Virus record (IMG/VR): IMGVR_UViG_2671180676_000004
Coordinates: 1 to 64,000 of that record
Reading direction: 5' to 3' (one strand)
DNA from: a virus
Taxonomy: Duplodnaviria > Heunggongvirae > Uroviricota > Caudoviricetes
Length of the DNA stretch: 64,000 bases
Positions 1-64,000 of this stretch are shown here, one piece after another. The notes under the pieces were generated by a model. The model worked only from the letters and a program-made list of their open reading frames with translations. It was not told the origin of the DNA and did not search any database. Positions within the stretch are counted from its first letter, which is position 1. Every line of letters starts with the position of its first letter. Both the position numbers and the translations under genes were made by a program.

Positions 1-125
1 ACTATTGGTGGGTAAGATCAGGGCACTCTATAAGCAAGATCCCTTTGGACGTCATGAAAAGTCTGGGAGGGTATGATCCTGCGAATGTGATCAGGAAAAA
101 AAGACCATCAAAGAAGGCTGCTTAG
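1..125 (+). CDS. 3' end of an ORF running off the left edge (partial)
   Basis: Open frame ending at TAG 123-125 (…GYDPANVIRKKRPSKKAA*); followed by hairpin H1. Confidence 0.2.
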   Translation, partial: YWWVRSGHSISKIPLDVMKSLGGYDPANVIRKKRPSKKAA

Positions 126-146
126 TTTGTTCTGGCGTCTGTAATT

Positions 147-210
147 AGCCTGCTTCTGTATATATAAATAACTACATATTAATTATTAATATACGGAAGC
201 AGGCTGTTTT
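147..210 (+). terminator. Hairpin H copy 1, intrinsic-terminator-like
   Basis: Arms 147-163 / 190-205 (agcctgcttctgtatat … atatacggaagcaggct) with one T·G wobble, AT-rich loop, then GTTTT. Confidence 0.55.
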
Positions 211-310
211 GTATCAGAGACTCCAGACCTGAACATCACTACAGAATCCACTAGAACCCCTTCCCAGACGCTTTAAAATCGATTTTATGAACCACTTTAA
301 GGAAACCAAC

Positions 311-541
311 ATGTCATACCCGACTAATGTCGTTGCGCTCGTAGAGAGCGATTTTCTGGCCCAGGCTCGTGAAATGATGAAAGATCGTGAGCAGGCTTTC
401 AACTTGTACGAATGGGCAATTAAGTGCTTGCATCTTGGCGAGCATCGCGAACTTGTTGAACAGCTTTTAGGTGAGTTGATCAATGAGGTGTTTGCCTTGA
501 ATGTTCAACTACATGGTAGAGAAAATAATCAATCACAATGA
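311..541 (+). CDS. Hypothetical small protein (76 aa)
   Basis: ATG 311 preceded by AAGGA; track ORF 287..541 trimmed to the SD-supported start. Confidence 0.45.
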   Translation: MSYPTNVVALVESDFLAQAREMMKDREQAFNLYEWAIKCLHLGEHRELVEQLLGELINEVFALNVQLHGRENNQSQ

Positions 542-1126
542 TAGATAAGTACAAACTATTCATAAAGTGAATTGTAAGTGCTAAGATCTGATAGTTTCCA
601 GTCGTAGACTGGAGACTCGACCTGATGGGTGGGGGTAAGCGTCACTGGCGTCAGGTTTAAAAAAGCTCACTACCAGCGTAGAACTGGTGCCGTTTAGGTG
701 TCGGGGAAGGGGGAACCAAAGTGAGCGGAGACAAGGGTCACTTTATGATTGTCGAGTCTGGGGTGTTTCGAGAGGTTGAATCCAGTACTCCCCTTCATAA
801 AGTGTGGGAAGATCTCGGTTCTGGGGTGCTGTCATCCATAACTTCCCAAGTCTAAGCTGGCAGTAGACTTAGACCATAACTTTTCAGGTTATGAAACGAC
901 CAGGTTGGTGAGGGATTTTTATACTCACCTCCCTGGGAGAGTATTACCTGAAAAGACAACCTCTCACTTCGTTCGAGGTGAACTTCACTCACTTCGTTCG
1001 TTCAGTTCAGGTTTATAAAAACCTGTTCTGGGAAGTAATTTGTTTATTTTAATAATTATTAACACGCACGCGTGTGCGCACGCGCGAGGAAAAAAAATCG
1101 GCGCGGCGCTTGATTCAGGAGTTTAT

Positions 1127-1720
1127 ATGACGACGAAGACACCAGCCCGATCGCAAGAAAAAACTCGCAAAAAAGCCAAAAACAAAAATTCTCCCCGCAC
1201 CAATTCCACAACGCCTGTCGTAGAGTTCAATCCCCAGCTTAAAACCGTGAAAATCTTCAGTGATGGCTCTTGCCTTAAAAATCCGGGTGGCCCGGGCGGT
1301 TACGGTATAGTTCTCCAGTATCGTGGTGAGGAACGCGAGTTCTCAGATGGTTTTCATAGCACCACCAATAACCGCATGGAGATGATGGGGGCACTTATCG
1401 GGCTGGAGCGTTTGAAATATCCATGCAACGTTATTTTGCACTCTGATAGCCAGTATCTGAAAAACGGCATGACACAGTGGATGAAATGGTGGAAACGCAA
1501 TGGATGGGTGACTTCTGACAAAAAACCGGTAAAGAATGTTGATCTGTGGAAGCGTCTGGATGAGGCTGCAAGTCGACATAATGTTCGCTGGAAGTGGGTT
1601 AAAGGTCACGCCGGGCATCGTGAAAATGAAATATGTGATCGACTCGCGAAGATCGCAGCTTTTTCCGCAGCAGATATGCCTCACAAGAAAGATATTGGTT
1701 TTGTTTACAACAAGCAGTAA
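1127..1720 (+). CDS. RNase HI-family ribonuclease with basic N-terminal extension
   Basis: Aligns by eye to E. coli RnhA; catalytic D/E/D/D positions retained ([29 protein letters not shown]); SD CAGGAG before ATG 1127. Confidence 0.85.
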
Positions 1721-1737
1721 GTAAGTGTTTACCTATC
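1718..1737. repeat. Motif B copy (taagtaagtgtttacctatc)
   Basis: Near-identical to the copy at 63701-63720. Confidence 0.5.
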
Positions 1738-1865
1738 ATTTTAAATCATGTATCTTATCGGCGTCAGGATGACAATGTGTCGGTAAGACACAGTTCCAGG
1801 ATGGAACGAGAAAGGCGGCTGGCAATCGCCAGCCGCAACTCTTTCTGACACTGGATGGAGTCCAC

Positions 1866-2360
1866 ATGGCACGTCAAACCTATTTCACTTCTGCAACTAA
1901 ACGTCCTCGTTCACTACGTCAAATTTTGGCCGAATTATTTAGCGGTCGTGTTCTGTCACGTCTTGATGAACTAGAGACTGCCGTTCGGTTGCTGAATGAA
2001 CGTTTAGATAAGCAAGCGTCAGTTGTTGCGAACGTGGGGGCGATTGTTACCTCTGGTTCTTCACGCGAAGCGAAAAGTACACGGCCTTTAGTGAAGGAGA
2101 AAAACAACAAGGACAGTTCGAATGGAAAATTTTCAAAGAAAGAGGCTGAAACCAATGGCCTACGTTCTCATTATAGTTTCACTGGCGACGGTAGCCGTTC
2201 CAGCCGGCCAGAGCCTTTTGATGCCGGGTTCATCCATCACCACACCTCCGTCGACGACAATTACCACCACTCCAGTAGAGCGTCCTGTCACTCTGGATGG
2301 GATGACGGTGGATGCGATACCTCAAGTTCATCCAGTTACTCAGGATCATGCTGTGACTAA
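1866..2360 (+). CDS. Hypothetical protein; C-terminal half may be out of frame
   Basis: N-terminal 85 aa protein-like; C-terminal part low-complexity while overlapping frame 2122..2373 encodes a TM/Thr-Pro-rich segment. Confidence 0.3.
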   Translation: MARQTYFTSATKRPRSLRQILAELFSGRVLSRLDELETAVRLLNERLDKQASVVANVGAIVTSGSSREAKSTRPLVKEKNNKDSSNGKFSKKEAETNGLRSHYSFTGDGSRSSRPEPFDAGFIHHHTSVDDNYHHSSRASCHSGWDDGGCDTSSSSSYSGSCCD

Positions 2361-2369
2361 GGCGGTTGT

Positions 2370-2567
2370 ATGAACTGGTTTTCAAATCACTTTGGAAAAA
2401 CTTGGCTGGCGATTCTGGCTTTCATAGCTCTCATGGCCGCCGGTTGGGTATCGAACATTGTAAAACTCGTTTGCTCTGGTGATCTCCAGTTTCAGGCTGG
2501 TATGACCTTGGCTCGTGTTGTTGGGATTTTTGTTTTTCCAGTCGGTTCGGTACTTGGTTATTTCTGA
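2370..2567 (+). CDS. Small membrane protein (65 aa)
   Basis: Two hydrophobic segments; ATG overlaps end of frame 2122..2373. Confidence 0.4.
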   Translation: MNWFSNHFGKTWLAILAFIALMAAGWVSNIVKLVCSGDLQFQAGMTLARVVGIFVFPVGSVLGYF

Positions 2568-2621
2568 CGGTTGTTAGTGCATATGCATTGACCGTCTTTT
2601 CGTAAGCAATTCATGTAACTA

Positions 2622-2637
2622 GAAAACAACTTGTTTT
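2622..2637 (+). promoter_or_regulatory. Motif A palindrome (gaaaacaacttgtttt)
   Basis: Perfect 7-bp inverted repeat, about 30 nt upstream of ATG 2661. Confidence 0.45.
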
Positions 2638-2660
2638 AACAAATAACAAAAGGAAAGCAC

Positions 2661-3086
2661 ATGTTAGGTTTATTCAAAAAGAAAACTCGTAAAGCTGTTA
2701 TCGAGGTCAAAAAAATGGAGAACCGAGATGCGGTTGAAGCCACCGTGTGGGGCGCGTACATGATCTCCTATGCCGATGGCACATGCGACGCAAAGGAAAT
2801 TTCCATTCTTGAGAAAACAATTGCAGCTCTGCCTGCGTTTTCTCCGTTTGCTGGTGAGATTGCCCAAATGAGCGCCAATATCCGTGCTCAATACGAAGCC
2901 TCACCGCGCCGCGCTAATGCCCAGGCTTTACGTGAGCTGGCTGATGTGGCCGGGACTAATGATGCAGTAGATGTACTGTGTCTGTGCCTTGATATTGCCG
3001 ACCAAGACGGTATTGGCGAACAAGAAGAGCTGGCCCTGAAAAAGATCGCACAGGCGCTTCAGTTGTCACTGGATGCTTATCTCTAA
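2661..3086 (+). CDS. TerB-like domain protein
   Basis: Two repeats of the h-x-ADG … E-E-L pattern (YMISYADGTCDAKEIS / CLDIADQDGIGEQEEL) typical of the TerB fold; SD AAAGGAAAG. Confidence 0.5.
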   Translation: MLGLFKKKTRKAVIEVKKMENRDAVEATVWGAYMISYADGTCDAKEISILEKTIAALPAFSPFAGEIAQMSANIRAQYEASPRRANAQALRELADVAGTNDAVDVLCLCLDIADQDGIGEQEELALKKIAQALQLSLDAYL

Positions 3087-3350
3087 TGCTTGAGAGATTC
3101 CGGCTTGTGACCGTCATTGCTCTTCTGGTGATGGCGGTGTTGGTGGATTTTACGGGAAAGATGATGTCTGTCATTTCTGATGGCGTCCTCATTGGTCTGG
3201 CGATCTACTTCGCTTATCCGCTAGTCCGTAAAGCAACGTGTTAATGACAAGGGCCAAATGGCCCTTGTGTTTCGTTGACCGAAATAGAGAGTTTGCACCT
3301 TTACGTTTAGCTTGCTCCCCTTTTATGCCACATCACAATAAAGCCAATAA

Positions 3351-3365
3351 GAAAACAACTTGTTT
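3351..3365 (+). promoter_or_regulatory. Motif A palindrome
   Basis: gaaaacaacttgttt, about 26 nt upstream of ATG 3384. Confidence 0.45.
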
Positions 3366-3383
3366 AAGCATTAGGAAAAACAC

Positions 3384-3953
3384 ATGTGCAAGAAATGCAA
3401 AGCGATAGCTGATGAACAAAACGCCTTATTCGAAGAAATGGATGCTAATGAACTGGTCAAAATGTTAGCCATTCTTCGAGGAATAGAAGACGTTTCCATA
3501 TTTGAGAGAGTGGTTACAGCACTTAATTTTGAGTCCACCTTTGAAGAGCCAACTCAGGTTGTAGCTTTAGCACATCATTTCGGTGTTCATTATCTTGCTG
3601 AAAAAGAGCGCGCTGATAAGTTGCAGGCGACTTTGGATATGGTGAGCGAGACTCAACGAACTGATGACACTAACAAGAGTGAGGCGATTATTGCCAGCAA
3701 AGATCGTGAAATTGCTGGGCTTAAATCCTCTCTAACGATGTTGATGTCTGCGTTCAATCTTATATCTTCTCAGGCGGGTTATAAAATGCCATCACTAAAC
3801 AGCGATGATCCGATGGCCGTTCGTCAGCTTTTGGGAGCAATGGCCGACCAACTCGACGACACAAAGAGTCGGCTTGAAGACATGATGCGTGAGTTAAGCC
3901 ATCGACATAACCTCGCAACACAGCCACACAAAGCCTTTCAAAGCTCTAATTGA
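3384..3953 (+). CDS. Hypothetical protein (189 aa)
   Basis: ORF with SD-like AGGAAA; followed by hairpin tatggccg…cggccata at 3959-3980. Confidence 0.5.
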   Translation: MCKKCKAIADEQNALFEEMDANELVKMLAILRGIEDVSIFERVVTALNFESTFEEPTQVVALAHHFGVHYLAEKERADKLQATLDMVSETQRTDDTNKSEAIIASKDREIAGLKSSLTMLMSAFNLISSQAGYKMPSLNSDDPMAVRQLLGAMADQLDDTKSRLEDMMRELSHRHNLATQPHKAFQSSN

Positions 3954-4008
3954 TCTGATATGGCCGCATGATCGGCCATATTGTGTTGATAAAAAACAAG
4001 GATGAAAA

Positions 4009-4290
4009 ATGGCATACGGTACAGGGATTTACAACAATAAAGGAATTAACGTTACTGGCTTCCTTACTCCTATTTTTTTTCTTGATCGATTTACTGCGTC
4101 ATCAGGCTCTAAGACGTACTCCAATCCGCCACCGGGTAAATCGCTACATGCCGTGTGGTCATTGATGCCTCTTAACAACGACAACTACATTAATTTACCT
4201 GTTCCAACAGTTACTATTAATGGAAATACGGTTAGTTGGTCAAATTTATATACGGGGCTTGGTTCTTACATATACACATACTGGGGATAA
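4009..4290 (+). CDS. Hypothetical protein (93 aa)
   Basis: ATG 4009 with SD CAAGGA 6 nt upstream. Confidence 0.4.
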   Translation: MAYGTGIYNNKGINVTGFLTPIFFLDRFTASSGSKTYSNPPPGKSLHAVWSLMPLNNDNYINLPVPTVTINGNTVSWSNLYTGLGSYIYTYWG

Positions 4291-4292
4291 TT

Positions 4293-4907
4293 ATGTTCGG
4301 GATGTCAATTACTCAATCAGATGGAAGTTTGTGGATGAGTCCAGAATTTACTCCGCAAAATCTGATTAATAAAGGGACAATGTCTACATCTAAAGGTTCT
4401 GTTTTTCAAACATCAATCCCATCAAACAAATCATGCTTTTTCTTCATAAAAAGCAGTAATAAGGCGAACATGATGTTTATTCATGAGCATAGTAACGGAT
4501 ACAATGCTCTCAGATTGCATCAGGTAAATGGTAGCCCCGGAACAATAACAGTTTATGCTTTTTCTGATATGGTGTTACCACATTCTGGCTATGGCATTGC
4601 CATGTATAACAGCGCAGGCGCAATGGTGTATCACGGTGAGATGATGCCCCTTGATGCGAAACTTATCACTATTTCTGACCCTCAATTTACAATAGATATG
4701 GGGTATCCATGTGCGGTAATGCCTGCTATGGTTGGGGTATATAACTATAGACGAACCGATTACGACAGACCTGTCTATGTAACAATGACAGGTGCAACTG
4801 AAAACCAAGTATATAACGGTCAATGGTATTCCGGTAATGTCACATGGGATATTAAGAAGATTTATACAAACAAAATTCTGGTGATAAATACCTCCAAGTA
4901 TGATTAG
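4293..4907 (+). CDS. Hypothetical protein (204 aa)
   Basis: ATG 3 nt after the upstream stop; frame already open from 4236, so possibly one gene split by a frameshift. Confidence 0.4.
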   Translation: MFGMSITQSDGSLWMSPEFTPQNLINKGTMSTSKGSVFQTSIPSNKSCFFFIKSSNKANMMFIHEHSNGYNALRLHQVNGSPGTITVYAFSDMVLPHSGYGIAMYNSAGAMVYHGEMMPLDAKLITISDPQFTIDMGYPCAVMPAMVGVYNYRRTDYDRPVYVTMTGATENQVYNGQWYSGNVTWDIKKIYTNKILVINTSKYD

Positions 4908-5010
4908 CCAATGCCTTTATTTGAAGGATTGCCTGTTTATTTCTATTTAGTACCTTTTCATTTTTGAAATAATTGCACCATTAAACAAATCACTTCTTAA
5001 TGGTGCAATT

Positions 5011-5487
5011 ATGAATACAGCCCTTTCCATCATCGACGATGCCAACTCAAACACTGCTATCGACTATCGGCAGGAAATGAACGTCATCCACGAAATTGTG
5101 GCCGAGTGCGAGAAAGAGATCGCCTTCATGTATCAGGTACACGACTTCGTTTATGGCGACGAACGCCACAACATGATTAATCGCCTGCTGAGACTAAACC
5201 ATCGACCAGATGAAGATCGCTCGCGTTTAAATCGAGGTTGGTTGGATAAAGTCGATCTGGAATGGGTGAAACAGAATATTTGGGCCGAGTACTGGAGGAA
5301 GGTCACGGACATGACTAACGTTTTGCTGATCATGCCAGCTTCCCGTCGTGACGAGTGGTATGAGCAATTTATCGAGGGCAAGCAGGAAGTCATCAAAACT
5401 GACAGAACCGGCTATCAGATGAAGGTTAAAGAGTTCGTTGGTGTACCTGAGTTCAAAGTGGATACAGACATCCCTACGATGGCTTGA
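5011..5487 (+). CDS. Hypothetical protein (158 aa)
   Basis: ORF preceded by inverted repeat gcaccattaa…ttaatggtgc at 4974-5008; convergent with hsdR. Confidence 0.5.
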   Translation: MNTALSIIDDANSNTAIDYRQEMNVIHEIVAECEKEIAFMYQVHDFVYGDERHNMINRLLRLNHRPDEDRSRLNRGWLDKVDLEWVKQNIWAEYWRKVTDMTNVLLIMPASRRDEWYEQFIEGKQEVIKTDRTGYQMKVKEFVGVPEFKVDTDIPTMA

Positions 5488-5545
5488 TCTGACAGCTATC
5501 TGCAAATTGCACAGATATCTGCCAGATCTGGTTCAGATTAATACA

Positions 5546-8500
5546 CTATATCTGCCCACCTACTCCTTTGAACTTTTCAATAAACGTGACGATTTTCTGG
5601 AAAACCGTCTGTTTTTTCGTTTTATATTGCGGGTTTAACGGACTAAGTTTTGGTAATGTCTCGTTTAATTCTGTGCCATTTTCGGTGGCGTATTCGCGTT
5701 TTAAAGACGTGCGAATATAGCGTTTCGCCGCCTCTTCATTGAGATTTTCTTCTTTAATCAACGCTTCTGCTTCACGTAGCTGTTCGTGTTGAGCAAAGGT
5801 AAAGAACGCGTCAATGATGCTGGCTTTGTCTGGTAAATCATCCAGGTTCGTTTGCTGAATAAAATCGACCACCAGGCCCTCTTTAGCACGGTTCCCTAGG
5901 CTTGAACGAATTAAGCGTTTGACCTCTTCGATCATTTCGCCCTTGCCTTTATTTTGTCTGTTGTGTTCGAAAATCAGTCCAAGGATATAATCCAGGTTTA
6001 TTTCCTGAGACTTCAGCAAATCGACCTCAAAAACTACGTCATCCCAGTCAGTGGTTGATTTCTCTTTTTTCTCAGCTTCTTTCTCACGGCGCTGCCAGTC
6101 GCGAATATCGTTATAGGCAGAACGATAATCCTGAATCTTGCGATCAGCAGGGAGACGAATTGTTTGCAATTCAGCGAACTTTTCATCATCCACATAATGT
6201 TCTGCTTTGAATTTTTCTACCGCAACAGGATCGCTAAGATCGATTTGTTGCAGGGCTTTTAGCGTGGCAAATTCATCATAGTTTTGCAGGATGTTCTCGG
6301 CACGCAGGTATTCGCCAAACAGTTTAACGAAGTCTTTCTTCTCTTTTTCACTTTCAATACTGGCAGGGTCAGGGAACCGTTGTTCCAGTTCTGAAACTAC
6401 TGCCATAAAGCCGCGTTTAGCTTCACCTGTAGCAGCATCAGTAAAGCCTTCCATATACTCTGCATAACTCTTTTCTAACACTACATTTTTGGTGTTTTTG
6501 TCACCAAACAGCGTTATGGCATCGATGGTTGAGCGTTCCAGATCGCGGAAAGTGACGATATTACCGAAGGTTTTAGTCGCGTCATAAATGCGGTTGGTAC
6601 GGGAAAATGCCTGCATCAGGCCGTGAAAACGCAAGTTTTTATCGACGAATAGCGTGTTTAATGTTGGAGCATCGAAGCCGGTTAAAAACATCCCCACGAC
6701 GATTAACAAGTCAACATCCTGATTTTTAACCCGCTGAGCCAGGTCCCGATAGTAGTTCTGAAAACCCTTGCTATCAGTGCTGAAATTCATTTGAAAATGG
6801 TCGTTATACTCACGAATTGCAGCGTCCAGAAACTCTTTAGCACTGCTGTCCATTGCACTGGTATCAAAAGATTCATCGGATATTTCACCAATGGCATTTT
6901 GTTCTTCATTAGCGGCAAAGGAGAAGATTGTCGCAACACGCAGTGGTTTATAGGTAGCAGATTTATTAGCTGCTTCCTCTTGTAACCGTTTAAACGTCGC
7001 GTAATAGGCTTTCGCGGCATCCACGCTGCTCACTGCCAACATAGCATTAAAACCTTTTGAGCCAGGGAAGGTACGGTGGGTTTTCTGGCGGAAATTATTC
7101 AGAATATATTGCGTGATTTCCTGAATACGCATGGGATGAAGAAACGCCTGCTGATTTTCAGCCGCACTCAGTTTTTTCTCGTCAGTTTCTGTCTCTAAAG
7201 ACTTAAACTGTGGCCGCACATCGTTGTAGTCCACCTTGAATTTGAGCACTTTTTCGTCACGAATCGCATCGGTAATTACATACGAATGCAATTCACGACC
7301 AAATACGCTGGCGGTTGTTTCTGAGCCTAAGGCGTTTTCCGGGAAAATAGGGGTGCCGGTAAAACCAAACTGATAATAACGTTTGAATTTCTTCTTCAGG
7401 TTTTTCTGCGCTTCTCCAAACTGGCTGCGGTGGCATTCATCAAATATAAACACCACTTGCTGATTATATACAGGCAGGTCGCTTTCTGCTTTCATCAGGT
7501 TATTGAGTTTCTGAATAGTAGTGACGATAATTTTGTTATCGTCCTTATCCAGATTTCGTTTAAGGCCTGCGGTATTTTCCGAGCCGTTGACGCTGTCTGG
7601 CGAAAAACGCTGATATTCCTTCATGGTCTGGTAATCGAGGTCTTTCCTGTCGACCACAAAGAAGACTTTATCAATAAAGTCCAGCTCTGTTGCCAGACGC
7701 GCGGCTTTAAAGCTGGTGAGGGTTTTACCAGAACCGGTAGTGTGCCAGATATACCCACCGCTTTCCGGTTTTGACCAGTTCTTCGCTGTAAAGGAACTCT
7801 TAATTTTCCACAGAATGCGCTCGGTGGCGGCAATCTGGTACGGTCGCATCACCAGTAGCGTCTGACTACTGTCAAAAACGCTGTAGTTCACCAGAACATT
7901 CAGCAGAGTATGTTTCTGGAAAAAGGTAGCGGTAAAGTCTTTGAGGTCTTTAATCAGCGTGTTGTCTGATTTCGCCCAATTCATGGTGAAGTCAAAACTG
8001 TTTTTATCGCGCTTTGTGGTGTTGGCAAAATAACGGGTATCAGTGCCGTTGGAAATGACGAACAGCTGCAGATACTTAAACAGGGAATTTTCGCTGTTAA
8101 AACTCTCTTTACTGTAACGATGTATCTGGTTGAAAGCCTCACGAATCGCCACCCCGCGTTTTTTTAGTTCGATTTGCACCAGCGGTAAACCATTAACCAG
8201 GATCGTGACGTCATAACGGTTAGCATGAGAACCCGTCTGTTCAAACTGCTGGATAATCTGCACCTTATTGCGCATGAGATTCTTTTTATCTATCAAATAG
8301 ATGTTCTCAAGTCGCCCGTCGTCAAAAATAAAGTCGCAGATATAGTCGATATGGATTTTACGGGTTTTATCCAGAATACCATCGCTGGGGTTGTCCAGAT
8401 ACTGCTCCGTGAAGCGCCGCCACTCGCTGTCATTAAACATCACACCATTGAGGCTCTGAAGCTGTTCCCGAACATTGGACAGCATTGCCGACTGTGATTT

Positions 8501-8662
8501 TACGGAAATAAATTCATAACCCTGATTCCGCAGGTCCTGAATCAGTTCACGTTCCAGGTCCGATTCGCTCTGGTAGCTGTCGCTTGTTTGCTCAGCTTTG
8601 ATGTACTTATCAAGGACGATAAAGTTATTGGATTCAGCAATGGTGTGTGTTTGATGAGTCAT
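5546..8662 (-). CDS. hsdR: Type I restriction enzyme R subunit
   Basis: 1038 aa; SF2 motifs TGSGKT and DECH ([10 protein letters not shown]); directly downstream of hsdM-hsdS. Confidence 0.9.
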
Positions 8663-8784
8663 AGCGCATCCTTTGTGCCGCCTGGCAAGAGCCGGAAGGG
8701 CGTTAAGAGTGACTTCCGGCGCGTAAAAAAATAGTCTATATACTGACCGGGTGTTAAGGTGGCCCGATCGGTAGCAATGGTCAA

Positions 8785-10023
8785 TTAATTACTGACAGTT
8801 TCAGGTTTCGGGAAACTGAACAGTAAATCACGGTAGTATTCGTATTGTTTCTGGCGCAACTCGATTTCACGCGGGAGACCTTCGGTGATGGAGTTGGTCA
8901 GGGTGTCGAATTTATCGAGCAGAGCAGATATTCGCTCTTGTTTCTGTTTATCAGGCAATGGCACTGGTAATGTTTTTATAATATCTGCATTCAAGTTACT
9001 GACCGACCCGCTATTGATTTTACTTTCCCAATAATTTTTCACCTTTTTTGATGAAAGATAGTGATACAGATAATCAGCATTTAATTTTTCACCAAAATTG
9101 CTGATTGATGCCCATCCATCATGGATAGCTCCGGTTATCCTTAAAATATATGGTCTGCCAAAGCTCATAGAGTTAGAAATGACGAAATCACCGGGGTTCA
9201 AGATTCGCGATTTTTGGGCACCCTCTGCAGTTATTTTTTGTAAGGTTTTGTCAATGTATTTAGAGCCGGGGATAGTATCTCCGATTTTAATCCATGGGAT
9301 ACCATTTCCTTGTTCAGTAAGATAATTAACAATTGGCCTGGGGGATGCCCCACGTTGTATTTTGGCTACTTCTCCCAATGCCTTCCACTCAACCTCACCC
9401 TCTTTAAAACTCAGCAACTGGTCGCGATAGTAGTTGTACTGTTTTTTACGCATGTTAAGCTCAGCGGTAAGCTCAGCGGTAAGTGCAGTAAACTTATCCA
9501 GAATCCGAACAATTTCAGACTGGATGGCAAGGGATTTTCCCGGGGCGCTGGGACAAGGGATGGGTATTTGATAGTTTAAAATTGCATCTTTACTGCCTCG
9601 AGGCATCTTTGCCCCTTTAGCGTGCTGCATACTGTAAGAAAAAAATGAATCCGACGATAATGCATAGTAGAGATATTCTGGACTAATAATTTTTTTACAG
9701 TCTGCTAAAATGCGTATAGCAAGGACATCACCACTGCACCCGCCATTATTCTCCGCCATCCAAACTTTCTTTAAATATGGGCGAATATTACCTAAAAGAA
9801 TATCACCTGGCTCATAGGCAGTTAAACGTGCCGTATTAGGCTGATAGGTGGCGTCAATGCGACCGCCTTTATCAGCAAGGAGATTATCAACGCCAACGAA
9901 TGAAGTGGCATCAAGTTTATCAGCATCAACTTTGGTTGTTGAATACCCGGCGATATCGCCCACTGCTTTCCACTCAACCTCAACCCCATCCAGCAATTTT
10001 TCCAGATAACTCAACTCGCTCAT
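8785..10023 (-). CDS. hsdS: Type I restriction-modification specificity subunit
   Basis: 412 aa with two target-recognition halves, each ending in a conserved coiled spacer (…[16 protein letters not shown] / …[16 protein letters not shown]); overlaps hsdM by 4 nt. Confidence 0.85.
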
Positions 10024-11582
10024 TTCTGCACCTCGCAGCCTTCAATTTCAGCCACAATCGCATCAATATCTTTACGCAACTGGTCGATTTTGCTGACCGT
10101 GGTTTTCAGCTCTGCATTCAACTCAGCGATATCGATAATTTCGCGAGTATCTTTCACTTCAACATAGCTGCTCACCGACAGGTTATAGTCATTAGCAACA
10201 ACAGTCTCAAACGCAACAGATTTCGCCAGATGAGCAACATCTTCCTTGCTGGCAAATACCTGCATAATTTTTTCTATATGGGCATCGGTCAGAATGTTGT
10301 TGTTAGTCTCTTTTTTGAACAGTTCGCTGGCATCAATAAACTGAACTTTGGTATCCGTTTTATGTTTAGACAGCACCAGAATATTGACGGCAATGGTGGT
10401 GCCAAAGAACAGGTTCGGTGCCAGTGAAATCACGGTTTCGACATAGTTATTGTCAACCAGATACTGACGGATTTTCTGCTCCGCGCCGCCACGGTAAAAA
10501 ATGCCCGGGAAGCAGACAATCGCAGCACGACCTTTGGCAGAAAGATAGTTCAGCGCATGTAATACAAACGCAAAGTCAGCTTTGGATTTGGGGGCCAGAA
10601 CGCCAGCCGGGGCAAAACGTTCATCGTTAATCAGCGTCGGGTCATCGCTGCCAATCCATTTCACCGAATACGGCGGGTTAGAAACGATGGCATCAAACGG
10701 TTTTTCATCTCTGAAGTGCGGCTCAGTCAGCGTATTGCCCAGCTTGATATCAAACTTGTCGTAGTTGATGTTGTGCAAAAACATGTTCATACGCGCCAGG
10801 TTATAGGTCGTATGGTTGATCTCCTGACCGAAAAAGCCTTCTTCGATGATGTGGTCATCGAACTGCTTTTTCGCCTGCAACAACAGCGAACCGGAACCTG
10901 CTGCCGGGTCGTAGATTTTGTTAACGTGGGTCTGGCCGTGCATTGCCAATTGTGCAATCAGCTTAGAGACGTGCTGCGGTGTAAAGAACTCGCCGCCTGA
11001 CTTACCAGCATTCGCGGCATAGTTAGAAATCAGGAACTCATAGGCATCGCCGAACAGGTCAATCTGATGTTCGTTGAAGTCACCAAGTTTTAACCCTTCA
11101 ACCCCTTTCAGAACCGCAGCCAGGCGGGCATTTTTATCTTTAACGGTGTTACCCAGGCGGTTACTGGTGGTATCGAAATCAGCAAACAAACCTTTGATGT
11201 CAGCTTCTGAAGGATAACCGTAAGCAGAACTTTCGATAGCAACGAAGATGCTGTTTAAATCTGCGTTCAGTCTGTCATTGGTATTTGCTTTCGCCGCTAC
11301 GTTGCAGAAAAGCTGACTGGGGTAGATGAAGTAGCCTTTAGTTTTGATGGCATCGTCTTTAATGTCATCAGTAATTACGCTGTCATCCAGTTTCGCATAA
11401 CAGATACTGTCATCACCGGCTTCAATATAGCTGGAAAAATTTTCGCTGATAAAACGGTAGAAAAGTGCGCCCAGAACGTATTGCTTAAAATCCCATCCAT
11501 CGACCGAACCCCTGACATCGTTAGCAATTTGCCAGATTTGACGATGAAGCTCTGCACGTTGTTGAATACTTGTCATTTTCAT
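10020..11582 (-). CDS. hsdM: Type I N6-adenine DNA methyltransferase subunit
   Basis: 520 aa; SAM motif [10 protein letters not shown] and catalytic NPPYS. Confidence 0.9.
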
Positions 11583-11706
11583 CCACTTATTTCAGGCTTA
11601 TGTAATTGGCGGTGATTCTACAGCAACTTGGATGCTTTAGCAGTTCGGACATTAGGCAACGAATGACCTAATTAGAGCTTTTTGGAAAAGCGGTATTGTC
11701 GGTGCG

Positions 11707-11931
11707 ATGATAGCTATGTTTGGGTGCGCGATGGTGCAATACAATGACGGTGAAAAGGTAAGCATCCAGTCTGATGGCTGGTATGGGCTGGATAGCCTGC
11801 AAAAAACCGCAGATAAAGCCTGTCAGCAATATGGAAAGTCTAAAGCCGTATATCAGCATAGCGCGAACGCTAATCCACATCTCGCGCCCGGCACGGGCGT
11901 TCAGAACACTATTTGGAAATGCGAACCATAA
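11707..11931 (+). CDS. Hypothetical small protein (74 aa)
   Basis: ORF only; no clear SD. Confidence 0.25.
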   Translation: MIAMFGCAMVQYNDGEKVSIQSDGWYGLDSLQKTADKACQQYGKSKAVYQHSANANPHLAPGTGVQNTIWKCEP

Positions 11932-12114
11932 CGCAGGTTGGCTTTTTACATCTTGGGCCGAATACTGATTCCGCGCTAAGTTGTTTGTGCGGAAGTGACA
12001 CTGTGGAGCTTAGAAATAGTAAATACTGGTGGGCAACAAATTGAGCCTTCACACGCTCACCAGCACACACAAAAAATGGTTAAACAGCAAGGGAATTAAT
12101 ATCTCATCGCGACA

Positions 12115-12252
12115 TTAAATAAGCCAGCGCACGCCTCTGTTTATCACTGACTTGAAAAACCATATCAGAACCACGATGAAGACAATCGCCAGCACTTGGC
12201 TAAGAACAGGCGCATTTAAAAATGCACTTAGAAACTGAAAAAATACAATCAT
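12115..12252 (-). CDS. Small hydrophobic peptide (45 aa), type I toxin-like
   Basis: Not in ORF track; minus-strand ATG at 12252-12250 with SD GAGGA; product MIVFFQFLSAFLNAPVLSQVLAIVFIVVLIWFFKSVINRGVRWLI. Confidence 0.35.
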   Translation of the reverse strand: MIVFFQFLSAFLNAPVLSQVLAIVFIVVLIWFFKSVINRGVRWLI

Positions 12253-12708
12253 CAGGGTAATCCTCGTCTAATGTAAAGCTGTGTGCTCTCACGTTGACGT
12301 AGAAACCCAACCTCTATATAGTTGGATTCGGTGAAAGAAAGTCGTTAACGTGAACTTACGGCACATGTTTTCGGTATAAAAATCAGGGAACTGTGAATTC
12401 CTTGATGTAGTTGGGGCCTGTAATGCAGGCCCTATCTATTAATGTCATGATTACATCTCAAATTTTCTCCTTATCATTATTATTTAATAAAATTCAATTA
12501 ATATAATATCCATTTCCTGTGTGTGCAAACACAGTATGAGGAAAATGGCCCCGTTGCAAGTGCATAACTTTGTGGATAACTCTGAAGGCGAATTTACATT
12601 TCGGCGCACCGCAAGCCAGATAAGCTGTGCGCAAAAAGCAATGGGGTGAGAAAAAAACTTTGAAGATATTGCGGCGACTAAATAATAGCCGTTATTCAAT
12701 TATTCTGG

Positions 12709-12972
12709 ATGGGATTTAATATGAACGAATGGAACATAGCAGCCAAAAGCCAGGAAGAAAGGAATAAAGTTAACGTTGACCTGGCTGCCAGGGGGGTTGC
12801 CTACAAAGAGCGATTGAACATACCCGTCATAGCGGAACAGGTAGCCCGTGAGCAACCTGAGAACCTGCGCACCTATTTCATGGAACGGCTACGGCACTAC
12901 CGGCAGTTAAGCCTCCTGCTGCCAAAAGGAAACGATCCGGTATATCAGAAAGAAGATATAGCCAAAAAATAA
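12709..12972 (+). CDS. Hypothetical protein (83-87 aa)
   Basis: ORF; alternative ATG at 12721; immediately upstream of the UmuD'-like gene. Confidence 0.4.
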
Positions 12973-13070
12973 CGCGCCACCAGGCGAGCGCAAAGCATCG
13001 CGCTATTGCACACTTCAAGCATCTTTAATGTATACTGTATGGATAAACAGTACTCTGAGGTGAAAACGCT

Positions 13071-13460
13071 ATGGGCTTCCCTTCTCCTGCGGCGGATTAT
13101 GCTGAGAGTCGTATTTCTCTTGATCAGCAGATAATTAGACATCCTTCAGCGACCTACTTCTTGAGGGCAGCTGATAGTCATCATCGTGAGGGAATATTAC
13201 AGGGTGCATTGCTGGTGGTCGATTCCTCACTTACCCCGGTTGATGGTTCTCTGCTTGTATGCGCTCTGGATGGGGAATATCGCGTAAAAAGATACCGGAA
13301 GTATCCACGTCAGCATCTGGAGGATTTGAGAACCGGTAAGAAGGAAGCATTGCCAAAGGATGACGATGGATGCACGGGCAGCAATGCCGTGTTTGGTGTG
13401 ATCACTCACATTATCAACGACGCAAGAAGTGGCGAGTTTGATGATTGTCCCGTGATGTAG
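13071..13460 (+). CDS. UmuD'-like S24-peptidase domain protein
   Basis: Begins MGFPSPAADY…HPSATYF, matching UmuD from its Cys-Gly autocleavage site onward; Ser and Lys positions kept (ADSH…VKRY); no umuC partner. Confidence 0.6.
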   Translation: MGFPSPAADYAESRISLDQQIIRHPSATYFLRAADSHHREGILQGALLVVDSSLTPVDGSLLVCALDGEYRVKRYRKYPRQHLEDLRTGKKEALPKDDDGCTGSNAVFGVITHIINDARSGEFDDCPVM

Positions 13461-13496
13461 GAGAACTGATTAGGCGGTGCAATGCACCGCCTTTTA

Positions 13497-14597
13497 TCAC
13501 ACTGCGCGGAATGCGATCTCGCCAGGTATTACTTCGCCTTGCCAATACATTTGGGCAGCAACGCGATCTGCGAGGTCACGATAAATAGCCGTAAATTCGC
13601 TATCTGGACGACTAATAACGGTTGGTGTTCCGTTATCCAGATCTTCACGAAGAGAGATATGAAGTGGCATTTGGCCTAACAACTGCGTGTTGTATTTCTC
13701 GGCCAGTTTCTGTGCGCCACCGGTGCCAAAAATTGGCTCGTGATGACCGCAGTTACTGCAAATATGCACACTCATGTTTTCGACGATACCCAGTACCGGC
13801 ACTTCGACTTTTTCGAACATCACAATGCCTTTCTTCGCATCGATCAGCGCGATGTCTTGCGGCGTAGTTACCACAACCGCACCAGTTACAGGAATGTTCT
13901 GCGCCAGCGTCAACTGAATATCACCAGTGCCCGGCGGCATATCGAGAACGAGATAGTCCAGATCAGGCCATAGAGTTTCCTGCAACATCTGCATCAGCGC
14001 CTTGCTGGCCATCGGTCCACGCCACACCATTGCATTGTCGTCGGTGACCAGATAACCAATAGAGTTGGTTGCCAGGCCATGAGACATGATAGGTGCCATG
14101 TGAGTACCGTCCGGTGAGGTTGGACGTTGGTTTTCCGCGCCCAGCATGGTTGGAATTGATGGACCATAGATATCGGCATCCAAAATACCAACTTTCGCAC
14201 CTTCAGCAGCCAACGCCAGTGCCAGGTTTACCGCCGTGGAGGATTTACCCACGCCGCCCTTGCCTGAGCTGACGGCGATAATGTTCTTAACGCCATTAAT
14301 GCCTGGTTGGTTTTTGACGCGCTTAAGCGTGGCAATGTTGTACGACAGCTTCCAGTCAATAGCCTTTGCGCCAGTGATACGGAGCAGATCACCACTACAT
14401 TGCTCTTTCAGGTCTTCAAAAGGCTTATTCCACACGAAAGGCATGATTAGTTCGACATGCAGTGTGTCATCCATCAACGCAACATGGTGTAACGCTTTAA
14501 GCGTAGTCAGGTTGTGTTTCAGGGTTGGGTGCTGAAAATTAGCCAGCGTACCGGCTACCATTGCTCTCAGGGCATCCGGCGATTTGGACTCGCTCAT
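13497..14597 (-). CDS. apbC: Fe-S cluster carrier ATPase Mrp/ApbC
   Basis: 366 aa; P-loop SSGKGGVGKSST; MinD/Mrp family; divergent from metG as in E. coli. Confidence 0.95.
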   Translation of the reverse strand: MSESKSPDALRAMVAGTLANFQHPTLKHNLTTLKALHHVALMDDTLHVELIMPFVWNKPFEDLKEQCSGDLLRITGAKAIDWKLSYNIATLKRVKNQPGINGVKNIIAVSSGKGGVGKSSTAVNLALALAAEGAKVGILDADIYGPSIPTMLGAENQRPTSPDGTHMAPIMSHGLATNSIGYLVTDDNAMVWRGPMASKALMQMLQETLWPDLDYLVLDMPPGTGDIQLTLAQNIPVTGAVVVTTPQDIALIDAKKGIVMFEKVEVPVLGIVENMSVHICSNCGHHEPIFGTGGAQKLAEKYNTQLLGQMPLHISLREDLDNGTPTVISRPDSEFTAIYRDLADRVAAQMYWQGEVIPGEIAFRAV

Positions 14598-14754
14598 CCC
14601 GTCTCCTTTATTTTAATTTGCGCAATTGTCGCCTTGTAGTGTACTCCAGCTACGACATTTAATCATTTATGAGAAATGCTGTTATCACATGGCAGACATA
14701 AGGCCATTTTGTTACTATCAAGCCCCTTTTCACTACAAAGAAGTAATGCCTACT

Positions 14755-16788
14755 ATGACCCAAGTCGCGAAGAAAATTCTGGTGACGTGCGCGCTGCCGT
14801 ACGCTAACGGCTCAATCCACCTCGGCCATATGCTGGAGCACATCCAGGCTGATGTCTGGGTTCGTTACCAGCGAATGCGCGGCCACGAGGTTAATTTCAT
14901 CTGTGCCGACGATGCCCACGGTACGCCGATCATGCTGAAAGCACAGCAGCTTGGTATCACACCGGAGCAGATGATTGGCGAAATGAGTCAGGAACACCAG
15001 ACTGATTTCGCAGGCTTTAACATCAGCTATGACAACTATCACTCGACGCACAGCGAAGAGAACCGTCAGTTGTCTGAGCTTATCTATACTCGCCTGAAAG
15101 AGAACGGTTTTATTAAAAACCGCACTATCTCTCAGTTGTACGACCCGGAAAAAGGCATGTTCCTGCCGGATCGTTTTGTAAAAGGCACCTGCCCGAAATG
15201 TAAAGCGCCAGATCAATACGGCGATAACTGTGAAGTCTGCGGCGCAACATATAGCCCGACTGAATTGATCGAGCCGAAATCGGTGGTTTCTGGCGCTACC
15301 CCGGTAATGCGTGATTCCGAACACTTCTTCTTTGATCTACCTTCTTTCAGCGAAATGTTGCAGGCATGGACCCGCAGCGGCGCGTTGCAGGAGCAGGTGG
15401 CGAACAAAATGCAGGAATGGTTTGAATCCGGCCTGCAACAGTGGGATATATCCCGCGATGCGCCTTACTTCGGTTTTGAAATTCCGAACGCGCCGGGCAA
15501 ATATTTCTACGTCTGGCTGGACGCGCCGATTGGCTACATGGGTTCCTTCAAGAATCTGTGCGACAAGCGCGGCGATACCACCAGCTTCGATGAATACTGG
15601 AAGAAAGACTCCACCGCCGAGCTGTACCACTTCATCGGTAAAGATATTGTTTACTTCCACAGCCTGTTCTGGCCTGCCATGCTGGAAGGCAGCAACTTCC
15701 GCAAGCCGACCAACCTGTTTGTTCATGGCTATGTGACGGTGAACGGCGCGAAGATGTCCAAGTCTCGCGGCACCTTTATTAAAGCCAGCACCTGGCTGAA
15801 TCATTTTGACGCTGACAGCCTGCGTTACTACTACACTGCGAAACTCTCTTCGCGTATTGATGATATCGATCTCAACCTGGAGGATTTCGTTCAGCGTGTG
15901 AATGCCGATATCGTTAACAAAGTGGTTAACCTGGCGTCCCGTAACGCTGGCTTTATCAATAAGCGTTTTGACGGTGTGCTGGCAGGCGAACTGGCTGACC
16001 CGCAACTGTATAAAACCTTCACTGATGCTGCTGAAGTGATTGGTGAAGCATGGGAAAGCCGCGAATTTGGTAAAGCTATCCGTGAAATCATGGCATTGGC
16101 TGACCTGGCTAACCGCTATGTCGATGAACAGGCTCCGTGGGTGGTGGCGAAGCAGGAAGGACGCGATGCCGATCTGCAGGCGATTTGCTCTATGGGCATT
16201 AACCTGTTCCGCGTGCTGATGACGTACCTGAAGCCGGTACTGCCGAAACTGACTGAACGTGCAGAAGCATTCCTGAATACAGAACTGACCTGGGATGGTA
16301 TCCAGCAACCGCTGCTGGGCCATAAAGTGAATCCGTTCAAGGCACTGTATAACCGCATCGATATGAAGCAGGTTGAAGCACTGGTGGAAGCATCCAAAGA
16401 AGAAGTGAAAGCCACAGCCGCACCGGTAACTGGCCCACTGGCTGACGACCCGATTCAGGAAACTATCACCTTTGACGACTTCGCCAAAGTTGACCTGCGC
16501 GTGGCGCTGATTGAAAACGCAGAGTTTGTAGAAGGTTCTGACAAACTGCTTCGCCTGACGCTGGATCTCGGTGGTGAAAAGCGTAATGTCTTCTCAGGCA
16601 TCCGTTCCGCTTATCCAGATCCACAGGCACTGATTGGTCGTCACACCATTATGGTGGCTAACCTGGCACCACGTAAAATGCGCTTCGGTATCTCTGAAGG
16701 CATGGTGATGGCTGCTGGCCCCGGCGGGAAAGATATCTTCCTGTTAAGCCCGGATGCTGGTGCTAAACCTGGCCACCAGGTTAAGTAA
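14755..16788 (+). CDS. metG: Methionyl-tRNA synthetase
   Basis: 677 aa from [11 protein letters not shown]; class I HIGH (HLGH) and KMSKS motifs; zinc knuckle CPKC…CEVCG; C-terminal tRNA-binding domain. Confidence 0.97.
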
Positions 16789-16810
16789 TTAAACAACCTC
16801 TCTTCGCAAT

Positions 16811-16836
16811 GCCCGGCAACACGCCGGGCATTTTCA
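16811..16836 (+). terminator. Intrinsic terminator of metG
   Basis: gcccggc-aacac-gccgggc followed by TTTT. Confidence 0.8.
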
Positions 16837-16871
16837 TATAGACACAATCCCTTCTGATTTACACAGTACCT

Positions 16872-16886
16872 AAAACAATTTGTTTT
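16872..16886 (+). promoter_or_regulatory. Motif A palindrome
   Basis: aaaacaatttgtttt; first of two tandem copies downstream of metG. Confidence 0.45.
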
Positions 16887-16921
16887 CTACCTTTTGTTGA
16901 TGGAGATAATAAACCACATAA

Positions 16922-16937
16922 GAAAACAACTTGTTTT
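16922..16937 (+). promoter_or_regulatory. Motif A palindrome
   Basis: gaaaacaacttgtttt, 13 nt before ATG 16950. Confidence 0.45.
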
Positions 16938-16949
16938 GGAGTGGTTGAA

Positions 16950-17249
16950 ATGTTGAACATTACCCAAGCCTACCAGGTGGCATTGATCAGCTCATCTCAT
17001 ACATCAGAGGAAGATGCTCGCCGATTCATGATCGCAAGCAATGAGCTGGATTGGGTTTCACAAATTGAGTACGGTTGCATTGTCCACGCCGGGTTACAGG
17101 ACGATGACTGGAAAGATGAGTTGCGTCGATATGGTATATCCGAGGGCGCGATTGCGAACATTCAGAAAGTACTTGATGTAGGCTTTGACTCTGTACATTT
17201 TGATTGTGGTGCACCGGTCGTTGAAGGGCTAGAGTGCTGGCAATGGTAA
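16950..17249 (+). CDS. Hypothetical protein (99 aa)
   Basis: ATG 16950 with SD GGAGTGG; the track start 16941 is GTG. Confidence 0.5.
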   Translation: MLNITQAYQVALISSSHTSEEDARRFMIASNELDWVSQIEYGCIVHAGLQDDDWKDELRRYGISEGAIANIQKVLDVGFDSVHFDCGAPVVEGLECWQW

Positions 17250-17285
17250 TCCGGCAATCGCTTCATACTAGACAACGGAGAATTT

Positions 17286-17471
17286 ATGCTTAAAGAAGAC
17301 TCATATCTACTAAAGGCGCTTGAAATGCGTGGCGTTGAACCTACAGTGAAAAACGCTCACGATATCTACCTTCAGTTTTCACCGGAGCTGAAACGGTTCA
17401 TAAATCAATACGGGGTTAATGACTCAAGTGTTAAAGCAATGATAGATGATGAATTAGACCATCTCATCTAA
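17286..17471 (+). CDS. Hypothetical small protein (61 aa)
   Basis: ATG 17286 with SD GGAG. Confidence 0.45.
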   Translation: MLKEDSYLLKALEMRGVEPTVKNAHDIYLQFSPELKRFINQYGVNDSSVKAMIDDELDHLI

Positions 17472-17623
17472 TCGTTTCCTATGATAATGGTTTTCACTTT
17501 GAGATTGTTATTTTTCATAGCTAAAGCTGATGTTTGTGGAAGGTGGATTGATAAACGGATGCGTATTTAGGTTATACAAGTGAGAAAATTGATAATATAT
17601 AAACGCGATTTTTATGTGATGGA

Positions 17624-18193
17624 ATGGATGTGATGGAAACCCAGAACCAACAAACAAAACCTCTGAATAACATTTATGCGTGGATTCTAGCGTTCATGCC
17701 TTTCTTCTTTGGAGTATCGCCGGAAGAGTATACCAATTACGCTATTATAATTGGGGGTGTAACTACCATCGGTTTGTTAGTAGCTGACAGAATGGCTCTA
17801 TCGGAGTCTGGCTGTGAACCACCTTCAATTCTATGGGGGGTATTCCTCCTGCCTGTCTATCTCTGGAAGCGCGCGACTATTACAAAAGGCAGCAGAGTGC
17901 CATTTATCATAATCGTTGCGTCGCTGGCTTGGGTTATCTTCATCGGCATCCCACACAAGGACGAGGTTGCTCTTGAAGAAGCAGCCTGCCCTCTCGTGAC
18001 AACTATTCTGAAAGAGAATAACGGTTCGACTGCACCAAAATGTATGAAGGTGACAATAGAGGACAAGGTGACGGATAAGTTCTATAGAGCAACGGCTACA
18101 CTAGACAATGGTAATGACATTAACATTACTCTGGAACTTACCGGCGACAGGAACTTCTACGTCCGTGTTCCAAATGTTTATCTGAACAACTAA
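17624..18193 (+). CDS. Membrane protein with four predicted TM helices and a soluble C-terminal domain
   Basis: Hydrophobic segments IYAWILAFMPFFF, AIIIGGVTTIGLLV, ILWGVFLLPVYLW, FIIIVASLAWVIFIGI; alternative start 17633. Confidence 0.5.
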   Translation: MDVMETQNQQTKPLNNIYAWILAFMPFFFGVSPEEYTNYAIIIGGVTTIGLLVADRMALSESGCEPPSILWGVFLLPVYLWKRATITKGSRVPFIIIVASLAWVIFIGIPHKDEVALEEAACPLVTTILKENNGSTAPKCMKVTIEDKVTDKFYRATATLDNGNDINITLELTGDRNFYVRVPNVYLNN

Positions 18194-18289
18194 CGGTTGC
18201 AACTCATTGATAATGGCGGTCACAATTTGATTCTTTTCTATAAGAATCCGTTGATCGCCACTACTCCCCTTCCATACCCGCAATCACAT

Positions 18290-19100
18290 CCTTAAATATC
18301 AATAAGTTATAGTTGTTTATACAATCAAGAAAACAACTGAATAACAGATCAACGAAACATCAACGCTTTCACCCGATTTGGTCTAAAAAATTGACGTTTT
18401 CACACATCACTGCTTATACCCGTAATTCTACGCAGCAGACAGCGCCACAGCGTCCAATTTTCACCACAGACGACCCAACACACTACCAACAAAAACACAC
18501 GCTCAAAATCGTTCCCGTTGCGTTACATAACCATATAAACAACTTATTTCAGGCATAACAAAACAACTAAATAACACATATGCCATTCCCAAAACAACCA
18601 ACCTCTTTATGGCAGGCTACCGAAAAGACCCACCTCTTCTTCCCAGGCTACCGGACAACCAACCTAACTTTCACAGGCAATCCGAAAACATTCATACGCG
18701 CGATACCCACGACACGCCATTACCCAAACAGCGAAGAAACATCAGAATCACTGAAACCCCAACGAAGCCTGTAACCGCAAGGTTTCTCTCAATCCCAAAA
18801 GACACGAAACATAACAATCACGGGAAACGCCATTACCCAATACACGAATAACTACAAAAGCCCTTCACGCACTCCAGACAAACAACTCAAACACAATAAC
18901 GAAAGGAATCGCCCACCTGCCATTACTCCATACACGGAGAAGAACAATCACCAAAACGACGAGAACACCCCATAGAAGAACCACCGCAAAACGAACGAAA
19001 CCATTTACACCGACAGAGAGAACAACACGCCCAATTCACCAACAGAAATAGTCGCCGTATAGAACGTTCTGGAAGGAGTGAGCATTAACGCCTATAGAGA
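18290..19100 (+). repeat. A+C-rich, G+T-poor strand-skewed region with degenerate tandem repeats
   Basis: Repeated units such as acgccattacccaa(a/t)ac… and caggctaccg…; track ORFs here have implausible Thr/Pro/His/Gln-rich translations. Confidence 0.5.
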
Positions 19101-19261
19101 GGTTGAGACAGATAAAACACGAAGAAAACACAACATGTATAGCGAAGAAGCCAGGTATGTATAAGTGGGGAGGGAAGGAGGGGTGTCGCCTCCTTTTTCG
19201 TATTTATTCAACTCCTGATTTTATCCCCCGTAACACCCCTACGGTCAGCCTTCGGTCCATA

Positions 19262-19395
19262 CAGGGAAAAGGTTGCATCCCGCTACAGAAACGGCTGGGT
19301 TGCCTTCGGGGAACGGCTGGAGGTTTTCAGGGAAACGGTCGAGTTGCCTGTGTGGATTTCGGGAAAAGGCTCGATGCCGGTTCAGGAACGGCGGC
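19262..19395. repeat. Iteron-like direct repeat array (GGGAAAcGGc)
   Basis: Six copies (gggaaaagg, agaaacgg, gggaacgg, gggaaacgg, gggaaaagg, ggaacgg) spaced about 21-24 bp, one gap about 31 bp. Confidence 0.45.
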
Positions 19396-19728
19396 GTACC
19401 GGTATAGCGTGAGGGAGAGTTGCGGCTACCCACCTGTAATGTGCGGGAAGAAGAGAGGCGCTCACGTGCAGGCGAACTTACTTACCGCTGGATTCCCTCT
19501 GAATGCCCAGCTACAGCGTAATTGTGCCAGACAGCCAACGGGTCACAATCGATTTCAGTAGGTTTTCGGGGAGAGGATTATTCTGCCCACCAGCCACCTT
19601 CGGCCACTAAATCAGAATAATGTAAAAAGTGTACTCGATACTGAACCTGAAAACTCACTGCCAAAACAACATTCACCGGAATAAAATCCTTTTTCGCCTG
19701 TGCGTTATTGCGATAATAACACCAACGA

Positions 19729-19743
19729 GAAAACAATTTGTTT
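19729..19743 (+). promoter_or_regulatory. Motif A palindrome
   Basis: gaaaacaatttgttt, 13 nt before ATG 19756. Confidence 0.45.
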
Positions 19744-19755
19744 AAGGATTGCTTT

Positions 19756-20085
19756 ATGTTTGCAAATATCGACATCAACCAAATCAAGAAATTAACTCAA
19801 AAAGAGTTTGATCAGTTTTATGAGTTAGAAGGTTGGTCTTCCACTCTGATCAATTCGCGGTGGGTGCTTGAGCTGATGACTCGTGATGACGCACCTGCTT
19901 TGATGATTTGCGACATGGGTGAAGATGCTGACTTTATGGATATGAGCGAATTTTGTGTGGACACATACAACCGCAGCCAGAAGTACTACTTCACATGCGA
20001 TAGCGAAAATGACGTGATTTCTAAGGTCTATCTTCACCTCGTCCAGCATTGGGACGTTCAGGAGTTTCTTGAAGTATTCGAGTAA
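19756..20085 (+). CDS. Hypothetical protein (109 aa)
   Basis: ATG 19756; track start 19738 is TTG. Confidence 0.5.
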   Translation: MFANIDINQIKKLTQKEFDQFYELEGWSSTLINSRWVLELMTRDDAPALMICDMGEDADFMDMSEFCVDTYNRSQKYYFTCDSENDVISKVYLHLVQHWDVQEFLEVFE

Positions 20086-20212
20086 CCCCAACCAAAGCCA
20101 GCAATGCTGGCTTAATTTCTCTATAGCCGCAGGGAGGAACCTGCATATCGATCATGCACCTGATCATTATGCTTTGTAGCCGTTTTCTTACTGGTATTAT
20201 TTACGCCATTGA

Positions 20213-20227
20213 GAAAACAAGTTGTTT
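20213..20227 (+). promoter_or_regulatory. Motif A palindrome
   Basis: gaaaacaagttgttt, 12 nt before ATG 20239. Confidence 0.45.
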
Positions 20228-20238
20228 ACGGAGTTGTG

Positions 20239-20550
20239 ATGAAAAAATCATTGGTTCTTGGTCTGGACAAAGACCAGAAGAGAAAAGAGAAGCCTGCACT
20301 GGTTGCTCAATTAACTTTGCTAGACATCGTTGCCAATGGAACTTCTATTCGTCTGTTCCGTGAAACAGCGGTGTCTTTCGATAAAAACACCTTTACTCGT
20401 TATGTAATGAATGTTCGTCGCCAGCGTGGAAAAGGATGGGTGGCATTTCAAAGAATGTGGCCGGAACATCAGCTCGAACTGGCCTTGATGGAAGTTAACC
20501 GCGTGGCCCAGCAAGAAATTCAGAGAGCATCAGTGATGGCAATAGCCTGA
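20239..20550 (+). CDS. Hypothetical protein (103 aa)
   Basis: ATG 20239 with SD GGAG. Confidence 0.5.
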   Translation: MKKSLVLGLDKDQKRKEKPALVAQLTLLDIVANGTSIRLFRETAVSFDKNTFTRYVMNVRRQRGKGWVAFQRMWPEHQLELALMEVNRVAQQEIQRASVMAIA

Positions 20551-20584
20551 TAATGTGCAAGTGGTAATTAGTCGACAGTACGAC

Positions 20585-20612
20585 AGCCCCGCCATCCTTA
20601 CGGGGCTTTTTT
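20585..20612 (+). terminator. Intrinsic terminator
   Basis: agccccg-ccatcctta-cggggct + TTTTTT. Confidence 0.8.
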
Positions 20613-20618
20613 GTATTG

Positions 20619-20634
20619 TAAGTACATACTTACG
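20619..20634. repeat. Motif B palindrome (gtaagtacatacttac)
   Basis: 7-bp arms GTAAGTA/TACTTAC upstream of gene 20677. Confidence 0.5.
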
Positions 20635-20676
20635 ATCATAGAATATAAAAATAACCAATACACTACGGAGAGTGAA

Positions 20677-21072
20677 ATGACCGTTAAACGCGAAAAACTG
20701 ACAGTTGATGTTTACTATGCCTCTGAAACCGCCGAAGGTAAGAATGTGGCAAAAATCACCGTTGTTACGTACAACACCGAAACTGGTGCCGAAGTCCAGG
20801 CCAGTACGATCGTGCGTAAAGGTGACGCCTCCGGCGGCGAGTACGCGACTCAATACCAGTCCATTCTCGATGCAACTGACCCGCTGCTGCTGAAAATCGA
20901 GAACTACTTCCGCCAGGTTGATGAAGAGGTGTTTGAAACCATGATGAATATGGTTAACACCGTATTCGCCTCCAGCCTGAACACCAGCACCACCTGGATT
21001 GGCCAGTACGGTCTGCGCATTACCTCTGGCATTCCTGCCGACACCTTAATCCCTGAAAGCGTATTCGCTTAA
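20677..21072 (+). CDS. Hypothetical protein (131 aa)
   Basis: ATG 20677 with SD GGAG; bracketed by intrinsic terminators. Confidence 0.5.
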   Translation: MTVKREKLTVDVYYASETAEGKNVAKITVVTYNTETGAEVQASTIVRKGDASGGEYATQYQSILDATDPLLLKIENYFRQVDEEVFETMMNMVNTVFASSLNTSTTWIGQYGLRITSGIPADTLIPESVFA

Positions 21073-21081
21073 TCCTCTTTA

Positions 21082-21108
21082 AATGGCGCGTAAACCGCGC
21101 CATTTTAT
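21082..21108 (+). terminator. Intrinsic terminator
   Basis: aatggcgcg-taaac-cgcgccatt + TTATTA. Confidence 0.7.
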
Positions 21109-21118
21109 TATGCCCGAT

Positions 21119-21131
21119 AACAATTTGTTTT
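21119..21131 (+). promoter_or_regulatory. Motif A variant (aacaatttgtttt)
   Basis: Upstream of ATG 21154/21190. Confidence 0.35.
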
Positions 21132-21189
21132 CTGCCTTATCAGATTTGTGAAAATGATTTCACTGAAGCAACTTAATAAGGAAACCATC

Positions 21190-21564
21190 ATGGGACTTGA
21201 TATCTATATCGAGACACAGCCTAAAAACGATCTGAATAACGAGGCATCCAGAAAGCAGGTTGCTTACTTCCGTAAGTTCAATGCGCTCGTTGGGTGGATG
21301 GAGCGCAACGTAGGTGAAGTCGAAAATTGTGAGCTTTTAGAATTAACGATGAATGACATTTGTCTTCTGAAAGCTCATTTGATGCACATAAACGAAAGCA
21401 ATTGCGAAGAGTACTTGCCTACTCGGGAAGGTTTTTTCTTCGGCAGTCAGGAGTACGACGAAGGTTACTGGCATGACGTGGATAAGCTGAAAAAACTTGT
21501 GGAAGACCTGATCAGGAACCACGACTTTCACAATAACAGACTGACCTTCTGCGCCTGGTGGTAA
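21190..21564 (+). CDS. Hypothetical protein (124 aa)
   Basis: ATG 21190 with SD AAGGA; in-frame alternative ATG 21154 lacks an SD. Confidence 0.45.
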   Translation: MGLDIYIETQPKNDLNNEASRKQVAYFRKFNALVGWMERNVGEVENCELLELTMNDICLLKAHLMHINESNCEEYLPTREGFFFGSQEYDEGYWHDVDKLKKLVEDLIRNHDFHNNRLTFCAWW

Positions 21565-21566
21565 AT

Positions 21567-21710
21567 ATGGGCGATTTCAAGAAACGCCTGAAGGAAAGAG
21601 CCGAGATGGTCAGAAAGCAAAACGCCTCTTCTGTCATCAGATACGCAAGGCAGTTTAGTCGCAACAACAAATCAGTTGAGGAAAAGATCCTTAGCGTAAT
21701 CGGTCGATAA
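21567..21710 (+). CDS. Possible coupled small ORF (47 aa)
   Basis: ATG 2 nt after upstream stop (MGDFKKRLKERAEMVRKQNASS…); followed by hairpin 21716-21741. Confidence 0.25.
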   Translation: MGDFKKRLKERAEMVRKQNASSVIRYARQFSRNNKSVEEKILSVIGR

Positions 21711-21715
21711 TTATT

Positions 21716-21741
21716 AAGGCCATCAGCATTGATGGCCTTAA
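21716..21741. terminator. Perfect 8-bp-stem hairpin (ggccatca-gcat-tgatggcc)
   Basis: Perfect stem but no T-run, so terminator function uncertain. Confidence 0.35.
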
Positions 21742-21764
21742 ATGACCATCCTGTTTCCCGCAGG

Positions 21765-21850
21765 CTAAAAACACCAACCTCTTACCTCCAGGCAACCGAC
21801 AAACCCACCTGTTCCCGTCCGGCTACCGCAACTTTCCACTTTGACGCCTT
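21765..21850. repeat. Repeat related to 18590-18680
   Basis: accaacctctt…caggc(a/t)accg(a)ca(a)acccacct… shared between the two loci. Confidence 0.45.
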
Positions 21851-21879
21851 ATTCGTACAACGATAATTAACACCAATAA

Positions 21880-21893
21880 GAAAACAATTTGTT
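21880..21893 (+). promoter_or_regulatory. Motif A palindrome
   Basis: gaaaacaatttgtt, 22 nt before ATG 21915. Confidence 0.45.
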
Positions 21894-21914
21894 ATTTACG
21901 ATAAGGAATTAATC

Positions 21915-22397
21915 ATGAATTTTATCGCTACTGTAAACGCACCCGCACATGGCAATATCGCTGTAACGTTCTCTGACATTGAAAAACGAGTACTTGGTGC
22001 ATGGCGCGACAATGAGACGGTAGAACTGTCAGCACAAGAAAAATGCATTATTGCACGCGACATCATTGGCAATCGTCGTTACTCGCGGGTATTTGAGAAA
22101 GCGTATGTGGTAAATTCTGGATTCGGAACGTTCGTCTTTCCGGTGCGCTCCGGGCGATTCTGCCAGTCCAAGCTGATTGAGTTCGCTACGCAGATTTCTG
22201 TCTGGATTAAAACTCAATCGTCGTTCAAATTTTCCGACGATGAAGCAGTATCGCAGGGGATGCGGATCGCCAACAATGCGATTAAATGCAAAAACATTAC
22301 GTATACCGCTGGCGTTGACACATGGAAACTGTTTTGCGCTAACTTTATGCTGAATGTATACGCAAGCAACCGCATCCACATCCTTGATGGCGTGTAA
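21915..22397 (+). CDS. Hypothetical protein (160 aa)
   Basis: ATG 21915 with SD AAGGA. Confidence 0.5.
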   Translation: MNFIATVNAPAHGNIAVTFSDIEKRVLGAWRDNETVELSAQEKCIIARDIIGNRRYSRVFEKAYVVNSGFGTFVFPVRSGRFCQSKLIEFATQISVWIKTQSSFKFSDDEAVSQGMRIANNAIKCKNITYTAGVDTWKLFCANFMLNVYASNRIHILDGV

Positions 22398-22404
22398 CTG
22401 AGAA

Positions 22405-22428
22405 GAGGGCCAGAAACGGCCCTTTATC
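22405..22428 (+). terminator. Terminator-like hairpin (gagggcc-agaaac-ggccctt)
   Basis: Stem-loop right after the stop of 21915..22397; weak T tract. Confidence 0.45.
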
Positions 22429-22440
22429 TATAGCCACCAG

Positions 22441-22525
22441 CTGCCGCAGGGAAATTTTCAGAAACGGCGAGGAACGTATTCATGAGCCGACGGGGAACGG
22501 CCAGGATTTTTTCGGGAAACGGCTG
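22441..22525. repeat. Second iteron-like block (GGGAAAcGGc-type repeats)
   Basis: cagggaaa, cagaaacggcg, aggaacg, ggggaacggcc, cgggaaacggctg. Confidence 0.4.
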
Positions 22526-22987
22526 CATTCGCCTTTATGTAGAAAAAACATCGGGAAGCTGGTGGAATCCAACCAGCGGTTGTCGGACAGGTGAGCGGGG
22601 AAAATTATGATGACTTTCGTCACCTGAGACATCCAGATTTCTTTCGTAGCATAATTACATACGTGATTAAGTGGTGTGATTATGTGAAAAATCACGCGCA
22701 CATAATACGCGAGCGGATACGGAACAAAACAAAATGCCGATCCGCGCCGACAAATAAACGCGGATCATAAAGCAAGACTAAAAGCCAATGATTAACCATA
22801 CTCTATAGCGCAATATAACGCGTTTTAAGCGCGTTAATGTGTTAAGTAATGGGTATGTACTGGTAAGGATATAAAAGCGCGTCTATGGCGTTATTTTGGC
22901 GCTTATTTTTATGTTGTTGGAGTGAGTTAAAGACAATAAAAAACGCGCTAATGATGGCGCGTTATGGTGGGAGTATTGGAAACGAAA

Positions 22988-23006
22988 AAAGCGCCCATAG
23001 TGGGCG
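22988..23006. terminator. Bidirectional hairpin (agcgccca-tag-tgggcgct)
   Basis: On the minus strand it is followed by TTTTTT, so likely terminates the minus-strand operon ending at 23014. Confidence 0.6.
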
Positions 23007-23013
23007 CTCGATT

Positions 23014-23244
23014 TTATTTGTGTAAACTGATTTTAAATCCCATTTCTACAAACGCTTTTAACATTAAAAATATATCAGCGTCGTTCACGTCTGCTTTTTT
23101 TCGCTCCTGGTCGCTCAATAAGTCAATTTTGCGCGTCGTTTCATCTATAAGCTCGACTGCGCGCCCAGCGTAACCAGCGATCCCAGCGATGCGATTAACA
23201 TAATATTCATTATGGACGTTAACGCCAGCGATAAGAACAAACAT
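23014..23244 (-). CDS. Hypothetical protein (76 aa)
   Basis: ORF in the AT-rich cassette. Confidence 0.4.
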   Translation of the reverse strand: MFVLIAGVNVHNEYYVNRIAGIAGYAGRAVELIDETTRKIDLLSDQERKKADVNDADIFLMLKAFVEMGFKISLHK

Positions 23245-23263
23245 GATTAAGCTCCTTAAAAAA

Positions 23264-23467
23264 TTAAATAGAATTTTGAAGTTTTCCGATTAATGCGCTT
23301 AAACGTAAGTATTCACGTTTACGCTTGCAATCTCGCTTGCTGTTAAGCAAATCAGAAAACGTAAAATTTAATTGGTCGCGTTGCGCGATCAAATCATCGA
23401 TTAATTCCAGTTTATAAGCGCGATACTTTGCGCGATATTCCGCGCGGATCTTGTCATAGCTGACCAT
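23264..23467 (-). CDS. Hypothetical protein (67 aa)
   Basis: ATG 23467 with SD AGGAG; track ORF trimmed because its upstream part overlaps the hairpin. Confidence 0.4.
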   Translation of the reverse strand: MVSYDKIRAEYRAKYRAYKLELIDDLIAQRDQLNFTFSDLLNSKRDCKRKREYLRLSALIGKLQNSI

Positions 23468-23488
23468 TTTTAAAGCTCCTTTAAAGCG

Positions 23489-23507
23489 CCCACTATGGGC
23501 GCTTGAT
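23489..23507. repeat. Inverted copy of the 22988-23006 hairpin
   Basis: agcgccca-cta-tgggcgct, reverse complement of the first copy. Confidence 0.5.
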
Positions 23508-23515
23508 TCCATTAA

Positions 23516-24166
23516 TTACGCTTTGAAAGCATCAGCTAAATAATTGTAGAAATCATTTTTAATGAAGCGATATTGCTGAGTACCAGCTTTCGCACTCCCA
23601 GCTCCTTTGACTTTTTCAACAAGTCCAAGACGTTCGCAAAGATTGATCAACTGGTTGGCTTGAGTATAGCCAGCGTCCAATTTAATTTCACACGCTTTTT
23701 TAGCTTCATTCATTAAATCGAAAACAGCGCCATTGGTGAACGTGTCGATCTCGTCGTTAATCATATCGATTAAAGCGAATACACGAGATCCAGACATATC
23801 AGCGATGGAATAAACGCATTTACCAGATTTAATTGATTTAACCAGATAAACCAGTTTTTCCAGAGAATAACTATTAGTCATTGCATCACGAAAAAATACT
23901 TCTGGCGCTTGTTTGCTTGCTTTAATCGCATAGTAGAAAACAGAGCATAATTTTTCGTCTTCTACTGCGTTTACGACGTTGTTGATGAAGTAAGCAAGTT
24001 TAGTGGTCGCAGCTTGCATATTTGCTTTGTCTGCTTTAGTGTGCGTACCATTTTTATAATGTTCGTTATATGTTTGAGTTGCCAGATCTGCTTTTTCGCG
24101 CAGTTCATCGGATACAATGGAAGCAGCTTCAATGATGGATTTTTTAGAAATGATAATGTTAGCCAT
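23516..24166 (-). CDS. Hypothetical protein (216 aa)
   Basis: ORF in AT-rich DNA; no recognisable motif. Confidence 0.5.
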   Translation of the reverse strand: MANIIISKKSIIEAASIVSDELREKADLATQTYNEHYKNGTHTKADKANMQAATTKLAYFINNVVNAVEDEKLCSVFYYAIKASKQAPEVFFRDAMTNSYSLEKLVYLVKSIKSGKCVYSIADMSGSRVFALIDMINDEIDTFTNGAVFDLMNEAKKACEIKLDAGYTQANQLINLCERLGLVEKVKGAGSAKAGTQQYRFIKNDFYNYLADAFKA

Positions 24167-24449
24167 GATAATTTTTCCTTATGTAAATTTAAAATTTATT
24201 GTCGTTAGCGTCTTCGCTTTCGACGAGTTCAATTATCGATACGCGAAAAAAGATTGCAAGTGTTTTTTTAAAATTTTTTGCAGGGATGAAAGTCCTAGAA
24301 ATAAAAGCGAGATCGTCGAAGGTGTTCCCTAAATAAATAATCGATTCCGGCTTTCGACCTTATATATATTTAGATTATTTGATTTATAGATATAAAGAAG
24401 TGATGTGAAAAATAATAACCGGACTTAGCCGGTTATTAACCTTATAGAT

Positions 24450-24758
24450 TTATTGAACAGACTCTACAGCCTTACGATTGGTGTCAAATAGCGCATCAAC
24501 GAACTGTGCCGATGACTCGCTAGATTCGCAATCCAACATTGCCCGTTCTTCATTTGCCACTTTCTTACACAGTTCCACATTCTCACCTATCGCTTTTCCT
24601 GCTTTTACGGCTGCCGAAAATTGATACATGCAAACTGATACATTCTGAGACGTTGAGCACACGTCATTCATCAGCGACTGAATGACAGGCTTATAGTCCA
24701 TTGCATTTGCCGCAACTGAGCAAAGTAAAAATAATGGTGGTAACAATATCGATTTCAT
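24450..24758 (-). CDS. Secreted Cys-containing small protein (102 aa)
   Basis: N-terminal signal peptide MKSILLPPLFLLCSVAANA; four later Cys. Confidence 0.5.
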   Translation of the reverse strand: MKSILLPPLFLLCSVAANAMDYKPVIQSLMNDVCSTSQNVSVCMYQFSAAVKAGKAIGENVELCKKVANEERAMLDCESSESSAQFVDALFDTNRKAVESVQ

Positions 24759-24761
24759 AAC

Positions 24762-25286
24762 TCAAAAAGGCAAAATTCGTTCAACCCAATCGAACAAAAC
24801 AACTATTTTTCTACCGTTCTCGACACGTAGTGTAACCTGACAAGCATCTGCGCCTGCTGACACCCCCTCAATTTCACGGCCATCCGCCATGTACACCCTT
24901 ATAGATTTGTTTGCTTTGTAGGCTTGGTTGCAAATTGCAAAAAAATCGCGGCGTGATGGCCGATTATCGACATAATCAGGGTGAACTGTTAGTCGACCTT
25001 TGAAATCGTGAGCGATACTGTCAACCACACCTGATTCAATTGTACTAATGCGTTCAAGTGGGAGCCTTATACGATTTTCTTTGTCAAAAGGGGCTGGGCA
25101 AAGGTCAACTTTGTTACGAGATGGCATGAGGCCATAAACGTACATGCAAAACGCCTGGCCATCTTCGAGAGTGACCCTTACAGGAATTTGTTCTCTGCGC
25201 CAGAACATCAGTAGTTTTTCAACGTTAGTGTAATCTCGCGGCCAGAGTTCAGCTTGGATACCGTAGGTAATATCTTTGGTTGTCAT
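24762..25286 (-). CDS. Hypothetical protein (174 aa)
   Basis: Start set at MTTKD to avoid overlap with the upstream lipoprotein gene. Confidence 0.45.
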   Translation of the reverse strand: MTTKDITYGIQAELWPRDYTNVEKLLMFWRREQIPVRVTLEDGQAFCMYVYGLMPSRNKVDLCPAPFDKENRIRLPLERISTIESGVVDSIAHDFKGRLTVHPDYVDNRPSRRDFFAICNQAYKANKSIRVYMADGREIEGVSAGADACQVTLRVENGRKIVVLFDWVERILPF

Positions 25287-25290
25287 GTCA

Positions 25291-25713
25291 TCACAGAGTT
25301 GTTGGCAGAATGTCGATGTCACCAGAATTGCTGGTGAACACCCTGAACGCTTTTGTGTCTCCATTCTTCAGAGTCGTTTCTCGCTCTTGACGAGCGGGGT
25401 TTAGAGCACATAAACCTGCACCTTCAAGAGATGCACCCACAATTAATTCTCCGGCATTTAAATGGAAAGTCGCTTTTTCGCCTGTAGCCAGTTTTGCGAC
25501 AGTTTCGCCGTTGATGAAAATGGAAGCATCACATCCAGCTCCTACAAAACCTGTGTCTCTCATTACCACCAACGTAGCTGGCGCTGCGCTTTGATACTTG
25601 AACACTTTGGCCTGCGGTGCTGGTTTGGCGTCATGGATTGATATTGGGCGTGATTGGCACGCGGTAAGCATCAACACTGGTAACGTTAGTAGAGGGAGAA
25701 GCGAGTATTTCAT
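25291..25713 (-). CDS. Putative lipoprotein (140 aa)
   Basis: Signal peptide with lipobox MKYSLLPLLTLPVLMLTAC. Confidence 0.5.
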   Translation of the reverse strand: MKYSLLPLLTLPVLMLTACQSRPISIHDAKPAPQAKVFKYQSAAPATLVVMRDTGFVGAGCDASIFINGETVAKLATGEKATFHLNAGELIVGASLEGAGLCALNPARQERETTLKNGDTKAFRVFTSNSGDIDILPTTL

Positions 25714-25781
25714 GATAGTTTTAGAACAGAAAGTGAACAGTATGGGAGACTTCATCTTTGTCTCCCTAATTGATAGCGTGA

Positions 25782-26060
25782 TTATTTTAATCTGCTTAAT
25801 AGCGTTTCGAGATCTTCCTTTGTCATATTAGAGTTCTCATAGATACGCATGATTTTCTCACGAGTCTTAGCGGAAGCCCCGACAGAAGATATAACCTTGT
25901 CAAAGTCGGCCATTGTCAATTGTTCCAGAATGGTATTTATGACTTCAGCCTTAGACATTTTGATATTTTTTTCTTTTAGTTTCACTTGAAACTTTCCAAG
26001 TTTGTCATTGGCCTTATCAGACAATGCTACCTGACAATAAGTTGTTTTCTTTTCGCTCAT
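25782..26060 (-). CDS. Hypothetical protein (92 aa)
   Basis: ORF 2 nt downstream of the helicase gene. Confidence 0.45.
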   Translation of the reverse strand: MSEKKTTYCQVALSDKANDKLGKFQVKLKEKNIKMSKAEVINTILEQLTMADFDKVISSVGASAKTREKIMRIYENSNMTKEDLETLLSRLK

Positions 26061-26062
26061 AA

Positions 26063-27622
26063 CTAATCTCGTTTCAGAACTCCAAAATCGAATGCTCCAT
26101 CAATAGGCAATACACCTTCTGCAAAGCCAGGTGTGGTGTCGATGATGTGTTTTCGCTCATAAGAGTGAGACAACAGGTATTTGTTGCTAATGTCAATGAA
26201 ATCAGTGATAAAACACACGTTTGCCTGATTTTTTTTGGCTCGTAAGCCACGACCGACACGCTGCCTCATTTCAACTTCTGCTTTCCCACCACCAGCAAGA
26301 ATGACCGCACCAACGCTTGGCACATCAACACCGACATCCAGAATAGTCGAGCCTATTAAAACATCTATTTCTCCAGACGCTAAACTGTTCAGCTTTGCTT
26401 GCCTTGTCGCCTGGTTAGATTCCCCATAGATGAAGTCAACTCTAAGGCCGGACTCTTTCATCATTTCCATCAGGATTTGCCCGTGGCGTTTAAGACGAAC
26501 CAGAGTCATACAATTGAGAGAATGTTGCTTATAGAGCAATGCTTCGCGAACAATGGCCTCGTTACGTCCCAAATTATACACGATCCCCAACTGATAAGCC
26601 TTTTGGTAGGCGGTGCTCATACCAACTCTAAAATTGAGGTGTTTGTTGGCAAGTTCGGCCTTGATTCTGGCCTCGTCTGGCTTGTAGGCAACTTTATGAT
26701 AAAGGAAGTACGGCTTTGCCAGAATGCCTCGATCAATCAGGTACTTTTCTGTGACTTTAATTTCAATTCGCCCGGCCACCGCCATCAGGCGCATGTTGGC
26801 TTCCGTCGAATCCTTCATGAACGGCGTGGCTGTAAGCGCCAGACGATAGTCTGCGTTCACACATAATCTGGCGATGTCATAGAAATTTGAGCCTGAAGAC
26901 TCATGCGCCTCTTCCAGAATAAGAAGAGAGACACTTGAAAGGAAGCGTTTCACCAACTCCCGACGTTTGAGGTGGTAGCTTTTCTTATCTGGTGTTGCAT
27001 CGCGTGGTGGTTCTTCGAGGAAACTTGCAAGAGTTTGAACTGTAGCGACGTTGATATGTCGTGATACCTGGAACTCACCCGAGCCAATGACTCCAACCTT
27101 TTGGTCTTTTAACCACGGTTCGCCATTTTCGGCGCGGTAGTCGATGGATCTCTGGAAGTTTTCGGCCATTTGAAACATCAGAACAGAGCGGGTTGTTAAA
27201 AATAATGTCATTCGACCGATACGTGCAGCTGCTTTGCAGGCAACGTTAGATTTCCCGCCACCAGTAGCGATCTGCGCAATCATCATTCCCTCTCGAACCA
27301 GTGTTTCCACAGTCTGATCCTGATACGCATAATCAGGATTGTATGGGAATGGGTTAACCGCAGGATTTGGTTTACCAAGCGCCGGGGCTTTGTCTTTGCG
27401 GATATGAACACATTTGATGCCCGCCTTGTTCAAGTTCGCCGCTACAGGCTTGGCAAAGCCAGCAGGGAACGAGTTTTTACTCCAGTTGAACATCGTGCTT
27501 GTGCCCTTCCAGTCGCCAGTCTCGACTTCGTAGCTCAACATCTGTTGCACCATTTGCTTTACCTTGTCATCTGCGCCAGAAATAAGCGCATTAACTGCGT
27601 TAGATACAATCCGAACAGTCAT
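26063..27622 (-). CDS. SF2 DEAD/DEAH-box-type helicase
   Basis: Motif I ATGGGKS, motif II LEEAHE, motif VI QRVGRGLR. Confidence 0.8.
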   Translation of the reverse strand: MTVRIVSNAVNALISGADDKVKQMVQQMLSYEVETGDWKGTSTMFNWSKNSFPAGFAKPVAANLNKAGIKCVHIRKDKAPALGKPNPAVNPFPYNPDYAYQDQTVETLVREGMMIAQIATGGGKSNVACKAAARIGRMTLFLTTRSVLMFQMAENFQRSIDYRAENGEPWLKDQKVGVIGSGEFQVSRHINVATVQTLASFLEEPPRDATPDKKSYHLKRRELVKRFLSSVSLLILEEAHESSGSNFYDIARLCVNADYRLALTATPFMKDSTEANMRLMAVAGRIEIKVTEKYLIDRGILAKPYFLYHKVAYKPDEARIKAELANKHLNFRVGMSTAYQKAYQLGIVYNLGRNEAIVREALLYKQHSLNCMTLVRLKRHGQILMEMMKESGLRVDFIYGESNQATRQAKLNSLASGEIDVLIGSTILDVGVDVPSVGAVILAGGGKAEVEMRQRVGRGLRAKKNQANVCFITDFIDISNKYLLSHSYERKHIIDTTPGFAEGVLPIDGAFDFGVLKRD

Positions 27623-27668
27623 AAACCTCTTTCCTTAGTGCCTTTTGTATGTTATTTGGCTATTATAA

Positions 27669-27687
27669 TAAGTAAGTGATTACTTAG
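27669..27687. repeat. Motif B copy (taagtaagtgattacttag)
   Basis: In the divergent region between the helicase and ParB-like operons. Confidence 0.5.
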
Positions 27688-27704
27688 TGGATTGTAGCAA
27701 TAAA

Positions 27705-28385
27705 ATGGATGTAAAAATCACGATTTTGCAGGTTGATGTTGCCAACCTTCGCCCGAATACCTGGAACACCAATTCGGTTGGTGCGCAGAATTTTGAAAAA
27801 CTGAAAGGTTCTATCGAAAAATTGGGCTTTTTTAAGCCAATTTTGGCTCGTGAACTTGAAGATGGATTTTTTGAAATCCTCGGCGGCGAACATCGCTGGC
27901 GTGCTGCTATTGAGCAAGGAATTTCAACGGTTCCGGTGCTTTCTGTGGGCAAAATTAGCGATGTCGTAGCTAAACAGATGTCACTGGTGGACAACGAGCG
28001 ATACGGTGAAGACGACCAAATCGCATTGCAACGCTTCATTGAAGAAATTCAGTCAGAACTTGACTATCAACTGTCTGAAATCGCCCCGTATGACGACGAA
28101 ATCTCGATGGTTTTAGCAAAAGAGGCGGCAATCGACCTTGAAGCACTGGAGGCGTTGTCTCGTGGTAGTGATGAGCCTGTCGATACCGACAAACGAGAGA
28201 AAACCGAACGTGTGGGTGCGGAACATCAGACCATGCGCTTCAAAGTAACTTTCGATGCGTCAGATCGTGTTGCAGAAACCATAAAAAACATCATCAAAGA
28301 GCAGGCTATTAACACCGGTAATGAAATGGAGAACGCTGGTGAGGCTCTGGTGTGGCTGGTCGACTACTACAAGGAGCGTATGTAA
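27705..28385 (+). CDS. ParB/Srx-like nuclease-domain protein
   Basis: ParB N-domain motif GGEHRWRAA. Confidence 0.7.
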   Translation: MDVKITILQVDVANLRPNTWNTNSVGAQNFEKLKGSIEKLGFFKPILARELEDGFFEILGGEHRWRAAIEQGISTVPVLSVGKISDVVAKQMSLVDNERYGEDDQIALQRFIEEIQSELDYQLSEIAPYDDEISMVLAKEAAIDLEALEALSRGSDEPVDTDKREKTERVGAEHQTMRFKVTFDASDRVAETIKNIIKEQAINTGNEMENAGEALVWLVDYYKERM

Positions 28386-29053
28386 TGACCAAAAAGTTTG
28401 AAATCGTATATCGCGACCCGGCAGATCTTATTCCCTATGAGATGAATGCCAAAAAGCATGATGAACAGCAGATCCGAGATCTGGCCGCAGCCATTAAAAA
28501 GCGCGGATTTGACCAGCCAATTACGGTCGATAAGAACGACGTAATTATTACTGGCCACGGCCGCCGTGAGGCTGCAATTTTTGCTGGACTTGAGCGCGTA
28601 CCGGTTATTGTTCGCGATGATCTCAGTGATGACGAGGTTCGTGCGAAGCGCCTTGAAGATAACCGACTTGCCAGCATTGATTACGATGCAATTAAGCTAC
28701 AGAAAGAGCTTGAGTCGCTTGTTCTGGACGATATCGAGGTTTTCGGCTTTGAAGAGCGTGAGTTGAATGTTCTCGTTGGCAGTATGACAGAAGAAATGGA
28801 CACCGACTCGCTAGTTATCGATCTTGGCGAAGAAACTAAACGACAGAAGGATGAACACACCGAGATCAGTCGTGAAGTTGCAGCGGAAGAAGTACGTGTT
28901 GTCGACGTATTGGGCTTTAAAACGCTCCCTGCTGGCTCTGCCATTGTTGTTGGTGATTTGCTTGCCCATATGGAAGAAATGACGGGAGAAAGCGGGGTAG
29001 ACGCATTTGTGGCATATGCGGAGAAGATCTCTTCCGGGGAGATGGCTGCATGA
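28385..29053 (+). CDS. ParB/Srx-like domain protein (paralogue)
   Basis: Motif TGHGRREAA; ATG overlaps the upstream stop (TAATG); SD AAGGAG. Confidence 0.7.
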   Translation: MTKKFEIVYRDPADLIPYEMNAKKHDEQQIRDLAAAIKKRGFDQPITVDKNDVIITGHGRREAAIFAGLERVPVIVRDDLSDDEVRAKRLEDNRLASIDYDAIKLQKELESLVLDDIEVFGFEERELNVLVGSMTEEMDTDSLVIDLGEETKRQKDEHTEISREVAAEEVRVVDVLGFKTLPAGSAIVVGDLLAHMEEMTGESGVDAFVAYAEKISSGEMAA

Positions 29054-29715
29054 GCAAATACATCATCAACATATCGTTTCAGACACGCGTAAATAAAACC
29101 ACGCGCACGTTGGAAATCGCTGAGTCGTTCGGGCTTGGCCTGGACGAAAAAGAGTGGACGCTTTACGACAATCTGGAGCTGGAAGTGAAGCAGGGCGATG
29201 TGGTGTACATCACCGGCCAATCCGGTTCCGGCAAATCCGTTGTGCTGCGCGAGTTGCAACGACAGATGAAGGATGAAGGGCTGTCTGTAGCCTCCATCGA
29301 TGATTTTACCTTCGATAATGAGGTTAACGTCATCGATCAGTTGGGCAAAACGACCAGTGATGCGCTTGGGTTGTTATCTATGGCTGGTCTGAACGATGCA
29401 TATCTGTTTGTTCGCAAGCCTTCTGAAATGTCAGACGGCCAGAAATATCGTCTCAAGATTGCCAAACTGATTGAGTCAGGCGCTAAAGTGTGGGCTGCTG
29501 ACGAGTTCGGCGCTGTTCTCGACCGTGTAACCGCTCAGGTTGTGGCGTCTAACCTCCAGCGTGCCGCGCGAAAGGTTGGTGCGACGGTAATGGTGGCGAC
29601 GACTCACGAAGACCTGAAGAACGCGCTGCGCCCGGATATGCAGATCACCAAGCACTACAAAGAACGCGTGAAGGTGGAATATCACAATGGTAGTCATGAT
29701 GAGGTCCATTCATGA
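29050..29715 (+). CDS. ABC-type ATPase (nucleotide-binding-domain-like)
   Basis: Walker A GQSGSGKS, signature-like SDGQKYRL, Walker B VWAADEF, H-loop ATTHE; ATGA overlap. Confidence 0.65.
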   Translation: MSKYIINISFQTRVNKTTRTLEIAESFGLGLDEKEWTLYDNLELEVKQGDVVYITGQSGSGKSVVLRELQRQMKDEGLSVASIDDFTFDNEVNVIDQLGKTTSDALGLLSMAGLNDAYLFVRKPSEMSDGQKYRLKIAKLIESGAKVWAADEFGAVLDRVTAQVVASNLQRAARKVGATVMVATTHEDLKNALRPDMQITKHYKERVKVEYHNGSHDEVHS

Positions 29716-30602
29716 CGGACATCATCATTAAACGCTACCGCCCTGAAGAGTTTCCGCGTCATCTGGACTTTCTGGAGCGAATGACTGTTACAAAGGGAAC
29801 TGTAGAGGACTGGCACGCTCTTAAGTCGCTTCACTACAAAACAGACGGCAAACCTTTCGCGCCAACTTACTATCGCTGCGAACTTGATGACCGTCTGGTG
29901 GGCGTCGTGGTTATGGCTTACCCGAAACTACTGTTGGCACCTCGCCACCGCATGTTTCCTAAGTTGAAACCAACCACTAATACCACCGTGGCTAACCAGT
30001 ACTGGGGTCGGTACGTGAATAACAACTTTGCGGTGATCAGTCGCTCAGTTGTGGATACTCAGTATCGTGGCGTAGGCGTCTCTTATCGAATGATTAACCT
30101 GGTTAGCAGGATGCATGACCGGCCAATCATTGAGATCCAGTCCTCGATGAGCAAATACAATCCCTTCGCCATGAAAGCAGGGTTTAAGTTCATCCGCCCT
30201 GAGCGACCGAAGAGCTATGAAAGTGCACTGCGTGTATTCCAGCGCCATTTTCGTTCCGACCCGGGTGATAACGAGGCGATCGTCAAAGAGTTGTTCGCAA
30301 TGAGCGAGTCTCGTCGTCGCCGTGCACTGCGTGATCTGGTGGCGGACTACCATAAGAACAGTTCCCTGGCAAAAGCTGGGCGGAATCGTGGCACGACGAT
30401 TCAGGACATTGCCGACAGTCTGGTGGACGAGGCCAGCATTGTGAAGTTGCTCAAGGACATTCACAACCTGAGCTTTACGTCTCCGTTGTATGGGGTGTAT
30501 CGAAACCCTGACTTTGGTCGTCGACTGCCTGACACGCTGCCACTGCTGGCATTCGACAAACAACCTTTGGATAAACCGTTAGAAATTGCTTTACCGGCAT
30601 AA
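29712..30602 (+). CDS. GNAT-fold acetyltransferase-like protein with C-terminal extension
   Basis: GNAT motif A-like QYRGVGVSYRMI and motif B-like NPFAMKAGFKFI. Confidence 0.4.
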   Translation: MTDIIIKRYRPEEFPRHLDFLERMTVTKGTVEDWHALKSLHYKTDGKPFAPTYYRCELDDRLVGVVVMAYPKLLLAPRHRMFPKLKPTTNTTVANQYWGRYVNNNFAVISRSVVDTQYRGVGVSYRMINLVSRMHDRPIIEIQSSMSKYNPFAMKAGFKFIRPERPKSYESALRVFQRHFRSDPGDNEAIVKELFAMSESRRRRALRDLVADYHKNSSLAKAGRNRGTTIQDIADSLVDEASIVKLLKDIHNLSFTSPLYGVYRNPDFGRRLPDTLPLLAFDKQPLDKPLEIALPA

Positions 30603-30611
30603 GGATTTGCC

Positions 30612-30878
30612 ATGACGTTAACCGATAAACAAAAGGACATCATCAAAACGCTCAATCTCGGTTATGAGCGAGGTCATCTACTTGATCTGGACGAATTGCT
30701 TGAAGTTTTGCCGTACAAGACAACCAAGCAAAGTATCCAGTTCTCAATTCGCGCTCTGATAAAAAAGGGGCTTGTGGAGAAAGGGCATACGCGCCAACGC
30801 AGTGACAATCGCTATCACCGCCGAACTCTTGGGTTAACCACTTTAGGTCGAGCCAAAGCGAAGTTACTGGTGATGTAA
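30612..30878 (+). CDS. Small basic putative winged-helix DNA-binding protein
   Basis: 88 aa; last gene of the coupled operon; followed by hairpin H2. Confidence 0.4.
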   Translation: MTLTDKQKDIIKTLNLGYERGHLLDLDELLEVLPYKTTKQSIQFSIRALIKKGLVEKGHTRQRSDNRYHRRTLGLTTLGRAKAKLLVM

Positions 30879-30900
30879 TCGGTCTGGGAGCTTATTTAAA

Positions 30901-30960
30901 GACCTGCTTCTGTATATATAAATAATAAGTAACTTATTAAATATATACGGAAGCAGGCTT
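30901..30960 (+). terminator. Hairpin H copy 2
   Basis: cctgcttctgtatatat … atatatacggaagcagg with the same T·G wobble; nested inside outer inverted repeat ggtctggg (30881-30888) / cccagacc (30972-30979). Confidence 0.5.
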
Positions 30961-30994
30961 AATAAGACATGCCCAGACCTAATTAAACAACCCA

Positions 30995-31035
30995 GAAAAC
31001 AAGTTGGTTAGAAAATGCAGTAAACAAGTTGTTTT
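30995..31035 (+). promoter_or_regulatory. Tandem motif A copies upstream of the small terminase gene
   Basis: gaaaacaagttgg and aaacaagttgtttt, followed by palindrome agagcgc-atggac-gcgctct. Confidence 0.4.
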
Positions 31036-31074
31036 AGAGCGCATGGACGCGCTCTGTGTGTTTTAGAGGGATCT

Positions 31075-31707
31075 ATGACGGTCGAAAAAGACGAGGTAAA
31101 AACTCGCCTGACACCAGCGGAGTGGGCCGAAGCTGAAGCCAAATGGACGTCAGGCGAATATACACTCTCAAAGCTGGAGGAAGAGTACGGCATTCGTCGT
31201 GAAACACTCTCCAGACATTTCAAAAAGCGAGGATTAGAGAAAGGCGCGGACTCTGTTGGGAAGATGGTTCGTGAGTCTCTTAAATCTGACGCAGAGCTTC
31301 GCGCTAAAGCCCGTGCGGAAAAGATAGAAGAACGTCGTACACGTTATGACGGCTGGGCGTATGCGTTGGGGCAGATGGTGATGGTCGAAGTCACTACGGC
31401 CAAACGTGAGGGTAAGCCTTTAGGGGCGATTGAGGATTCTCTCAAGAGCTTACAGAGAGCCAGTAATACCCTTGCAAAATGCTTTGAAGTTTCGTCCAAA
31501 GCATTGGGCATGGATCATGCGGAAAATGACGAGGAAGAAATTCCGAACCTGGTATTTGGTGAGCTTACGCCTTCCCAGGTGGCGAAATTACGTCAGGAAG
31601 ACGACGAGCCTGAAATCATCGATGACGAATTGCTTGAGACGTTGGAAGAAGAAGCTCTAAGCGAATTTGATGCGACAGATGATGGAAGTGAAGGGGAGGA
31701 CGAATAA
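31075..31707 (+). CDS. Terminase small subunit (putative)
   Basis: 210 aa directly upstream of and overlapping TerL; acidic C-terminus. Confidence 0.55.
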   Translation: MTVEKDEVKTRLTPAEWAEAEAKWTSGEYTLSKLEEEYGIRRETLSRHFKKRGLEKGADSVGKMVRESLKSDAELRAKARAEKIEERRTRYDGWAYALGQMVMVEVTTAKREGKPLGAIEDSLKSLQRASNTLAKCFEVSSKALGMDHAENDEEEIPNLVFGELTPSQVAKLRQEDDEPEIIDDELLETLEEEALSEFDATDDGSEGEDE

Positions 31708-32963
31708 TGGCAATCCCGTCCTCGCTCAGTCTTGTGCAACTGCATTCTGGACAGATGAAAGTCTTCCAGTCTCCGCATCGATTTAAAGTTGTTTGTGCTG
31801 GTCGACGCTGGGGAAAATCCCGGTTGTCGATCTCCACTATTATTCGTGCGGCGGCAAAGGAAAAAAAGCAAAGGGTCTGGTATGTCGCTCCTACTTACCA
31901 GATGGCTCGCCAGATTTTGTGGGACGATCTACAGGAAGTTCTGCCTCGTAAGTGGGTTAGGAAAAAGAACGACACCACGATGACAATCGTGTTGAAGAAC
32001 GGTTCGGAGATCGCCCTCAAAGGTGCTGATAAGCCTGACACTCTGCGCGGCGTAGCGTTGCATTTTGTAGTGCTTGATGAATTTCAGGATATGAAGGCTG
32101 ACACCTGGTACAAGGTGTTACGACCTACTCTTTCATCGACACGCGGCGGTGCACTGATCATTGGTACGCCAAAAGGTTTCTCGGAATTTCACAAACTGTG
32201 GACTATAGGCCAGAACGTAGAGCTGCAAAGAAAGGGACAGTGGAAGAGCTGGCAGTTTGTAACTGCCGATTCTCCGTTTGTGCCTACGGCGGAAATTGAA
32301 GCTGCTAAGAACGATATGGACCCGAAATCGTTCGCTCAGGAGTACCTGGCGAGCTTTGAGAACATGTCCGGGCGCGTTTACTACCCGTTCGATCGTAACG
32401 TGCATGTAAAACCGCTTCAGTTCAACCCTCGGTTGCCTATATGGGTAGGGCAGGACTTCAACATTGACCCGATGTCTTCAGTAATTTTGCAACCTCAGCC
32501 AAATGGTGAGCTATGGGCAATTGATGAATTGGTGCTCTTTTCCTCTAACACGGCAGAGGTTTGTGATGAGCTTGAGAGACGCTTCTGGCGCTGGAAATCA
32601 CAGATAACGGTATTTCCAGATCCGGCAGGTGCTTATCGCCAACATGCTCGCGGGGAGTCTGACGTCGACATATTCAAAGAGAAGGGATTCTTACGTGTCG
32701 ATTATTCGAAAAAGCACCCGCCAATTGCGGATCGTGTTAATGCTGTTAACCGAATGCTGATGACCGCATCTGGAGATATCCGGTTGTATATCGATCCGAA
32801 GTGCAAGCATTTGATTGATTCACTGGAAAAAGTCATCTACAAGCCTGGAACACGAGATATGGATAAGACAGGTGGCATTGAGCATAGTGCAGACGCATTG
32901 GGCTATCCAGTACATCGTAGGTATCCAGTCAAAAACCGTGTTATTCTTGGTGGTTCTCGATAG
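31707..32963 (+). CDS. Terminase large subunit
   Basis: Walker A-like VVCAGRRWGKS; C-terminal acidic nuclease-type segment. Confidence 0.85.
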   Translation: MAIPSSLSLVQLHSGQMKVFQSPHRFKVVCAGRRWGKSRLSISTIIRAAAKEKKQRVWYVAPTYQMARQILWDDLQEVLPRKWVRKKNDTTMTIVLKNGSEIALKGADKPDTLRGVALHFVVLDEFQDMKADTWYKVLRPTLSSTRGGALIIGTPKGFSEFHKLWTIGQNVELQRKGQWKSWQFVTADSPFVPTAEIEAAKNDMDPKSFAQEYLASFENMSGRVYYPFDRNVHVKPLQFNPRLPIWVGQDFNIDPMSSVILQPQPNGELWAIDELVLFSSNTAEVCDELERRFWRWKSQITVFPDPAGAYRQHARGESDVDIFKEKGFLRVDYSKKHPPIADRVNAVNRMLMTASGDIRLYIDPKCKHLIDSLEKVIYKPGTRDMDKTGGIEHSADALGYPVHRRYPVKNRVILGGSR

Positions 32964-32980
32964 GTAAGTAATTATCTAAG
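32961..32980. repeat. Motif B copy (taggtaagtaattatctaag)
   Basis: TerL/portal junction. Confidence 0.45.
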
Positions 32981-32989
32981 GTTATTCAA

Positions 32990-34564
32990 ATGGAATTGAA
33001 CGACAAACAAATTAAGGATCTGGTGGCGCGACGCCACCCGGAATACGAAAAGAAAAAAGAACATTGGGACTTCCTCGCCAGCACTTACGCTGGCGGGCGT
33101 GGTTGGTTTACAGACAATATCTTTCGTTACTTTAAAGAGGGAGATCAGGAGTTTAAGGAGCGAGTTGAACGTGCTTATCGCTTCAACCACACTCGTGAGG
33201 TGGTAAACCTCATCAACAAATATCTCTTTAAAGAAGACATTCATAGAAATATCGAAGAGGCACCAGAGCAGATCCGCAATTTCTGGAAACGTGCGACTCG
33301 CCAGAATGCCTCTATTGACTCATTTATGGCCGCTATTGATTTGCAGTCGTCTATTTACGGTCGCATATGGGTTGTTGTCGATAGCACGATGAGTGGTGAT
33401 GTTGAGTCAGTAGCTGACGAGAAAAAGAAAGATGCTCGCGCCTACGCCTACTGGATTTCACCTCAGCAAATGCTGGATGTGGCATGGGACGACGACGGGA
33501 ATATGTTGTGGGCGTTAATTGTGGAAGTCGCTCGTGATGACGCAGATCCTTTTACTTCTACAGGTCAGGAATACCAACGTTATCGTCTGTGGACACAAAA
33601 CGAGTGGTATCTGTTCCGTGAGGAAGTGAAGAAGGGCGCTGGTGGAGCAGGTCGCCGTCAGGCAAAAGTTATTTTAGAGGATAGCGGTGAGCATAATCTC
33701 GGCGTAGTTCCTGTGTTTCCTGTTGATTGTATTGGAGAAAGTGAATCACCGTATTTCAGCCCATCGTTGATCGATGATATCGCTTATCTTGATCGTGCGG
33801 TTGCAAACTATCTGTCAAACCTTGATGCCATTATTCAGGATCAGACATTTAGCCAGTTGGCTATACCGGTACAGTCGCTTTTACCTGGTGATGAAAACCA
33901 CACTAAAGTGCTTGAAATGGGCACAAAGCGAGTCTTCACCTACGATTCTGAAGGTGGAAACCAGCCGTTTTATCTGTCACCAGACCCGAAACAAGCTCAG
34001 ATGATCATCACTACGATTAAGACGGTGATTAACGAAATCTACCATTCAGTTGGTGTAGCTGGTGAGCGAACGAAGCAGGACAACGCACAGGGAATCGATA
34101 ATTCATCTGGTGCCGCAAAAATGTATGACTTCCAGCGTGTAAATAGCTTGCTTGTCACAAAAGCAGAGCGTCTGGAAAGGGCTGAACGCCAAATCATGCT
34201 ACTGGTTGCGAAATGGATGGGGGTAGATCTGGACGAAGACCACTCTTTAATTGCGTATCCAGAAAGTTTCGATATTCGTGGCCTTACTGATGAATTTTCT
34301 GTTGCCGAGAAACTGTCATTACTTCAGGCACCGGACTCTGTACGTCGTCACCAGATGGAAATGCTTATTGAGAAGATTTTCCCGAACATTACTGAGGCGA
34401 TGAAAAAGGAATTTGATAAAGATCTCTTGAATTTTCCTCCAAAAAATGATCTAAATACCCTTGAAAATAAGTCAGTACTTACTTATGATCGTGGTGCAGC
34501 CCAAGAAAGCGGGCAAGATCAACCCCGAGGGAATGGGGACTCATCTACTCAAGAGAACGAGTGA
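32990..34564 (+). CDS. Portal protein
   Basis: 524 aa immediately after TerL; acidic C-terminal tail. Confidence 0.75.
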   Translation: MELNDKQIKDLVARRHPEYEKKKEHWDFLASTYAGGRGWFTDNIFRYFKEGDQEFKERVERAYRFNHTREVVNLINKYLFKEDIHRNIEEAPEQIRNFWKRATRQNASIDSFMAAIDLQSSIYGRIWVVVDSTMSGDVESVADEKKKDARAYAYWISPQQMLDVAWDDDGNMLWALIVEVARDDADPFTSTGQEYQRYRLWTQNEWYLFREEVKKGAGGAGRRQAKVILEDSGEHNLGVVPVFPVDCIGESESPYFSPSLIDDIAYLDRAVANYLSNLDAIIQDQTFSQLAIPVQSLLPGDENHTKVLEMGTKRVFTYDSEGGNQPFYLSPDPKQAQMIITTIKTVINEIYHSVGVAGERTKQDNAQGIDNSSGAAKMYDFQRVNSLLVTKAERLERAERQIMLLVAKWMGVDLDEDHSLIAYPESFDIRGLTDEFSVAEKLSLLQAPDSVRRHQMEMLIEKIFPNITEAMKKEFDKDLLNFPPKNDLNTLENKSVLTYDRGAAQESGQDQPRGNGDSSTQENE

Positions 34565-34585
34565 TAAGTAACAAAGGGAATTTTT

Positions 34586-35473
34586 ATGAAACTGTGGCAA
34601 ATGCTTTTGGCCCGTCGTGGTCTGATGGATGTTGCTGAAGCGCATGAGCGTGGGGGCGCTGGCGGTGTAGCTGCTGATAATGAGCAGAGTACACAAGATC
34701 CTGACAAGCAGGGTGAACAAAAAGAGCAGCCGAAGGGTGATGACGAATACGCTGGCATGACTCATGAAGAGTTACTGGCCGAACTTCGCAAAACCAAGAA
34801 AGCTGGTGCTGAACTGCTGAAAGAGAACATGAAGCGCAAAGAGAAAGAGCGCACATTGGCCGATCAGCTTGCTCAGTACGGTGAAATCGACCCGGCGCGT
34901 GCTCGCCAGCTTTTAGAAGCTGAACAGGCCGCAGAAAACGCACGTCGTGAGGCGGAGCAAGCTGAACTGGAGCGTCGTGGTGAGTTCGATGCTGTTAAAA
35001 AACAGATGATCGAAGCACACCAGGCAGAGCTGGCACAGCGTGACGAACGTTATGCAGCACTGGAAAGTGAAAACGCATCACTGAAATCTCAATTAGTCGA
35101 GATGACCGTGGGCGCTTCCTTCAGTAACTCTCTCTTCCTACGTGACAAAGTTCTGATGACTCCGGCAAAAGCCCGCGTGATCTACGGTTCTCATTTTGAA
35201 GTGGGTGAAGACGGTAGCGTAGTGGGTTATGACAAACCGGCAGGTCATAAAGAACGAGCTGTTCTGGTTGACGGTGAAGGTAAGCCGTTGCCGTTTGAAT
35301 CCGCGATTGAACGCATTGTGCGGGCAGATCCGGAAGCTGACGCATTGATGCGTAGCGAAGCCAAGCAGGGTGTAGGCTCACATTCCAAATCGACCTACAC
35401 AATATCCCAACCGAAGAACAAGTCGACTATGGATAAGTTGGCCTCCGGTCTGGGGAAAATTGGACTTAAGTAA
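34586..35473 (+). CDS. Head scaffolding protein (putative)
   Basis: Charged helical/coiled-coil composition; between portal and capsid genes. Confidence 0.55.
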   Translation: MKLWQMLLARRGLMDVAEAHERGGAGGVAADNEQSTQDPDKQGEQKEQPKGDDEYAGMTHEELLAELRKTKKAGAELLKENMKRKEKERTLADQLAQYGEIDPARARQLLEAEQAAENARREAEQAELERRGEFDAVKKQMIEAHQAELAQRDERYAALESENASLKSQLVEMTVGASFSNSLFLRDKVLMTPAKARVIYGSHFEVGEDGSVVGYDKPAGHKERAVLVDGEGKPLPFESAIERIVRADPEADALMRSEAKQGVGSHSKSTYTISQPKNKSTMDKLASGLGKIGLK

Positions 35474-35498
35474 CATCTAAATCAAAGGGAATTGATAG

Positions 35499-36374
35499 AT
35501 GCCATTACTGCGTGAAGAAGCTGAAAAGCTGTCTAACAACGAACTTGAACAGGGCGTGATTGAAACCATCATCGATCGCGATGACCTGTTTGCCATCCTG
35601 CCTTTTATGAAAATTACTTCAAAGGCATATCTGTACAACCGTGAAAAAACGCTGAGTGAAGCTACCTTCATCGACGTTAACGACACCATCCCGGAAGGTG
35701 CAGCAACCTTCGAAGAATGCGTTGCGAAACTGCGTATTCTGGCTGGTGACGTAGACGTTGATAAATTCCTGGCAACCACTATGGCCGACACCAATAACCA
35801 GTTGGCTATTCAGGTTCGTCAGAAAGTTAAAGGTCTGGCTCGTGCGTTCCGTCGCAATCTGATTTTGGGTGACTCCAGCACCAACAACAAAGCGTTTGAC
35901 GGCATTCCACGCCTGATGCACGCAGATCAGAAGATCGATATCGCCGGTGCATCTATGACTTTCTCTATGTTCGACGAACTGGTCGATGCGGTGAAAGATC
36001 TTGGTGCTGACTGCATCATGATGCGTTCAGAGCACCTTCGTGCTTACCGTGCGCTGCTGCGTACAGTAAACGTAGGTCCGTCTGAAATCATGATGGAGAA
36101 CTTCGGTCGTCCGATGCTGTGTCATAACGGCGTTCCGTTCATCATCAACGACTTCATCCCGACTGATTCTGGCAAAGCAAGCATCTACTGCTTGCATCTG
36201 TCAGAAGAGAACGGCGTTACTGGTCTGTATGGCGGCGATAACGCAGGTATCGTTGTTGAAAACATTGGTACTGTACAGAACAAAGACGCAGTACGTACCC
36301 GTGTGAAGTGGTACTGCTCTCTGGCGAATAAGCACGATAAGGCTATCGCTGCACTGACCAATGTAAAAATTTAA
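35499..36374 (+). CDS. Major capsid protein (putative)
   Basis: 291 aa after the scaffold gene; followed by a strong intrinsic terminator. Confidence 0.7.
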   Translation: MPLLREEAEKLSNNELEQGVIETIIDRDDLFAILPFMKITSKAYLYNREKTLSEATFIDVNDTIPEGAATFEECVAKLRILAGDVDVDKFLATTMADTNNQLAIQVRQKVKGLARAFRRNLILGDSSTNNKAFDGIPRLMHADQKIDIAGASMTFSMFDELVDAVKDLGADCIMMRSEHLRAYRALLRTVNVGPSEIMMENFGRPMLCHNGVPFIINDFIPTDSGKASIYCLHLSEENGVTGLYGGDNAGIVVENIGTVQNKDAVRTRVKWYCSLANKHDKAIAALTNVKI

Positions 36375-36384
36375 TCAGTGTAGT

Positions 36385-36400
36385 AGATAAGTAGTTATCT
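36385..36400. repeat. Motif B-like palindrome (agataagtagttatct)
   Basis: Capsid/decoration junction. Confidence 0.35.
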
Positions 36401-36407
36401 ATGTTAA

Positions 36408-36436
36408 AGGGTGGGCTATACGCCCACCCTTTTTGT
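36408..36436 (+). terminator. Intrinsic terminator after the major capsid gene
   Basis: agggtgggc-tatac-gcccaccct + TTTTGT. Confidence 0.85.
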
Positions 36437-36447
36437 AGGAGCGAGAA

Positions 36448-37368
36448 ATGCCAGAACAAAAGATGAAGATTACGGAAGAGGCATTTTCGGATTTTACGGG
36501 GCATATGTGCCGTGCCGGATTTACCAATTCTATCTCCGATGAACCTTTAACCGAGCGGCAACAAAGTCAGCTATCTGCTTGTTTGCAGGCGGTTCCCCTC
36601 TCCCAATCCGTAAACATAACCCCGGCTTCACCGTCAGTTTTGGTTGGGAAAACTGTTCAACTTAGTGCAGGTATTAGTATGGGTAAGAGTGCCAGTTCAT
36701 TCACCTGGAAGTCAGCCAATGACCAAATTGCAACCGTTAACGGCACTGGATTAGTAACTGGCGTAGCACCAGGCAAAGTAAAAATTACTGCAACTGATCA
36801 GGAAACCCAGCTTTCCGCTTCAGTGGAAGTCACCGTAAATCCGGTAGCCGTTCAATCCGTAACGGTAACGCCAGAATCAACGTCTGTTGAGAAAGGGAAA
36901 TCAGTCAGTCTGAAAGCGAATGTTCAGCCGTCAAATGCGACGAATAAGGCTGTTACCTGGTCTTCCAAAAATGAAGATAAGGCAACGGTAGACCAGAGCG
37001 GGAACGTTACTGGTGTAGAAGTTGGCACTGCGACGATTGAGATCGTTTCCCAAGATGGCAGCAAAAAGGCAACTGCAACGGTGGAAGTAACTGCGCCTGT
37101 TGTGGCTGTTACCGGCGTCGAAATCGACCCAAATAGCACAACCGTTGAGGCAAACAAAACTGTTCAGCTGACAGCAAATGTCGAGCCGGCAGGAGCCACA
37201 AATAAAACCGTTACTTGGGAATCCAAAAATACCGAGTTTGCAACGGTTGACAGCGAAACCGGTGTTGTAACTGGTGTTGCGGCTGGTACTGCCACAATCG
37301 AGGTTACTACCCAAGATGGTAGCCACAAAGCGACAGCAACTGTAGAAGTTACTGCCGCACAGGAATAA
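36448..37368 (+). CDS. Ig-like (Big_2-type) repeat protein, putative head decoration
   Basis: Three repeats of a roughly 90-aa unit (…VTV/VTA…KxVxLxANVxPxxATNKxVTW(S/E)SKN…ATVD…GVxxGTATIEV…DGSxKATATVEVTA). Confidence 0.6.
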   Translation: MPEQKMKITEEAFSDFTGHMCRAGFTNSISDEPLTERQQSQLSACLQAVPLSQSVNITPASPSVLVGKTVQLSAGISMGKSASSFTWKSANDQIATVNGTGLVTGVAPGKVKITATDQETQLSASVEVTVNPVAVQSVTVTPESTSVEKGKSVSLKANVQPSNATNKAVTWSSKNEDKATVDQSGNVTGVEVGTATIEIVSQDGSKKATATVEVTAPVVAVTGVEIDPNSTTVEANKTVQLTANVEPAGATNKTVTWESKNTEFATVDSETGVVTGVAAGTATIEVTTQDGSHKATATVEVTAAQE

Positions 37369-37412
37369 CCGATATTGGGCGGCTTTCGCCGCCCAAGTGG
37401 AGAGAAAGCGTT

Positions 37413-37847
37413 ATGAAACCAGCAAAAATTGTTTTATTAGAACCGCAATTTTCCGGTTATTCGGGAATGCTGTGTGGCGTTCAGTTCGAGAACGGGGTAT
37501 CCGTAGCGGAGTTGCCTTTTATCGATCAGCAGAGGATTTGTGCTTCAATGCGAGCGTCAACAGTAGAGGGCAAAAATGTTTCTCCGTCTGCCGCATACAG
37601 TGATCGTGGTGAATTGACAGCAGACCTGATTACCGAGCCAGCAGCGCCTGACATTGTGCCAATGAAACGTGGGACACCAGATGAACCGGCCAAACAGATC
37701 CAGACTTTCACACGAGAAGAGCTGGAGTCAATTGCAGACAACGAAGGTATTGCCGGTCTACGAGTTATTGGTAATCAGGTTGGTGTCAAAGCGAAAGGAA
37801 TTGTCGAAATGATTGACGGCATCCTGAAAGCACAAGGCGGTGAGTAA
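37413..37847 (+). CDS. Hypothetical head/neck protein
   Basis: ORF in the morphogenesis operon. Confidence 0.45.
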   Translation: MKPAKIVLLEPQFSGYSGMLCGVQFENGVSVAELPFIDQQRICASMRASTVEGKNVSPSAAYSDRGELTADLITEPAAPDIVPMKRGTPDEPAKQIQTFTREELESIADNEGIAGLRVIGNQVGVKAKGIVEMIDGILKAQGGE

Positions 37848-38680
37848 TGGCGCAGATCGACTCGTATCGTAGCGGTGAAGCTGTTTCTCTTTCATTTGCC
37901 TTCAACGTGCTGGATATCGAATCTGCCACCTACACAGTAAAGGACAGCACCGGGGCTATTCTCGTTGATGGCGAGCCGCTAGAAATTACCATCGGTCAAA
38001 TGTCGATTCCGGTTGTCGTGTCGGCTGAATATAACCAGCTCTCTGAGAAAGAGCGAGATCTGCGGTACGTCATTGTGAAGGCTGTTGCATCGGGTCTGAC
38101 GCATGAAGAGCGGCAAATGTATGTTCTGCTGAATAGTTTTGAACTGTCGATACCAGAACAGTCGTTTGCAACTGTCGCTGATGCTCAAATGCAGGCGATC
38201 GATATGCTGAATGGGGACACTTTGCTGTCGGATGGTGAAGGCTTAATGCGCAAGCGTCTCATTGAGGCTACCAGACGAATTAAAACTTTACCGTTCTCAA
38301 TCCGCAAAATTCTACGTATCGACTTTGACCGATACGATCGCCCTCAAAATATGCTGAATGTGTATGACATTCCGTGGGGAGCAGATGGAGCGTACCGGCA
38401 TGATTTAGTCGATTGGGAAAAGATGACGCAGGAGAAGTTTGAAGAGTTCCCTGACTACTTCAAAGAAGCGTTGATGCTTGCCGTTGTCAACGAAGCGTGT
38501 GAGATCGCAAATGGCAATGATGTAGCCGCAGCACGAGAGGATGGCATTTTGTCAGAGTCCATCGGTGAAACAACCAACATGTACCGTACCGGTAAAGCTG
38601 CAAACGTGCATGTGGCTCGTAGTACCTGGCGCTTGCTGGTCAGTTACATCAACAACCGTATGATTGTTCGCCGTGCGTAA
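37847..38680 (+). CDS. Hypothetical head-tail connector/completion protein
   Basis: ATG overlaps the upstream stop; position. Confidence 0.45.
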   Translation: MAQIDSYRSGEAVSLSFAFNVLDIESATYTVKDSTGAILVDGEPLEITIGQMSIPVVVSAEYNQLSEKERDLRYVIVKAVASGLTHEERQMYVLLNSFELSIPEQSFATVADAQMQAIDMLNGDTLLSDGEGLMRKRLIEATRRIKTLPFSIRKILRIDFDRYDRPQNMLNVYDIPWGADGAYRHDLVDWEKMTQEKFEEFPDYFKEALMLAVVNEACEIANGNDVAAAREDGILSESIGETTNMYRTGKAANVHVARSTWRLLVSYINNRMIVRRA

Positions 38681-38759
38681 CGCCAGTCGCATTATTTACT
38701 TTTGGTCGAAAGGTTTTTTGGCCAGTAATGAGAGCGACCGACAACAACAGGGAGAGAGC

Positions 38760-39104
38760 ATGAATATTTCATGGCAAACAGAAATTGCGATCTACCGCTT
38801 TGGCGCAAAGAACGTTTACGGTGAGGCGCAATTACAATTCGTCAGGAAGACGAATGTCGGCGTGGTTAAGTTCGAACAGAGTAATGAGAAATCGTCAGTT
38901 CGTGCTGATAGCTCTGGTAGTCGTGGTAAGGCGAGTCTGGAGCTGTTTGATGCTGTGTTAGTTGTCCCTTTAGAAGCGGCTGTACAACTTGATGATGTAC
39001 TGATCCTTGAAGGTCAAAAATTAAAGGTGTCCAGTGTTCATCGCCGCTGGGGGCTACGAGGAAGACCTGGGCATCTTGAAGTAGGGGCGAATATATGGGT
39101 CTGA
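38760..39104 (+). CDS. Hypothetical head-tail joining protein
   Basis: ATG 38760 with SD GGGAGAG. Confidence 0.45.
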   Translation: MNISWQTEIAIYRFGAKNVYGEAQLQFVRKTNVGVVKFEQSNEKSSVRADSSGSRGKASLELFDAVLVVPLEAAVQLDDVLILEGQKLKVSSVHRRWGLRGRPGHLEVGANIWV

Positions 39105-39568
39105 AATACGATGCGCATCAGTTCAAACGTGCGGGGAATAGACTCAACAACAGCCAGAAAGCATTTAAGCGATATCTTATTCGGGACATGGAAAAGCTGG
39201 CGCGTTTGGTTGAGCGCCTCAGCCGTGCAATGGCCCCGCTGGAAACCGGATCTCTGGAGACAGCCATCTTTGCCAGGGTGATTAAAGAAGGTTATTCAGG
39301 GCTGCGTATTGAGCTTTCTGTGTCTGGAGCAAAACCACGTCAGGGGCATCCGGGCGTAGAAGTAGGTGACTATGCTAAGTACATGGAGCTGGGTAAATAC
39401 CGACTCGGTTATCTTTCTCGAATGAAGAACGTGACAAACCCACCAATTGCCGGTGTTAAACCCCGTGTTGGGCCACACTTTCTGGAAAGAGCGGTGGAAA
39501 TTAGCGAGAAGCAGTTCTCAGAAGCGATTCTTGAGGCTGCCAGAAAAGCCGGATTTACGAGAGGTTAA
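39095..39568 (+). CDS. Hypothetical tail completion/neck protein
   Basis: Coupled ORF. Confidence 0.45.
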   Translation: MGLKYDAHQFKRAGNRLNNSQKAFKRYLIRDMEKLARLVERLSRAMAPLETGSLETAIFARVIKEGYSGLRIELSVSGAKPRQGHPGVEVGDYAKYMELGKYRLGYLSRMKNVTNPPIAGVKPRVGPHFLERAVEISEKQFSEAILEAARKAGFTRG

Positions 39569-39569
39569 T

Positions 39570-39953
39570 GTGTTTATTGAAGCGTTTGCAAGTTTGATGC
39601 AGAAGGCAAAGATTGGCACGGTCGGGACTGACATTTTCTGTCACTACTTGCCTGCCAATGTGAAATCTGGCGTCCTGCTTATTAACCCAAATACCGGTAT
39701 CAGCATCGATCATGAGCTACAGGGCTTTTATCACGAATCATTCACAATCATTGTGCGTGGTTCGTCAATTACTACGACGGTTGAGAAAGCCAATAAAATC
39801 ATTGAGATGTTTCCAGTAGAGGAAACGGAATCTGGTGGTGTTTATTTTCGACTTGTACGACCGATGGCGATGCCAATCATTTATCCCAAAAATGATGGGG
39901 CATTAATAGAAGCAGGCATTCCTGTTGAATTTGCTGGCTATTTATTGAATTAA
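39570..39953 (+). CDS. Hypothetical tail terminator-like protein
   Basis: GTG 39570 with SD GAGAGG; the track ORF from 39447 overlaps the previous gene. Confidence 0.4.
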   Translation: MFIEAFASLMQKAKIGTVGTDIFCHYLPANVKSGVLLINPNTGISIDHELQGFYHESFTIIVRGSSITTTVEKANKIIEMFPVEETESGGVYFRLVRPMAMPIIYPKNDGALIEAGIPVEFAGYLLN

Positions 39954-39960
39954 CTCAATT

Positions 39961-39978
39961 GGTAAGTATATACTTACT
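39961..39978. repeat. Motif B perfect palindrome (ggtaagtatatacttact)
   Basis: GTAAGTATATACTTAC is a perfect 16-bp palindrome; upstream of the major tail gene. Confidence 0.5.
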
Positions 39979-40027
39979 ATTAGCGCAATGAATGCGTAGA
40001 ATTAACGGAAAAAGGAGTTTTCCATCA

Positions 40028-40774
40028 ATGTCTAATACCCATGTAAAAAACATCAAACTTGGTGCCTGTAAGGTGTCGTTTGGTGGTGTGGATTTGGGTT
40101 ACACCAAAGGTGGTGTTCAGGTTGAAGTAGCCACTGAAACGCTGAAAGTCACCGTCGATCAGTTGGGGCAGACCGTAATTTCCGAATTAGTTCAGGGGCG
40201 CAACATTACCATCACCGCGCCTCTGGCTGAGTCTGTACTCCAAAACATGGTTGACCTGATGCCTGGTTCTACTCTGAGCGAAGATGACAACTCTGTCACG
40301 ATCACATCTGCACAGGGCGTTAACCTGATTGATGTGGCGAAGGAGCTGGTTCTGACTCCGCAGGACACCACCGACTATGTGTTGACCATCCCGAAAGCGG
40401 CAACCGCGGGCAACTTCACTATGACCTACCAGTCTGATGATGTTCGTGTGTTCTCTGTTCAGTTCAGCGCATACCCGGATGATGAAGGCGTTCTGGGCAA
40501 AATGAGCGGTCCTAAACCGGTAAAAACTGTGTCGATCTCACCGGAATCTCCAACCGTAAAAGCTGGAGAAACTGTGCAACTGACAGCCGAAATCACTCCA
40601 GCTGATGCCGCAGACAAAACCGGTGTTTGGGAATCCGAAGACCAGGAAAAGGCCACGGTAGATCAAACGGGTCTTGTGCGCGGTGTGGCGCAGGGTACTG
40701 CAAACATCTCCTTCACCAGCAATAGCGGTTCTAAGAAGGCTACTAAGTCAGTAACGATTAACTCCGCAGATTAA
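40028..40774 (+). CDS. Major tail protein with C-terminal Ig-like domain
   Basis: ATG 40028 with SD AAGGAG; C-terminus resembles the 36448 repeats (…AEITPADAADKTGVWESEDQEKATVDQTGLVRGV…). Confidence 0.65.
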   Translation: MSNTHVKNIKLGACKVSFGGVDLGYTKGGVQVEVATETLKVTVDQLGQTVISELVQGRNITITAPLAESVLQNMVDLMPGSTLSEDDNSVTITSAQGVNLIDVAKELVLTPQDTTDYVLTIPKAATAGNFTMTYQSDDVRVFSVQFSAYPDDEGVLGKMSGPKPVKTVSISPESPTVKAGETVQLTAEITPADAADKTGVWESEDQEKATVDQTGLVRGVAQGTANISFTSNSGSKKATKSVTINSAD

Positions 40775-40829
40775 TCAGTAATTAAGCAGAGGCTCAGGAT
40801 GAGCCTCTCTTTTAAAAGGATTTTAACCA

Positions 40830-41147
40830 ATGACCAAATTACTCGATCTCGATTCCATTCTGCCTCCGAAGAAAAGCATCAAATTTGGCGGTCAGGAATA
40901 TCCCATCGTTGAAATGACGGTAGGTCTGTTCGTTTCCATCAAGCAGATGGAAGGCAAAGATCTCATGAACATGTCTCCTGTTGAGCAAGTGACAGCTTAT
41001 GCAGATCTGGTTCGTAAGGTTATCCCTTCAGTACCTGACGAAGTTCTTGAAAAACTGACTGTTCCGCAACTCCAGCAGATCTTCACCTTCGCTATGGAAG
41101 TGATTGATGAAGAAAACGAAAAAGCGGCTGGCGAAGGGGCAAAGTAA
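40830..41147 (+). CDS. Tail assembly chaperone (lambda G-like)
   Basis: Small acidic protein between major tail and tape measure genes. Confidence 0.65.
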   Translation: MTKLLDLDSILPPKKSIKFGGQEYPIVEMTVGLFVSIKQMEGKDLMNMSPVEQVTAYADLVRKVIPSVPDEVLEKLTVPQLQQIFTFAMEVIDEENEKAAGEGAK

Positions 41148-41227
41148 TTTCCCGCGATGAATCCGGGACAAGGACCGTCTCAATAGATCTCGGATTCTAT
41201 TTCAGTCGTGTAGTTGCTCACTACGCC

Positions 41228-41497
41228 GTGTCGCCATTAGAGCTACTGAACGTTCCTCTCACGATGTTCTGGATGCTCAGTCGCAATATAGACCGTCTGC
41301 GTGCGGAAGAGGATGTCCGCAACTTACAAGTCGCTCGTGCGTCCCAGGCGGATGGCGAGGCTGTGAAGGCGTTCATGGAGGGTTTGCAACTCAGGATTGG
41401 AAGACCAGTCGTAACAGATAAAGTCTACGATCCAAGCCAGGATAAGGCAGACCCTGACGCCAAAGAGCAACTGATGCAAATATTTGGCAGAGGATGA
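41228..41497 (+). CDS. Tail assembly chaperone frameshift extension (lambda T-like)
   Basis: -1 frame open from 41111, overlapping the last 12 codons of the G-like gene; no independent ATG (track start is GTG). Confidence 0.45.
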   Translation: MSPLELLNVPLTMFWMLSRNIDRLRAEEDVRNLQVARASQADGEAVKAFMEGLQLRIGRPVVTDKVYDPSQDKADPDAKEQLMQIFGRG

Positions 41498-41504
41498 CAA
41501 GGGA

Positions 41505-44500
41505 ATGTCACAAAACGTAGAGTTTATCCTGTCGCTGGAAGACAAACAGTTTACAGCGTCAATCGATCGTGCGGGGAAACTGCTTACTCGATTTGGTGAG
41601 CAGGTAACAAAGCCTGCTCAAAAAATCCAAACCTTTGAACGCTCTTTGGGTTCGGTCGCCCGTATCATGGGCGTTCTGGAAAGCAAGCTCGATTCTACGG
41701 CAGATAAACTACAGGATGTAGCTGCCGGTTTTGAGCTTGCTTCAGATGCTACGCGTAAAATGCGTGGCAACATCACCAGCCTCAATTCTGGTCTTAAAGC
41801 CCTGATTGAGCGCGTCGATACGACAACTTCTTCAGTAGATAAACTCACCGCGTCATTACGTAAAGTGCAATCAGAGCTAAATGATTTCTCTGATTGGGCG
41901 ACCTATGCAAGCAAAAGCGCAAGCCGCTTTGGTACGGAGGTCAAAGAAGCCTCTGCGTCCGTGAGTGGCATGAATACGCGCCTTAATACCACGACGAAGC
42001 GACTCAGTAATTGGGGTGTCACAACGAGTCAGGCTGCCGAGGGACTGAAAAAGGTTCGTGAGCAGATGGACGAAGTTATCGGACGTCAGCAACTGATTAG
42101 CAAGCCGGTACGCGTTCGTACATCTGGAAGTGGCGATGGTGGTAGCGGGCGGCGTAGCGGCGCTTCTGGCCATAGCGGTAAAAGTAACGAAGGAGGTATG
42201 TTCTCTGGCCTTCGTGGCAACATTTTCCTGCTTGGCGAGATCGGAGATGCAGCCAGAACGGTTACTGACATAATGTTTGGGTGGCAGAAGCCTATTGTTG
42301 AAGCTGCGGCCGAAATGGAACGTATGCGGGTGATGCTTCGAGGGTTGAATAAGGAGAAGTCCAACCCGGGCCAGGCTGCCGCTGATGATATGAAGTACAT
42401 CGTAGACATGGCGCAAAATGCGCCGTTCGCGATGCAGGCGTTAACAGATTCCTTCGTGAAGTTTCGTTCTGCTGGCTTAGATCCAACCGATGGTTCTCTG
42501 AAGGCGCTGGTGGACTCCGTTGCTCGTTTTGGTGGTGATAGTGAGCTGTTGAAACGTGCGGCTGTGGCCGTTCAGCAGATGTCCGGTAAGGGCGTTGTGT
42601 CAATGGAAGAGCTACGTCAGCAATTAGGTGAAGCCGTTCCTAACGCGATGCAGGCAATGGCAGACGCCGCAGGCATCACTATGGGGGAACTGACTAAAGC
42701 CGTTGCCAGCGGTACGGTTGAGGCAAAACAGGCGTTGTCTCTGATGTTTGTTGGTCTGCGTGCGGAGAATGAGAACGCAGCGAAAGACATGATGCAAACC
42801 TACACAGGTGCGCTGGCACAACTTCAGACCTCATTTACGCTATTTGCAGATCGTGTTGGTCAGGCCGGATATCTGGATTCTCTATCAAAGGGGATGAAAG
42901 AACTGGCTTCAATCATGAATAGCGCGGAAGGGATTTCGTTTGCCAATTCTTTAGGTTCGGGGTTAACGACGGCAATCGATGGGTTGCGTCAGCTTGCTCA
43001 ATGGTTAGCAAAGAACCAAGAGTTGGTAATTAATCTCGGTAAGGTTGTGGCCGCGATGGTTGCGTTCAAACTGATGCGAGCAGGGGTCATGGGGGTAGTT
43101 GGCGCTGGCAGCCAGATGGTTAGCACCTTTGCCACGATGGCGACCGCTATACAGACTCCATTTAACCTCGGCGCTACAGCAGTAACTCGATTCAATCGTG
43201 CGGCACGTATGGGGCTGGCTCCGATCCCCTCTCTTATTTTCGCCATCCGTGGGGCGATTACGGGGCTTAAAGGCGCTTTTGCAGGATTAACGGCGTTCAT
43301 TGCGGCAAACCCTATAGGGGCAGCATTTACAGTCGCCACTGTAGCTGTTGCTGGCCTAATCACGTACATGACCATGCTCCGCAGCGAAACTTCAAAGGTC
43401 GTTGACGAGATTAGGAAAATACCAGAGGCGATGACGGCGGCCAAACGTGCACAAATGGCCGACCGCGCAGAAAAGCTCGAAAAGCAGATTCTTGCTGATC
43501 AACGAGCATTAAAAACTGGTGAGGGTGTTAATTACGTATCTAACTCTGCCGGTGTTATTACTCACAAAGAGTCGAAGGCTGACATCGAAGCACGCCTGAA
43601 AAAAAATCAGGAGGAGTATCAAAAGATAACCGGCACGATAGCTCTTGGTGACGGCGCTGTAGCAAAGCGTTTGGCTAAAGAGGCTGCCGAATCTCAGATT
43701 GAGAAAATTCGAGCGGAAAACCAGATTTTCGCGGCAACATTCGTGAAAGCCCGGCAAGAGGCTCTGGATAAGATCCAGAAAATCAATGATGACGGTTCAC
43801 TTTCAGATGACGAAAAGAACAAGCTATTGGCACCGTTACGTGAAACGGTAAACAAAAGCTATCTGGAGCCTGCGCAAAAACTGGTTGATTCACTTTCTTC
43901 TCGTAAGAATGCGACCGAGAAGCAAATTGCGACTCTTAATGATCAGCTTGAAAAAGCCAAAAAGGATGGAAATACCGAGCAGATCCAGAAACTGCAAGGC
44001 AGTATTCGTGGTTATCAGGAGCATTTGGAAGCCGTTGCTCAGGAGCTGACTCAGGCAGAGTTCGAGAGAGATAACGCGGCCAAAACTGGTAAGGGCGTAA
44101 TGTCAAACCAGGGGACTGTTCTTGGGTTAGGTACAACTGATAAAGCTGCTCAGAAGGCGCTGGCGCAATATATGCGAAACCAGATGGATTCTGCGACTTA
44201 TCAACGTACTTTGCCTGACGGCACTCCGATGATGGACTTCGAAGGTAAGCCGATTATTGGGCCTAAACAACTCAAGACGCAGCTTAATTTGCAGAAAGCA
44301 TCCAGTGCCAGCTCTCTGGAGAAAATGAGCGATGAAGAGCGTGCCGCAGCCATTGCCGCACTTACTAAAGCTCGTGAACAGGATGCCGCAGCCGCCGAGA
44401 AAGCAGCCCAACGATCAGCTAATGCCTCGCAGCGTGCGGCCAAGAAAGAACAGGCAGCGCAACAGAAACTGGCGGCCGGATATCAGAAGGCTCTGGATAA

Positions 44501-46076
44501 AGCCGATCAGCTTATGGGGCAAATGGGTGAAAGCTCTAAGGCTACGGTATCGTTTGATCAGTCTCTTCGCGATACAACAAAATCGCTAACTGATTTGGCT
44601 AATGCGATTCCTAACGAGTTCATCACTCAAGAGATGATCGACAAGGCGAAAAAACGTCTTGAAGACCTCAAAAATGCGACACCTGAATATCGCGAGATGT
44701 TTAATCGCCGCAATGTTGAGCAGATGATCTCCACTTGGGCACCGGAGGCGGATTCCATTATTAGTGCTGGCTATACGCCATCTCGCGAAGAGAAAGTTGC
44801 TGATTTCGAAGACACCTACAACCGCAATCTCAAAGCGTTGATAGAACTTCGTGATAAGGCGTCTGATCCTAAAGTTGTGGCGCTTTATACAAAGAAAATC
44901 AATCAACTGATTGCTGCTGGCAATACCGCGCTTATTAAAGAGACGGGGACTGCGACGCAGAAGTTGGCACTGGAATACGAAAACCTGGCAGAGCAGGTCG
45001 AAAGCACCTGGACTGATTTGTTTAGTGGCTTAACTGATGTCCTGACTGATTTCGTTATTAACGGGAAGATGAGCTTCTCCAGCCTATCTCAGTCCATTTT
45101 GAAAGATATCACCAATATGGTCGTGAAGTCGCAGATCACGCTGCCTCTAATGAACATGTTGGGGATGGGAACCACCGCAGCTGGTAGTTCACAGAGTGGC
45201 AATTTGCTGACCGGGGTTGCTTCTGCCGTTGCCAATCAAGGTGTACGAATGGGCAACACTGTTAATGGCGACAAGTCGGTAGGAGAAGCCACGAAGGAGA
45301 CGTCCAGTTCGGTAACTGGATTGGGGCAAACAACACAGCAGACCACCAGCGCAATTGGCACAGCAACAAATGCGATTGGTAGCTGGGTATCGGGGCTATT
45401 TGATAGCACCGAAGCCAAAGATGCTGAGACAAAAGCAGTGAAGGACTCCATCTTCTCGATGCAGAATCTCAGCTCTGTTACCGGCGCTCTGTCAGCCGCG
45501 TTTGCAATGCTTGGAGCTAATGCTTCCGGCTCTGGTAATAAGTGGTTGAATTTCGGCGCGACAGTTGCATCTGGTTTGGTTTCAGTATGGGCTGGTGGTG
45601 GATTCGATGGATTGATGTCCGGTTCTTCTGGCTCAACTTCCGGGTTCAACAATCTGACCAGTTCTGCTGCCGATGGCACGAATGGTATTCCTGCAATTCC
45701 GAAGTTTGCAAATGGTGGCATATTCGGAAAAGACGGCGTGATCCCGCTCCGGGCATACCAGAAAGGCGGTATCGCCAACTCACCTCAATTGGCGTTGTTT
45801 GGGGAAGGCGATATGAATGAGGCGTATGTTCCATTGCCTGATGGTCGAACAATCCCTGTAACGCTCAGTACCGATGGTATGAGTGGAGGAGGAAATGTTC
45901 TTTCTCCGGTATCAATTGAGATCAACGTCCATAGTGACGGTAGCACAACTGAATCCGGCGATACAGAAAGCATATGGAACAATGCCGCTCAACGGATGAA
46001 AGCAATCGCGCTTGAGACTATCGCTCAAGAGAAACGCCCTGGCGGATCACTCAACCCAAACACTCAACGTAACTAA
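41505..46076 (+). CDS. Tail tape measure protein
   Basis: About 1520 aa, helical, Gly/Ala-rich TM-like central block; ATG 41505 with SD AAGGGA. Confidence 0.85.
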   Translation: MSQNVEFILSLEDKQFTASIDRAGKLLTRFGEQVTKPAQKIQTFERSLGSVARIMGVLESKLDSTADKLQDVAAGFELASDATRKMRGNITSLNSGLKALIERVDTTTSSVDKLTASLRKVQSELNDFSDWATYASKSASRFGTEVKEASASVSGMNTRLNTTTKRLSNWGVTTSQAAEGLKKVREQMDEVIGRQQLISKPVRVRTSGSGDGGSGRRSGASGHSGKSNEGGMFSGLRGNIFLLGEIGDAARTVTDIMFGWQKPIVEAAAEMERMRVMLRGLNKEKSNPGQAAADDMKYIVDMAQNAPFAMQALTDSFVKFRSAGLDPTDGSLKALVDSVARFGGDSELLKRAAVAVQQMSGKGVVSMEELRQQLGEAVPNAMQAMADAAGITMGELTKAVASGTVEAKQALSLMFVGLRAENENAAKDMMQTYTGALAQLQTSFTLFADRVGQAGYLDSLSKGMKELASIMNSAEGISFANSLGSGLTTAIDGLRQLAQWLAKNQELVINLGKVVAAMVAFKLMRAGVMGVVGAGSQMVSTFATMATAIQTPFNLGATAVTRFNRAARMGLAPIPSLIFAIRGAITGLKGAFAGLTAFIAANPIGAAFTVATVAVAGLITYMTMLRSETSKVVDEIRKIPEAMTAAKRAQMADRAEKLEKQILADQRALKTGEGVNYVSNSAGVITHKESKADIEARLKKNQEEYQKITGTIALGDGAVAKRLAKEAAESQIEKIRAENQIFAATFVKARQEALDKIQKINDDGSLSDDEKNKLLAPLRETVNKSYLEPAQKLVDSLSSRKNATEKQIATLNDQLEKAKKDGNTEQIQKLQGSIRGYQEHLEAVAQELTQAEFERDNAAKTGKGVMSNQGTVLGLGTTDKAAQKALAQYMRNQMDSATYQRTLPDGTPMMDFEGKPIIGPKQLKTQLNLQKASSASSLEKMSDEERAAAIAALTKAREQDAAAAEKAAQRSANASQRAAKKEQAAQQKLAAGYQKALDKADQLMGQMGESSKATVSFDQSLRDTTKSLTDLANAIPNEFITQEMIDKAKKRLEDLKNATPEYREMFNRRNVEQMISTWAPEADSIISAGYTPSREEKVADFEDTYNRNLKALIELRDKASDPKVVALYTKKINQLIAAGNTALIKETGTATQKLALEYENLAEQVESTWTDLFSGLTDVLTDFVINGKMSFSSLSQSILKDITNMVVKSQITLPLMNMLGMGTTAAGSSQSGNLLTGVASAVANQGVRMGNTVNGDKSVGEATKETSSSVTGLGQTTQQTTSAIGTATNAIGSWVSGLFDSTEAKDAETKAVKDSIFSMQNLSSVTGALSAAFAMLGANASGSGNKWLNFGATVASGLVSVWAGGGFDGLMSGSSGSTSGFNNLTSSAADGTNGIPAIPKFANGGIFGKDGVIPLRAYQKGGIANSPQLALFGEGDMNEAYVPLPDGRTIPVTLSTDGMSGGGNVLSPVSIEINVHSDGSTTESGDTESIWNNAAQRMKAIALETIAQEKRPGGSLNPNTQRN

Positions 46077-46118
46077 CTATCGACTGCCCCGACCGGGGCA
46101 GTCTCACAAGGATGTGAG

Positions 46119-46454
46119 ATGGAAAGACAAACGTTTAATTGGTATCCAGATTACGAATCTGAAAAAAGCGTAAAACCGAATGTAACGGTACTTAATTTTG
46201 GTGATGACTACGAGCAGCGACAGGCTCAAGGTCTTAATCGTATTAAAGAAGAATGGTCGTTAACCTTTACCAGATCATACAACGAAATTAATGCAATCGA
46301 TGACTTCCTGACTGAGCGATCAGGCGTTGAATCGTTCTATTGGGTTAATCCAAGAGGCAAGCAGATTGTAGTTGTATGTGACAGTCATACGGTCAAGCGA
46401 TATCAGGGGCACTGTGTCTTAACTGCTACATTCAGACAAGTATTTGAGGCTTAA
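46119..46454 (+). CDS. Minor tail protein M (lambda M-like)
   Basis: Pattern F.W…FGD.YEQR…GLN…W…FL.ERSG.ESFYW…V.C…FRQVFE matches lambda M. Confidence 0.65.
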   Translation: MERQTFNWYPDYESEKSVKPNVTVLNFGDDYEQRQAQGLNRIKEEWSLTFTRSYNEINAIDDFLTERSGVESFYWVNPRGKQIVVVCDSHTVKRYQGHCVLTATFRQVFEA

Positions 46455-46460
46455 GTATCT

Positions 46461-46479
46461 GGATAAGTAAGTACTAATC
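46461..46479. repeat. Motif B-like copy (ggataagtaagtactaatc)
   Basis: M/L junction. Confidence 0.35.
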
Positions 46480-46536
46480 TACTATCATTGTGGCGCTGAC
46501 AGGATGTTAGCGCCTACTTATTTCAAGGATGAAACA

Positions 46537-47235
46537 ATGGGAATTAAAGCTGATATTCAGAGCTTATCTCCCTCTGCACTCATTGAGTTGTTCGTACTGG
46601 ATATGTCGAACACAACTTCAGGGGGGAAGCTATTCTTCCACGCCGGAACAAACGAACTGATGCAACCGGTCGTCTGGCAAGGGGTGACATACGAGCCGTG
46701 GCCAATCAAAGCATCAGGCTTTGACAAAACGGGCCAGGGAACGTTGCCACGTCCAAAAATTCAGGTATCGAACTTTGCCGGAACCGTCTCTGCGGAAGTT
46801 CAGGCGAACGACGATCTTGTTGGCTGCCGCATTATTCGCAAGATGACGCTGGCTCGCTTCCTCGATGCCGTTAATTTTAAAGACGGCAACCCAACAGCAG
46901 ATCCAAACCAACATTTCCCGGATGAAATGTGGTTTATCGAACAGAAAACTCTCGAAACTCATCAGGTTGTCGAGTTTGAATTGTCCAGTGTGTTCGATTT
47001 GATGGGGGTGCAACTGCCGTATCGTCAGATCATTAAAAACACCTGCCCGTGGAAATACCGAGGGCCAGAATGCGGCTATACCGGTCCATATTTCGACAAA
47101 AATAACCAGCAGACGTCTATGTCTGGTGCGGATTACTGCACAAAACGTTATGACGCCTGTAATGCGCGTCGGAATTATTTTGCCGACGGTGTGATCCATT
47201 TTGGCGGATTTATTGGAGCTACGCGGTATGGGTAA
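46537..47235 (+). CDS. Minor tail protein L (lambda L-like)
   Basis: ARFLDAVNF…G…ADP and Cys cluster CPWKYRGPECGY…C…C match lambda L. Confidence 0.75.
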   Translation: MGIKADIQSLSPSALIELFVLDMSNTTSGGKLFFHAGTNELMQPVVWQGVTYEPWPIKASGFDKTGQGTLPRPKIQVSNFAGTVSAEVQANDDLVGCRIIRKMTLARFLDAVNFKDGNPTADPNQHFPDEMWFIEQKTLETHQVVEFELSSVFDLMGVQLPYRQIIKNTCPWKYRGPECGYTGPYFDKNNQQTSMSGADYCTKRYDACNARRNYFADGVIHFGGFIGATRYG

Positions 47236-48025
47236 TAAAGCAATCCCTGAGCTTGGCTCTGACGTTATGCAGCAAATCTATCTCTGCGCCATAAATCGCT
47301 ACCCTAATGAAGCGTGTGGCTTTCTGGTTAGAACTAATGGCGACAAATATCGCTTTATGGAAGCGCGGAATGTTTCGGAGAACCCGCAGAACACTTTTGT
47401 AATGCACGTTGACGACATTATGGCGGCAGAGGATGCGGGTGATGTTATCGCAATCTGGCATTCACATACTGATGAATCAGCAGAAGCATCTGATGCCGAT
47501 CGTGCAGGCTGCGAAGCGACGGAAGTTCCGTGGATGATTCTGGCTATTCGCAAGAATGTTGAGGGAGATGCCCCTTTCCATTTTAGCGAGATGAATGTGA
47601 TCACACCTGATGGTTTCGAAATGCCATACCTGGGTAGACCGTATGTATTTGGCGTATTCGATTGCTGGATGTTGTGTCGGGACTATTTGAAGCGTGAGTT
47701 TAACGTCGAGCTTAACCCGAACGCACACCTGCATATTCCATCGTGGTACACCGGCGATAACGACATTCTCGACCAGAACTACCGAAACGAAGGGTTGGTA
47801 CGGCTTGCGCCTGGAACAGAGCCTCAACGTGGGGACGTCTTCTTTATTCAATACGGGAAAATGCCAGATCACTGCGCGGTTTATATCGGTGATGGAATGA
47901 TTCTTCATCACCAGATCGACCGTCTTAGTTGTCGTGCTTATTACGGCGGAATGTATCAGAAACATACGACGCATCACTTGCGTCACAGAGACTTGCTCAA
48001 GGGAGATGAGACGTGTCTGAGTTAG
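47201..48025 (+). CDS. Tail tip assembly protein K (JAB/MPN + NlpC/P60)
   Basis: JAB-like HSHTDESAEASDAD plus C-terminal NlpC/P60-like Cys/His segment; start uncertain. Confidence 0.7.
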   Translation: MADLLELRGMGNKAIPELGSDVMQQIYLCAINRYPNEACGFLVRTNGDKYRFMEARNVSENPQNTFVMHVDDIMAAEDAGDVIAIWHSHTDESAEASDADRAGCEATEVPWMILAIRKNVEGDAPFHFSEMNVITPDGFEMPYLGRPYVFGVFDCWMLCRDYLKREFNVELNPNAHLHIPSWYTGDNDILDQNYRNEGLVRLAPGTEPQRGDVFFIQYGKMPDHCAVYIGDGMILHHQIDRLSCRAYYGGMYQKHTTHHLRHRDLLKGDETCLS

Positions 48026-48606
48026 TTCATGTGCAGCTTGGCGGACCTATGGCTAAACATTTTGGTCGCCACTGGCATCTAAAGGTGCGCAATACAAAAC
48101 AGGCTCTGGATTTAATTGAAGCCAACAAGCCTGGGTTTAAAGCATGGATGAAGCGCAATATCAAAACCTATGACAGTTACCACATCCAGATCACCAATAA
48201 ACAGGGCCACAAGTGGTCTGTTGACGAAAGTGAATATCAGATGATGGGGCAGTCTGACAACATTGCCAAAATCCGCATTACACCTGTTCCGCGAGGAAGC
48301 GGTGGATCTGCTTTTGGGTGGTTTCAGACGGTAGTAGGGGCCGCTTTGTTGGTTGTATCGGCGGTAGTGATGCCTGCTTTAGCACCTCTCGGTTTGTCAC
48401 TGATGATGGGCGGCATATCACAAATCATATCGCCGCAAGCCACTAACGAAAGTGTGAGACAGGCAGATAACTCGAACTCTTATTATTTCGACGGCCCTCA
48501 AAATACAGAAAACCAGGGCAACCCAGTACAACTTATCTATGGCGAGGAAATTCTGGTTGGCTCACAGGTTGTGAGTTCTTCAATCACGATTGACCAGCTA
48601 ATGTAA
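48013..48606 (+). CDS. Tail tip assembly protein I
   Basis: Position after K; hydrophobic central segment GWFQTVVGAALLVVSAVV. Confidence 0.65.
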   Translation: MSELVHVQLGGPMAKHFGRHWHLKVRNTKQALDLIEANKPGFKAWMKRNIKTYDSYHIQITNKQGHKWSVDESEYQMMGQSDNIAKIRITPVPRGSGGSAFGWFQTVVGAALLVVSAVVMPALAPLGLSLMMGGISQIISPQATNESVRQADNSNSYYFDGPQNTENQGNPVQLIYGEEILVGSQVVSSSITIDQLM

Positions 48607-48617
48607 ACAAGGATTTT

Positions 48618-51600
48618 TTGAACATGGAACAGTTCAAGAAGAAAAAGCTACCGCTGTTTATTGCCGGTGCGGGTGGTAAAAAAAGCAGCAAAAGCTCCAG
48701 CCGTACACCGGTTGAAGCCGACGATACCGTAAATTCTCGTGCAATGGCCGCTATCCTCGATCTTCTTGGGGAAGGGGTAATTGGCGGCTTAGTAAATGGC
48801 GCAAGATCTATTTTTATCGACGATCTGCCGATTGTAAATGAAGACGGTTCCTCCAACTTCAGCGGAATCACATGGGATTTTCGCGACGGTTCACAAGACC
48901 AGACTCCAATGTCTGGCTTTGATTTCGTTGAAACGCCTAAATCCGTCAATATCCAGTTAAAAAAAACACATTATGTAACGGTTTCAATCGATAACGATGA
49001 AGCTGATCGGGTTCGTGTCATCATGAAGTTTCCTTCTTTGCGAAGCATAGATAAAAAAACTGGTGACACGAACGGTACGACTGTTGAGTACAAGTTCCAG
49101 ATAGCAAATGGCGACTCAACATTTGTAGATGTGGTCGCGGAAGGTGAAAAAAGCGTTGGCATTAAGCTAACAGCAAAGAAGACCGGCGTTTATTACCGTA
49201 GCTACGAGCTGAAGCTGCCTAAGCCTGGACGCGCATACAAGGTTCGTGTAGTCCGTATTACCGATGATAACAGTAGCCAGTATCTCTATAACGATACATG
49301 GGTGGATTCAATCGGGGAAATTGTCGATACACCGATGAACTATCCAAACTCTGTTTTGGTTGGATTGAAGGTAAACTCTGAGCAATTCGGCAGCACCATG
49401 CCATCTCGCTCTTATCTGGTGCGTGGCCTAAAAATTCGAGTACCTTCAAACTATAACGAGTCCAGTAACACTTACGCTGGGGTATGGGATGGTACTTTTA
49501 AGCTGTTGTCTTCTTCGAACCCCGCGTGGATTCTCTTTGATTTGCTGACCAATGCTCGATATGGCCTTGGTCAGTATGTGTCGGAATCTATGATTGACCT
49601 TGGCCAGTTGTACCAGATTGGTCGATATTGTGACGAAGAGGTCGATGATGGCTTTGGTGGCAAAGAGAAACGCTTTGCAATCAATACGCAGATCACCAGT
49701 CGACAGGACGCATACCGGCTAATTCAGGATATTGCTGGAGCATTCCGCGGCATGGTGTTTTGGGCTGGTGGGATGGTTAACATCATGCAGGATAGCCCAT
49801 CAGATCCGGTAATGATGTTTACCAACTCCAACGTCAAAGATGGATTGTTTACCTATAAAGGTTCTGCGCGTAAAGATCGCCCATCCGTTGCGCTCGTAAC
49901 CTACAACAACAAGGAGGACGGTTATAAGCAAAACATCGAGTACGTCGAAGATCAGGACGCAATGCGCCGTTATGGTGAGCGTAAAACAGAAGTCGTAGCA
50001 TTTGGCTGTACAAGCCGAGGGCAGGCTCACCGAGTTGGTTTGTGGCTTTTATATACCGCCAGAATGGAGTCGGATGTAATTACATTTACTGCCGGCTTAG
50101 ACGCGTCATTTCTGATGCCTGGTGAAACCGTTCTGATTCAGAACAAATATCGCGCAGGCAAACGTAACTCAGGTCGAATTGTGGCGTTTACCAAAAACAG
50201 CGTCACACTCGATGCGCCTGTGTCGTTAGCCAAAGGCGGCTGCTTTATTCGAATACTGAATAAGGAAGGCAAAATCGTTGAACGCGATGTTCTTGAAACT
50301 GGCGAAAATATAACAAAAGTTACGTTTTCAAAAGCCCTGTCTTCGGCTGAAACGCCTGTTTTGAACGGCGTCTGGACTATTACAGAACCAGACCTCGAAC
50401 CTATGCGCGTTCGCATCGTTAACATCGCGCAGGGGGAAACGCCGGGTAGCTTTGACATCACCGCTGTTGAGAACAATCCGTCTAAATATGAGGCGATCGA
50501 CAATGGTGCAACGCTTATCCCTCAAAATACGACGGTATTGGACCCGACTTACTCCAAGCCGTCTAATTTGCAAATCACCGAAGGGACTTATCTCTCAAGC
50601 CCTGGCAACCTGTCAGTAAAACTGACTGCAACATGGGAAGGGAAATCTCCAGAGTATTGGATCAGTTGGCGACGTTCTGATGAAAACAATGTATCGAACT
50701 GGCAATCGGCGCGTGTAACCGAAGAGCAATACGAAATCGTTAATGTTGCGGAGAATGGACGCTACGACTTCCAGCTGTATGCGGTTTCATTCAACGGTAA
50801 AAAAACAGAGATTATCAGTACCGTTTATCAGGTGCTGGGCACAATGACACCGCCAGATGCCCCAACGTCATTAACGGCCGTTGGAGACTATCGTAATGTG
50901 ATACTGAATTGGGTTAATCCAGATTCGGTAGACCTTGATCACATTAATGTTTACGCATCCCAGACCAACAATCTGGATACGGCGAAACTGATCGCAGAGT
51001 CTGCAAGCACCACCTTTACACATGCTGGTCTTGGGGATAGCGAAACGTGGTATTACTGGGTTCGAGCATCGAACAAGCGAGGTATGTTAAGTCCTCCGAA
51101 CTCAAACTTGGGTACAGAGGCGACAACTCGCGATGTACTGTCGTTCCTGACTGGCAAAATTACATCTTCCGAGCTTGGTCAGGCTCTGCTTGAGGACATC
51201 AACAGCAAAGTCTCTCAAGAAGCAGTTGACGAGTTAAATGAGCATATCAACCAGAGCGTCGAATCTTTGGAGGGGTCGGTAAACGACGTTAAGGAAGATA
51301 TAGCTGAATTAGATAAGCAGTTCAGCGATAACCTCGCGGATTTTGAAATAAAATTCAACGAGCGTAGCGATGCTTTGGAGAACGCACAAACCGAGCTTAA
51401 AGGTGAGGTTTCGGCAACGATCGACAAGGTCAATGAAGCGTTTGAAAAAATTGATGCTACTGATGCTGCAATTGTTGAAATCGAAAACACCGTATCTGAA
51501 CACGATAAAGCTCTCGCTAATACAGTCGAGGCAATAAAGGCTGCAAGAGATGAAGCGGCGGCTCTTATTGCTAAGGAAAGCGAGGCTCGTGTTGAAGGCG

Positions 51601-53351
51601 ATGCTGCAAACGCTAAACAATTGGAAGTGTTGCAGTCAACGGTAGAGGAAAGCTCCGCTGCCGTTGAAGAAATGAAAAAGACGGTTGCAGAGGTCGATCG
51701 TGCAAGTGCAGAACTGACTACGAACATTGAGGCTTTGGCCAAAACAAATATTGACCTGGCTCTTCGTCAAGATGAAGACCAGCACAAGCAGATGGTCAAT
51801 AACGCGAAGATCGCAACAACACAGAAAACCTTTGCTGATGATATGTCTGCAATGGCCACGAAGGTTGAGGAAATTCGCGTAGAAATTGGCGAAGACATTA
51901 AGGCCAGTATTCTGGAAGAGTCCACCGCTCGTGCCGATGGCGATGAAGCGTTGGCAAAGCGTGTCACTCAGCTGCAATCTAAGTTTGAAGGAGATATCAG
52001 CGCGGCGATTAGTACAGAGCAGGAGGCTCGTACATCTGCCGATGAAGCTCTGACGACACAGATCACTCAGCTTGAGTCGAAAGTAAGCAACGATATCGTC
52101 GCAGCTATTAAGGAAGAGCAAGAAGCCCGAGCAACGGAAGATTCGGCTCTGGCAAGCCAGATCACCCAACTTCAGGCAAAGGTTGATGATGATATTTCTG
52201 CTGCAATACGTAGTGAGCAGGAGGCCCGAGCAAGCGGGGACTCTGCGTTAGCCAAACAAATAAACCAGCTTCAGTCAAAGGTTGACGGTGATATATCCGC
52301 GGCCATCACTCAGGAGCAGGAGGCCAGAGCAAGTGCTGACCAGGCGCTCTCACGAGAAATTAACAGCCTGCGAGCACAAACCGGAACTGATATTGCCGCA
52401 GCGGTTGCTGTAGAGACAAAAGCAAGGACTGATGCCGATAGTGCATTGTCTACCCAGATTACGTCTCTTACAGCAAAAGCTAATGATCTCGAGGCGTCTC
52501 TTGCCAGAGAAACAACGGCTCGTGCAGATGGTGATACCGCTTTAACAAAAGAGGTTTCAAGTTTAAAAGCACAGACAGCGAAAGATATTAGTGCGGCCGT
52601 TGCAGTTGAAACGCAGGCTCGAACTGATGCTGACTCGGCGTTGTCGTCTCAGATCACCAAGCTGACCTCTCAATACAAAGAGGATATTAAAGCGGCTGTA
52701 GCAACCGAAACGAAAACGCGTACAGAGCAAGATGCTGCATTGGCGACTCAAATCACAAACTTAGAGTCTCAAACGGCAGCCAACATTTCCGCGGCGGTCA
52801 CAACTGAAACGACAGCGAGAACGCAGGCAGATAATGCTCTGAGTGGGCGAATCGATACTCTGAAAGCAGAGGTGAATGGAAATACCGCGACAATTCAACA
52901 GCAGGCAACAGCTATTGCTGATACCAACAAAAAAGTGTCAACCGCGTGGACGTTGAAAATGGAGACTTCAACGAGCGGAGGGCAGAAGTATATTGCCGGT
53001 ATTGCGCTTGGTATTGACACCACTGGGCTATCTCAGTTTTTGGTTCAGGCGGACAGGTTTGGTTTGGTCAACTCTGTTAACGGGAAGATCACAACGCCAT
53101 TTGTTATCGAAAACAGTATCGCCTATATGAATGGAGCGTATATCAAGGATGGCACAATCACCAATGCAAAAGTAGGCGATCTGCAATCTACCAATTTTGT
53201 TAGCGGTAGATCTGGATGGCGGTTCGGCAAAAATGGAACGCTTGAGATCAACGGTAATAGCGGCGGCAATGGGCGATTGGTTATAAATGGTCAGCGGATT
53301 GACGTTTATGACGATAACAACGTCCTACGAGTAAGAATTGGCCGTCTGTGA
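48618..53351 (+). CDS. Host-specificity / central tail fibre protein J-like
   Basis: 1577 aa; N-terminus J-like; central run of about ten 29-aa heptad-type repeats. Confidence 0.85.
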   Translation: MNMEQFKKKKLPLFIAGAGGKKSSKSSSRTPVEADDTVNSRAMAAILDLLGEGVIGGLVNGARSIFIDDLPIVNEDGSSNFSGITWDFRDGSQDQTPMSGFDFVETPKSVNIQLKKTHYVTVSIDNDEADRVRVIMKFPSLRSIDKKTGDTNGTTVEYKFQIANGDSTFVDVVAEGEKSVGIKLTAKKTGVYYRSYELKLPKPGRAYKVRVVRITDDNSSQYLYNDTWVDSIGEIVDTPMNYPNSVLVGLKVNSEQFGSTMPSRSYLVRGLKIRVPSNYNESSNTYAGVWDGTFKLLSSSNPAWILFDLLTNARYGLGQYVSESMIDLGQLYQIGRYCDEEVDDGFGGKEKRFAINTQITSRQDAYRLIQDIAGAFRGMVFWAGGMVNIMQDSPSDPVMMFTNSNVKDGLFTYKGSARKDRPSVALVTYNNKEDGYKQNIEYVEDQDAMRRYGERKTEVVAFGCTSRGQAHRVGLWLLYTARMESDVITFTAGLDASFLMPGETVLIQNKYRAGKRNSGRIVAFTKNSVTLDAPVSLAKGGCFIRILNKEGKIVERDVLETGENITKVTFSKALSSAETPVLNGVWTITEPDLEPMRVRIVNIAQGETPGSFDITAVENNPSKYEAIDNGATLIPQNTTVLDPTYSKPSNLQITEGTYLSSPGNLSVKLTATWEGKSPEYWISWRRSDENNVSNWQSARVTEEQYEIVNVAENGRYDFQLYAVSFNGKKTEIISTVYQVLGTMTPPDAPTSLTAVGDYRNVILNWVNPDSVDLDHINVYASQTNNLDTAKLIAESASTTFTHAGLGDSETWYYWVRASNKRGMLSPPNSNLGTEATTRDVLSFLTGKITSSELGQALLEDINSKVSQEAVDELNEHINQSVESLEGSVNDVKEDIAELDKQFSDNLADFEIKFNERSDALENAQTELKGEVSATIDKVNEAFEKIDATDAAIVEIENTVSEHDKALANTVEAIKAARDEAAALIAKESEARVEGDAANAKQLEVLQSTVEESSAAVEEMKKTVAEVDRASAELTTNIEALAKTNIDLALRQDEDQHKQMVNNAKIATTQKTFADDMSAMATKVEEIRVEIGEDIKASILEESTARADGDEALAKRVTQLQSKFEGDISAAISTEQEARTSADEALTTQITQLESKVSNDIVAAIKEEQEARATEDSALASQITQLQAKVDDDISAAIRSEQEARASGDSALAKQINQLQSKVDGDISAAITQEQEARASADQALSREINSLRAQTGTDIAAAVAVETKARTDADSALSTQITSLTAKANDLEASLARETTARADGDTALTKEVSSLKAQTAKDISAAVAVETQARTDADSALSSQITKLTSQYKEDIKAAVATETKTRTEQDAALATQITNLESQTAANISAAVTTETTARTQADNALSGRIDTLKAEVNGNTATIQQQATAIADTNKKVSTAWTLKMETSTSGGQKYIAGIALGIDTTGLSQFLVQADRFGLVNSVNGKITTPFVIENSIAYMNGAYIKDGTITNAKVGDLQSTNFVSGRSGWRFGKNGTLEINGNSGGNGRLVINGQRIDVYDDNNVLRVRIGRL

Positions 53352-53391
53352 TGGTGGAAAAAAAATTTTATATCGGTAAAAATAGGTAAGT

Positions 53392-53410
53392 ATTTACTTA
53401 ATGGCGGACA
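53392..53410. repeat. Motif B copy (ataggtaagtatttactta)
   Basis: J/tail fibre junction. Confidence 0.5.
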
Positions 53411-53444
53411 AGGATAACCCGCCAAATCAAGGAGCATATTCAAC

Positions 53445-56400
53445 ATGTGGTACAGGGAAGGTACTATCACATTTACACAGGGTAGCAATACTCTGGTTGG
53501 GGCAGGGACAGCCTGGAACGTAACAGCTAATGGTGTGTTGCCGGGGATGATCGTCATTGGCCCCGACAATAAGCTGTATGAGATCAAGCGCGTAATAAGC
53601 GATACGAATATTGTTCTCTCAGAACCTTATACCGGCGAAACTCAGTCTGAGGTTCCGTGCCGAATCATTACGACCTATGAAGGCGACTTAACACAGTTTA
53701 GCGCGCGCTTTACAGCACTAATGTCGCGTATGTCGGCTGATTCCAAGTCTATGCGCAGTTGGTTGACTGCTCTGGATGAGGTGACAATCGAGCGTGAAGA
53801 CGGTACAGAAGTAACCGTTAAGCCGCTAATGCAGATCGTCAACGAGCACAACGAAAACGTTGAGTGGTATAAAAATAACACTGACGCGATTGATGCTGCT
53901 GGCGACAAAGCTCGTGAGGCGGCGGCCAGTGCTGCCGCAGCAGCAGAAAGCGCCAATACCGCTGGAGAAAAAGCCTCTCAAGCGTCTCAAAGTGCATCCG
54001 CTGCGGCATCCTCACAAAGTGCCGCAAGTGCGAGTGCAACTGCTGCGAAAAAATCTGAAACGAATGCCGCAGCGTCACAACAATCAGCAGCCACTTCTGC
54101 ATCCACCGCGACCACGAAAGCGTCAGAAGCTGCCACCTCAGCCCGGGATGCGGCGGCCTCAAAAGAGGCAGCGAAATCATCAGAAACGAGCGCAGCCTCG
54201 AGCGCCAGTAATGCCGCTTCCTCGGCAACGGCGGCAGGAAATTCCGCGAAGGCGGCAAAAACGTCCGAGACGAACGCCAGGTCTTCTGAAACGGCAGCGG
54301 GACAGAGCGCCTCGGCTGCGGCAGGCTCAAAAACAGCGGCTGCGTCGTCTGCCAGTGCCGCGTCAACAAGTGCCGGGCAGGCCTCAGCCAGTGCCACCGC
54401 CGCCGGAAAATCGGCAGAAAGTGCCGCATCGTCTGCTTCAACAGCCACAACGAAGGCTGGCGAAGCCACTGAACAGGCCAGCGCAGCAGCGAGGTCTGCT
54501 TCCGCAGCGAAGACATCCGAAACGAACGCGAAAGCGTCGGAAACCCGTGCAGAATCCTCAAAAACGGCAGCCGCATCGTCCGCCAGTTCGGCAGCGTCAT
54601 CGGCATCATCGGCGTCTGCTTCAAAAGATGAGGCGACCAGACAAGCGTCCGCAGCGAAGGGCAGCGCCACGACAGCATCCACGAAAGCAACAGAGGCGGC
54701 AGGCAGTGCGACGGCAGCATCTCAGAGCAAAACTGCTGCTGAATCCGCTGCGACCCGTGCGGAAGCTGCTGCTGATCGTGCTGAAGAGATTGCCGGTGCA
54801 GTTGCGATGGAAGATGCAAGCCTTACCACCAAAGGTGTTGTGAAACTTAGCAGTGCTGTCGACAGCACCAGTGAATCTTTAGCCGCGACACCAAAAGCAG
54901 TTAAGACCGCATATGATAATGCTGAAAAACGACTACAGAAGGATCAGAATGGTGCTGATATCCCCGACAAGGGCCGCTTCCTGAATAACATTAATGTTTA
55001 CAGCAAAGGTGAAGTGGATCAGAAAAAGGGGATGCGATACGTTGTGGTCAATGCCCCGGCGGGTGTCCAGGAAGGTAAATATTATCCGTTAGTGATAAAA
55101 AGGAATGACAGCCATCGGGCATCCCGCGTTGTCATTTCAACGCCAAGTCGCACAGCTAATCACAGAATGAATAACTGTGAGTTTAATGGTTTTGTTTGCG
55201 CAGGCGGCTGGACGGACCGGGGTAGCTATGCCTGTGGTATGTTCTGGGCTTATTCATCATCGGAACGCGCTATTCATTCCATTCTGATGAGTAATAAAGG
55301 CGATACCGTAGACAGCGTATTCTATATAGAAGGTGGGGCATTTCCCGTAGAGGTCTTTTTAGAAGAAGGACTTTCTGTTACTGCTCCTGCTTCTGATTAT
55401 GTTGTTGCTGAAACGACTTATAAATTTGGCGCAACTGATCCTTATTCTGAATCAGTTGCGGTAAATTTAATTTTAGATTTTAAACAAGGTAATGGATTTT
55501 ATAGTTCGTATCCTGTTTTGAGTAAGTCAGACATTAGCGGTAATAAGGTTTACGCTAATGATGAAGTTATTGTCCGTAGTCAGAATGCGTTAAGGATGAT
55601 TGCTGGCGATTACGGTGTCATATGGCGAAATGATGGAGCAAATACTTACTTGCTCATGACTGATAAAGGCGACCAGTACGGTGGCTGGAACGGTCTTCGA
55701 CCATTTGCAGTAAATAACGCAACAGGTGAAGTGACGATCAATACACCACTTAATTCTCCAAAAGGGGTTAAGGGGAACTCTGATACAGCTACGAAACTTC
55801 AGACTGCAAGAAAAATATCCGGTGTTCCATTTGATGGCTCTACTGATATCACTTTAACCGCCGCGCATGTTGCCGCTTTCGCAAGAAGAGCAACAGGGTC
55901 ATATGCTGATGCTGATGGCGGCGTGCCGTGGAATGCTGAATCTGGTGCTTATAATGTAACTAGAACGGGCGACAGTTATATTCTTGCCAACTTTTATACT
56001 GGTGTAGGTAGTTGCCGTACGCTTCAAATTAAGGCTCACTATAAAAATGGTGGGTTGTTTTATCGTTCATCTCGCGATGGAAGTGGTTTTGAAAGTGGTT
56101 GGGAGCAGGTTTACACGACTGGATTTAGACCTCAGCCGGCTGATATAAACGCACCAACCGCTGCCGCCGGATGGTTAAATAGTGGTAACGGAACAGCATT
56201 TACGACTGCTCAGTTTATAACGTGGCTAAATAATCAGGGTGCATTTTCAAACAAATATTGGATTGCACGGTGCTCATGGACTTACGCCAACAATAATTAT
56301 ATAGACGACACTGGATGTGGCAGGATCGATCTATCTGGTTCCGTGATTGAGGTGTTTAGTAATAAGTCAACAAGCCACTACACTATTCGTGTTACAACGA

Positions 56401-57734
56401 CAACAACATCGGGCCATGGTGGTGTTAATAATGCGGAGTTTATTTATGTGTACAATGGCAGTGATTACTCGCCAGGCTGGCGTCGTTCTTATAATACTAG
56501 AAACAAACCAACAGCTTCTGATGTAGGAGCATTATCGCTTTCTGGAGGAGCGTTAACTGGCGGATTAACTGCTGCTGGCGAGATTATTTCAAAATCGGCG
56601 AATGGTCTGCGCATTGCCTACGGAAACTACGGATTCTTTATCCGAAACGATGGTTCAAGCACATACTTCATGTTGACCGATTCGGGTAACAGCCTGGGAA
56701 CCTATAATAGTTTAAGGCCGCTTATCATTAACAATGCCAATGGTGCTGTTAGGATCGGTAATGGACTCAATGTTACTGGCGGCATCAATGGTAGTTTGGA
56801 CGGTAATGCTTCAACAGCTACGAAGTTGCAAACAGCGAGAAACATCAATGGTGTTAAGTTTGATGGTTCAGGCGATATCAATATTAATACATTGGTATCT
56901 CGTGGCCGAGTTACGGCGTTAAGCGGCTCTACTCAAGGCACTGCTGGCATTCAAATGTATGAGGCGTACAACAATAGCTACCCGACCATGTATGGCAACG
57001 TATTGCACATGAAAGGTGCGAGTGCTGCTGGTGAGGGAGAGTTGCTTATTGGCTGGAGTGGTACGAGCGGTGCACATGCGCCAGTTTTCATTCGCTCACG
57101 AAGAGATAACACAGGTGCGGCATGGTCAGCGTGGGCGCAGGTATATACCGCTAAGGATTCAATCCCTGGTGTGAATACAACTGGTAATCAGAACACTACT
57201 GGTAATGCCGCAACCGCCACAAAATTGCAGACAGCAAGGAAAATTGCTGGTGTGGCATTTGATGGCTCTGCCGATATAACTTTGACTGCGGCTAACCTTA
57301 ATGCTTACACGAAAACAGAGGTAACAAACCTTCTAAGTTCCTATGTGAAGAGCAGTGCTCTTCCAAGCATGACTGTGCGAACTTCCTCTGTTTCAGGTGG
57401 GGATATGGGCATGAGCTTGTCCGCATTCATTAGCCACCTAAAATCAAATGGGGCGTTTAGCAAAAGTTATTGGATTGGCTTTGGCGATGCTATGGGATTC
57501 AATGCTGGCAGTATCAACAATATAACGGGATTTGGTGCTGTAGAATTAGCAGAATCTATAATCGAAGTTTTTAATCTACCTAACGGTGATTATACAATTC
57601 GTTTAACAACGTCACATAAAGCTGACTACGGTGGAGTTACAAACGCAATCCTCGTTTATCACTACCGTAGTAATAGAAGTCCGTCAGGTCAATGGCTGAA
57701 ATTTGCAGGTACTGTTGGGGCAACAAGTAACTGA
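53445..57734 (+). CDS. Side tail fibre protein
   Basis: 1429 aa; long Ala/Ser-rich segment; fibre motif ATPKAVKTAYD; three ATKLQTAR(K/N)I.GV.FDGS.DI repeats. Confidence 0.8.
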   Translation: MWYREGTITFTQGSNTLVGAGTAWNVTANGVLPGMIVIGPDNKLYEIKRVISDTNIVLSEPYTGETQSEVPCRIITTYEGDLTQFSARFTALMSRMSADSKSMRSWLTALDEVTIEREDGTEVTVKPLMQIVNEHNENVEWYKNNTDAIDAAGDKAREAAASAAAAAESANTAGEKASQASQSASAAASSQSAASASATAAKKSETNAAASQQSAATSASTATTKASEAATSARDAAASKEAAKSSETSAASSASNAASSATAAGNSAKAAKTSETNARSSETAAGQSASAAAGSKTAAASSASAASTSAGQASASATAAGKSAESAASSASTATTKAGEATEQASAAARSASAAKTSETNAKASETRAESSKTAAASSASSAASSASSASASKDEATRQASAAKGSATTASTKATEAAGSATAASQSKTAAESAATRAEAAADRAEEIAGAVAMEDASLTTKGVVKLSSAVDSTSESLAATPKAVKTAYDNAEKRLQKDQNGADIPDKGRFLNNINVYSKGEVDQKKGMRYVVVNAPAGVQEGKYYPLVIKRNDSHRASRVVISTPSRTANHRMNNCEFNGFVCAGGWTDRGSYACGMFWAYSSSERAIHSILMSNKGDTVDSVFYIEGGAFPVEVFLEEGLSVTAPASDYVVAETTYKFGATDPYSESVAVNLILDFKQGNGFYSSYPVLSKSDISGNKVYANDEVIVRSQNALRMIAGDYGVIWRNDGANTYLLMTDKGDQYGGWNGLRPFAVNNATGEVTINTPLNSPKGVKGNSDTATKLQTARKISGVPFDGSTDITLTAAHVAAFARRATGSYADADGGVPWNAESGAYNVTRTGDSYILANFYTGVGSCRTLQIKAHYKNGGLFYRSSRDGSGFESGWEQVYTTGFRPQPADINAPTAAAGWLNSGNGTAFTTAQFITWLNNQGAFSNKYWIARCSWTYANNNYIDDTGCGRIDLSGSVIEVFSNKSTSHYTIRVTTTTTSGHGGVNNAEFIYVYNGSDYSPGWRRSYNTRNKPTASDVGALSLSGGALTGGLTAAGEIISKSANGLRIAYGNYGFFIRNDGSSTYFMLTDSGNSLGTYNSLRPLIINNANGAVRIGNGLNVTGGINGSLDGNASTATKLQTARNINGVKFDGSGDININTLVSRGRVTALSGSTQGTAGIQMYEAYNNSYPTMYGNVLHMKGASAAGEGELLIGWSGTSGAHAPVFIRSRRDNTGAAWSAWAQVYTAKDSIPGVNTTGNQNTTGNAATATKLQTARKIAGVAFDGSADITLTAANLNAYTKTEVTNLLSSYVKSSALPSMTVRTSSVSGGDMGMSLSAFISHLKSNGAFSKSYWIGFGDAMGFNAGSINNITGFGAVELAESIIEVFNLPNGDYTIRLTTSHKADYGGVTNAILVYHYRSNRSPSGQWLKFAGTVGATSN

Positions 57735-57854
57735 TTTAGACATTATTTATATGGCTGTGAGGTTTAAAATGCGATCTCACAGCCGCAATCATAGGGATAT
57801 ATTAGTGAGTTACTAGATACGAATTTGAACAGCCGTTAAACGGTATATACATAG

Positions 57855-57874
57855 ATAGGTAAGTATATACCTAT
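57855..57874. repeat. Motif B palindrome (ataggtaagtatatacctat)
   Basis: 7-bp arms ATAGGTA/TACCTAT; tail fibre/lysis junction. Confidence 0.5.
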
Positions 57875-57936
57875 AATTGAAAGGAGAAGTGTGATATAAA
57901 TCCGCCATCCCGATTTGACTTTTCATGGAGGAAAAC

Positions 57937-58260
57937 ATGTCGAACGAGATGGCGGGCGTTACAACAGAGCAAGTTGAGCGTATAGCCGCGATCGTTGCTC
58001 GGGAGGTTGTTGGCAAATTAGGTAAAGAGCTACGTGAAGAAATTGGCCAGGAGGTCAATGATCAGCTGAAAACCTACTTTGGTGATATGACCCCGGCGCA
58101 ACATAGTATTCAACACTCCAATCTGGACAAACTCCTTAACCGGTTAGATTCCATCTCAAGTGGGTTCTTTGGCGGCATTGTTTCTAAAATAACGTCGTTC
58201 ATTATTACCGCACTGCTTTTGGGGTTAGCCGCGTATGGCGTAAAAAGTGGACTGCAATAA
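57937..58260 (+). CDS. Putative holin-like protein with one C-terminal TM helix
   Basis: ATG 57937 with SD GGAGG; TM FIITALLLGLAAYGV; first gene of the lysis cassette. Confidence 0.35.
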   Translation: MSNEMAGVTTEQVERIAAIVAREVVGKLGKELREEIGQEVNDQLKTYFGDMTPAQHSIQHSNLDKLLNRLDSISSGFFGGIVSKITSFIITALLLGLAAYGVKSGLQ

Positions 58261-58273
58261 CAGGAGATCAAGG

Positions 58274-58966
58274 ATGAAGACTCCGAGAGGCATTCGTAAT
58301 AATAACCCCGGTAATCTTGATAAAGGATCACCGTGGCAAGGTCTGGTTGCGAATCCAGACGAACCGCGCTTTTGCACGTTTAAAGACCCTGTTTGGGGGA
58401 TTCGTGCGCTGGCGGTGACTCTAATTACCTACCACGATAAACGTCGCGCAAAAGACGGCACAAGTATCGATACCATTCGTGAAGTTATTGAACGCTGGGC
58501 ACCGCCGAATGAAAACAATACTGACGCCTACATTAATGAGGTGTCTAAAGCCGTTGGTGTAACCGCAGACATGATCATCGATCTGCATGATTACGACATC
58601 CTTCGACCTTTGGTTGAGGCAATCATTCGCCACGAGAATGGCCGAGGCCCGCTAAAAACGCTGAACACCTGGTATGCGGCAGAAGTTATTGAGGAAGGTC
58701 TGCGTCGAGCTGGCGTTGTTAAGCCGGTGAAAACCGTGAAGGCTGTTCCTGTAACTAAAGAAACCGCAGGCGCAACTGTTACAGCAGGTATTGGTCTGGC
58801 GCAGCTGGCCGATGTTATGCCGCAGGTTTCCGCTGCTATGGATAAAGCACAAGGTCATATCTCTAGCGGGGATACAGTACGCATCATCTTCGGTATTGCC
58901 ACTATTGTTGTGGCAGGATTCATTGCCTGGTCGCAGGTAAGAAAACATCAGAAAGGGATGGTCTAA
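58274..58966 (+). CDS. Putative lysis protein / candidate endolysin (family unassigned)
   Basis: Sits between holin-like and spanin genes; motif GIRNNNPGNL; C-terminal hydrophobic segment IFGIATIVVAGFIAW. Confidence 0.4.
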   Translation: MKTPRGIRNNNPGNLDKGSPWQGLVANPDEPRFCTFKDPVWGIRALAVTLITYHDKRRAKDGTSIDTIREVIERWAPPNENNTDAYINEVSKAVGVTADMIIDLHDYDILRPLVEAIIRHENGRGPLKTLNTWYAAEVIEEGLRRAGVVKPVKTVKAVPVTKETAGATVTAGIGLAQLADVMPQVSAAMDKAQGHISSGDTVRIIFGIATIVVAGFIAWSQVRKHQKGMV

Positions 58967-58967
58967 T

Positions 58968-59219
58968 ATGCTAGGCAGCCTGATGACAAAGCTAAAAGTT
59001 GCTTTGATTACGCTGGCTGCCGTTCTTTTCGTTCTTGTCGGCGCTTACACGATGGGCGGGAATGCGGCGCGACGAGCAATGGAAGAGAAGGCAAAACAGG
59101 AAGACAGAAAACGACTTCAAAGCACAGTGGAAGTGGTGAATGAGACGAGCAATAAAATACGTCAGAAAGATGCTTCTGCCGTTCATCGTGAGTTGTATGA
59201 TAAGTGGGTGCGTCATTAA
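58968..59219 (+). CDS. i-spanin (Rz-like)
   Basis: N-terminal TM VALITLAAVLFVLVGAY then charged helical periplasmic part. Confidence 0.6.
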   Translation: MLGSLMTKLKVALITLAAVLFVLVGAYTMGGNAARRAMEEKAKQEDRKRLQSTVEVVNETSNKIRQKDASAVHRELYDKWVRH

Positions 59220-59355
59220 ACCACAAACCGCCAGCGTATTGTTCTGCGATGGAGCTGGGCCTATCTATATCAGCAATAATGATGTGATGACCGAAGAAAC
59301 CGAACGCCAAATCCTTTTTCACAATACGATGGGAGAGAGAGTTTGCGGTTGGTGA
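59140..59355 (+). CDS. o-spanin (Rz1-like lipoprotein), overlapping Rz in another frame
   Basis: Lipobox MISGC after a basic n-region; starts inside the Rz gene and extends past its stop. Confidence 0.5.
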   Translation: MRRAIKYVRKMLLPFIVSCMISGCVIKPQTASVLFCDGAGPIYISNNDVMTEETERQILFHNTMGERVCGW

Positions 59356-59386
59356 TGCGAAGTTCCCCTCACTTGAGGGGAGTACA

Positions 59387-59908
59387 TTATTCTTCGAACA
59401 ATTTTTCGATAGATTTTGTAGGATAGAACAAAGAACGCTCGTTGTTACCAACCAGCTGGATAAAGCCTAAACTTTTATAAAACGCCTTGGCTTTGTCATT
59501 TAACGCCTCAACGAAAAGTCCATGAATGCCTACAGCAAGAGATGCATTGTACACAACGCGCATTGCATGTGTTACAAGCATTGAGCCAAATCCTTGACCT
59601 TGAAGGGACTTGTCCAAAGCCAGCCTACCCAAAGTAACACTTGGAACATTCCGATAAGGTACCTTCTTTTGCTGGCTTCTTGAAGGTAAGGACTCCTTTT
59701 CAAAGCAGCTGCCTGACAAAGTGTAATACCCTAACACTTTTGGTCTGTCTTCTTTCGTGAAAAGCACATAAGCGCGAAGAATTTTTCCCTCATGCTGCCT
59801 TTTTAAGTGGTTGGTTAAAAAGGCATTTAGTGATTCTTCACCGCAATCAAAACCATTCAAATCATAATCTTTCTCTCCAGAGAAAATTTCTATCTTTATA
59901 TTATCCAC
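59387..59908 (-). CDS. GNAT-family tRNA-acetylating toxin (AtaT/ItaT/TacT-like)
   Basis: 173 aa; strong resemblance to remembered AtaT (…DYDL..FDCGEE.LN.FLT.HL.RQH…ILRAY.L…VLGYYTL.GSCFE…LPS.S.QKK.PY.N.PSVTLGRLA.D.SLQGQG…GIHGLFVEALN.KA..FYKSLGF). Confidence 0.8.
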   Translation of the reverse strand: MDNIKIEIFSGEKDYDLNGFDCGEESLNAFLTNHLKRQHEGKILRAYVLFTKEDRPKVLGYYTLSGSCFEKESLPSRSQQKKVPYRNVPSVTLGRLALDKSLQGQGFGSMLVTHAMRVVYNASLAVGIHGLFVEALNDKAKAFYKSLGFIQLVGNNERSLFYPTKSIEKLFEE

Positions 59909-59915
59909 GAGTAAA

Positions 59916-60185
59916 CTACTCCATGCTTTTCAGACGATCAGCAGCTCGTTTCAGCTTGTCGTTCGGTGCCGGAGGATTGCTTATAGCGTCCATAACCAGA
60001 TTCCAGGATTCTTCATTCAGAACTAGTCTACGGTGTTGCTCTATAACTTTCACGGCACGTTCAGATGCACTGCTAACCATAAACTGAGTAATGCTCTGGT
60101 TAGACATTGCGGCAGCTTCCTCGATGATGCTTTTATCGTCATCGGTTAATCTCAAATCGATGCGCTGCTTTTTTAGTGCTGACAT
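59916..60185 (-). CDS. DUF1778 (RHH) antitoxin, AtaR-like
   Basis: …KKQRIDLRLTDDDK…NQS..QFM..SAS.RA..VIEQHRR..LNEESW…NPP.P..KLKRAA.RL; ATG 60185 with SD AGGAGG; 7 nt upstream of the toxin. Confidence 0.8.
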   Translation of the reverse strand: MSALKKQRIDLRLTDDDKSIIEEAAAMSNQSITQFMVSSASERAVKVIEQHRRLVLNEESWNLVMDAISNPPAPNDKLKRAADRLKSME

Positions 60186-60453
60186 GTATTCCTCCTGATG
60201 GCCGTGATGTAGGAAGGCCATCAATCTCCTCTGTTCAAACTGAGTTTTCGACTCAAAAATTACTTTAAAAGGCTATAGCCCATTACGTGTGCATTATCAA
60301 ATTGTGTACGGCATATCACCGTACTTGTAATATAGAGGTCATTGTTACTTTTTTCAACAGACAAATACAAGCTATGATTGCCAATTGTTAATCACAACCT
60401 ACCATTTAACCTTTACACCGCAGCCGTAGGCATTTAGGCTATATCACATATAA

Positions 60454-60468
60454 GAAAACAAGTTGTTT
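60454..60468 (+). promoter_or_regulatory. Motif A palindrome
   Basis: gaaaacaagttgttt, about 35 nt before ATG 60504. Confidence 0.45.
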
Positions 60469-60503
60469 CAGACGATAATTATATACGCAAAGGGAACTCT
60501 CCA

Positions 60504-61172
60504 ATGACCAAGATCTTTGTGGTTGGCGGCACAAAGGGCGGGCCTGGCAAATCCACCGTTGCCCAGCAAATTGCCGTTTGCCTGAAAGTCAAAAAGAAGA
60601 AGAAGGTTTATATTACCGATATAGATATTCAGCGCACGACAACGAGCTGGTGTGAAGACCGTCGACAGAACGAAGACCTTGAGCTGATTCCTTTTGCATA
60701 CGTTCAGGATGACATCATTAAGCACCTAAAATCGCTTCAGGGTAGAGCTGAGTTTGTAGTGGTAGATGCTGGTGGCTTCGACTCCGAAATTCAGCGACAA
60801 GCGATGCTGATGGCTGACGTTATCATTATCCCGCTGCGTCCTAAGCGTCGTGATTTGAAATCTTTACGTGACATCGATCCTATTATCGACAATGTTCGCA
60901 ATGTAAACGATAAAGTGAAGGTCCGCGCGGTCATGAACCAGTGCCCGGCTTTGCCATCACAAGTGTCTCGCATTCTGGCGGCTAAAGAGATTGTCGAGAC
61001 GTTTGGCATCGAGTCTGCGCCAGTCAATCTATATAACCGCAACGTCTACGATGATGCGGAAGAGTCTGGTCGTTCTATCTTCGAAATGACCGGTAGCGAG
61101 CGCGACAAAAAGGCGGAAGCCGAGTTTGAAGAATTTGTAGATTATCTGTTGAGTCTGGAGGAAGAAGAATAA
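60504..61172 (+). CDS. ParA/MinD-family partition ATPase
   Basis: Deviant Walker A GGTKGGPGKST. Confidence 0.75.
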   Translation: MTKIFVVGGTKGGPGKSTVAQQIAVCLKVKKKKKVYITDIDIQRTTTSWCEDRRQNEDLELIPFAYVQDDIIKHLKSLQGRAEFVVVDAGGFDSEIQRQAMLMADVIIIPLRPKRRDLKSLRDIDPIIDNVRNVNDKVKVRAVMNQCPALPSQVSRILAAKEIVETFGIESAPVNLYNRNVYDDAEESGRSIFEMTGSERDKKAEAEFEEFVDYLLSLEEEE

Positions 61173-61531
61173 TGTCCATGAAAATGGGTGACCTAGCAAA
61201 GCGCAAAGAGCCTGATGCACCGGCTAAGAACACAACTCCTTTGCGCCAACCAGTCAGACCACAAGGACGCCCGACTCGTGGCAAAGAGAAAATTAAAAGC
61301 CGCACCATGTCACTGGAAGACGAATACTTCGAGCTTCTGGAAATGATGAAGTTTATCCCTCGTTTCGAGAAGTTCACCCGCTCTGATGTGATTCGTGCTG
61401 CTATTTTCCATCTGGCAGAGAAGTCGCCGCAGGAAATCGAGGATATCGTGAAACTTAACGAGGCGATCACTGCTGCCGACGTCACGATGCGTACCGATGA
61501 AATCAAACGCGAGTTGATGAAGAAAGGTTAA
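61172..61531 (+). CDS. Small partner protein of the ParA-like ATPase
   Basis: 119 aa; basic disordered N-terminus then helical domain; ATG overlaps parA stop. Confidence 0.45.
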   Translation: MSMKMGDLAKRKEPDAPAKNTTPLRQPVRPQGRPTRGKEKIKSRTMSLEDEYFELLEMMKFIPRFEKFTRSDVIRAAIFHLAEKSPQEIEDIVKLNEAITAADVTMRTDEIKRELMKKG

Positions 61532-61538
61532 TTTTATT

Positions 61539-61563
61539 GAGGTGCTGCTTGGCACCTCTTTCT
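61539..61563 (+). terminator. Intrinsic terminator
   Basis: gaggtgc-tgcttg-gcacctc + TTTCT. Confidence 0.7.
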
Positions 61564-61575
61564 ATAGGTTCCCTA

Positions 61576-62295
61576 ATGCTCTACAAATATATTGGAAGTG
61601 AAGATTCGCAAAAAGTGTTACGTAACCTCAAACGGTTTGTAGAGGACGGCACTATCTCTGCTAGCGCACCTTCTTCATTCAACGACCCATCAGAGTTCAA
61701 AGTTTCGATAACGATGGGAGGTACAGAAGTGGAGCGCCGGAAACACTTTGAAGACAATGGATGTAAGGATTTTTCCTTTGAAGACTGGGATGCTGTAGCT
61801 CCTGAAGCTGCAAAATCGTTGGCTGTGGATTTGCGGAAAGAATCATTAGGGGCTTTTGGTGTGGTGTGCTTGTCACCAAACGAAGATAACATCTTGATGT
61901 GGTCACATTACTCAGTGTCGCATAAAGGTTTCTGCATAGGCTTTGATGATGATTTTGTTACCTCTATTGAGGGGTATCACAGCTTTGATAATGTGAAATA
62001 TATACCTTCTGTTCCCGTGTTCGATGAAGTTACAGATGAGTTTAAGGTACTTTTTGATAAGCTCTTTTTCTACAAGCACGAATGCTGGAAATATGAGGAA
62101 GAACAAAGGGTTATTACTAAAAAAATAGGCGCTCAGGCATTTGATAAGAAATATATTAGAGAGATCATTCTTGGACATAACGTTTCTCCTGAAGTAGAAG
62201 AATATGCCCGGACACAGCTAGACACGAGCATCGAGGTTTACAAAATGAGTACACCTGATGATGGTTATCTTCTTGTCAAAGAAAAGCTGAAGTAG
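61576..62295 (+). CDS. DUF2971-like protein
   Basis: Starts MLYKY…; motifs SFNDPSEF and MWSHYS as I recall for DUF2971. Confidence 0.5.
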   Translation: MLYKYIGSEDSQKVLRNLKRFVEDGTISASAPSSFNDPSEFKVSITMGGTEVERRKHFEDNGCKDFSFEDWDAVAPEAAKSLAVDLRKESLGAFGVVCLSPNEDNILMWSHYSVSHKGFCIGFDDDFVTSIEGYHSFDNVKYIPSVPVFDEVTDEFKVLFDKLFFYKHECWKYEEEQRVITKKIGAQAFDKKYIREIILGHNVSPEVEEYARTQLDTSIEVYKMSTPDDGYLLVKEKLK

Positions 62296-62361
62296 CTCCA
62301 GACTTTCCTCAAATGATTATGTTGGGCGCTTTTCTTATTGAACTGGTTAGTGAGGCTAATA

Positions 62362-63534
62362 ATGGATTTGTTCTCAACCAAAATAGCAAAAAACAAGCTG
62401 CACGAATCTTTTAAACAGATTTATCAAGATAATACATATGCTCCAGTAAGAGAAGTGATACAGTCGTGGGGGCGTGGGTTACTGGAGCGTAGCGGTGAGC
62501 AGACTAAATTCGTTAAAGAGTTTCAGACAACCTTCAATTCCGCCTTATGGGAATTGTATCTGAACGAAATGTTTATTCGTCTCGATTATTCTGTCGACTA
62601 CACAAAAGACAGTCCCGATTTCTGTGTTACTACACCGTCAGGCTACCAGTTTAACGTCGAAGCTGTGATATCAGATCGGCCACATAATCCACCTGCAGGT
62701 GCTCTTTTTAGCGAATTAAAATTCAAACATCAATCAACGCTAAAATTAATCGGAAAAATCAAAGACAAACATGATCTTTTTACAGGAGTTAATGGCAAAA
62801 AATTCCCGTACTCTACGATGTCTCATGTAGTTAATAAGCCGTTTGTTCTGGCGCTTGCACCCTTTGACTCCGATTTATCATTGTCTCAAAATAACACAAT
62901 CATCAATCGAGTGTTGTTTGGCATTGAGGAACCTACCACCAGAAATTTGGTGACTGGCAGCCAAACTAAAGTTACCTCAATCAAAAAGAATGAAGACGTT
63001 GAAATTCCATTAGGTATATTTACTAACGACTCATATAAAGAAATAAGTGCGGTTATTTTCTCCACCACCGGCACTTTTGGAAAAGCCGTGGTTCAAAGCG
63101 GTATCGGTAGATATGTAAGGTCAACACGATATCGAGCCATTGATGTGAATGATTTCATCGCCAATGAAGGGATGAAAAACGAGGGAAAGCACACACAAAG
63201 GATAGGACCTGATCATTTCATCACTACATATCGGCATTTTTTAAATAACGAAGTCACTGGTGCGGATATTGTAGTTTGTCATTCCACTGCTCATGAAGAG
63301 ACGCACTTTGACGGCCTTCATATTTACTACAATCCTTTTGCGACAGTGCCACTGGACAGAAATATTTTCTTCCCCCCAGAGATAACTCATAATTTTTACG
63401 ATATGGAAAAAGAACAGTCTGTTCAGAATCATCCTGATGGAGCGCTGGTATCTAGACAGGTTTTTGAACCAACTAGAGCACATTTTAGGTATATCATGAA
63501 ACATTGGTTTCCAGGCTTTCTAAAAGATGTTTAA
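62362..63534 (+). CDS. Hypothetical protein (about 390 aa)
   Basis: ATG 62362 with SD GAGG; track start 62338 is TTG; followed by hairpin H3. Confidence 0.5.
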   Translation: MDLFSTKIAKNKLHESFKQIYQDNTYAPVREVIQSWGRGLLERSGEQTKFVKEFQTTFNSALWELYLNEMFIRLDYSVDYTKDSPDFCVTTPSGYQFNVEAVISDRPHNPPAGALFSELKFKHQSTLKLIGKIKDKHDLFTGVNGKKFPYSTMSHVVNKPFVLALAPFDSDLSLSQNNTIINRVLFGIEEPTTRNLVTGSQTKVTSIKKNEDVEIPLGIFTNDSYKEISAVIFSTTGTFGKAVVQSGIGRYVRSTRYRAIDVNDFIANEGMKNEGKHTQRIGPDHFITTYRHFLNNEVTGADIVVCHSTAHEETHFDGLHIYYNPFATVPLDRNIFFPPEITHNFYDMEKEQSVQNHPDGALVSRQVFEPTRAHFRYIMKHWFPGFLKDV

Positions 63535-63556
63535 GCATCCTGCTGGTTGAATTTGG

Positions 63557-63619
63557 AACCTGCTTCTGTATATAAATACTAAGTTACTTATTATTATTTA
63601 TACGGAAGCAGGTCTTTTT
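63557..63619 (+). terminator. Hairpin H copy 3, intrinsic terminator
   Basis: acctgcttctgtatataaata … tatttatacggaagcaggt, same T·G wobble, then TTTTT. Confidence 0.6.
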
Positions 63620-63700
63620 CTATGCCAACTTCCCAGACACATTCCCTTCCGTTTCCACTTCCAAAAACTGCCACCAGTCGCTATCATCCGCTCATTGCAA

Positions 63701-63720
63701 TAAGTAAGTAACTACCTATC
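63701..63720. repeat. Motif B copy (taagtaagtaactacctatc)
   Basis: Near-identical to the copy at 1718-1737; just upstream of the last partial gene. Confidence 0.5.
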
Positions 63721-63731
63721 TGGTGAGCCAC

Positions 63732-64000
63732 ATGAGCCAAATCTTTTTTGATACCATTGACAACGACCAGTACGACTTCATGACAGAGTGGAATACCGCT
63801 GTTATGGACAAGTGGGTCGCTGAAAACATTGGTTTGTCGCGCTGCAAAGACGAGGCTGAACTCTTCGAGACGAAGTGGTTTGATTACCGCGATATGCATC
63901 CTCTCATGGCCACCTGTCTGTTTACGGAGGCGTACAAACGTCAGTACTCAAATATCATGCTGACGCACGGTCGCGAACACTTTGAAACAGCTCCGTTCAC
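63732..64000 (+). CDS. Hypothetical protein, 5' part (runs off the right edge)
   Basis: ATG 63732; frame open to the window end (MSQIFFDTIDNDQYDFMTEW…). Confidence 0.35.
   Translation, partial: MSQIFFDTIDNDQYDFMTEWNTAVMDKWVAENIGLSRCKDEAELFETKWFDYRDMHPLMATCLFTEAYKRQYSNIMLTHGREHFETAPF

Follow-up and report, generated by a model that had tools for sequence, protein, structure and literature searches.

Dispersed 20-bp palindromes at operon and module junctions of an SSU5-like phage-plasmid, putative operators of an element-encoded repressor

The window, i.e., the whole 64,000-nt stretch of DNA analysed, is part of an SSU5-like phage-plasmid with 98.5% identity to Escherichia phage Cyrano, and it contains 11 strong copies of a 20-bp imperfect palindrome with the half-sites ATAGGTAAGT and ACTTACCTAT. 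Ten intergenic copies had been listed in a sequence-only reading, and all ten exist; the in-register starts are 1717, 20614, 27668, 32960, 36383, 39958, 46463, 53382, 57855, and 63700, the start given as 53392 being the right half of the copy that begins at 53382. The eleventh copy, absent from that list, lies at 34467-34486. The perfect 16-bp palindrome described at 39961-39978 is real (GTAAGTATATACTTAC) but occupies 39962-39977, and the 20-mers at 1718 and 63701, described as nearly identical, have 17 of 20 bases in common. As far as found, the palindrome is described nowhere in the searchable literature.

The first copy, GTAAGTAAGTGTTTACCTAT (1717-1736; PWM score 25.0, leave-one-out 22.4), overlaps the stop codon of an RNase H-like gene (ORF 1040-1720), with ORF 1866-2360 downstream of it; its orthologues score 28.0 in both SSU5 and the Klebsiella plasmid pJN2-26. 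A variant palindrome, TATTGTAAGTACATACTTAC (20614-20633; PWM score 17.4), is directly preceded by a terminator hairpin (GCCCCGCC..GGGGCTTTTTT); its left half makes a -35-like TTGTAA, with TAGAAT 17 nt further downstream, and both the variant and the layout TTGTAA-17-TA(G/A)(A/T)AT are conserved in SSU5 and pJN2-26. ATAAGTAAGTGATTACTTAG (27668-27687) lies where two operons diverge, the helicase operon on the minus strand and the ParB-like/terminase operon on the plus strand; it adjoins a perfect TATAAT on the minus strand and is consistently among the weaker copies, its orthologues scoring 13.8 in SSU5 and 18.7 in pJN2-26. ATAGGTAAGTAATTATCTAA (32960-32979) overlaps the TerL stop codon, and the portal start follows 10 nt on. 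ATAAGTCAGTACTTACTTAT (34467-34486), within the 3' end of the portal gene and 100 nt ahead of the next gene, occupies the spacer of TTGAAA-N17-TATGAT (10 of 12 in the promoter scan); SSU5 and pJN2-26 both preserve site and hexamers with 20/20 identity, and under partial induction expression goes up at the gene that follows. GTAGATAAGTAGTTATCTAT (36383-36402) has the stop of the major capsid gene on one side and an intrinsic terminator (ca. 36406-36433) on the other; expression falls by 3 log2 units across this junction, and the orthologues score 25.1 (SSU5) and 27.8 (pJN2-26).

In the tail and lysis regions, ATTGGTAAGTATATACTTAC (39958-39977) precedes the major tail gene, and its centre is TATACT, the -10 element of a conserved TTGAAT-N18-TATACT; the gene behind it shows +2.5 log2 across the site, among the largest late-gene rises in the partial-induction data. 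ATAAGTAAGTACTAATCTAC (46463-46482), situated between the tail genes M and L and followed by a GC-rich hairpin (46492-46514), is overlapped by TGGATA-N17-TATCAT. ATAGGTAAGTATTTACTTAA (53382-53401) separates the J-like tail tip gene from the tail fibre gene and is present in SSU5, while the fibre region differs in pJN2-26. Between the fibre and holin genes, ATAGGTAAGTATATACCTAT (57855-57874) adjoins TATAAT and has the conserved TGATATAAA 20 nt downstream. Finally, ATAAGTAAGTAACTACCTAT (63700-63719) follows a long-stem terminator (63558-63616) by 84 nt; the ATG of the first replication-module gene comes 12 nt later, and a conserved TTCCAA-17-TAT(C/G)AT upstream of the site puts it at ca. +15.

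The degenerate consensus TARGTAAGTNNNTAYYTA, with up to two mismatches, has 24 matches in the window, against 0.49 ± 0.73 expected and a maximum of 3 in 100 dinucleotide shuffles. Comparison with shuffled sequence had been proposed as a check, and the enrichment, ca. 50-fold, is too high for a common AT-rich word. In the leave-one-out PWM analysis eight window copies score 19.5-25.8; the highest score in locally shuffled windows is on average 13-15, but its top value reaches 17.5-20.6, so that a few of the eight top-scoring copies fall within the upper chance range. Copies 20614 (only 10.6) and 36383 (16.6) are not individually above chance in this analysis, but both SSU5 and pJN2-26 retain them at the orthologous position. 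Coding sequence makes up 87% of the Cyrano genome, yet 18 of its 19 strong copies fall between genes (P = 2e-15). The earlier statement that the motif marks almost every module junction is too strong, as only 18 of the 79 Cyrano intergenic gaps of at least 20 nt hold a strong copy, but a signal that is non-random and looks regulatory does occur at the junctions of operons and modules.

Whole genomes of Cyrano, SSU5, and pJN2-26 carry 19-26 strong copies each, the palindrome recurring ca. 20-30 times in the present SSU5/pHCM2/pMT1-type phage-plasmid, and seven copies lie in one 40-kb stretch of Yersinia pestis pMT1. In these four elements the copies occupy syntenic or orthologous junctions; the site is found at 11/11 orthologous places in SSU5 and 10/11 in pJN2-26, with 84% identity within the site against 72% in the 40-nt flanks. 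The Acinetobacter element p107 has ca. 30 copies of a variant (ATCAGTCAGT and ACTGACTGAT), several of them at corresponding junctions (TerL/portal, after the capsid gene, before the ParB and holin genes), and a third lineage has yet another variant palindrome (TTAAGTAAGT and ACTTACTTAA). The palindrome is a conserved protein-binding site co-evolving with the element and, since two distant lineages have related variants at some of the same junctions, the binder should be element-encoded. That the copies are instead recombination linkers, short shared sequences at module borders aiding mosaic exchange, is hardly credible: they do lie at module borders of a mosaic family, but the breakpoints between the window and Cyrano do not fall at sites, and copies differing mutually at 3-6 positions keep the palindromic consensus positions.

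The sequence-only reading had also considered an RNase processing or antitermination signal. The palindrome can indeed fold into a 7-8-bp hairpin, several copies lie inside polycistronic units, and a GC-rich stem-loop follows four or five of them, so a transcribed hairpin could in principle act as a processing site, stabiliser, or antitermination signal. However, compensatory covariation of the half-sites was not seen (463 complementary pairs vs 470 ± 6.6 expected); the half-sites vary independently, which argues for a protein site rather than a hairpin. The RNA hairpins are weak (-4 to -8 kcal/mol, z-scores -1.5 to -3) and have no Rfam match, no orientation bias is visible, and downstream hairpins are in no excess (5/19 sites vs 21.5% in other intergenic DNA). 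The spacing is rigid at 20 bp, and the flanks are symmetric too (A-W-R ... Y-W-T). An RNA-level element is therefore very improbable.

The LF82 RNA-seq data (PMC9928086, S1 table) were the source for expression in the lysogen, in which all genes directly after strong sites are at no more than 2.2 times background, whereas the expressed toxin-antitoxin modules, parA, repA, and a gene of the XRE family lack strong sites. The lysogen transcribes the helicase operon, which starts at the 27668 site, but the ParB-like gene on the other side of that site stays silent. On partial induction, genes right after sites show the largest rises. The palindromes might also be loading or binding sites for the two ParB-N-domain proteins (27705-29053), in the manner of the RK2 KorB/OB sites or the dispersed N15 centromeres, acting in partition, DNA compaction, or long-range silencing, as palindromes are dispersed over a plasmid-phage, both proteins are conserved even in Acinetobacter, and one copy stands in front of their operon. 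This is improbable: the proteins match the ParB N-terminal domain only, with no DNA-binding HTH recognised, their genes are silent in the plasmid state (5-9.5 vs a background of 9.8), the expressed partition genes form a separate parA operon, and 20-30 sites exactly at gene starts are atypical of centromeres.

The late-gene activator site proposed earlier holds insofar as a transcription-factor binding site fits, but not as a late-specific one, because the copies lie at syntenic junctions in both early and late regions, and genes for replication, recombination, and nucleotide metabolism, as well as ParB-like genes, also have the site in front of them. The promoter-like score is 8.1 (of 12) around sites and 6.8 in site-less gaps (P = 1.7e-4), all promoters here being consensus predictions, whose scores are inflated by the TA richness of the motif. 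Conserved sigma-70-like promoters, several with decent -35 boxes, are overlapped by copies at differing offsets, and these hexamers are probably real promoters. In the orthologue-conserved ones the site centre is at -19.5 (TTGAAA-17-TATGAT), -13.5 (TTGAAT-18-TATACT), -22.5, -27.5, and ca. +15, a range that appears to suit repressors better than one activator geometry; an activator of fixed geometry seems hard to reconcile with variable offsets and decent -35 boxes. No obvious promoter role suggests itself for several sites that are either 2-13 nt away from a start codon or enclosed by a stop codon and a terminator.

An activator box, in which the palindrome would replace the -35 element and recruit RNA polymerase through an early-lytic, element-encoded activator resembling Lpa of P1, is nonetheless the main alternative, though on balance unlikely. 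Many sites lack a convincing -35 box, and 37 of 64 copies have a TAnnnT beginning at motif position 18, so that the core AAGTACTT, 3 nt, and TAnnnT resemble the late promoters annotated in the P1 record, a 9-bp inverted repeat AAGTGACTT followed by 4 nt and the -10 element. The same TAnnnT occurs in the gene direction in 6/6 copies of the third lineage, the downstream arm is relaxed towards TA in Acinetobacter, and the induction data agree. The candidate activator is an 88-aa MarR-like winged-helix protein (30612-30878, plus strand), encoded directly upstream of the small terminase gene, as lpa is before pacA. Its fold is confident (AF2 pLDDT 82, topology H-H-H-wing-H; Foldseek matches to MepR/MarR/ZitR, TM 0.7-0.76), its conservation extends to SSU5, pJN2-26, and, weakly, Acinetobacter, and its gene, silent in the lysogen, is induced independently of the upstream neighbour. 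However, the protein shows no similarity to Lpa, and no Lpa homologue was found in the element (tblastn E > 1, hhalign probability 0.15%, best E 0.24 for the Lpa HMM against 5558 ORFs). The TAnnnT pattern is symmetric (37 forward vs 34 mirror), therefore the -10 look may belong to the protein site. Good -35 boxes accompany the best conserved promoters, in which the site lies at differing offsets, early genes and the candidate's own operon are also preceded by sites, and some start codons (2-13 nt away) are too close for a transcript starting 7 nt past position 23, though Shine-Dalgarno sequences are present.

We give a probability of about one half to the reading that the palindromes are operators of an element-encoded dimeric transcription factor, most likely a repressor of the lytic programme; that the bound protein represses rather than activates is what we infer. 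Counting against this reading are the lysogen expression of the helicase operon, the many sites lacking a convincing -35 box, the P1-like TAnnnT layout, and the sites with no obvious promoter role. The repressor would keep the lytic programme off during the plasmid life of the element; each copy would overlap or closely follow a sigma-70-type promoter heading a block of replication, nucleotide metabolism, packaging, head, tail, fibre, or lysis genes. Once bound, the protein would keep RNA polymerase from binding or from escaping the promoter, and may also halt read-through out of upstream units; with the repressor lost, all units would be freed simultaneously.

As for which protein binds the palindrome, the best candidate is an XRE-family helix-turn-helix protein whose gene (CYRAN_45 in Cyrano), expressed in the lysogen, neighbours that of the integrase outside the window; homologues were found in 865 plasmids. 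The putative promoter of the XRE gene has a weak copy, GGTAAGTGCTTACC, overlapping it in Cyrano, pJN2-26, and pMT1, and three variant copies are clustered beside the XRE gene in Acinetobacter. Also in its favour, SSU5, reported to be lytic, is a recent deletion of exactly this module, and its junction is shared by 0/822 relatives. Two observations speak against: in macrophages the XRE transcripts go up along with the genes presumed to be controlled by the sites, and the XRE proteins are only 56-69% identical among lineages whose motif is the same, some of the changes falling in the presumed recognition helix. A weaker candidate is a lysogen-expressed 92-aa phrog_1466 protein of the helicase operon (25782-26060, minus strand), in which we read a beta-alpha-alpha (RHH-like) pattern; its AF2 model is poor (pLDDT 53), and no meaningful Pfam or PDB match was found for it.

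Among known systems, the P1 Lpa late promoters likewise have an inverted repeat core, AAGT..ACTT, just upstream of the -10 element and replacing the -35, and a small gene upstream of the terminase genes as a possible factor. The P1 repeat is 9 bp, while the site here is 20 bp; its core is a base shorter and sits a base nearer the -10. Unlike Lpa sites, the palindrome is not restricted to late genes, and its offsets from the best promoter predictions vary. In RK2 (KorB OB operators) and N15 (dispersed centromeres) palindromes spread over the plasmid genome tie global control to a plasmid-encoded DNA-binding protein. The dispersal is similar here, but the ParB-like proteins consist of the N-terminal domain only and are not expressed in the plasmid state. 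The P1 C1 operators are 17-bp and asymmetric, and no C1 homologue was found in the element (tblastn E > 7); the palindrome also stands before structural and lysis genes, whose P1 counterparts are Lpa-dependent. The likeness to C1 lies in one regulator site scattered over a plasmid-prophage of ca. 100 kb, overlapping sigma-70 promoters of many operons (P1 record annotation), the gene for the repressor itself having copies that are weaker or multiple. The stoperators of mycobacteriophage L5 and its Cluster A relatives are asymmetric 13-bp sites, oriented with transcription, that block elongation; ca. 20-30 of these immunity-repressor sites in short intergenic spaces of early and late operons silence the prophage. 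The palindromes described here are symmetric, host and protein family are unrelated, and a roadblock function is only putative, but their number and their placement in short intergenic spaces of early and late operons are the same.

The window belongs to the SSU5/pHCM2 type of phage-plasmids. It is collinear with Escherichia phage Cyrano (known in E. coli LF82 as pLF82) 77,956-108,379 and then 1-31,596, except for a few replaced cargo segments. Over bases 31000-53000 it is 98.5% identical to Cyrano and ca. 81% identical to Salmonella phage SSU5. It carries repeated copies of a 20-bp imperfect palindrome, which in the aligned copies reads ATAGGTAAGT followed by ACTTACCTAT (enterobacterial palindrome ATAGGTAAGTACTTACCTAT). 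All ten copies listed in the sequence-only reading were found, and a matrix built from them retrieved the same ten and an eleventh, located at 34467-34486 in the 3' end of the portal gene, after which the scores in the window drop clearly. The copy placed at 53392 exists, but it spans 53382-53401, and the position given marks only its right arm. Eight copies have leave-one-out scores of 19.5-25.8, above the typical best of locally shuffled windows (mean 13-15, maximum at most 17.5-20.6), while those at 20614 and 36383 do not individually exceed the shuffled windows; both are kept at the orthologous place in relatives. The enrichment over shuffled sequence is borne out by the degenerate consensus, which with up to two mismatches gives 24 matches against 0.49 +/- 0.73 expected.

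The junctions named for the palindrome (TerL/portal, before the major tail gene, M/L, J/fibre, and fibre/holin) agree with the Cyrano annotation. Its occurrence at almost every junction holds loosely and mainly for the late region, but not overall, with strong copies in 18 of the 79 intergenic gaps of at least 20 nt in Cyrano. In the full 108 kb of Cyrano there are 19 strong copies and some 12 weaker copies, which are not confined to the late region but extend into those for replication, recombination, and nucleotide metabolism; 18 of the 19 strong copies are intergenic in a genome that is 87% coding (P ~2e-15). Weak degenerate motif-like copies (PWM 13-16) are also found at 160-183 and 541-560, on both sides of a small gene that corresponds to CYRAN_81 of Cyrano, a gene expressed in the lysogen. 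Ahead of the small terminase gene, at ca. 30918-30944, there is a shorter palindrome of 13 bp, ATAAGTAACTTAT, which resembles the motif reduced to its two outer half-arms, the centre being absent. Outside the SSU5 group, a palindrome in one viral contig proved to be an unrelated AT-rich repeat, and single matches in other contigs are, by a rough estimate, compatible with chance.

SSU5 contains 26 copies, the Klebsiella element pJN2-26 contains 21 (in 100 kb), and a 40-kb piece of Y. pestis pMT1 seven strong ones. At the places orthologous to the 11 sites of the window a site is present in 11 of 11 cases in SSU5 and in 10 of 11 in pJN2-26, with 84% identity within the sites versus 72% in the flanks, which include coding sequence. 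The enterobacterial motif is absent from the syntenic phage-plasmid of Acinetobacter baumannii (NZ_CP035046), whose proteins are ca. 28-48% identical to those of Cyrano. That element has instead a related palindrome, ATCAGTCAGT followed by ACTGACTGAT (counterpart variant ATCAGTCAGTACTGACTGAT), in about 30 copies, some of which lie between TerL and portal, behind the capsid gene, and ahead of the ParB-like operon and the holin gene. A third lineage, IMG/VR UViG_2713896750_000003, with proteins 26-57% identical, has the palindrome TTAAGTAAGT followed by ACTTACTTAA. Position and symmetry are thus kept while the letters drift between lineages, a pattern implying that the cognate factor would be encoded by the element itself rather than being a universal host protein, the less likely alternative. 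The three co-evolving variants constitute a natural specificity series for the binder.

The architecture of the copies indicates what kind of molecule recognizes them. Among 65 copies there are 463 Watson-Crick arm pairs against 470 +/- 6.6 expected from independent column frequencies, and the most variable pair, positions 4/17, is matched in 29 copies against 28.5 expected. The spacing of the arms is invariant, and the three bases on each side are mirror-symmetric (A-W-R ... Y-W-T), extending the footprint to ca. 26 bp. The RNA hairpin that the palindrome could form is weak (-4 to -8 kcal/mol), and no Rfam family reaches its gathering threshold in the window. Independent arms, fixed spacing, symmetric flanks, and a weak hairpin together are the signature of a dimeric DNA-binding protein and not of a structured RNA or a cruciform, both of which were rejected for lack of covariation between the arms. 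The processing-site and antitermination roles suggested in the sequence-only reading consequently lose ground and are retained as improbable. The same applies to the palindromes as recombination linkers, as the breakpoints of the window/Cyrano mosaic do not coincide with the sites. A site with a downstream hairpin as a special unit was also dismissed, such hairpins being no commoner there than in other intergenic DNA. The motif is real, conserved, and co-evolving, and it is almost certainly a regulatory site to which a protein binds.

The sites are associated with predicted promoters. The promoter-like score of the 100-nt stretches surrounding the 19 sites of Cyrano, to which the TA-rich motif itself contributes, was 8.1 of 12, against 6.8 for 34 site-less gaps between co-directional genes (P = 1.7e-4), and a score of at least 9 was reached in seven of these stretches and in none of the gaps. 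Several predicted promoters are kept in all three enterobacterial genomes with the site at differing offsets. The predictions comprise TTGAAA-17-TATGAT at the portal-internal site (34467; site centre at -19.5), TTGAAT-18-TATACT before the major tail gene (39958; -13.5), TGGATA-17-TATCAT at M/L (46463; -22.5), TTGTAA-17-TAGAAT at 20614 (-27.5), and TTCCAA-17-TATCAT at 63700 (ca. +15).

In the RNA-seq of the LF82 lysogen the genes immediately 3' of strong sites are all at no more than 2.2x background (PMC9928086, S1 table), and the genes expressed in the lysogen, i.e., the toxin-antitoxin pairs, the parA operon, repA, and the XRE-family helix-turn-helix gene beside the integrase (CYRAN_45, outside the window), have no strong sites (PMC9928086). 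In macrophage 6-h samples, in which some lytic genes are up, the largest jumps relative to the upstream gene are those of genes directly after sites (log2 +2.5 for the major tail gene, +3.6 for CYRAN_56, and +3.7 for CYRAN_60), and drops are found behind the capsid gene and behind M, where a terminator hairpin follows the site (PMC9928086). With changes across sites going both up and down, gene-level data do not settle the sign of the regulation. Expression falls 64-fold from the parA operon to the gene that follows it. A roadblock at the site had been considered as the cause, but the fall is explained by an ordinary intrinsic terminator with a long stem, located ahead of the site (AACCTGCTTCTGTATA...TACGGAAGCAGGTCTTTTT, 63558-63616; the same structure lies at 31156-31215 in Cyrano), with a degenerate copy of the palindrome within its AT-rich loop.

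The preferred reading, to which a probability of about 0.5 is assigned, is that the motif is the operator of a global repressor, with the XRE protein as the leading candidate. The candidate regulators common to the enterobacterial and Acinetobacter elements are the XRE gene, two ParB_N proteins, the small protein encoded before the small terminase, and the small terminase. The XRE gene is expressed in the lysogen (PMC9928086). In Cyrano, pJN2-26, and pMT1 its putative promoter overlaps with a weak copy, GGTAAGTGCTTACC; in Acinetobacter three variant copies adjoin the gene, and homologues are found in 865 plasmids. SSU5 lacks the gene, a deletion at ca. 42,640 of the SSU5 sequence having removed the integrase and XRE module. 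None of 822 plasmid relatives shares the deletion junction, and its flank is 98-99% identical to Enterobacter plasmids; judged from this junction, SSU5 is a recent deletion derivative, so that the sites it has retained are no objection to the XRE protein as the binder. Loss of the module probably explains the lytic behaviour reported for SSU5. In the Acinetobacter element, here p107, two direct repeats TTAACNGTTTATATAAA (14068-14120) separate the XRE gene from the first early gene and may be operators of a second type within the immunity region.

The 88-aa protein encoded at 30612-30878 is confidently predicted to be a MarR-like winged helix (pLDDT 82, TM 0.7-0.76 to MepR/MarR), and its gene is silent in the lysogen (PMC9928086). 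It is conceivable, at somewhat lower odds than for the repressor-operator and activator-box readings, that the motif forms the central element of a promoter class of its own, which this protein reads, or that the sites are Gram-negative "stoperators" blocking elongation as well as initiation. Were the promoter class real, a single 88-aa protein unrelated to Lpa would switch on about 25 early and late units in phage-plasmids of the SSU5/pHCM2/pMT1 type, and the Enterobacterales, Acinetobacter, and third-lineage boxes would be orthogonal factor-and-box pairs. ParB-type loading sites are given little weight: a Pfam scan of the ParB_N proteins (27705-29053) detected only the ParB_N domain and no DNA-binding HTH, and the lysogen RNA-seq values of their genes, 5.0 and 9.5, do not exceed the background of 9.8, whereas sites of the parS or KorB-OB type would call for a cognate ParB that has such a domain and is made in the plasmid state. 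A further candidate, a 92-aa protein (25782-26060), is expressed in the lysogen from an operon beginning at the 27668 site; no fold, RHH included, could be assigned to it, the model being too poor (pLDDT 53) and Pfam and PDB matches not meaningful.

Clinical Enterobacterales commonly harbour SSU5-like phage-plasmids, the linked XRE gene is present on more than 800 PLSDB plasmids, including the Y. pestis pMT plasmids, and such elements can bear resistance and defence cargo. In the window, a complete type I restriction-modification system is encoded on the minus strand at 5546-11582 (hsdR of 1038 aa, hsdS of 412 aa, and hsdM of 520 aa; PADLOC E = 0, 4.5e-138, and 1e-117, respectively); as the segment 5485-13031 has no Cyrano counterpart, the phage-plasmid has gained the system as defence cargo by a swap. 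A 398-aa homologue of the anti-phage defence protein PD-T7-5 (62338-63534, plus strand; E = 4.5e-139), which Cyrano lacks, has been inserted behind the parA operon and ahead of both the long-stem terminator and the 63700 site. The element may modulate host flagellin through an FljA-like "repressor of phase-1 flagellin" (24762-25364, minus strand; Pfam PF03614, E = 2.5e-84), which is conserved in Cyrano, SSU5, and pJN2-26 and is missing from the Acinetobacter element. The gene group 13071-13460 (plus), 13497-14597 (minus), and 14626-16788 (plus) includes a UmuD-like S24 peptidase without a DNA-binding domain, at ca. 15x background in the LF82 lysogen, whose neighbours match genes annotated as a MinD-like ATPase and a methionyl-tRNA synthetase in the Cyrano record. 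Outside the window, CYRAN_43 (Cyrano 40268-40822, positions 268-822 of the piece analysed), adjoining the tRNA cluster and integrase, reaches ca. 720x background in the lysogen RNA-seq, a signal that may come from a highly expressed small RNA and not from the annotated ORF.

The lysis-lysogeny control of the SSU5-like family has been essentially uncharacterised so far. One conserved putative operator at 20-30 places is a direct handle on the regulon; it defines probable transcription units, predicts which protein-DNA pair to examine, and suggests, in the loss of the XRE module, a reason for the lytic behaviour of SSU5. Its practical value is that the circuit of a clinically widespread phage-plasmid family becomes directly testable.

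Among known systems, the late promoters of P1 are annotated as a 9-bp inverted repeat, AAGTGACTT, followed by 4 nt and the -10 box. The motif resembles them in that its core, AAGTACTT, is followed after 3 nt by TAnnnT in 37 of 64 copies, a P1-like layout which, with TAnnnT starting from motif position 18, would centre the repeat at -19.5. This likeness keeps alive, as a tentative second choice, the model of an activator box bound by an Lpa-like protein. Nevertheless, TAnnnT is mirrored on the opposite side of the site in 34 of 64 copies, and the P1 repeat lies near -22 with no -35 box, whereas the best conserved predictions here have -35 boxes and other, varying offsets. Moreover, P1 Lpa promoters serve mainly late morphogenesis and lysis operons, while the sites here also precede replication, recombination, nucleotide-metabolism, and methylase genes, which speaks against the late-gene activator proposed from sequence. 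No Lpa homologue was detected by tblastn against the window, Cyrano, SSU5, pJN2-26, and Acinetobacter p107 (E > 1), by an HMM of 11 homologues against 5558 ORFs (best E 0.24), or by a Pfam scan of ten candidate regulators for PF25716, and the 88-aa winged-helix family was rejected as one (hhalign probability 0.15%).

Stoperators of the L5 type are asymmetric and have one orientation relative to transcription, unlike the sites here, whose arms and flanks are symmetric; the likeness, known here from number and placement, lies in tens of sites spread genome-wide over short intergenic spaces. In L5 the immunity repressor binds such sites, a role that the XRE protein may have here. The C1 operators of P1 are annotated as 17-bp asymmetric sites, in contrast to the 20-bp palindrome, and tblastn with the C1 repressor yielded no homologue here (E > 7). 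Functionally, they are the closer analogue, being dispersed, overlapping promoters, and silencing a plasmid-prophage; for the palindrome, the dispersion and the silent downstream genes are observed, and the promoter overlap is predicted. No description of the palindrome was found in the searchable literature; in kind, it would belong with the dispersed operators of a phage master regulator.

Follow-up and report, generated by a model that had tools for sequence, protein, structure and literature searches.

A palindromic putative operator in promoter cassettes of enterobacterial SSU5/pHCM2/pMT1-type phage-plasmids

A palindrome that appears to be without earlier description recurs within a promoter cassette of enterobacterial SSU5/pHCM2/pMT1-type phage-plasmids, where it is interpreted as a duplex-DNA operator to which a dimeric protein would bind. 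It is regarded as probable, with considerable room for doubt, that an element-encoded dimer, most likely the small protein p119, acts through these operators and keeps 15-20 units off in the plasmid state. The window, i.e. the whole stretch of 64,000 nucleotides that was analysed, belongs to such a phage-plasmid, and the E. coli chromosome was excluded as its setting. The element carries resistance and host-derived cargo (dfrA51, apbC and metG). The label apbC-metG given in the first-pass annotation was correct in its gene names, both genes being cargo of the phage-plasmid and no sign of a chromosomal setting. Elements of this type, which carry resistance and host-derived genes, are frequent in clinical enterobacteria. 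In PLSDB the capsid gene was found in 957 plasmids and the ParA-partner gene in about 800.

Occurrence of the palindrome in the window and among relatives

The search for GAAAACAAnTTGTTTT with at most 2 mismatches yielded 24 strand-matches, corresponding to 13 loci in the window, compared to 0.56 expected loci and a maximum of 4 in 100 dinucleotide shuffles. Eleven of the 13 loci are located just upstream of nine plus-strand genes with starts at 2661, 3384, 16950, 19756, 20239, 21190, 21915, 31075 (small terminase) and 60504 (ParA), so that the recurrence described on first reading, with its eleven copies, was reproduced at the positions claimed. The distance from the end of the site to the start codon was given there as 12-45 nt and actually ranges from 10 to 64 nt. 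The two other loci, at 24796 and 26033, have 2 mismatches and fall within genes of the minus strand; they look like chance matches or copies without function. The putative operator copies and associated elements are as follows:

2622..2637, plus strand: perfect 16-mer GAAAACAACTTGTTTT, 23 nt before the TerB-family gene 2661-3086
3351..3366, plus strand: copy 17 nt before the gene 3384-3953 (189 aa), with -10-like CACAAT at 3334-3339
16871..16886, no strand assigned: upstream copy (O-up) in flipped orientation, TAAAACAATTTGTTTTC, past the metG terminator hairpin 16812-16828 and overlapping the -35 region
16905..16910, plus strand: GATAAT, the -10-like hexamer belonging to the 16950 unit; the O-up centre is 26 nt upstream of it and the O-down centre 25 nt downstream
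16922..16937, plus strand: downstream copy (O-down), perfect 16-mer, 12 nt before the DUF5983 gene 16950-17249
19729..19744, plus strand: copy 11 nt before the gene 19756-20085, with extended -10 TGcGATAAT ending at 19717
20213..20228, plus strand: copy 10 nt before the gene 20239-20550, with TGgTATTAT (-10 at 20195-20200)
21116..21131, no strand assigned: O-up-type copy after the terminator hairpin 21085-21101, followed by TGtGAAAAT (-10 at 21150-21155) and the gene 21190-21564
21880..21895, plus strand: copy 19 nt before the gene 21915-22397, with GATAAT at 21862-21867
30995..31035, plus strand: pair of copies in opposite orientations (30995-31010 and 31020-31035), 25 bp apart, before the small-terminase gene 31075-31707
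60454..60469, plus strand: copy 34 nt before the ParA gene 60504-61172

The centres of O-up at 16871..16886 and O-down at 16922..16937 are 51 bp apart. The promoter of the gene 21190-21564 has no full downstream copy, only the O-up-type copy at 21116..21131. The pair in front of the small-terminase gene is kept in SSU5, Cyrano and pMT1, and in a diverged K. oxytoca lineage the copy is the sole conserved block of the ParA promoter.

The positional bias toward start codons, on which the first-pass annotation had made its interpretation depend, was found in a near-identical complete plasmid: 12 of 17 site centres lie 15-70 nt upstream of an annotated start on the same strand, a range that holds 4.8% of random positions (binomial p about 7e-13). 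If the longer ORF at 16950 is used, the pair 16871/16922 is also in range (20 and about 71 nt), which raises the count above 12 of 17.

The elements of E. coli, Salmonella and Klebsiella contain 17, 21 and 15 copies per genome, respectively, versus about 1 expected. With 15-21 occurrences per genome, the same consensus extends to Salmonella, Klebsiella, Yersinia and more distant enterobacterial relatives. It was likewise recovered from pMT1, which has kept 7 sites, from Nissabacter-type contigs and from diverged Klebsiella lineages with proteins only 35-80% identical. Enterobacterial SSU5-like genomes contain the motif 13- to 29-fold over shuffles, and in the Acinetobacter and Aeromonas relatives it is not enriched over shuffles; in this sense the motif is confined to this type of element and is no general sequence feature. 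The Acinetobacter and Aeromonas relatives bear another palindrome, of the GTAAG..CTTAC type. A second palindrome was found at late-gene junctions of the family.

Promoter cassette geometry and the nature of the site

The sites are part of a fixed module comprising TGnGATAAT (extended -10), 11 nt, GAAAACAAnTTGTTTA, a Shine-Dalgarno sequence (SD) and ATG. The order of the full cassette is: terminator hairpin of the preceding unit, optional O-up TTAAACAAnTTGTTTTC, TGCCTTTT..., TGnGATAAT, 11 nt, O-down GAAAACAAnTTGTTTA(A), Shine-Dalgarno, ATG. A TATAAT/GATAAT hexamer (at least 5 of 6 matches) is present in 27 of 61 non-redundant promoter-oriented sites (44%) versus 2.3% of random positions, so that the -10-like context noted earlier was borne out; it starts 24-27 nt, mostly 25-26 nt, before the dyad centre, and 18 of the 27 hexamers are accompanied by the TG of an extended -10. 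The composite of -10, 10-12 nt and GAAAACAA was found 34 times on the coding strand, as opposed to a single case on the opposite strand. A subset of promoters has a second, inverted copy 51 bp upstream, over the -35 region. These upstream copies account for about one site in four; flanks included, their sequence is that of the downstream copies in reverse complement, and they lie exactly 26 nt before an extended -10-like hexamer. Between neighbouring copies, the only spacings observed were 51 bp and 25 bp, with 6 cases each. In 10 promoters the left half-site GAAAACAA stands alone, directly followed by the SD; 4 of these are without an upstream copy, and the half-site may have a role of its own.

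Because a simple sigma-70 scan with a -35 requirement did not call the cassette promoters, the promoter was inferred from the -10 alone. Transcription would start about 7 nt past the -10, which would place O-down at about +5 to +21 and O-up at about -46 to -30, both within the footprint of RNA polymerase. The fixed offset to the -10-like hexamer supports, for the start predicted in this way, the earlier proposal of a shared cis-element located at the transcription start of many units or directly past it. A promoter for a phage single-subunit RNA polymerase of the T7/T3/SP6 type was not supported: no such polymerase is annotated in four relatives or in the identical plasmid.

The first-pass annotation had left the choice between a shared operator and a 5'-UTR hairpin. 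Its notion of one shared cis-element was upheld, while the hairpin was not. In 100 non-redundant sites the dyad positions -7 to -1 and +1 to +6 have 1.3-1.85 bits apiece, with a free centre base. Both half-sites are conserved, as would be expected of a repressor operator, a dyad-symmetric site of 14-20 bp. With the outermost position set aside, the deviations consisted of 44 unpaired and 6 G-U combinations and 0 compensated ones, and no double (compensatory) changes occurred in the five inner variable pairs. Paired cells made up 74.9% versus 80.3% in column shuffles, and the covariation score was 0.034 versus 0.077, with 500 of 500 shuffles at least as high; pairing, too, was lower than in each of the 500. 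The minimum free energy of the hairpin was -0.4 to -1.9 kcal/mol (z of -0.74 to +0.71 versus shuffles), and in 4 of 6 sequences the best fold differed from the palindrome hairpin. A structured RNA hairpin is not supported by these results, nor by the flipped orientation of about a quarter of the sites, which are located on the upstream side of the promoter. Since the arms vary independently, compensation is absent and the hairpin is no more stable than shuffles, the palindrome reads as a duplex-DNA operator.

Lysogen expression and candidate binding proteins

The units with sites comprise small accessory genes, nrdB, a DnaB-like helicase gene, a CobT-like gene, the terminase/structural operon and ParA, a range for which the former description as an early-gene regulon is too narrow. 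Published RNA-seq data are available for a lysogen, LF82 carrying the sister element Cyrano (PMC9928086, S1 table). There, terS (7.1), the CobT-like gene (7.8), nrdB (12.9) and the small genes (5-13) contrast with a median of 9.8, and ParA (50), p119 (89) and the next gene (55) are higher (PMC9928086). The genes behind sites are hence at background in LF82(Cyrano), the ParA operon excepted. Repression would be the effect of the sites; the silence in the lysogen would equally fit a missing activator or repression at the mRNA level. Three proteins encoded in the window were considered as readers of the site:

61172..61531, plus strand: p119, leading candidate binder, 119 aa, after ParA, with a basic arm and an RTMSLEDE...FTRSDVIRAAI core
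30612..30878, plus strand: p88, second candidate binder, 88 aa, winged-helix-like, with a sub-threshold LexA_DNA_bind match
24762..25286, minus strand: FljA homologue, Pfam Flag1_repress (E 1.5e-84), with a predicted tandem Sm/Hfq-like fold

The best candidate is p119, followed by p88, and these are the same two small proteins that had been singled out on first reading. p119 may have a ribbon-helix-helix fold, and its best fold match, a weak one, is SegB, a ParA-partner protein. The p119 gene overlaps the stop codon of ParA (222 aa, matching MipZ/AAA_31/CbiA), and the copy at 60454 lies, as in type Ib partition systems, in the promoter of a small ParA gene and a small partner gene. p119 is expressed in the lysogen from an operon whose own promoter bears a site, and its arm and core (RPQGRPTRGK..IKSRTMS.EDE, FTRSDVIRAAI) stay unchanged even where overall identity falls to 48%. 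Like the palindrome, p119 is absent from the Acinetobacter and Aeromonas relatives, and the two occur together in about 800 enterobacterial plasmids; the same branch distribution is shared by 35 other proteins. pMT1 has 7 sites but no p119, a loss which may be recent. Clustered centromere repeats were not found near the par operon (59900-63700), where a single palindrome copy is located near ParA. Known proteins of the ParG/omega type recognise short repeats set in arrays instead of single dyads of 15 bp. The family also has an immunity-type HTH repressor; different repeats precede its own gene, and it is missing from SSU5, which keeps the palindrome.

In the proposed mechanism, an element-encoded dimeric protein would bind the two half-sites of the palindrome, and copies 51 bp apart (about five helical turns) would probably be bridged by it. 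The binder would hold some 15-20 transcription units off during plasmid life, ParA only partially. With p119 as the binder, the sites would represent an autoregulatory operator as well as dispersed partition-protein sites. Only tentatively is it suggested that p119 is both partition adaptor and master silencer of the phage programme, the dyads in about 15-20 cassettes marking the DNA and holding replication, accessory and packaging operons off. If true, plasmid maintenance and lysogeny would form one circuit in roughly 800-950 sequenced enterobacterial phage-plasmids.

The same DNA operator could instead be read after induction or infection by a lytic-phase regulator, p88 or another small one, which would shut early units or time the terminase operon, lysogenic silence then coming from elsewhere. 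Among the small candidates, p88 shows the highest conservation in all lineages with an unchanged motif (75-100% identity, above p119) and is still 78% identical in a lineage where the FljA-like protein and p92 fall to about 35%. It matches LexA_DNA_bind over the full domain length, albeit below threshold (E 0.072), and the end of its gene lies 117 nt upstream of the terS double site. However, p88 is at background in the lysogen (7.8 versus a median of 9.8) and therefore cannot keep promoters off there, and the Acinetobacter and Aeromonas relatives, which lack the palindrome, contain weak p88-like matches (40-43% over 35-57 aa); since the GTAAG..CTTAC palindrome is found there instead, p88 may accompany the other motif. 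This assignment is considered unlikely. Control at the RNA level appears more doubtful still: the FljA homologue would read a 5' leader element (AAGAAAACAA...UUGUUUA by the SD), block translation and destabilise the mRNAs, as FljA does on fliC mRNA. The full-length Flag1_repress match (E 1.5e-84), the position of the promoter-proximal sites in the leader adjoining the SD, the persistence of the A-rich left half alone in 10 promoters and the limitation of the gene to the same branch as the palindrome are in line with such a role. Yet the two halves show the same degree of conservation and the upstream copies, being flipped, are exact reverse complements, a pattern not explained by a reader of RNA; the FljA-like protein is only 36% identical in a lineage with unchanged motif, the E. 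coli fliC leader (100% in 3187 genomes) contains nothing like AAAACAAnTTGTTTT, and shutting off host flagellin is a simpler role for the homologue.

A host protein conserved in Enterobacterales, recruited by the element to its own promoters, is a possible reader too, and an improbable one. The motif is invariant over lineages whose own proteins are 35-80% identical and over at least 6 host genera, and it is missing exactly where the host is non-enterobacterial; on the other hand, a dedicated anti-repressor would be required if a host repressor sat on every lytic promoter. The E. coli regulator box considered on first reading was the wrong frame, the carrier being a phage-plasmid. To our knowledge, the palindrome fits no known E. 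coli box (IHF, Fis, KdgR, DeoR, LexA, PhoP), and the nearest likenesses, IHF WATCAAnnnnTTR and the KdgR box, deviate from it in spacing or at positions that do not vary. Least credible of all is a reading of the copies chiefly as marks of a mobile promoter cassette (terminator, promoter and leader), spread by recombination and shuffling small genes, with the dyad as a by-product. In the variable small-gene region at 16.9-22.4 kb, whole cassettes of 60-90 bp are indeed repeated next to terminator hairpins, together with their flanks (TGCCTTTT, GATAAT, CCAAnAAG), but the diverged ParA promoter has kept the dyad block amid drifted flanks, and dyad positions carry 1.4-1.85 bits each versus less than 0.6 at most flank positions. 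Such mobility would moreover be compatible with operator function and no replacement for it.

Meaning and comparison with known systems

The duplex-DNA operator reading provides a testable regulatory map consisting of a defined promoter cassette, an operator common to 15-20 units, a second palindrome and a short list of candidate regulators. In addition, the palindrome serves as a sequence signature for the enterobacterial branch of these elements and for transcription units in unannotated assemblies.

T4-type cassettes consist of a repeated hairpin followed by an early promoter before small variable genes in a plastic region, and the same hairpin-promoter unit is repeated before small genes here; T4, in contrast, lacks a conserved leader dyad, and such phages are virulent. 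Salmonella FljA/fliC is comparable in that a homologue is encoded here and that the known target lies between transcription start and SD, like the downstream copies, whereas FljA acts on RNA and the present sites behave like symmetric duplex-DNA sites and also occur upstream of promoters. The inverted repeats IR1-4 of N15 are spread through phage genes. They are four separate SopB-binding sites (IR sequences, PMC7205306). N15 is thus similarly a phage-plasmid with a centromere of single palindromes instead of a tandem array, but SopB is a large ParB-type protein paired with a type Ia ParA, and its four sites have no fixed promoter geometry.

In the plasmid prophage P1, operators of the single protein C1 are dispersed genome-wide, serve many operons and are paired at some promoters. 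The likeness lies in the control of many operons by scattered copies of one site, some promoters having pairs; the P1 operators, however, are asymmetric 17-mers and the palindrome here is a dyad, and no C1 homologue was seen in the annotation. KorB/OB of IncP RK2, omega of pSM19035 and ParG of TP228 are ParA partners that autoregulate their own operon, and KorB and omega also repress other promoters via site copies spread over the replicon. The par-like feature here is the copy in the ParA promoter together with the ParA operon alone being partly on in the lysogen; the differences are that the sites are single dyads of 15-17 bp and that the fold of p119 is weakly indicated. We know of no demonstration that a phage lytic programme is silenced by a protein of the ParA-partner type. 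The palindrome is a new, family-wide case of a known kind of element.

Distribution of the palindrome in a phage-plasmid family

By megablast, the window was matched to E. coli plasmids of about 110 kb, with pUTAK-6-1 (NZ_CP157149.1) as a 100% match to positions 21-6000, as well as to the phages CMS-2020a, PhiR41_1 and Cyrano and, more distantly, to Klebsiella phages and Salmonella phage SSU5. In RefSeq, the identical plasmid is annotated with a complete siphovirus structural module, genes for replication and for nucleotide metabolism, RepB and ParA, and apbC and metG are listed as plasmid genes. Judged by these sequence matches, the window is a phage-plasmid of the SSU5/pHCM2/pMT1 type and not chromosome. 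The apbC-metG landmark is therefore cargo inside a phage-plasmid.

The palindrome, an inverted repeat of 15-17 bp, was found in the window with up to two mismatches as 24 strand-matches, corresponding to 13 loci (0.56 expected). All eleven copies named in the first-pass annotation were recovered among them; the two further loci, 24796 and 26033, are located inside minus-strand genes and are probably due to chance. The complete plasmid carries 17 loci compared to 1.3 in shuffles, and the additional ones precede a DnaB-like helicase gene, a CobT-like gene, a DUF7238 gene and nrdB. The positional bias towards start codons was confirmed, as the centre of 12 of the 17 plasmid sites lies 15-70 nt upstream of an annotated start on the same strand (random 4.8%; p ~7e-13). 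Sites were also present in the enterobacterial relatives.

Palindrome sites in related elements
SSU5 (Salmonella): 21
Cyrano (sister phage-plasmid in E. coli LF82): 19
Klebsiella pJN2-26: 15
Yersinia pestis pMT1: 7
Three Nissabacter/Enterobacter-type contigs: present
Diverged K. pneumoniae lineage: about 16 in 40 kb
ParA promoter of a diverged K. oxytoca plasmid: 1, dyad block retained, flanks drifted

In the Acinetobacter baumannii element, whose capsid shares 59% identity, the palindrome was not enriched (3 matches, 2.9 expected), and the Aeromonas veronii element, with a capsid identity of 53%, gave 0 matches with 0.3 expected. An exact-pattern scan of viral contigs yielded, among the matches listed, nothing beyond single hits in unrelated contigs, attributable to chance.

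Several further features of the window were recorded:
1-20: 16 positions differ from pUTAK-6-1, and all E. coli matches listed begin at base 21; this probably marks the record boundary or the junction to a variable segment
5546-11582, minus strand: complete type I restriction-modification system (hsdR, hsdS, hsdM) between site-bearing small-gene blocks; a different type I system is at a comparable place in the Acinetobacter relative
12709-13460: theta-like gene and 129-aa S24 peptidase gene upstream of apbC, a pair resembling Hot and HumD (UmuD'-like) of P1
13497-16788: apbC (minus strand) and full-length metG, between two blocks of site-bearing units
46504-47235: intact 243-aa ORF for minor tail protein L, frameshifted in RefSeq NZ_CP157149.1; the window and that record differ here by a small indel (46626 onward)
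59387-60224, minus strand: GNAT/DUF1778 (KacT-type) toxin-antitoxin pair, divergent from the ParA promoter, with a palindrome AGGCTATAGCC at 60270 and a half-copy at 60436 overlapping the ParA -10 region

RNA-seq of the Cyrano lysogen shows expression of apbC (92), a near-background level of metG (16) and high levels of both toxin-antitoxin genes (344 and 592); the S24 gene is among the top-expressed genes (148 compared to a median of 9.8), with a higher level still inside macrophages.

Site anatomy and the leader-RNA alternative

For the analysis of the site, 100 non-redundant copies were aligned on the dyad. Conservation is strong and equal in the two arms, the central base is unconstrained, and the dyad is extended at one end (G-AAAACAA ... 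TTGTTTA-A). The sites split into a promoter-proximal and an upstream class. Promoter-proximal sites have their GAAAAC end facing the promoter and are preceded by a -10-like hexamer (GATAAT, TATTAT, GAAAAT or CACAAT), usually with an extended -10 TG, while a Shine-Dalgarno sequence and start codon follow 10-40 nt after the site. The hexamer mostly starts 25-26 nt before the dyad centre (27 of 61 sites, compared to 2.3% of random positions). Upstream sites read as the exact reverse complement, TTAAACAAnTTGTTTTC; they often adjoin a G+C hairpin at the end of the preceding unit and are followed by TGCCTTTT and then by the same -10 hexamer exactly 26 nt from the site centre (16/35). Neighbouring copies are spaced by 51 bp or by 25 bp, with six cases each and no other distance. 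With a transcription start about 7 nt after the -10 hexamer, the downstream copy would span approximately +5 to +21, and its upstream counterpart approximately -46 to -30. Site-bearing promoters were not called in a sigma-70 scan requiring a -35 match; in appearance they belong to the extended -10 type with a weak -35. Two other assignments were dropped, namely a sigma-28 promoter, prompted by the CGATAA core, due to the lack of a suitably spaced TAAA -35, and a T7-like polymerase promoter, prompted by the T3-like AATTAAC..AAG appearance, due to the lack of an annotated polymerase gene.

The first-pass annotation had left room for a 5′-UTR hairpin, a reading that failed in every test run (energy, compensation, covariation and flipped copies). 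The predicted hairpin energy is -0.4 to -1.9 kcal/mol, no better than that of shuffles. With the outermost position excluded, deviations from the dyad comprise 44 unpaired, 6 G-U and 0 compensated cases. Over 75 distinct sites, pairing (74.9%, column shuffles 80.3%) and covariation (0.034, column shuffles 0.077) were each lower than in 500 of 500 shuffles, owing to an anti-correlation between the two outer positions, in which one end is always 'strong'. Moreover, a leader-RNA reading makes no sense for the flipped copies located upstream of promoters. In ten promoters GAAAACAA alone is found at the usual place with the Shine-Dalgarno sequence directly after it, six of them with a full upstream copy and four without any, so that this left half-site may have a role of its own. 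Taken as a structured leader RNA, the palindrome fails on the tests that define one; at the sequence level it fits a promoter-overlapping operator.

Expression in the lysogen and candidate binding proteins

Per-gene RNA-seq data of the Cyrano lysogen in LF82 have an element-wide median of 9.8 (PMC9928086, S1 table). In this data set 7.1 normalised reads were reported for terS, 7.8 for the CobT-like gene, 12.9 for nrdB, 7.0 for the TciA-like gene and 5-13 for small genes behind sites, and 50 for ParA, 89 for p119 and 55 for the gene after p119; ciprofloxacin induces Cyrano 39-fold (PMC9928086). Lysogen expression and induction agree with a repressor-type operator and an autoregulated ParA operon, a fit that does not amount to proof. 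The following products were considered as binders:
61172-61531, plus strand: p119, 119-aa protein encoded after ParA
30612-30878, plus strand: p88, 88-aa winged-helix-like protein
25782-26060: p92, RHH-like protein, lysogen-expressed
24762-25286, minus strand: FljA homologue

Based on branch contrast, lysogen expression and conservation, p119 was ranked before p88, followed by a host factor or another protein and then by the FljA homologue, all of them as candidates only. Phyletic profiles across the phage collection gave no discrimination, each candidate being present in the same 12 SSU5-like records, and the candidates are told apart only by the Acinetobacter and Aeromonas relatives. Both of these elements lack p119, p92 and the FljA homologue and retain both ParB_N proteins and the terminase; p88-like matches are weak. 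This branch-restricted pattern is common to thirty-six proteins, among which p119, p92 and the FljA homologue are lysogen-expressed, plausible nucleic-acid binders. Sequence searches of PDB and Pfam with p119, p92 and p88 returned nothing significant. Of the candidates, p88 shows the highest conservation; it resembles a LexA-type winged helix (E 0.072), and in the lysogen it is silent. p92 was down-ranked because its putative DNA-reading strand differs between lineages sharing the motif. The FljA homologue (Pfam E 1.5e-84) has a predicted tandem Sm/Hfq-like architecture and, given the reported action of FljA on fliC mRNA, is a candidate only for the leader-RNA reading; it is only 36% identical in a lineage with an unchanged motif.

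The immunity-type HTH repressor (CYRAN_45 type, beside the integrase and outside the window) is an unlikely binder, having other repeats, GGTAAGnnCTTACC, before its own gene and no homologue in SSU5, which yet keeps 21 sites. A p119-like match on a 252-kb plasmid, considered as a test of whether the motif follows the protein, is a truncated remnant in an SSU5-like fragment and therefore no independent case. Aeromonas veronii pVA7-1 encodes an annotated Hfq beside a DnaB-like helicase, and an HU protein (L145, 53193-53510; L144, 29474-29758); the enterobacterial branch has the tandem Sm-like FljA homologue instead.

A second palindrome and comparison with known systems

Another dispersed palindrome, (ata)GGTAAGyrCTTACC(tat), immediately adjoins a -10-like TAnnAT at junctions of late genes (terminase/portal, ahead of the tail fibre, ahead of the lysis genes) and also precedes the immunity-type repressor gene, with 7 copies compared to ~0.1 expected in SSU5 and in pJN2-26.

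Positions of the second palindrome
Window: 1720-1733, 32963-32976, 53385-53398, 57858-57871
SSU5 (L004/L005): 2034, 27477, 77654, 78712, 84181
pJN2-26: 14624, 28034, 40583, 44029, 69445, 90502

Related forms precede most operons in an Acinetobacter element (TAGTAAGCGCTTACTA, 25 times) and in an Aeromonas element (CAGTAAnnnnTTACTG, 18 times). It has the appearance of a second and older class of promoters common to the whole supercluster, and it recalls the late promoters of P1.

The sequence of the first palindrome was not found in the literature searched, and the papers examined on SSU5-like elements mention no promoter, operator or motif. Its closest analogues include the dispersed C1 operators of P1, the partition proteins KorB and omega, which also act as global repressors, and the separate SopB palindromes of N15; the repeated hairpin-promoter units recall T4-type promoter cassettes. 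A ParG/omega-type centromere is an ambiguous match, since the site in the par promoter is alike but the repeat array is missing here and the ribbon-helix-helix fold of p119 is putative. It is plausible that one protein serves both partition and lysogenic silencing. Elements of this kind are already known, and the family-wide instance described here appears to be new.

What the first reader, a model, noticed from the sequence alone, without database searches (positions are those of the whole stretch)
12115..12252. Unannotated 45-aa hydrophobic peptide on the minus strand
A minus-strand ATG with a GAGGA Shine-Dalgarno sequence encodes a single-TM peptide with a basic C-terminus (…KSVINRGVRWLI), the architecture of type I toxins and small membrane regulators. 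It is below the size cutoff of the ORF track. A near-consensus sigma70 promoter (TTGACG-17-TATAGT, about 12294-12322) points the opposite way nearby and could drive an antisense or divergent transcript.
Basis: seen in the sequence. Interest (0 to 1): 0.5.

Follow-up and report, generated by a model that had tools for sequence, protein, structure and literature searches.

The report
Conserved small membrane-peptide gene with antisense RNA
The 45-codon hydrophobic ORF is a real, conserved gene of phage-P1-type plasmids that the P1 reference annotation missed, and it faces a conserved structured RNA on the other strand in an arrangement like a type I toxin-antitoxin pair, although toxicity and expression have not been tested.

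Summary
ORF 12115-12252 (-), its GAGGA Shine-Dalgarno and the TTGACG-17-TATAGT promoter (12294-12322, +) are all present. The window is a P1-like phage-plasmid, 100% identical to E. coli pUTAK-6-1. The ORF occurs in four diverged lineages, was intact in 54 of 55 full-length loci, and shows purifying selection (dN/dS 0.18-0.34 over codons 1-31, no indels there). RefSeq annotates it as "hypothetical protein" in some P1-type plasmids. The P1 reference instead annotates opposite-strand upfM and upfN, which are not conserved ORFs.

The promoter is invariant. It drives a ~115-nt three-hairpin RNA with covariation and a plus-strand-specific fold (z = -3.7). The last hairpin looks like a terminator.

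A minus-strand stem spanning that promoter carries a compensatory change. No promoter-like site lies between the ORF and the RNA. Both points suggest a long 5'UTR antisense to the RNA.

The peptide fits the type I toxin criteria but matches no known toxin family, and the RNA matches no Rfam family. Best reading: a new candidate type I toxin-antitoxin-like module (confidence about 0.42). Toxicity, transcripts and regulation were not tested.

The parts
12115..12252 (-). 45-aa small hydrophobic protein gene (helix, NAP kink, TM helix, polar/basic tail). It is the homolog of an unannotated ORF at P1 NC_005856 85992-86129 and of RefSeq WP_000123562.1.
   Evidence: intact in 54 of 55 full-length loci; dN/dS 0.18-0.34 over codons 1-31; no gap in 93 columns.
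12261..12265 (-). Shine-Dalgarno GAGGA, 8 nt upstream of the ATG. The other lineages have AAGGA or GAGGA at the same place.
12294..12322 (+). Sigma-70 promoter TTGACG-17-TATAGT. Both hexamers are invariant in all lineages. It is P1's predicted 'PupfN'.
12329..12447 (+). Predicted ~115-nt structured RNA: SL1 12342-12374, SL2 12381-12407, SL3 12409-12437, then a U-rich tail (terminator-like). It would be antisense to the inferred 5'UTR of the small ORF. The 5' and 3' ends are predicted, not mapped.
   Evidence: -38.3 kcal/mol, z = -3.69; opposite strand z = -2.0; covariation; 8 G.U pairs; SL3 flagged terminator-like in L009; no Rfam family.
12287..12355 (-). Structured part of the inferred 5'UTR of the small-ORF mRNA. 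A long-range stem (12343-12355 with 12287-12299) encloses a hairpin (12303-12329) that overlies the plus-strand promoter.
   Evidence: inverted repeat I3; one compensatory A-U to U-A pair and two G-C to G.U changes in L069; stem present in the MFE fold of 4 of 5 lineages.
12531..12559 (-). Candidate promoter of the small-ORF mRNA: TTGCAA-17-TACTGT. It is weak (7 of 12) but positionally conserved in all lineages. A window-specific alternative is TTTGCA-18-TATATT at 12529..12500.
   Evidence: This is inference only; no transcription start site data exist.
12559..12579 (-). Two tandem DnaA boxes (perfect TTATCCACA at 12571-12579; 8 of 9 at 12559-12567) abutting the -35 of the candidate minus-strand promoter. 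They may instead serve upfO/hot.
   Evidence: the P1 annotation notes two DnaA boxes; conserved.

Best explanation
The locus is a compact two-strand module carried by P1-family phage-plasmids. The minus strand encodes a 45-aa membrane peptide. It is probably translated from an mRNA with a long (~250-270 nt), structured 5'UTR that starts at a weak promoter near 12524. The plus strand carries a strong, invariant sigma-70 promoter inside that 5'UTR region. This promoter makes a ~115-nt three-hairpin RNA that is fully complementary to the middle of the 5'UTR. By analogy with hok/sok and ldr/rdl, the abundant antisense RNA would keep peptide synthesis off. It could do this by forming a duplex that triggers mRNA cleavage or decay, by interference between the convergent promoters, or both. 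When RNA levels fall, the peptide would insert in the inner membrane and harm or arrest the cell. That would help plasmid-prophage maintenance or abortive defence. Shown here: the ORF is conserved and under purifying selection; the promoter is conserved; both strands have strand-specific RNA structure with covariation. Inferred: the transcript ends, the overlap, repression by the RNA, and toxicity.
For: Coding: the same ORF is present in four lineages that differ by 20-25% in DNA, with start, frame and SD retained. It was intact in 54 of 55 full-length loci. A permutation test gave P(ORF intact and replacements at least as conservative as observed) = 0.03, 0.007 and 0.0008 for three lineage pairs. 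dN/dS is 0.18-0.34 over codons 1-31 at dS 0.5-1.0, and there are no gaps in those 93 columns while both flanks have indels. Toxin-like features per PMC2887945: under 70 aa, a TM helix, a polar/aromatic C-terminal tail, and 457-469 nt to the upstream gene hot. RNA: both promoter hexamers are invariant. The plus strand folds at -38.3 kcal/mol, z = -3.69, against z = -2.0 for the complement. 96.8% of cells pair, against 33-52% when partners are slid, and three pairs changed on both sides, which only 2 of 500 shuffles reach. SL3 scores as terminator-like in L009. Overlap: a minus-strand stem has one arm upstream of the plus-strand start site, so only a minus-strand transcript can form it, and it keeps pairing through one compensatory and two G.U-type changes. 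No sigma-70-like site lies on the minus strand between 12248 and 12447 in any lineage. Context: the module sits in an accessory region about 1 kb from phd/doc in P1 and occurs only on P1-like plasmids, in 216 of 5426 E. coli genomes.
Against: There are no expression data for either strand and no toxicity data, and no paper on this locus was found. The peptide matches no known toxin family in Pfam, NCBIfam, PHROGs or PADLOC. Predicted SD accessibility is low (about 0.2-0.3) and does not change when the antisense target is occupied, so the simple RBS-occlusion mechanism is not supported. Covariation rests on few independent events in four lineages, and SL1 has none. The stem spanning the promoter could instead be a protein-binding palindrome. 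The candidate minus-strand promoter is weak. SL3's U-tract is poor in the window and in P1, so the plus RNA may read through as a leader for upfO/hot. The C-terminal tail is replaced in lineage L069. There is no tandem duplication.
Confidence: 0.42

Rival explanations
1. The ORF is a real small membrane protein, but it is not a toxin. It could be an accessory or regulatory peptide of the phage-plasmid, for example a modulator of a host membrane protein, or a factor in superinfection exclusion or lysis timing. The plus-strand RNA would mainly be the 5' leader or attenuator of the upfO-hot transcription unit (DnaA-box region), so its antisense relation to the ORF would be incidental or only a mild regulator.
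For: The coding evidence is the same as for the main explanation. The region is non-essential for P1 lytic growth. SL3 has a weak U-tract in the window and in P1, and the tool did not flag it there, so read-through towards upfO/hot is plausible. The upfO-like frame and the DnaA boxes downstream are conserved. Antisense occupancy does not change predicted SD accessibility.
Against: P7 and E. albertii-type elements keep the promoter, the RNA and the small ORF although hot is missing, so the RNA is not tied to hot. The RNA block is more conserved than the sequence between it and upfO: 71% invariant columns against 24%, which fits a discrete functional RNA better than a generic leader. The RNA lies opposite the ORF's inferred 5'UTR, and there is minus-strand structural evidence for overlap.
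Confidence: 0.33
2. The ORF is not translated. It is a chance open frame, and its conservation reflects RNA or DNA elements such as the 3' part of a regulatory minus-strand RNA, or promoter and operator sequences.
For: The whole-ORF dN/dS of 0.41-0.45 is only modest. The C-terminal third is poorly conserved and tolerates a 20-nt deletion, IS1 insertions and frameshifts. Part of the ORF (the codons for SAFLNAP) is conserved even at synonymous sites and can form a hairpin. There is no proteomic or ribosome-profiling evidence.
Against: Start codon, SD, frame and about 31 N-terminal codons are kept across four lineages, with no indels there while both flanks have indels. Replacements are almost all conservative hydrophobic swaps, with dN/dS 0.18-0.34 at dS up to about 1, and permutation P values go down to 0.0008. 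It is the only one of 198 short ATG-ORFs in the window with both an SD motif and a TM-grade hydrophobic stretch. The in-ORF hairpin is not maintained in L009 (read directly from alignment A2). PGAP independently calls the gene.
Confidence: 0.12
3. The P1 reference annotation is right. The functional genes here are the plus-strand upfM and upfN, driven by PupfM and PupfN, and the minus-strand ORF is merely their shadow on the opposite strand.
For: upfM and upfN are annotated in NC_005856 and in P7. The strong promoter does point in the plus direction.
Against: upfM is cut to 12 aa in the window, has no start in L009 and has a different sequence in L069. upfN is broken by frameshifting indels in the window, L009 and L069. 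The predicted P1upfM promoter is not present in the window. The block under 'upfN' is nearly invariant in DNA, including third codon positions, and folds as an RNA with compensatory changes.
Confidence: 0.03

Closest known systems
hok/sok (and relatives pnd, srnB) type I toxin-antitoxin systems of plasmids
   Same: Both are plasmid-borne. Both have a small (about 50 aa) hydrophobic membrane peptide, a toxin mRNA with a long structured leader made from a weak promoter, and a short structured antisense RNA made from a strong promoter inside the leader region on the opposite strand. Both would plausibly serve plasmid maintenance. These properties of hok/sok are from general knowledge of the system.
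   Different: There is no sequence similarity: the Pfam Hok/Gef profile gives no hit, while the Hok control scored 1e-21. No overlapping leader ORF (mok-like) coupled to the toxin was found, and the upstream minus-strand mini-ORFs are not conserved or lie about 190 nt away. The predicted antisense RNA is about twice as long as Sok and lies 75-195 nt upstream of the start codon, not over an RBS. A hok-like 5'-3' fold-back is not conserved (and reading of the alignment).
ldr/rdl type I toxin-antitoxin system of E. coli
   Same: In both, the antisense RNA lies opposite the 5'UTR well upstream of the toxin ORF. The peptide architectures look alike: an N-terminal segment, an 'AP' helix break, a TM helix, Trp, and a basic tail (LdrD: ...DLAAPILAGIITAAIVSWWRNRK).
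   Different: Homology was tested and not found: hhalign probability 1.1%, and no Pfam Ldr hit while the LdrD control scored 1.7e-24. ldr loci are chromosomal and tandemly duplicated. This module is single-copy and only on P1-like plasmids.
Phage P1 reference annotation upfM / upfN / PupfN (NC_005856)
   Same: Same DNA. P1's predicted promoter PupfN is the TTGACG-17-TATAGT promoter.
   Different: P1 annotates plus-strand ORFs upfM (37 aa) and upfN (65 aa). Neither is conserved: upfM is 12 aa in the window and absent in L009, and upfN is broken by frameshifts. The minus-strand 45-aa ORF at P1 85992-86129 is conserved but not annotated there.
RefSeq WP_000123562.1 'hypothetical protein' of P1-type plasmids
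   Same: Orthologous 45-aa ORF, 60% identical, same position and strand.
   Different: It has no name, no function and no associated RNA annotated. The window allele and the P7-type allele are mostly left uncalled.

Membership tests
Type I toxin-antitoxin system (generic; criteria of Fozo et al. 2010, PMC2887945) | Toxin under 70 aa with a predicted transmembrane region | tested here: met
   45 aa; best 19-aa hydropathy window 2.59; AF2 model has helix 16-44, pLDDT 85.
Type I toxin-antitoxin system (generic; criteria of Fozo et al. 2010, PMC2887945) | [quoted passage not shown] | tested here: met
   The tail is KSVINRGVRWLI in the window, RSVKNGIMHWLT in P1 and KSVRNGGVRWLI in L009. In L069 it is replaced by NALSYLIPR, which is still polar/aromatic but has only one basic residue.
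Type I toxin-antitoxin system (generic; criteria of Fozo et al. 2010, PMC2887945) | Locus set apart from flanking genes (at least 400 nt upstream and 250 nt downstream) | tested here: inconclusive
   Upstream: 457-469 nt to hot, which meets the criterion. Downstream: 533 nt to hsdM, but only 184 nt to a conserved unannotated 74-aa ORF, and in P1 only 75 nt to pmgV.
Type I toxin-antitoxin system (generic; criteria of Fozo et al. 2010, PMC2887945) | A structured antisense sRNA complementary to the toxin mRNA | tested here: inconclusive
   The promoter is invariant and the plus-strand RNA is structured and covarying. Overlap with the ORF's mRNA is inferred from a minus-strand stem spanning the promoter and from the lack of a nearer promoter. 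Neither transcript has been observed.
Type I toxin-antitoxin system (generic; criteria of Fozo et al. 2010, PMC2887945) | Overproduction of the peptide is toxic, and the toxicity is repressed by the sRNA | not testable with these tools
   This needs an induction experiment. No literature on this ORF was found.
Type I toxin-antitoxin system (generic; criteria of Fozo et al. 2010, PMC2887945) | Tandem duplication of the locus (frequent in these systems but not obligatory) | tested here: not met
   There is a single copy per element: a median of one place per genome and no repeat family in the region.
Hok/Gef family (Pfam PF01848) | Sequence match to the family profile | tested here: not met
   No Pfam hit at E <= 1 for three alleles. 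The Hok control sequence scored 1.2e-21 in the same search.
Ldr family (Pfam PF13940) | Sequence match to the family profile | tested here: not met
   No Pfam hit. hhalign of the peptide alignment against LdrD gave probability 1.1% over 9 columns. The LdrD control scored 1.7e-24.
Any Rfam RNA family (Sok, Rdl, IstR and others) | Covariance-model match | tested here: not met
   cmscan of 11600-13100 at E <= 10 gave only a chance MicX hit (15.7 bits against a gathering score of 75), and it lay elsewhere in the region.
P1-family small ORF (orthologs of WP_000123562.1) | Orthologous position (between pmgV or its replacement and hot), orthologous strand, and at least 58% peptide identity | tested here: met

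The most novel reading that the evidence does not exclude
Phage P1, a classic model studied for about 70 years, and its large family of phage-plasmids carry a previously unrecognised type I toxin-antitoxin family. It would consist of a 45-aa helix-kink-helix membrane toxin and a ~115-nt three-hairpin antisense RNA, arranged as convergent overlapping promoters. The toxin promoter would be abutted by DnaA boxes, so toxin expression would be coupled to replication status. A distant 33-aa relative (AFLxAPxLSQ...IW...K) occurs on IncFII resistance plasmids of Klebsiella and Enterobacter, which would make this a broader plasmid-borne family.
Probability: 0.2. Interest if true: 0.7.

Novelty: new member of a known kind. 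Interest (0 to 1): 0.55.

Why it matters
P1-like phage-plasmids are widespread carriers of resistance genes; the module is present in about 4% of complete E. coli genomes here. P1 itself is a standard genetic tool.

If this is a type I toxin-antitoxin module, it would be a second addiction or defence system next to phd/doc. It would affect plasmid-curing and engineering strategies.

The P1 reference annotation would also need correcting. upfM and upfN appear to be mis-called over a minus-strand gene and a non-coding RNA.

Even if the peptide is not toxic, this is a well-supported conserved small membrane protein paired with a structured RNA, and it can be tested easily in a tractable system.

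Tried and rejected
- **Known protein families:** Pfam, NCBIfam, PHROGs and PADLOC scans of three or four alleles gave only sub-threshold noise.
- **Ldr resemblance (recalled 'AAP' motif, Trp, basic tail):** rejected as homology by hhalign, probability 1%.
- **Rfam:** nothing relevant.
- **Exhaustive HMM search of 1.84 billion representatives:** it returned only five hits, all disrupted or read-through variants of the same family, so no remote relatives were found this way.
- **Genome-contig scan with the 19-mer promoter core:** it gave two hits in unrelated taxa (Clostridia and Dysgonomonadaceae MAGs), about the number expected by chance.
- **Trans base-pairing between the plus RNA and the ORF's start region:** only a 7-nt match (repeat D2). 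By my own estimate about 1.7 such matches are expected by chance, and it is only partly conserved. Rejected as evidence.
- **hok-like 5'-3' fold-back pairing (inverted repeat I1, 74% complementary):** by eye it is not conserved in P1, so I did not pursue it.
- **Small ORFs inside the plus RNA or the 5'UTR:** P1 upfN, an ATG in the SL3 loop, and the minus-strand 'MTLIDR...' 20-aa ORF all lose their start or frame in at least one lineage.
- **SD-occlusion model:** no consistent effect in silico.
- **C1 operator near the locus:** none found.
- **LexA box near the ORF:** none. The only box nearby is the known humD box.
- **Literature:** searches for upfM, P1 transcriptomes, type I toxins in phage-plasmids and the peptide sequence itself found nothing on this ORF or RNA. 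The P1 genome paper PMC523184 is not held.

Full report
**1. What is in the sequence**

Window 12115-12252 (minus strand) holds an ATG-initiated 45-codon ORF encoding MIVFFQFLSAFLNAPVLSQVLAIVFIVVLIWFFKSVINRGVRWLI. GAGGA lies at 12265-12261, 8 nt upstream of the ATG. A sigma-70-like site, TTGACG-17-TATAGT, lies at 12294-12322 on the plus strand. It matches 10 of 12 consensus positions and is the best site in the region.

Among 198 ATG-ORFs of 30-60 aa in the whole window, this is the only one that has both an SD motif and a 19-residue hydropathy window of at least 2.5. It also has the highest mean hydropathy among the 15 ORFs listed with the most hydrophobic 19-residue window. AlphaFold2 predicts helix 2-12, a break at N13-A14-P15 and helix 16-44, with mean pLDDT 85.

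**2. Genomic context**

The region is 100% identical to E. coli plasmid pUTAK-6-1 (NZ_CP157149), a 111-kb P1-like phage-plasmid. The gene order is:
- hsdR-hsdS-hsdM on the minus strand, ending at 11582
- a ~1.1-kb stretch that RefSeq leaves empty
- hot (DNA polymerase III theta homolog, 12721-12972, plus strand)
- humD (13071-13460), with a perfect LexA box at 13033-13052
- apbC and metG

Homology to phage P1 starts at about 12058. In the P1 reference (NC_005856) the equivalent stretch is annotated with plus-strand genes upfM, upfN and upfO and the predicted promoters P1upfM, P2upfM and PupfN.

**3. The ORF is a conserved coding gene**

P1 carries a 45-codon minus-strand ORF at the orthologous place (record 85992-86129): MTAFFQFLSAFLDAPVISQILAIILIIVLILLLRSVKNGIMHWLT. 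It is not annotated in the P1 reference.

I recovered four lineages:
- the window type
- the P1/P7 type (58-60% amino-acid identity)
- the P0002 type (78% identity; loci L009-L012)
- a divergent type next to an H-NS gene (L069-L072), which gene callers read through as a 106-aa protein, P0007

The ORF was intact in 54 of 55 full-length loci drawn from IMG/VR, plasmid and phage collections. The one exception is an IS1 insertion. Start codon, frame and SD (GAGGA or AAGGA) are retained everywhere.

Selection on the ORF:

| Measure | Result |
|---|---|
| Whole-ORF dN/dS (window against P1 and P7) | 0.41-0.45 |
| dN/dS over codons 1-31, shared by all lineages | 0.18-0.34 for deeply diverged pairs (dS 0.5-1.0) |
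| Gap columns in those 93 alignment columns | 0, while both flanks and the C-terminal third have indels |
| P(ORF intact and BLOSUM score at least as high as observed) when the observed substitutions are re-placed at random | 0.03, 0.007 and 0.0008 for three lineage pairs |

Replacements are almost all V/I/L/F or K/R swaps. PGAP independently calls the P1-type allele 'hypothetical protein' WP_000123562.1 in many plasmids. I conclude that the ORF is a real gene, with probability about 0.85.

The C-terminal tail is less constrained than the rest. Lineage L069 has a 20-nt deletion that gives a 42-aa product ending in NALSYLIPR. Several database variants have IS1 insertions or frameshifts after residue 30-37.

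**4. P1's upfM and upfN are probably mis-calls**

upfM is 37 aa in P1 and P7, is cut to 12 aa in the window, and has no start in L009. upfN (65 aa in P1) is broken by frameshifting indels in the window, L009 and L069. Only the upfO-like frame stays open in all lineages. It overlaps two DnaA boxes.

**5. The plus-strand promoter drives a structured, conserved RNA**

Both hexamers of TTGACG-17-TATAGT are invariant in all lineages. The ~160 nt from 12289 to 12447 are the best-conserved block of the region: 71% of columns are invariant across five sequences. The comparable figures are 66% for the ORF's N-terminal part and 24% for the stretch beyond 12481.

The predicted transcript (12329 to about 12447) folds into three stem-loops at -38.3 kcal/mol with z = -3.69. 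Its complement folds at -24.5 kcal/mol with z = -2.0. Eight G.U pairs make the fold specific to the plus strand.

On a covariance-model alignment of nine distinct sequences, 96.8% of cells form pairs, against 33-52% when partners are slid. Three pairs changed on both sides, which only 2 of 500 shuffles reach. The covariation score exceeds all 500 shuffles. Support by stem-loop:
- SL3 (12409-12437) is the best supported, with two compensatory pairs and four one-sided G.U-type changes.
- SL2 has one compensatory pair.
- SL1 has none, and one pair is broken in L069.

SL3 is followed by UAUCUAUU in the window and UAUCUUUU in L009, and the scan flags it as terminator-like in L009. No Rfam family matches.

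**6. Evidence that the two transcripts overlap**

No sigma-70-like site exists on the minus strand between 12248 and 12447 in any lineage. The sequence just upstream of the SD (CTTTACATT on the minus strand) is invariant. The mRNA must therefore start further upstream, beyond the plus-strand start site.

A positionally conserved but weak candidate promoter, TTGCAA-17-TA(C/T)TGT, lies at 12559-12531. The window also has TTTGCA-18-TATATT at 12529-12500.

Independent support comes from a stem whose arms lie at 12343-12355 and 12287-12299. Its second arm is upstream of the plus-strand start site, so only a minus-strand transcript can form it. In L069 it keeps pairing through one compensatory A-U to U-A change and two G-C to G.U changes that are valid only on the minus strand. 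It also appears in the minimum-energy fold of the predicted mRNA in four of five lineages.

The caveats are that this is essentially one lineage's worth of events, and that an inverted repeat flanking a promoter could also be a protein-binding site.

**7. Mechanism**

The arrangement has three parts: a weakly promoted mRNA with a long structured leader, a small hydrophobic ORF, and a strongly promoted, structured ~115-nt RNA antisense to the leader. [quoted passage not shown]

I tested the simplest mechanism in silico. The SD is predicted to be mostly paired (P(unpaired) 0.2-0.3) in all five lineages. Blocking the antisense target region does not change this consistently. If the RNA represses the ORF, duplex-dependent cleavage or decay, or convergent-promoter interference, is more likely than RBS occlusion.

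Two tandem DnaA boxes lie next to the candidate minus-strand promoter. They could link expression to replication status, but they may equally serve hot.

**8. Comparison with known families**

By sequence the peptide belongs to no described family:
- no Pfam, NCBIfam, PHROGs or PADLOC hit
- Hok and LdrD control sequences scored 1e-21 and 1e-24 in the same Pfam search
- hhalign against LdrD gave probability 1%
- an exhaustive HMM search of 1.84 billion representatives returned only variants of the same family

The module is confined to P1-like plasmids. It occurs in 216 of 5426 complete E. coli genomes, and 218 of 219 places are on plasmids.

One possible distant relative is an unannotated 33-aa ORF, MVLLLDAFLSAPLLSQCAATVFLLLLIWLKKME, which has its own AAGGA SD. 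It is found on 22 IncFII plasmids of Klebsiella, Enterobacter and Citrobacter, and 16 of 28 aligned residues are identical to our peptide. It is identical in all 22 records, so coding constraint cannot be tested there. The plus-strand RNA model finds nothing at that locus.

**9. Verdict**

The gene is real, and the opposite-strand promoter drives a conserved structured RNA that is probably antisense to the gene's leader.
- Toxicity and regulation remain untested.
- The most likely classification is a new family-level member of the type I toxin-antitoxin kind (confidence about 0.42).
- The main rival is a non-toxic small membrane protein whose antisense RNA is mainly a leader or regulator for upfO/hot (about 0.33).
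- Interest is moderate (0.55). This is a candidate new module in a classic model phage and in clinically relevant phage-plasmids, together with a correction to the P1 reference annotation. It rests on computation only, and the ORF is already called 'hypothetical protein' in part of RefSeq.

Noticed in passing
window 12222-12260 (+) and 12350-12506 (+); P1 L002 1671-1784 and 1800-1997: The P1 reference genes upfM and upfN are not conserved as ORFs. upfM is 12 aa in the window and absent in L009, and upfN is frameshifted. They overlie the conserved minus-strand ORF and the structured plus-strand RNA, so they are probably annotation errors.
   Followed up: yes
window 12521-12649 (+), with DnaA boxes at 12559-12567 and 12571-12579: An upfO-like frame stays open in all five lineages with a conserved core (LLQVHNxVDNSG). 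It overlaps the window's only perfect DnaA box plus a second 8-of-9 box. It is unclear whether the conservation is coding, DnaA binding, or both.
   Followed up: partly
window 11707-11931 (+): A 74-aa ORF (MIAMFGCAMVQYNDGEK...) is unannotated in pUTAK-6-1, yet tblastn finds it in 301 plasmid records from Escherichia, Klebsiella, Salmonella and others at 64-100% identity. It is probably a real gene that is often missed.
   Followed up: partly
window 13497-16788: The chromosomal housekeeping genes apbC (mrp) and metG (methionyl-tRNA synthetase) sit on this P1-like plasmid directly after humD, where P1 has phd/doc. This is unusual cargo for a phage-plasmid.
   Followed up: no
window 13033-13052: A perfect LexA box (TACTGTATGGATAAACAGTA) lies upstream of humD, as in P1. 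The LexA-regulated lxr gene that lies between hot and humD in P1 and L009 is absent from the window.
   Followed up: partly
L068 2492-2593 (K. pneumoniae pNDM4-191773, IncFII) and 21 other plasmids: An unannotated 33-aa hydrophobic ORF with an AAGGA SD shares the AFLxAPxLSQ...IW...K motif with the P1-family peptide (16 of 28 residues identical). It is identical in all 22 records. It may be a distant relative on resistance plasmids.
   Followed up: partly
L007 485-1313; proteins P0003-P0006: IS1 has inserted into the C-terminal codons of the small ORF in two different alleles at different positions. Further variants carry frameshifts or insertions after residue 30-37. This could reflect counter-selection of an active peptide, an IS1 hotspot, or detection bias.
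   Followed up: partly
window 12451-12472 (-): On the minus strand a strong SD (AAGGAG) is followed by ATG-TAA. In P1 this is a 3-codon ORF and in L009 it is GTG-TAA. The SD and start codon are kept in all lineages. This could be a start-stop or mini-ORF in the inferred 5'UTR, lying at the 3' edge of the antisense RNA.
   Followed up: partly
window 8785-11582 and upstream: A type I restriction-modification system (hsdR/S/M) occupies the position where P1 has pmgT-pmgV. The P1 annotation notes that sequences flanking this region match DNA next to the hsd loci of plasmids (EcoDXXI, R124), so this may be a recombination hot spot for hsd cassettes.
   Followed up: no

Follow-up and report, generated by a model that had tools for sequence, protein, structure and literature searches.

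Introduction

The gene described here is of a kind already known, whose experimentally characterised type member is HumD of phage P1. McLenigan et al. are said to have found in 1999 that umuD-defective backgrounds regained mutagenesis and UV survival with HumD, and that the protein formed dimers and bound both UmuC and RecA filaments. P1 HumD is reportedly expressed poorly, with good complementation obtained only from a high-copy plasmid. In the GenBank record of P1, humD is entered as 'DNA repair; functionally complements E. coli UmuD′', and a LexA site is annotated upstream of it. P1 HumD is described as a pre-activated UmuD in PMC7092418, and P1 humD is placed among the LexA-regulated SOS genes in PMC9603915.

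A humD gene was analysed in a stretch of 64,000 nucleotides of Caudoviricetes DNA (positions 1 to 64,000 of IMG/VR record IMGVR_UViG_2671180676_000004; this whole stretch is referred to as the window). What is added to the description of the family is the documentation of the P1 hot-humD module in SSU5-type phage-plasmids, the apparent decay of the catalytic dyad once cleavage is no longer necessary, and the flagging of a conserved C-terminal tail.

Gene and product

The humD coding sequence occupies 13071-13460 on the + strand in the list of open reading frames, with an ATG start and 129 codons followed by a stop codon, and encodes a pre-truncated UmuD′-type protein of S24 fold whose N-terminus is MGFPSPAADY. 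In the alignments to E. coli UmuD and to solved chains, G25 of UmuD, with which UmuD′ opens after cleavage at Cys24-Gly25, pairs with G2 of HumD. The solved chains 1umu, 1i4v and 8gmt matched HumD with E = 7e-23 to 7e-22, the alignment opening at residue one of UmuD′; the best solved-structure match was E. coli UmuD′ 1umu (E = 6.8e-23), and 8gmt is UmuD in complex with the RecA filament. When HumD, P1 HumD and E. coli UmuD were aligned together, S36 and K73 of HumD fell opposite the dyad residues S60 and K97 of UmuD. The same alignment gave HumD, relative to UmuD, a four-residue insertion in the variable loop at about residues 96-106 and a C-terminus longer by 10 residues, SGEFDDCPVM.

A TGA stop codon in the humD frame and a GAGG Shine-Dalgarno sequence were read from the sequence on the + strand at 13056-13062 (TGA 13056-13058, GAGG 13057-13060), the former four codons upstream of the ATG and the latter 8-10 nt before it. 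An in-frame stop codon this close to the start excludes an N-terminal arm or a longer, cleavable precursor, and the short form is, as the sequence reads, the sole form of HumD that can be made here. The sequence-only reading had held that the product begins at the UmuD autocleavage site and is made directly in the shortened form, which the G2-G25 pairing and the upstream TGA bear out; it had also described the middle and C-terminal regions as diverging from UmuD, and these are the regions in which the loop insertion and the ten extra residues were located.

Family identity and intactness

HumD matched the NCBIfam equivalog model NF051876, 'HumD family translesion DNA polymerase', with 217.7 bits at a cut-off of 120, residues 1-129 aligning to positions 1-129 of the 129-position profile, and Pfam Peptidase_S24 with 39.8 bits at a cut-off of 23.3; both matches are far beyond chance. 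The UmuD model NF007621/PRK10276 was failed (86.6 bits versus a cut-off of 110), as was the LexA model TIGR00498 (29 bits versus 110.95), of which the S24 part alone matches. The PHROGs label is 'UmuD-like protein'. Identity to HumD of phage P1 is 91% (90.7-91.5%). In tblastn searches against phage genomes, identities were 99% for Escherichia phage Cyrano, 90.7-92.2% for the HumD proteins of P1, P7, RCS47, SJ46 and D6, 70.5% for gp23 of phiKO2 and 67.4% for gp26 of N15. When 5.8 billion proteins were searched by word index, 561 clusters matched with E <= 1e-5. Among the clusters listed, most proteins are 126-130 aa long with an MGFPSPA start, many are named 'HumD family translesion DNA polymerase', and the genera represented are Escherichia, Citrobacter, Klebsiella, Enterobacter, Salmonella, Kluyvera and Trabulsiella. 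The gene at 13071-13460 is an orthologue of P1 humD and belongs to a known, named family, not to a new kind of protein. Some matching plasmid records in RefSeq already use the name HumD, and the record of E. coli plasmid pUTAK-6-1 says 'S24 family peptidase'.

Database entries of 148-167 aa under the name HumD (e.g. P0024, P0048) were also observed. They begin MYIQYLYC..., their ATG being located within the LexA box, where ATG TAT ATA CAG TAT TTA TAC TGT translates as MYIQYLYC. To judge from this placement, the long entries are probably start-codon miscalls and not arm-bearing forms.

The absence of umuC, a length below that of UmuD, and a loop and C-terminus unlike those of UmuD could also be accounted for if the open reading frame were a decaying umuD remnant, that is, an N-terminally deleted pseudogene left functionless after the loss of umuC. 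Against this stand the full-length match to the family model and a dN/dS of 0.055 relative to P1 humD (dN 0.046, dS 0.83); humD is under purifying selection. The gene further has its own Shine-Dalgarno sequence, promoter-like site, LexA box and terminator, and hundreds of Escherichia, Citrobacter, Klebsiella, Enterobacter and Salmonella clusters share its architecture, as do P1, P7, D6, N15 and phiKO2. The predicted fold, which is UmuD′-like, argues in the same direction. It was modelled with AF2 on a diverse 54-sequence alignment, which gave a mean pLDDT of 73.9 and values above 80 in the core, with low confidence over the first ~20 residues (block means 55-66), the loop at 98-105 and the last residues; a run on 32 close homologues (pLDDT 56.5) was set aside and the 54-sequence run used instead. 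The top PDB matches of the model were the UmuD′ structures 1umu and 1ay9 (target-normalised TM 0.74), and next came 8gmt, the structure of UmuD on the RecA filament. A degraded pseudogene fragment, which the sequence-only reading had itself raised, is not what the alignment to UmuD revealed, and the pseudogene explanation is effectively refuted by the conservation data; its remaining probability is negligible.

Regulatory sequences

A LexA box, TACTGTATGGATAAACAGTA, is predicted at 13033-13052 on the + strand, where such a site had been thought worth searching for in the sequence-only reading. It agrees with the consensus TACTGTATATATATACAGTA at 17/20 positions, and both the CTGT and the ACAG arm are perfect. 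It was the only site within three mismatches of the 20-mer consensus in the 64-kb window, 0/100 shuffles yielding any, and it can be aligned column for column to the LexA site annotated 5′ of P1 humD. A putative sigma-70-like promoter was located at 13007-13036 on the same strand (TGCACA, an 18-nt spacer and TATACT; 9/12 consensus matches). It is the sole promoter-like site on the + strand between hot and humD, in a region conserved with P1, and its -10 hexamer overlaps the LexA box.

The gap between humD and the convergent gene apbC measures 36 bp and contains a G+C-rich, intrinsic-terminator-like hairpin at 13472-13497 (+ strand; 9 bp, loop AAU, then UUUUAU). No call was made at this hairpin by the promoter and terminator scanner, and it was revealed by direct folding: the RNA of 13458-13505 folded with -19.1 kcal/mol (z = -4.5), a value equalled by 0/200 shuffles. 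With a LexA box, a promoter-like site and a terminator of its own, humD is therefore predicted to form a self-contained, SOS-controlled unit.

A CTGT-N8-ACAG site at 20353-20368 (CTGTTCCGTGAAACAG) was considered as a further LexA box and rejected, as it lies inside a hypothetical CDS and has more than three mismatches to the 20-mer consensus; chance alone would yield the 16-mer pattern 0.74 times, and the match is probably fortuitous. Rfam searches at gathering thresholds returned no match anywhere in the window.

LexA boxes also stand 5′ of humD in N15-like elements of Klebsiella (TACTGTATGTATATACAGTA) and in P2-like chromosomal prophages of Citrobacter (TACTGGATGGATATACAGTA). In the Citrobacter prophages (L005-L008, 5439-6390) humD is divergent from a dinI homologue across the shared LexA box, and an 80-aa open reading frame is located between the box and humD. 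The same divergent arrangement of dinI, LexA box and humD was observed in the N15/phiKO2-like linear plasmid prophages of Klebsiella (L009-L011, about 5680-6384), and dinI-humD has the look of an 'SOS module' that recurs among phages. In two of the Klebsiella contigs (L009, 5682-12384, and L010) the region forms a perfect inverted duplication, dinI-humD-sopB-sopA / sopA-sopB-humD-dinI. One such contig is 108.6 kb long, about twice an N15-type genome, and the duplication looks like assembly read-through over the hairpin telomere of a linear plasmid prophage.

Carrier and neighbouring genes

With the E. coli plasmid pUTAK-6-1, a circle of 111,466 bp, the window shares at least 99.98% identity. 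The PGAP annotation of this plasmid lists terminase, portal, capsid, tape-measure and tail genes together with RepB and ParB, and also nrdAB, thyA, dfrA51, dnaE, RecA, ligase, RNase HI and four tRNAs. SSU5-like phage-plasmids of the Cyrano/pLF82 type have been described (PMC9928086), and the carrier of humD is an SSU5/Cyrano-like E. coli phage-plasmid. Genes for a DnaE (L003 22591-26109), a RecA (L003 17365-18438) and a 3′-5′ exonuclease (L001 709-1266) of pUTAK-6-1 itself lie outside the window, and only the last ~270 bp of its DnaB-like helicase gene (L004 2726-4066) lie within it.

Directly upstream of humD, as in P1, is hot (12709-12972, + strand; PGAP start 12721), which encodes a homologue of the theta subunit of DNA polymerase III (Pfam DNA_pol3_theta, 107.6 bits; NCBIfam PRK10969, 97.4 bits; PHROG 1105). 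Comparison with P1 by blastn yielded two blocks. Positions 12058-12957 correspond to P1 upfM-hot (P1 locus positions 2346-3232) with 81% identity, and 13022-13459 to the LexA box and humD (P1 locus positions 3951-4389) with 85% identity, the homology ending at the humD stop codon. The two P1-homologous blocks indicate that the SSU5-type element carries the P1 hot-humD module. They are joined by a 64-bp junction (12958-13021) which, by blastn and the P1 annotation, stands where P1 has 718 bp carrying lxr. This divergent, LexA-regulated gene thus lies between hot and humD in P1, whereas the SSU5-like element is without it. The two also differ 3′ of humD, where P1 has the phd-doc addiction module and the present element has the terminator and the convergent gene apbC.

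In the ~1.1 kb at 11583-12708, which is without a PGAP gene, the sequence from 12058 on is 81% identical to P1 upfM-upfN-upfO. Of the P1 late promoter LPhot, located 5′ of hot, the -10 is conserved here and the -22 box is not.

The P1-like hot-humD block adjoins a type I restriction-modification locus: hsdR, hsdS and hsdM form a complete system at 5546-11582 on the - strand, just upstream. According to the P1 record, the pmgT and phd-doc flanks match DNA beside the EcoDXXI and R124 hsd loci. As these P1 flanks match hsd-adjacent DNA and an hsd locus stands beside the P1-like block here, it seems that this P1 region has moved in company with hsd loci in the past.

The next gene 3′ of humD is apbC (13497-14597, - strand), convergent with it, and no umuC follows, as had been noted from the sequence. 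By PGAP annotation, neither the window nor the remainder of the 111-kb pUTAK-6-1 contains a Y-family polymerase, and the best tblastn match to UmuC and DinB queries over the window and the whole plasmid had E = 0.76. Any polymerase partner of HumD must therefore be the host's UmuC.

At 13497-16788 the divergent genes apbC(mrp) and metG are present as a second copy, with ~90% DNA identity to a chromosomal locus found in 5,426/5,426 complete E. coli genomes, and the pair was also located at 223 plasmid places in the same genome collection. An additional methionyl-tRNA synthetase is unusual cargo for a phage-plasmid.

Active-site residues

The conservation of the dyad was examined in relatives with and without the N-terminal arm. 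Among 21 arm-bearing UmuD-like representatives, which have an Ala/Cys-Gly site immediately ahead of GFPSPA in the protein, the G-S-M motif was almost invariant (G in 20/21, S in 19/21, M in 18/21) and Lys was present in 20/21. The columns were far more variable in 33 pre-truncated proteins, where the nucleophile was T in 10, S in 8, A in 3 and another residue in 12, and the Lys position held K in 16, R in 10, C in 4, V in 2 and F in 1. In the 120 closest clusters the nucleophile column read S 76, T 43 and A 2. HumD itself has ADSH at positions 34-37 where its cleavable relatives have G-S-M. The dyad thus decays in pre-truncated relatives, for which reason the Ser and Lys of HumD are probably vestigial; the alignment columns point to an active site that drifts once the protein is made pre-cleaved, under selection that relaxed when cleavage was lost. 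The sequence-only reading had stated that the Ser and Lys positions are kept. This holds for the present protein (S36 and K73) and does not hold as a constraint on the family, in whose pre-truncated members Thr, Ala and other residues occur, and retention of the two residues is therefore no evidence of protease activity.

Intermolecular cleavage is known for UmuD, and Ser and Lys stand at the catalytic positions both here and in P1 HumD, as they would if HumD were an active S24 protease in trans whose S36 and K73 brought about the cleavage, in heterodimers, of host UmuD, of LexA or of a phage repressor. The ADSH motif is degenerate in comparison with the near-invariant G-S-M of the cleavable relatives, however, and the variable nucleophile and Lys columns of the pre-truncated proteins are those of a relaxed, vestigial site. 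Activity in trans was rejected on these conservation data and is considered very improbable.

The C-terminal extension

The SGEFDDCPVM codons at 13428-13457 (+ strand) specify residues 120-129, an extension which UmuD′ lacks. In 32 family members of 67-95% identity, E122, F123, D124 and P127 of the tail (...INDARSGEFDDCPVM) do not vary, and conservation of D125, C126 and V128 is 90% or higher, so that the extension is among the best-conserved stretches of the HumD family. Among representatives at 50% identity, the tail was present in 13/28 pre-truncated proteins and in 0/45 arm-bearing UmuD-like ones, a distribution that common descent in a single clade may account for. The C-terminus of some relatives is EFDDTPF or FHDNLPF.

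The C-peptide of SSB is DFDDDIPF (PMC3936761), and the HumD tail resembles it loosely in its acidic-aromatic-acidic core and its hydrophobic C-terminal residue. As a doubtful proposal from the sequence, the acidic tail might serve to dock partners and so confer on HumD an activity that is foreign to UmuD′. It could occupy SSB-tail-binding pockets on replication and repair proteins, or it could fold into the vestigial active-site cleft in place of the arm. If docking of this kind were true, HumD would regulate replication and repair in the host in a manner tailored to the phage and would be more than a copy of UmuD′.

Proposed role in the SOS response

The element carries an intact member of the HumD family, under purifying selection and preceded by a LexA box, and is without umuC. 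It is very likely that this HumD is a P1-type, LexA-controlled, ready-made UmuD′ on an SSU5-like phage-plasmid, serving the UmuC of the host. In an undamaged cell, host LexA on the box that overlaps the -10 would keep humD off, as the sequence and the example of P1 suggest. DNA damage would lead to RecA*-mediated cleavage of LexA and hence to transcription of humD. Since HumD would be made in the UmuD′ form, RecA*-stimulated autocleavage would not be needed and this slow step would be skipped. HumD would then dimerise and bind the chromosomally encoded UmuC of the host and RecA*, by analogy with P1 HumD, and the three together would act as a translesion polymerase of the pol V kind, copying damaged template, the element's own DNA included, at the cost of mutations. 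The element would provide no polymerase subunit of its own. For dimerisation, binding of UmuC and RecA*, and translesion activity we infer from the 91%-identical P1 protein, with whose published description the ready-made UmuD′ mimic without a umuC partner proposed in the sequence-only reading agrees.

In this way HumD would let a temperate element start error-prone lesion bypass at once upon SOS induction, with borrowed host UmuC and with the RecA*-dependent maturation checkpoint bypassed. This would be relevant to mutagenesis and to the evolution of antibiotic resistance in phage-plasmid-bearing E. coli, and pUTAK-6-1 has dfrA51.

A model of HumD as a simple substitute for UmuD′ does not explain the conserved tail or the frequent pairing with dinI or hot that other elements display. 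Moreover, as P1 HumD is reportedly expressed poorly and complements well only at high copy, bulk mutagenesis may not be its role in nature. HumD could instead be mainly a modulator of RecA* and the SOS response, with UmuC activation as a side effect: it would bind the RecA filament or subunits of Pol III and damp recombination, slow replication, or tune SOS or prophage induction. UmuD and UmuD′ bind the alpha, beta and epsilon subunits of Pol III, and UmuD′2C inhibits RecA-mediated recombination. Consistent with such a role are the pairing of humD in N15/phiKO2-like and P2-like elements with a homologue of DinI, a modulator of the RecA filament, across one LexA box, the pairing with Hot, a homologue of Pol III theta, here and in P1, the RecA and DnaE homologues of the element itself, and the presence of 8gmt, in which UmuD lies on the RecA filament, among the best structural matches of the predicted model. 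On the other hand, conservation is high on the surfaces that HumD has in common with UmuD′, complementation of UmuD′ is on record for the P1 orthologue, and it is from homology that an effect of HumD on RecA* is argued here. As the main function, modulation is considered unlikely, the service to host UmuC being preferred, although the modulator and polymerase-cofactor roles are compatible and not mutually exclusive.

Comparison with known systems

The closest systems are HumD of P1 and the corresponding proteins of P7, D6, RCS47 and SJ46, which share with the present protein a length of 129 aa, 90-92% identity and the MGFPSPAADY start, and with its locus the position of the LexA box, hot upstream and the absence of umuC; the tail is EFDDCPV(M/I). 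The carriers differ, the one described here being an SSU5-like siphovirus phage-plasmid and P1 a myovirus.

N15 gp26, phiKO2 gp23 and the HumD proteins of chromosomal Citrobacter, Klebsiella and Enterobacter prophages are likewise pre-truncated (126-130 aa, 67-74% identity), with an upstream LexA box, a conserved acidic tail and no umuC. Their partner is a divergent dinI homologue in place of an upstream hot, many have Thr for the nucleophile Ser, and in Citrobacter the 80-aa open reading frame precedes the gene.

The S24 fold, the Ser and Lys positions and LexA control are shared with UmuD/UmuD′, the accessory subunit of pol V, and with the plasmid proteins MucA, RumA, ImpA and SamA; identity to E. 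coli UmuD is 44% across the UmuD′ part. Proteins of the UmuD type differ by a 24-residue N-terminal arm, a Cys/Ala-Gly site, RecA*-dependent activation and an operon of the umuC type, none of which HumD has, and the additional loop and the 10-residue acidic tail are in turn peculiar to HumD in comparison with UmuD. The S24 C-terminal domains of LexA and of lambda-type CI are distant members of the same fold (E = 7e-4 to 1e-2), from which HumD differs in being without a DNA-binding domain.
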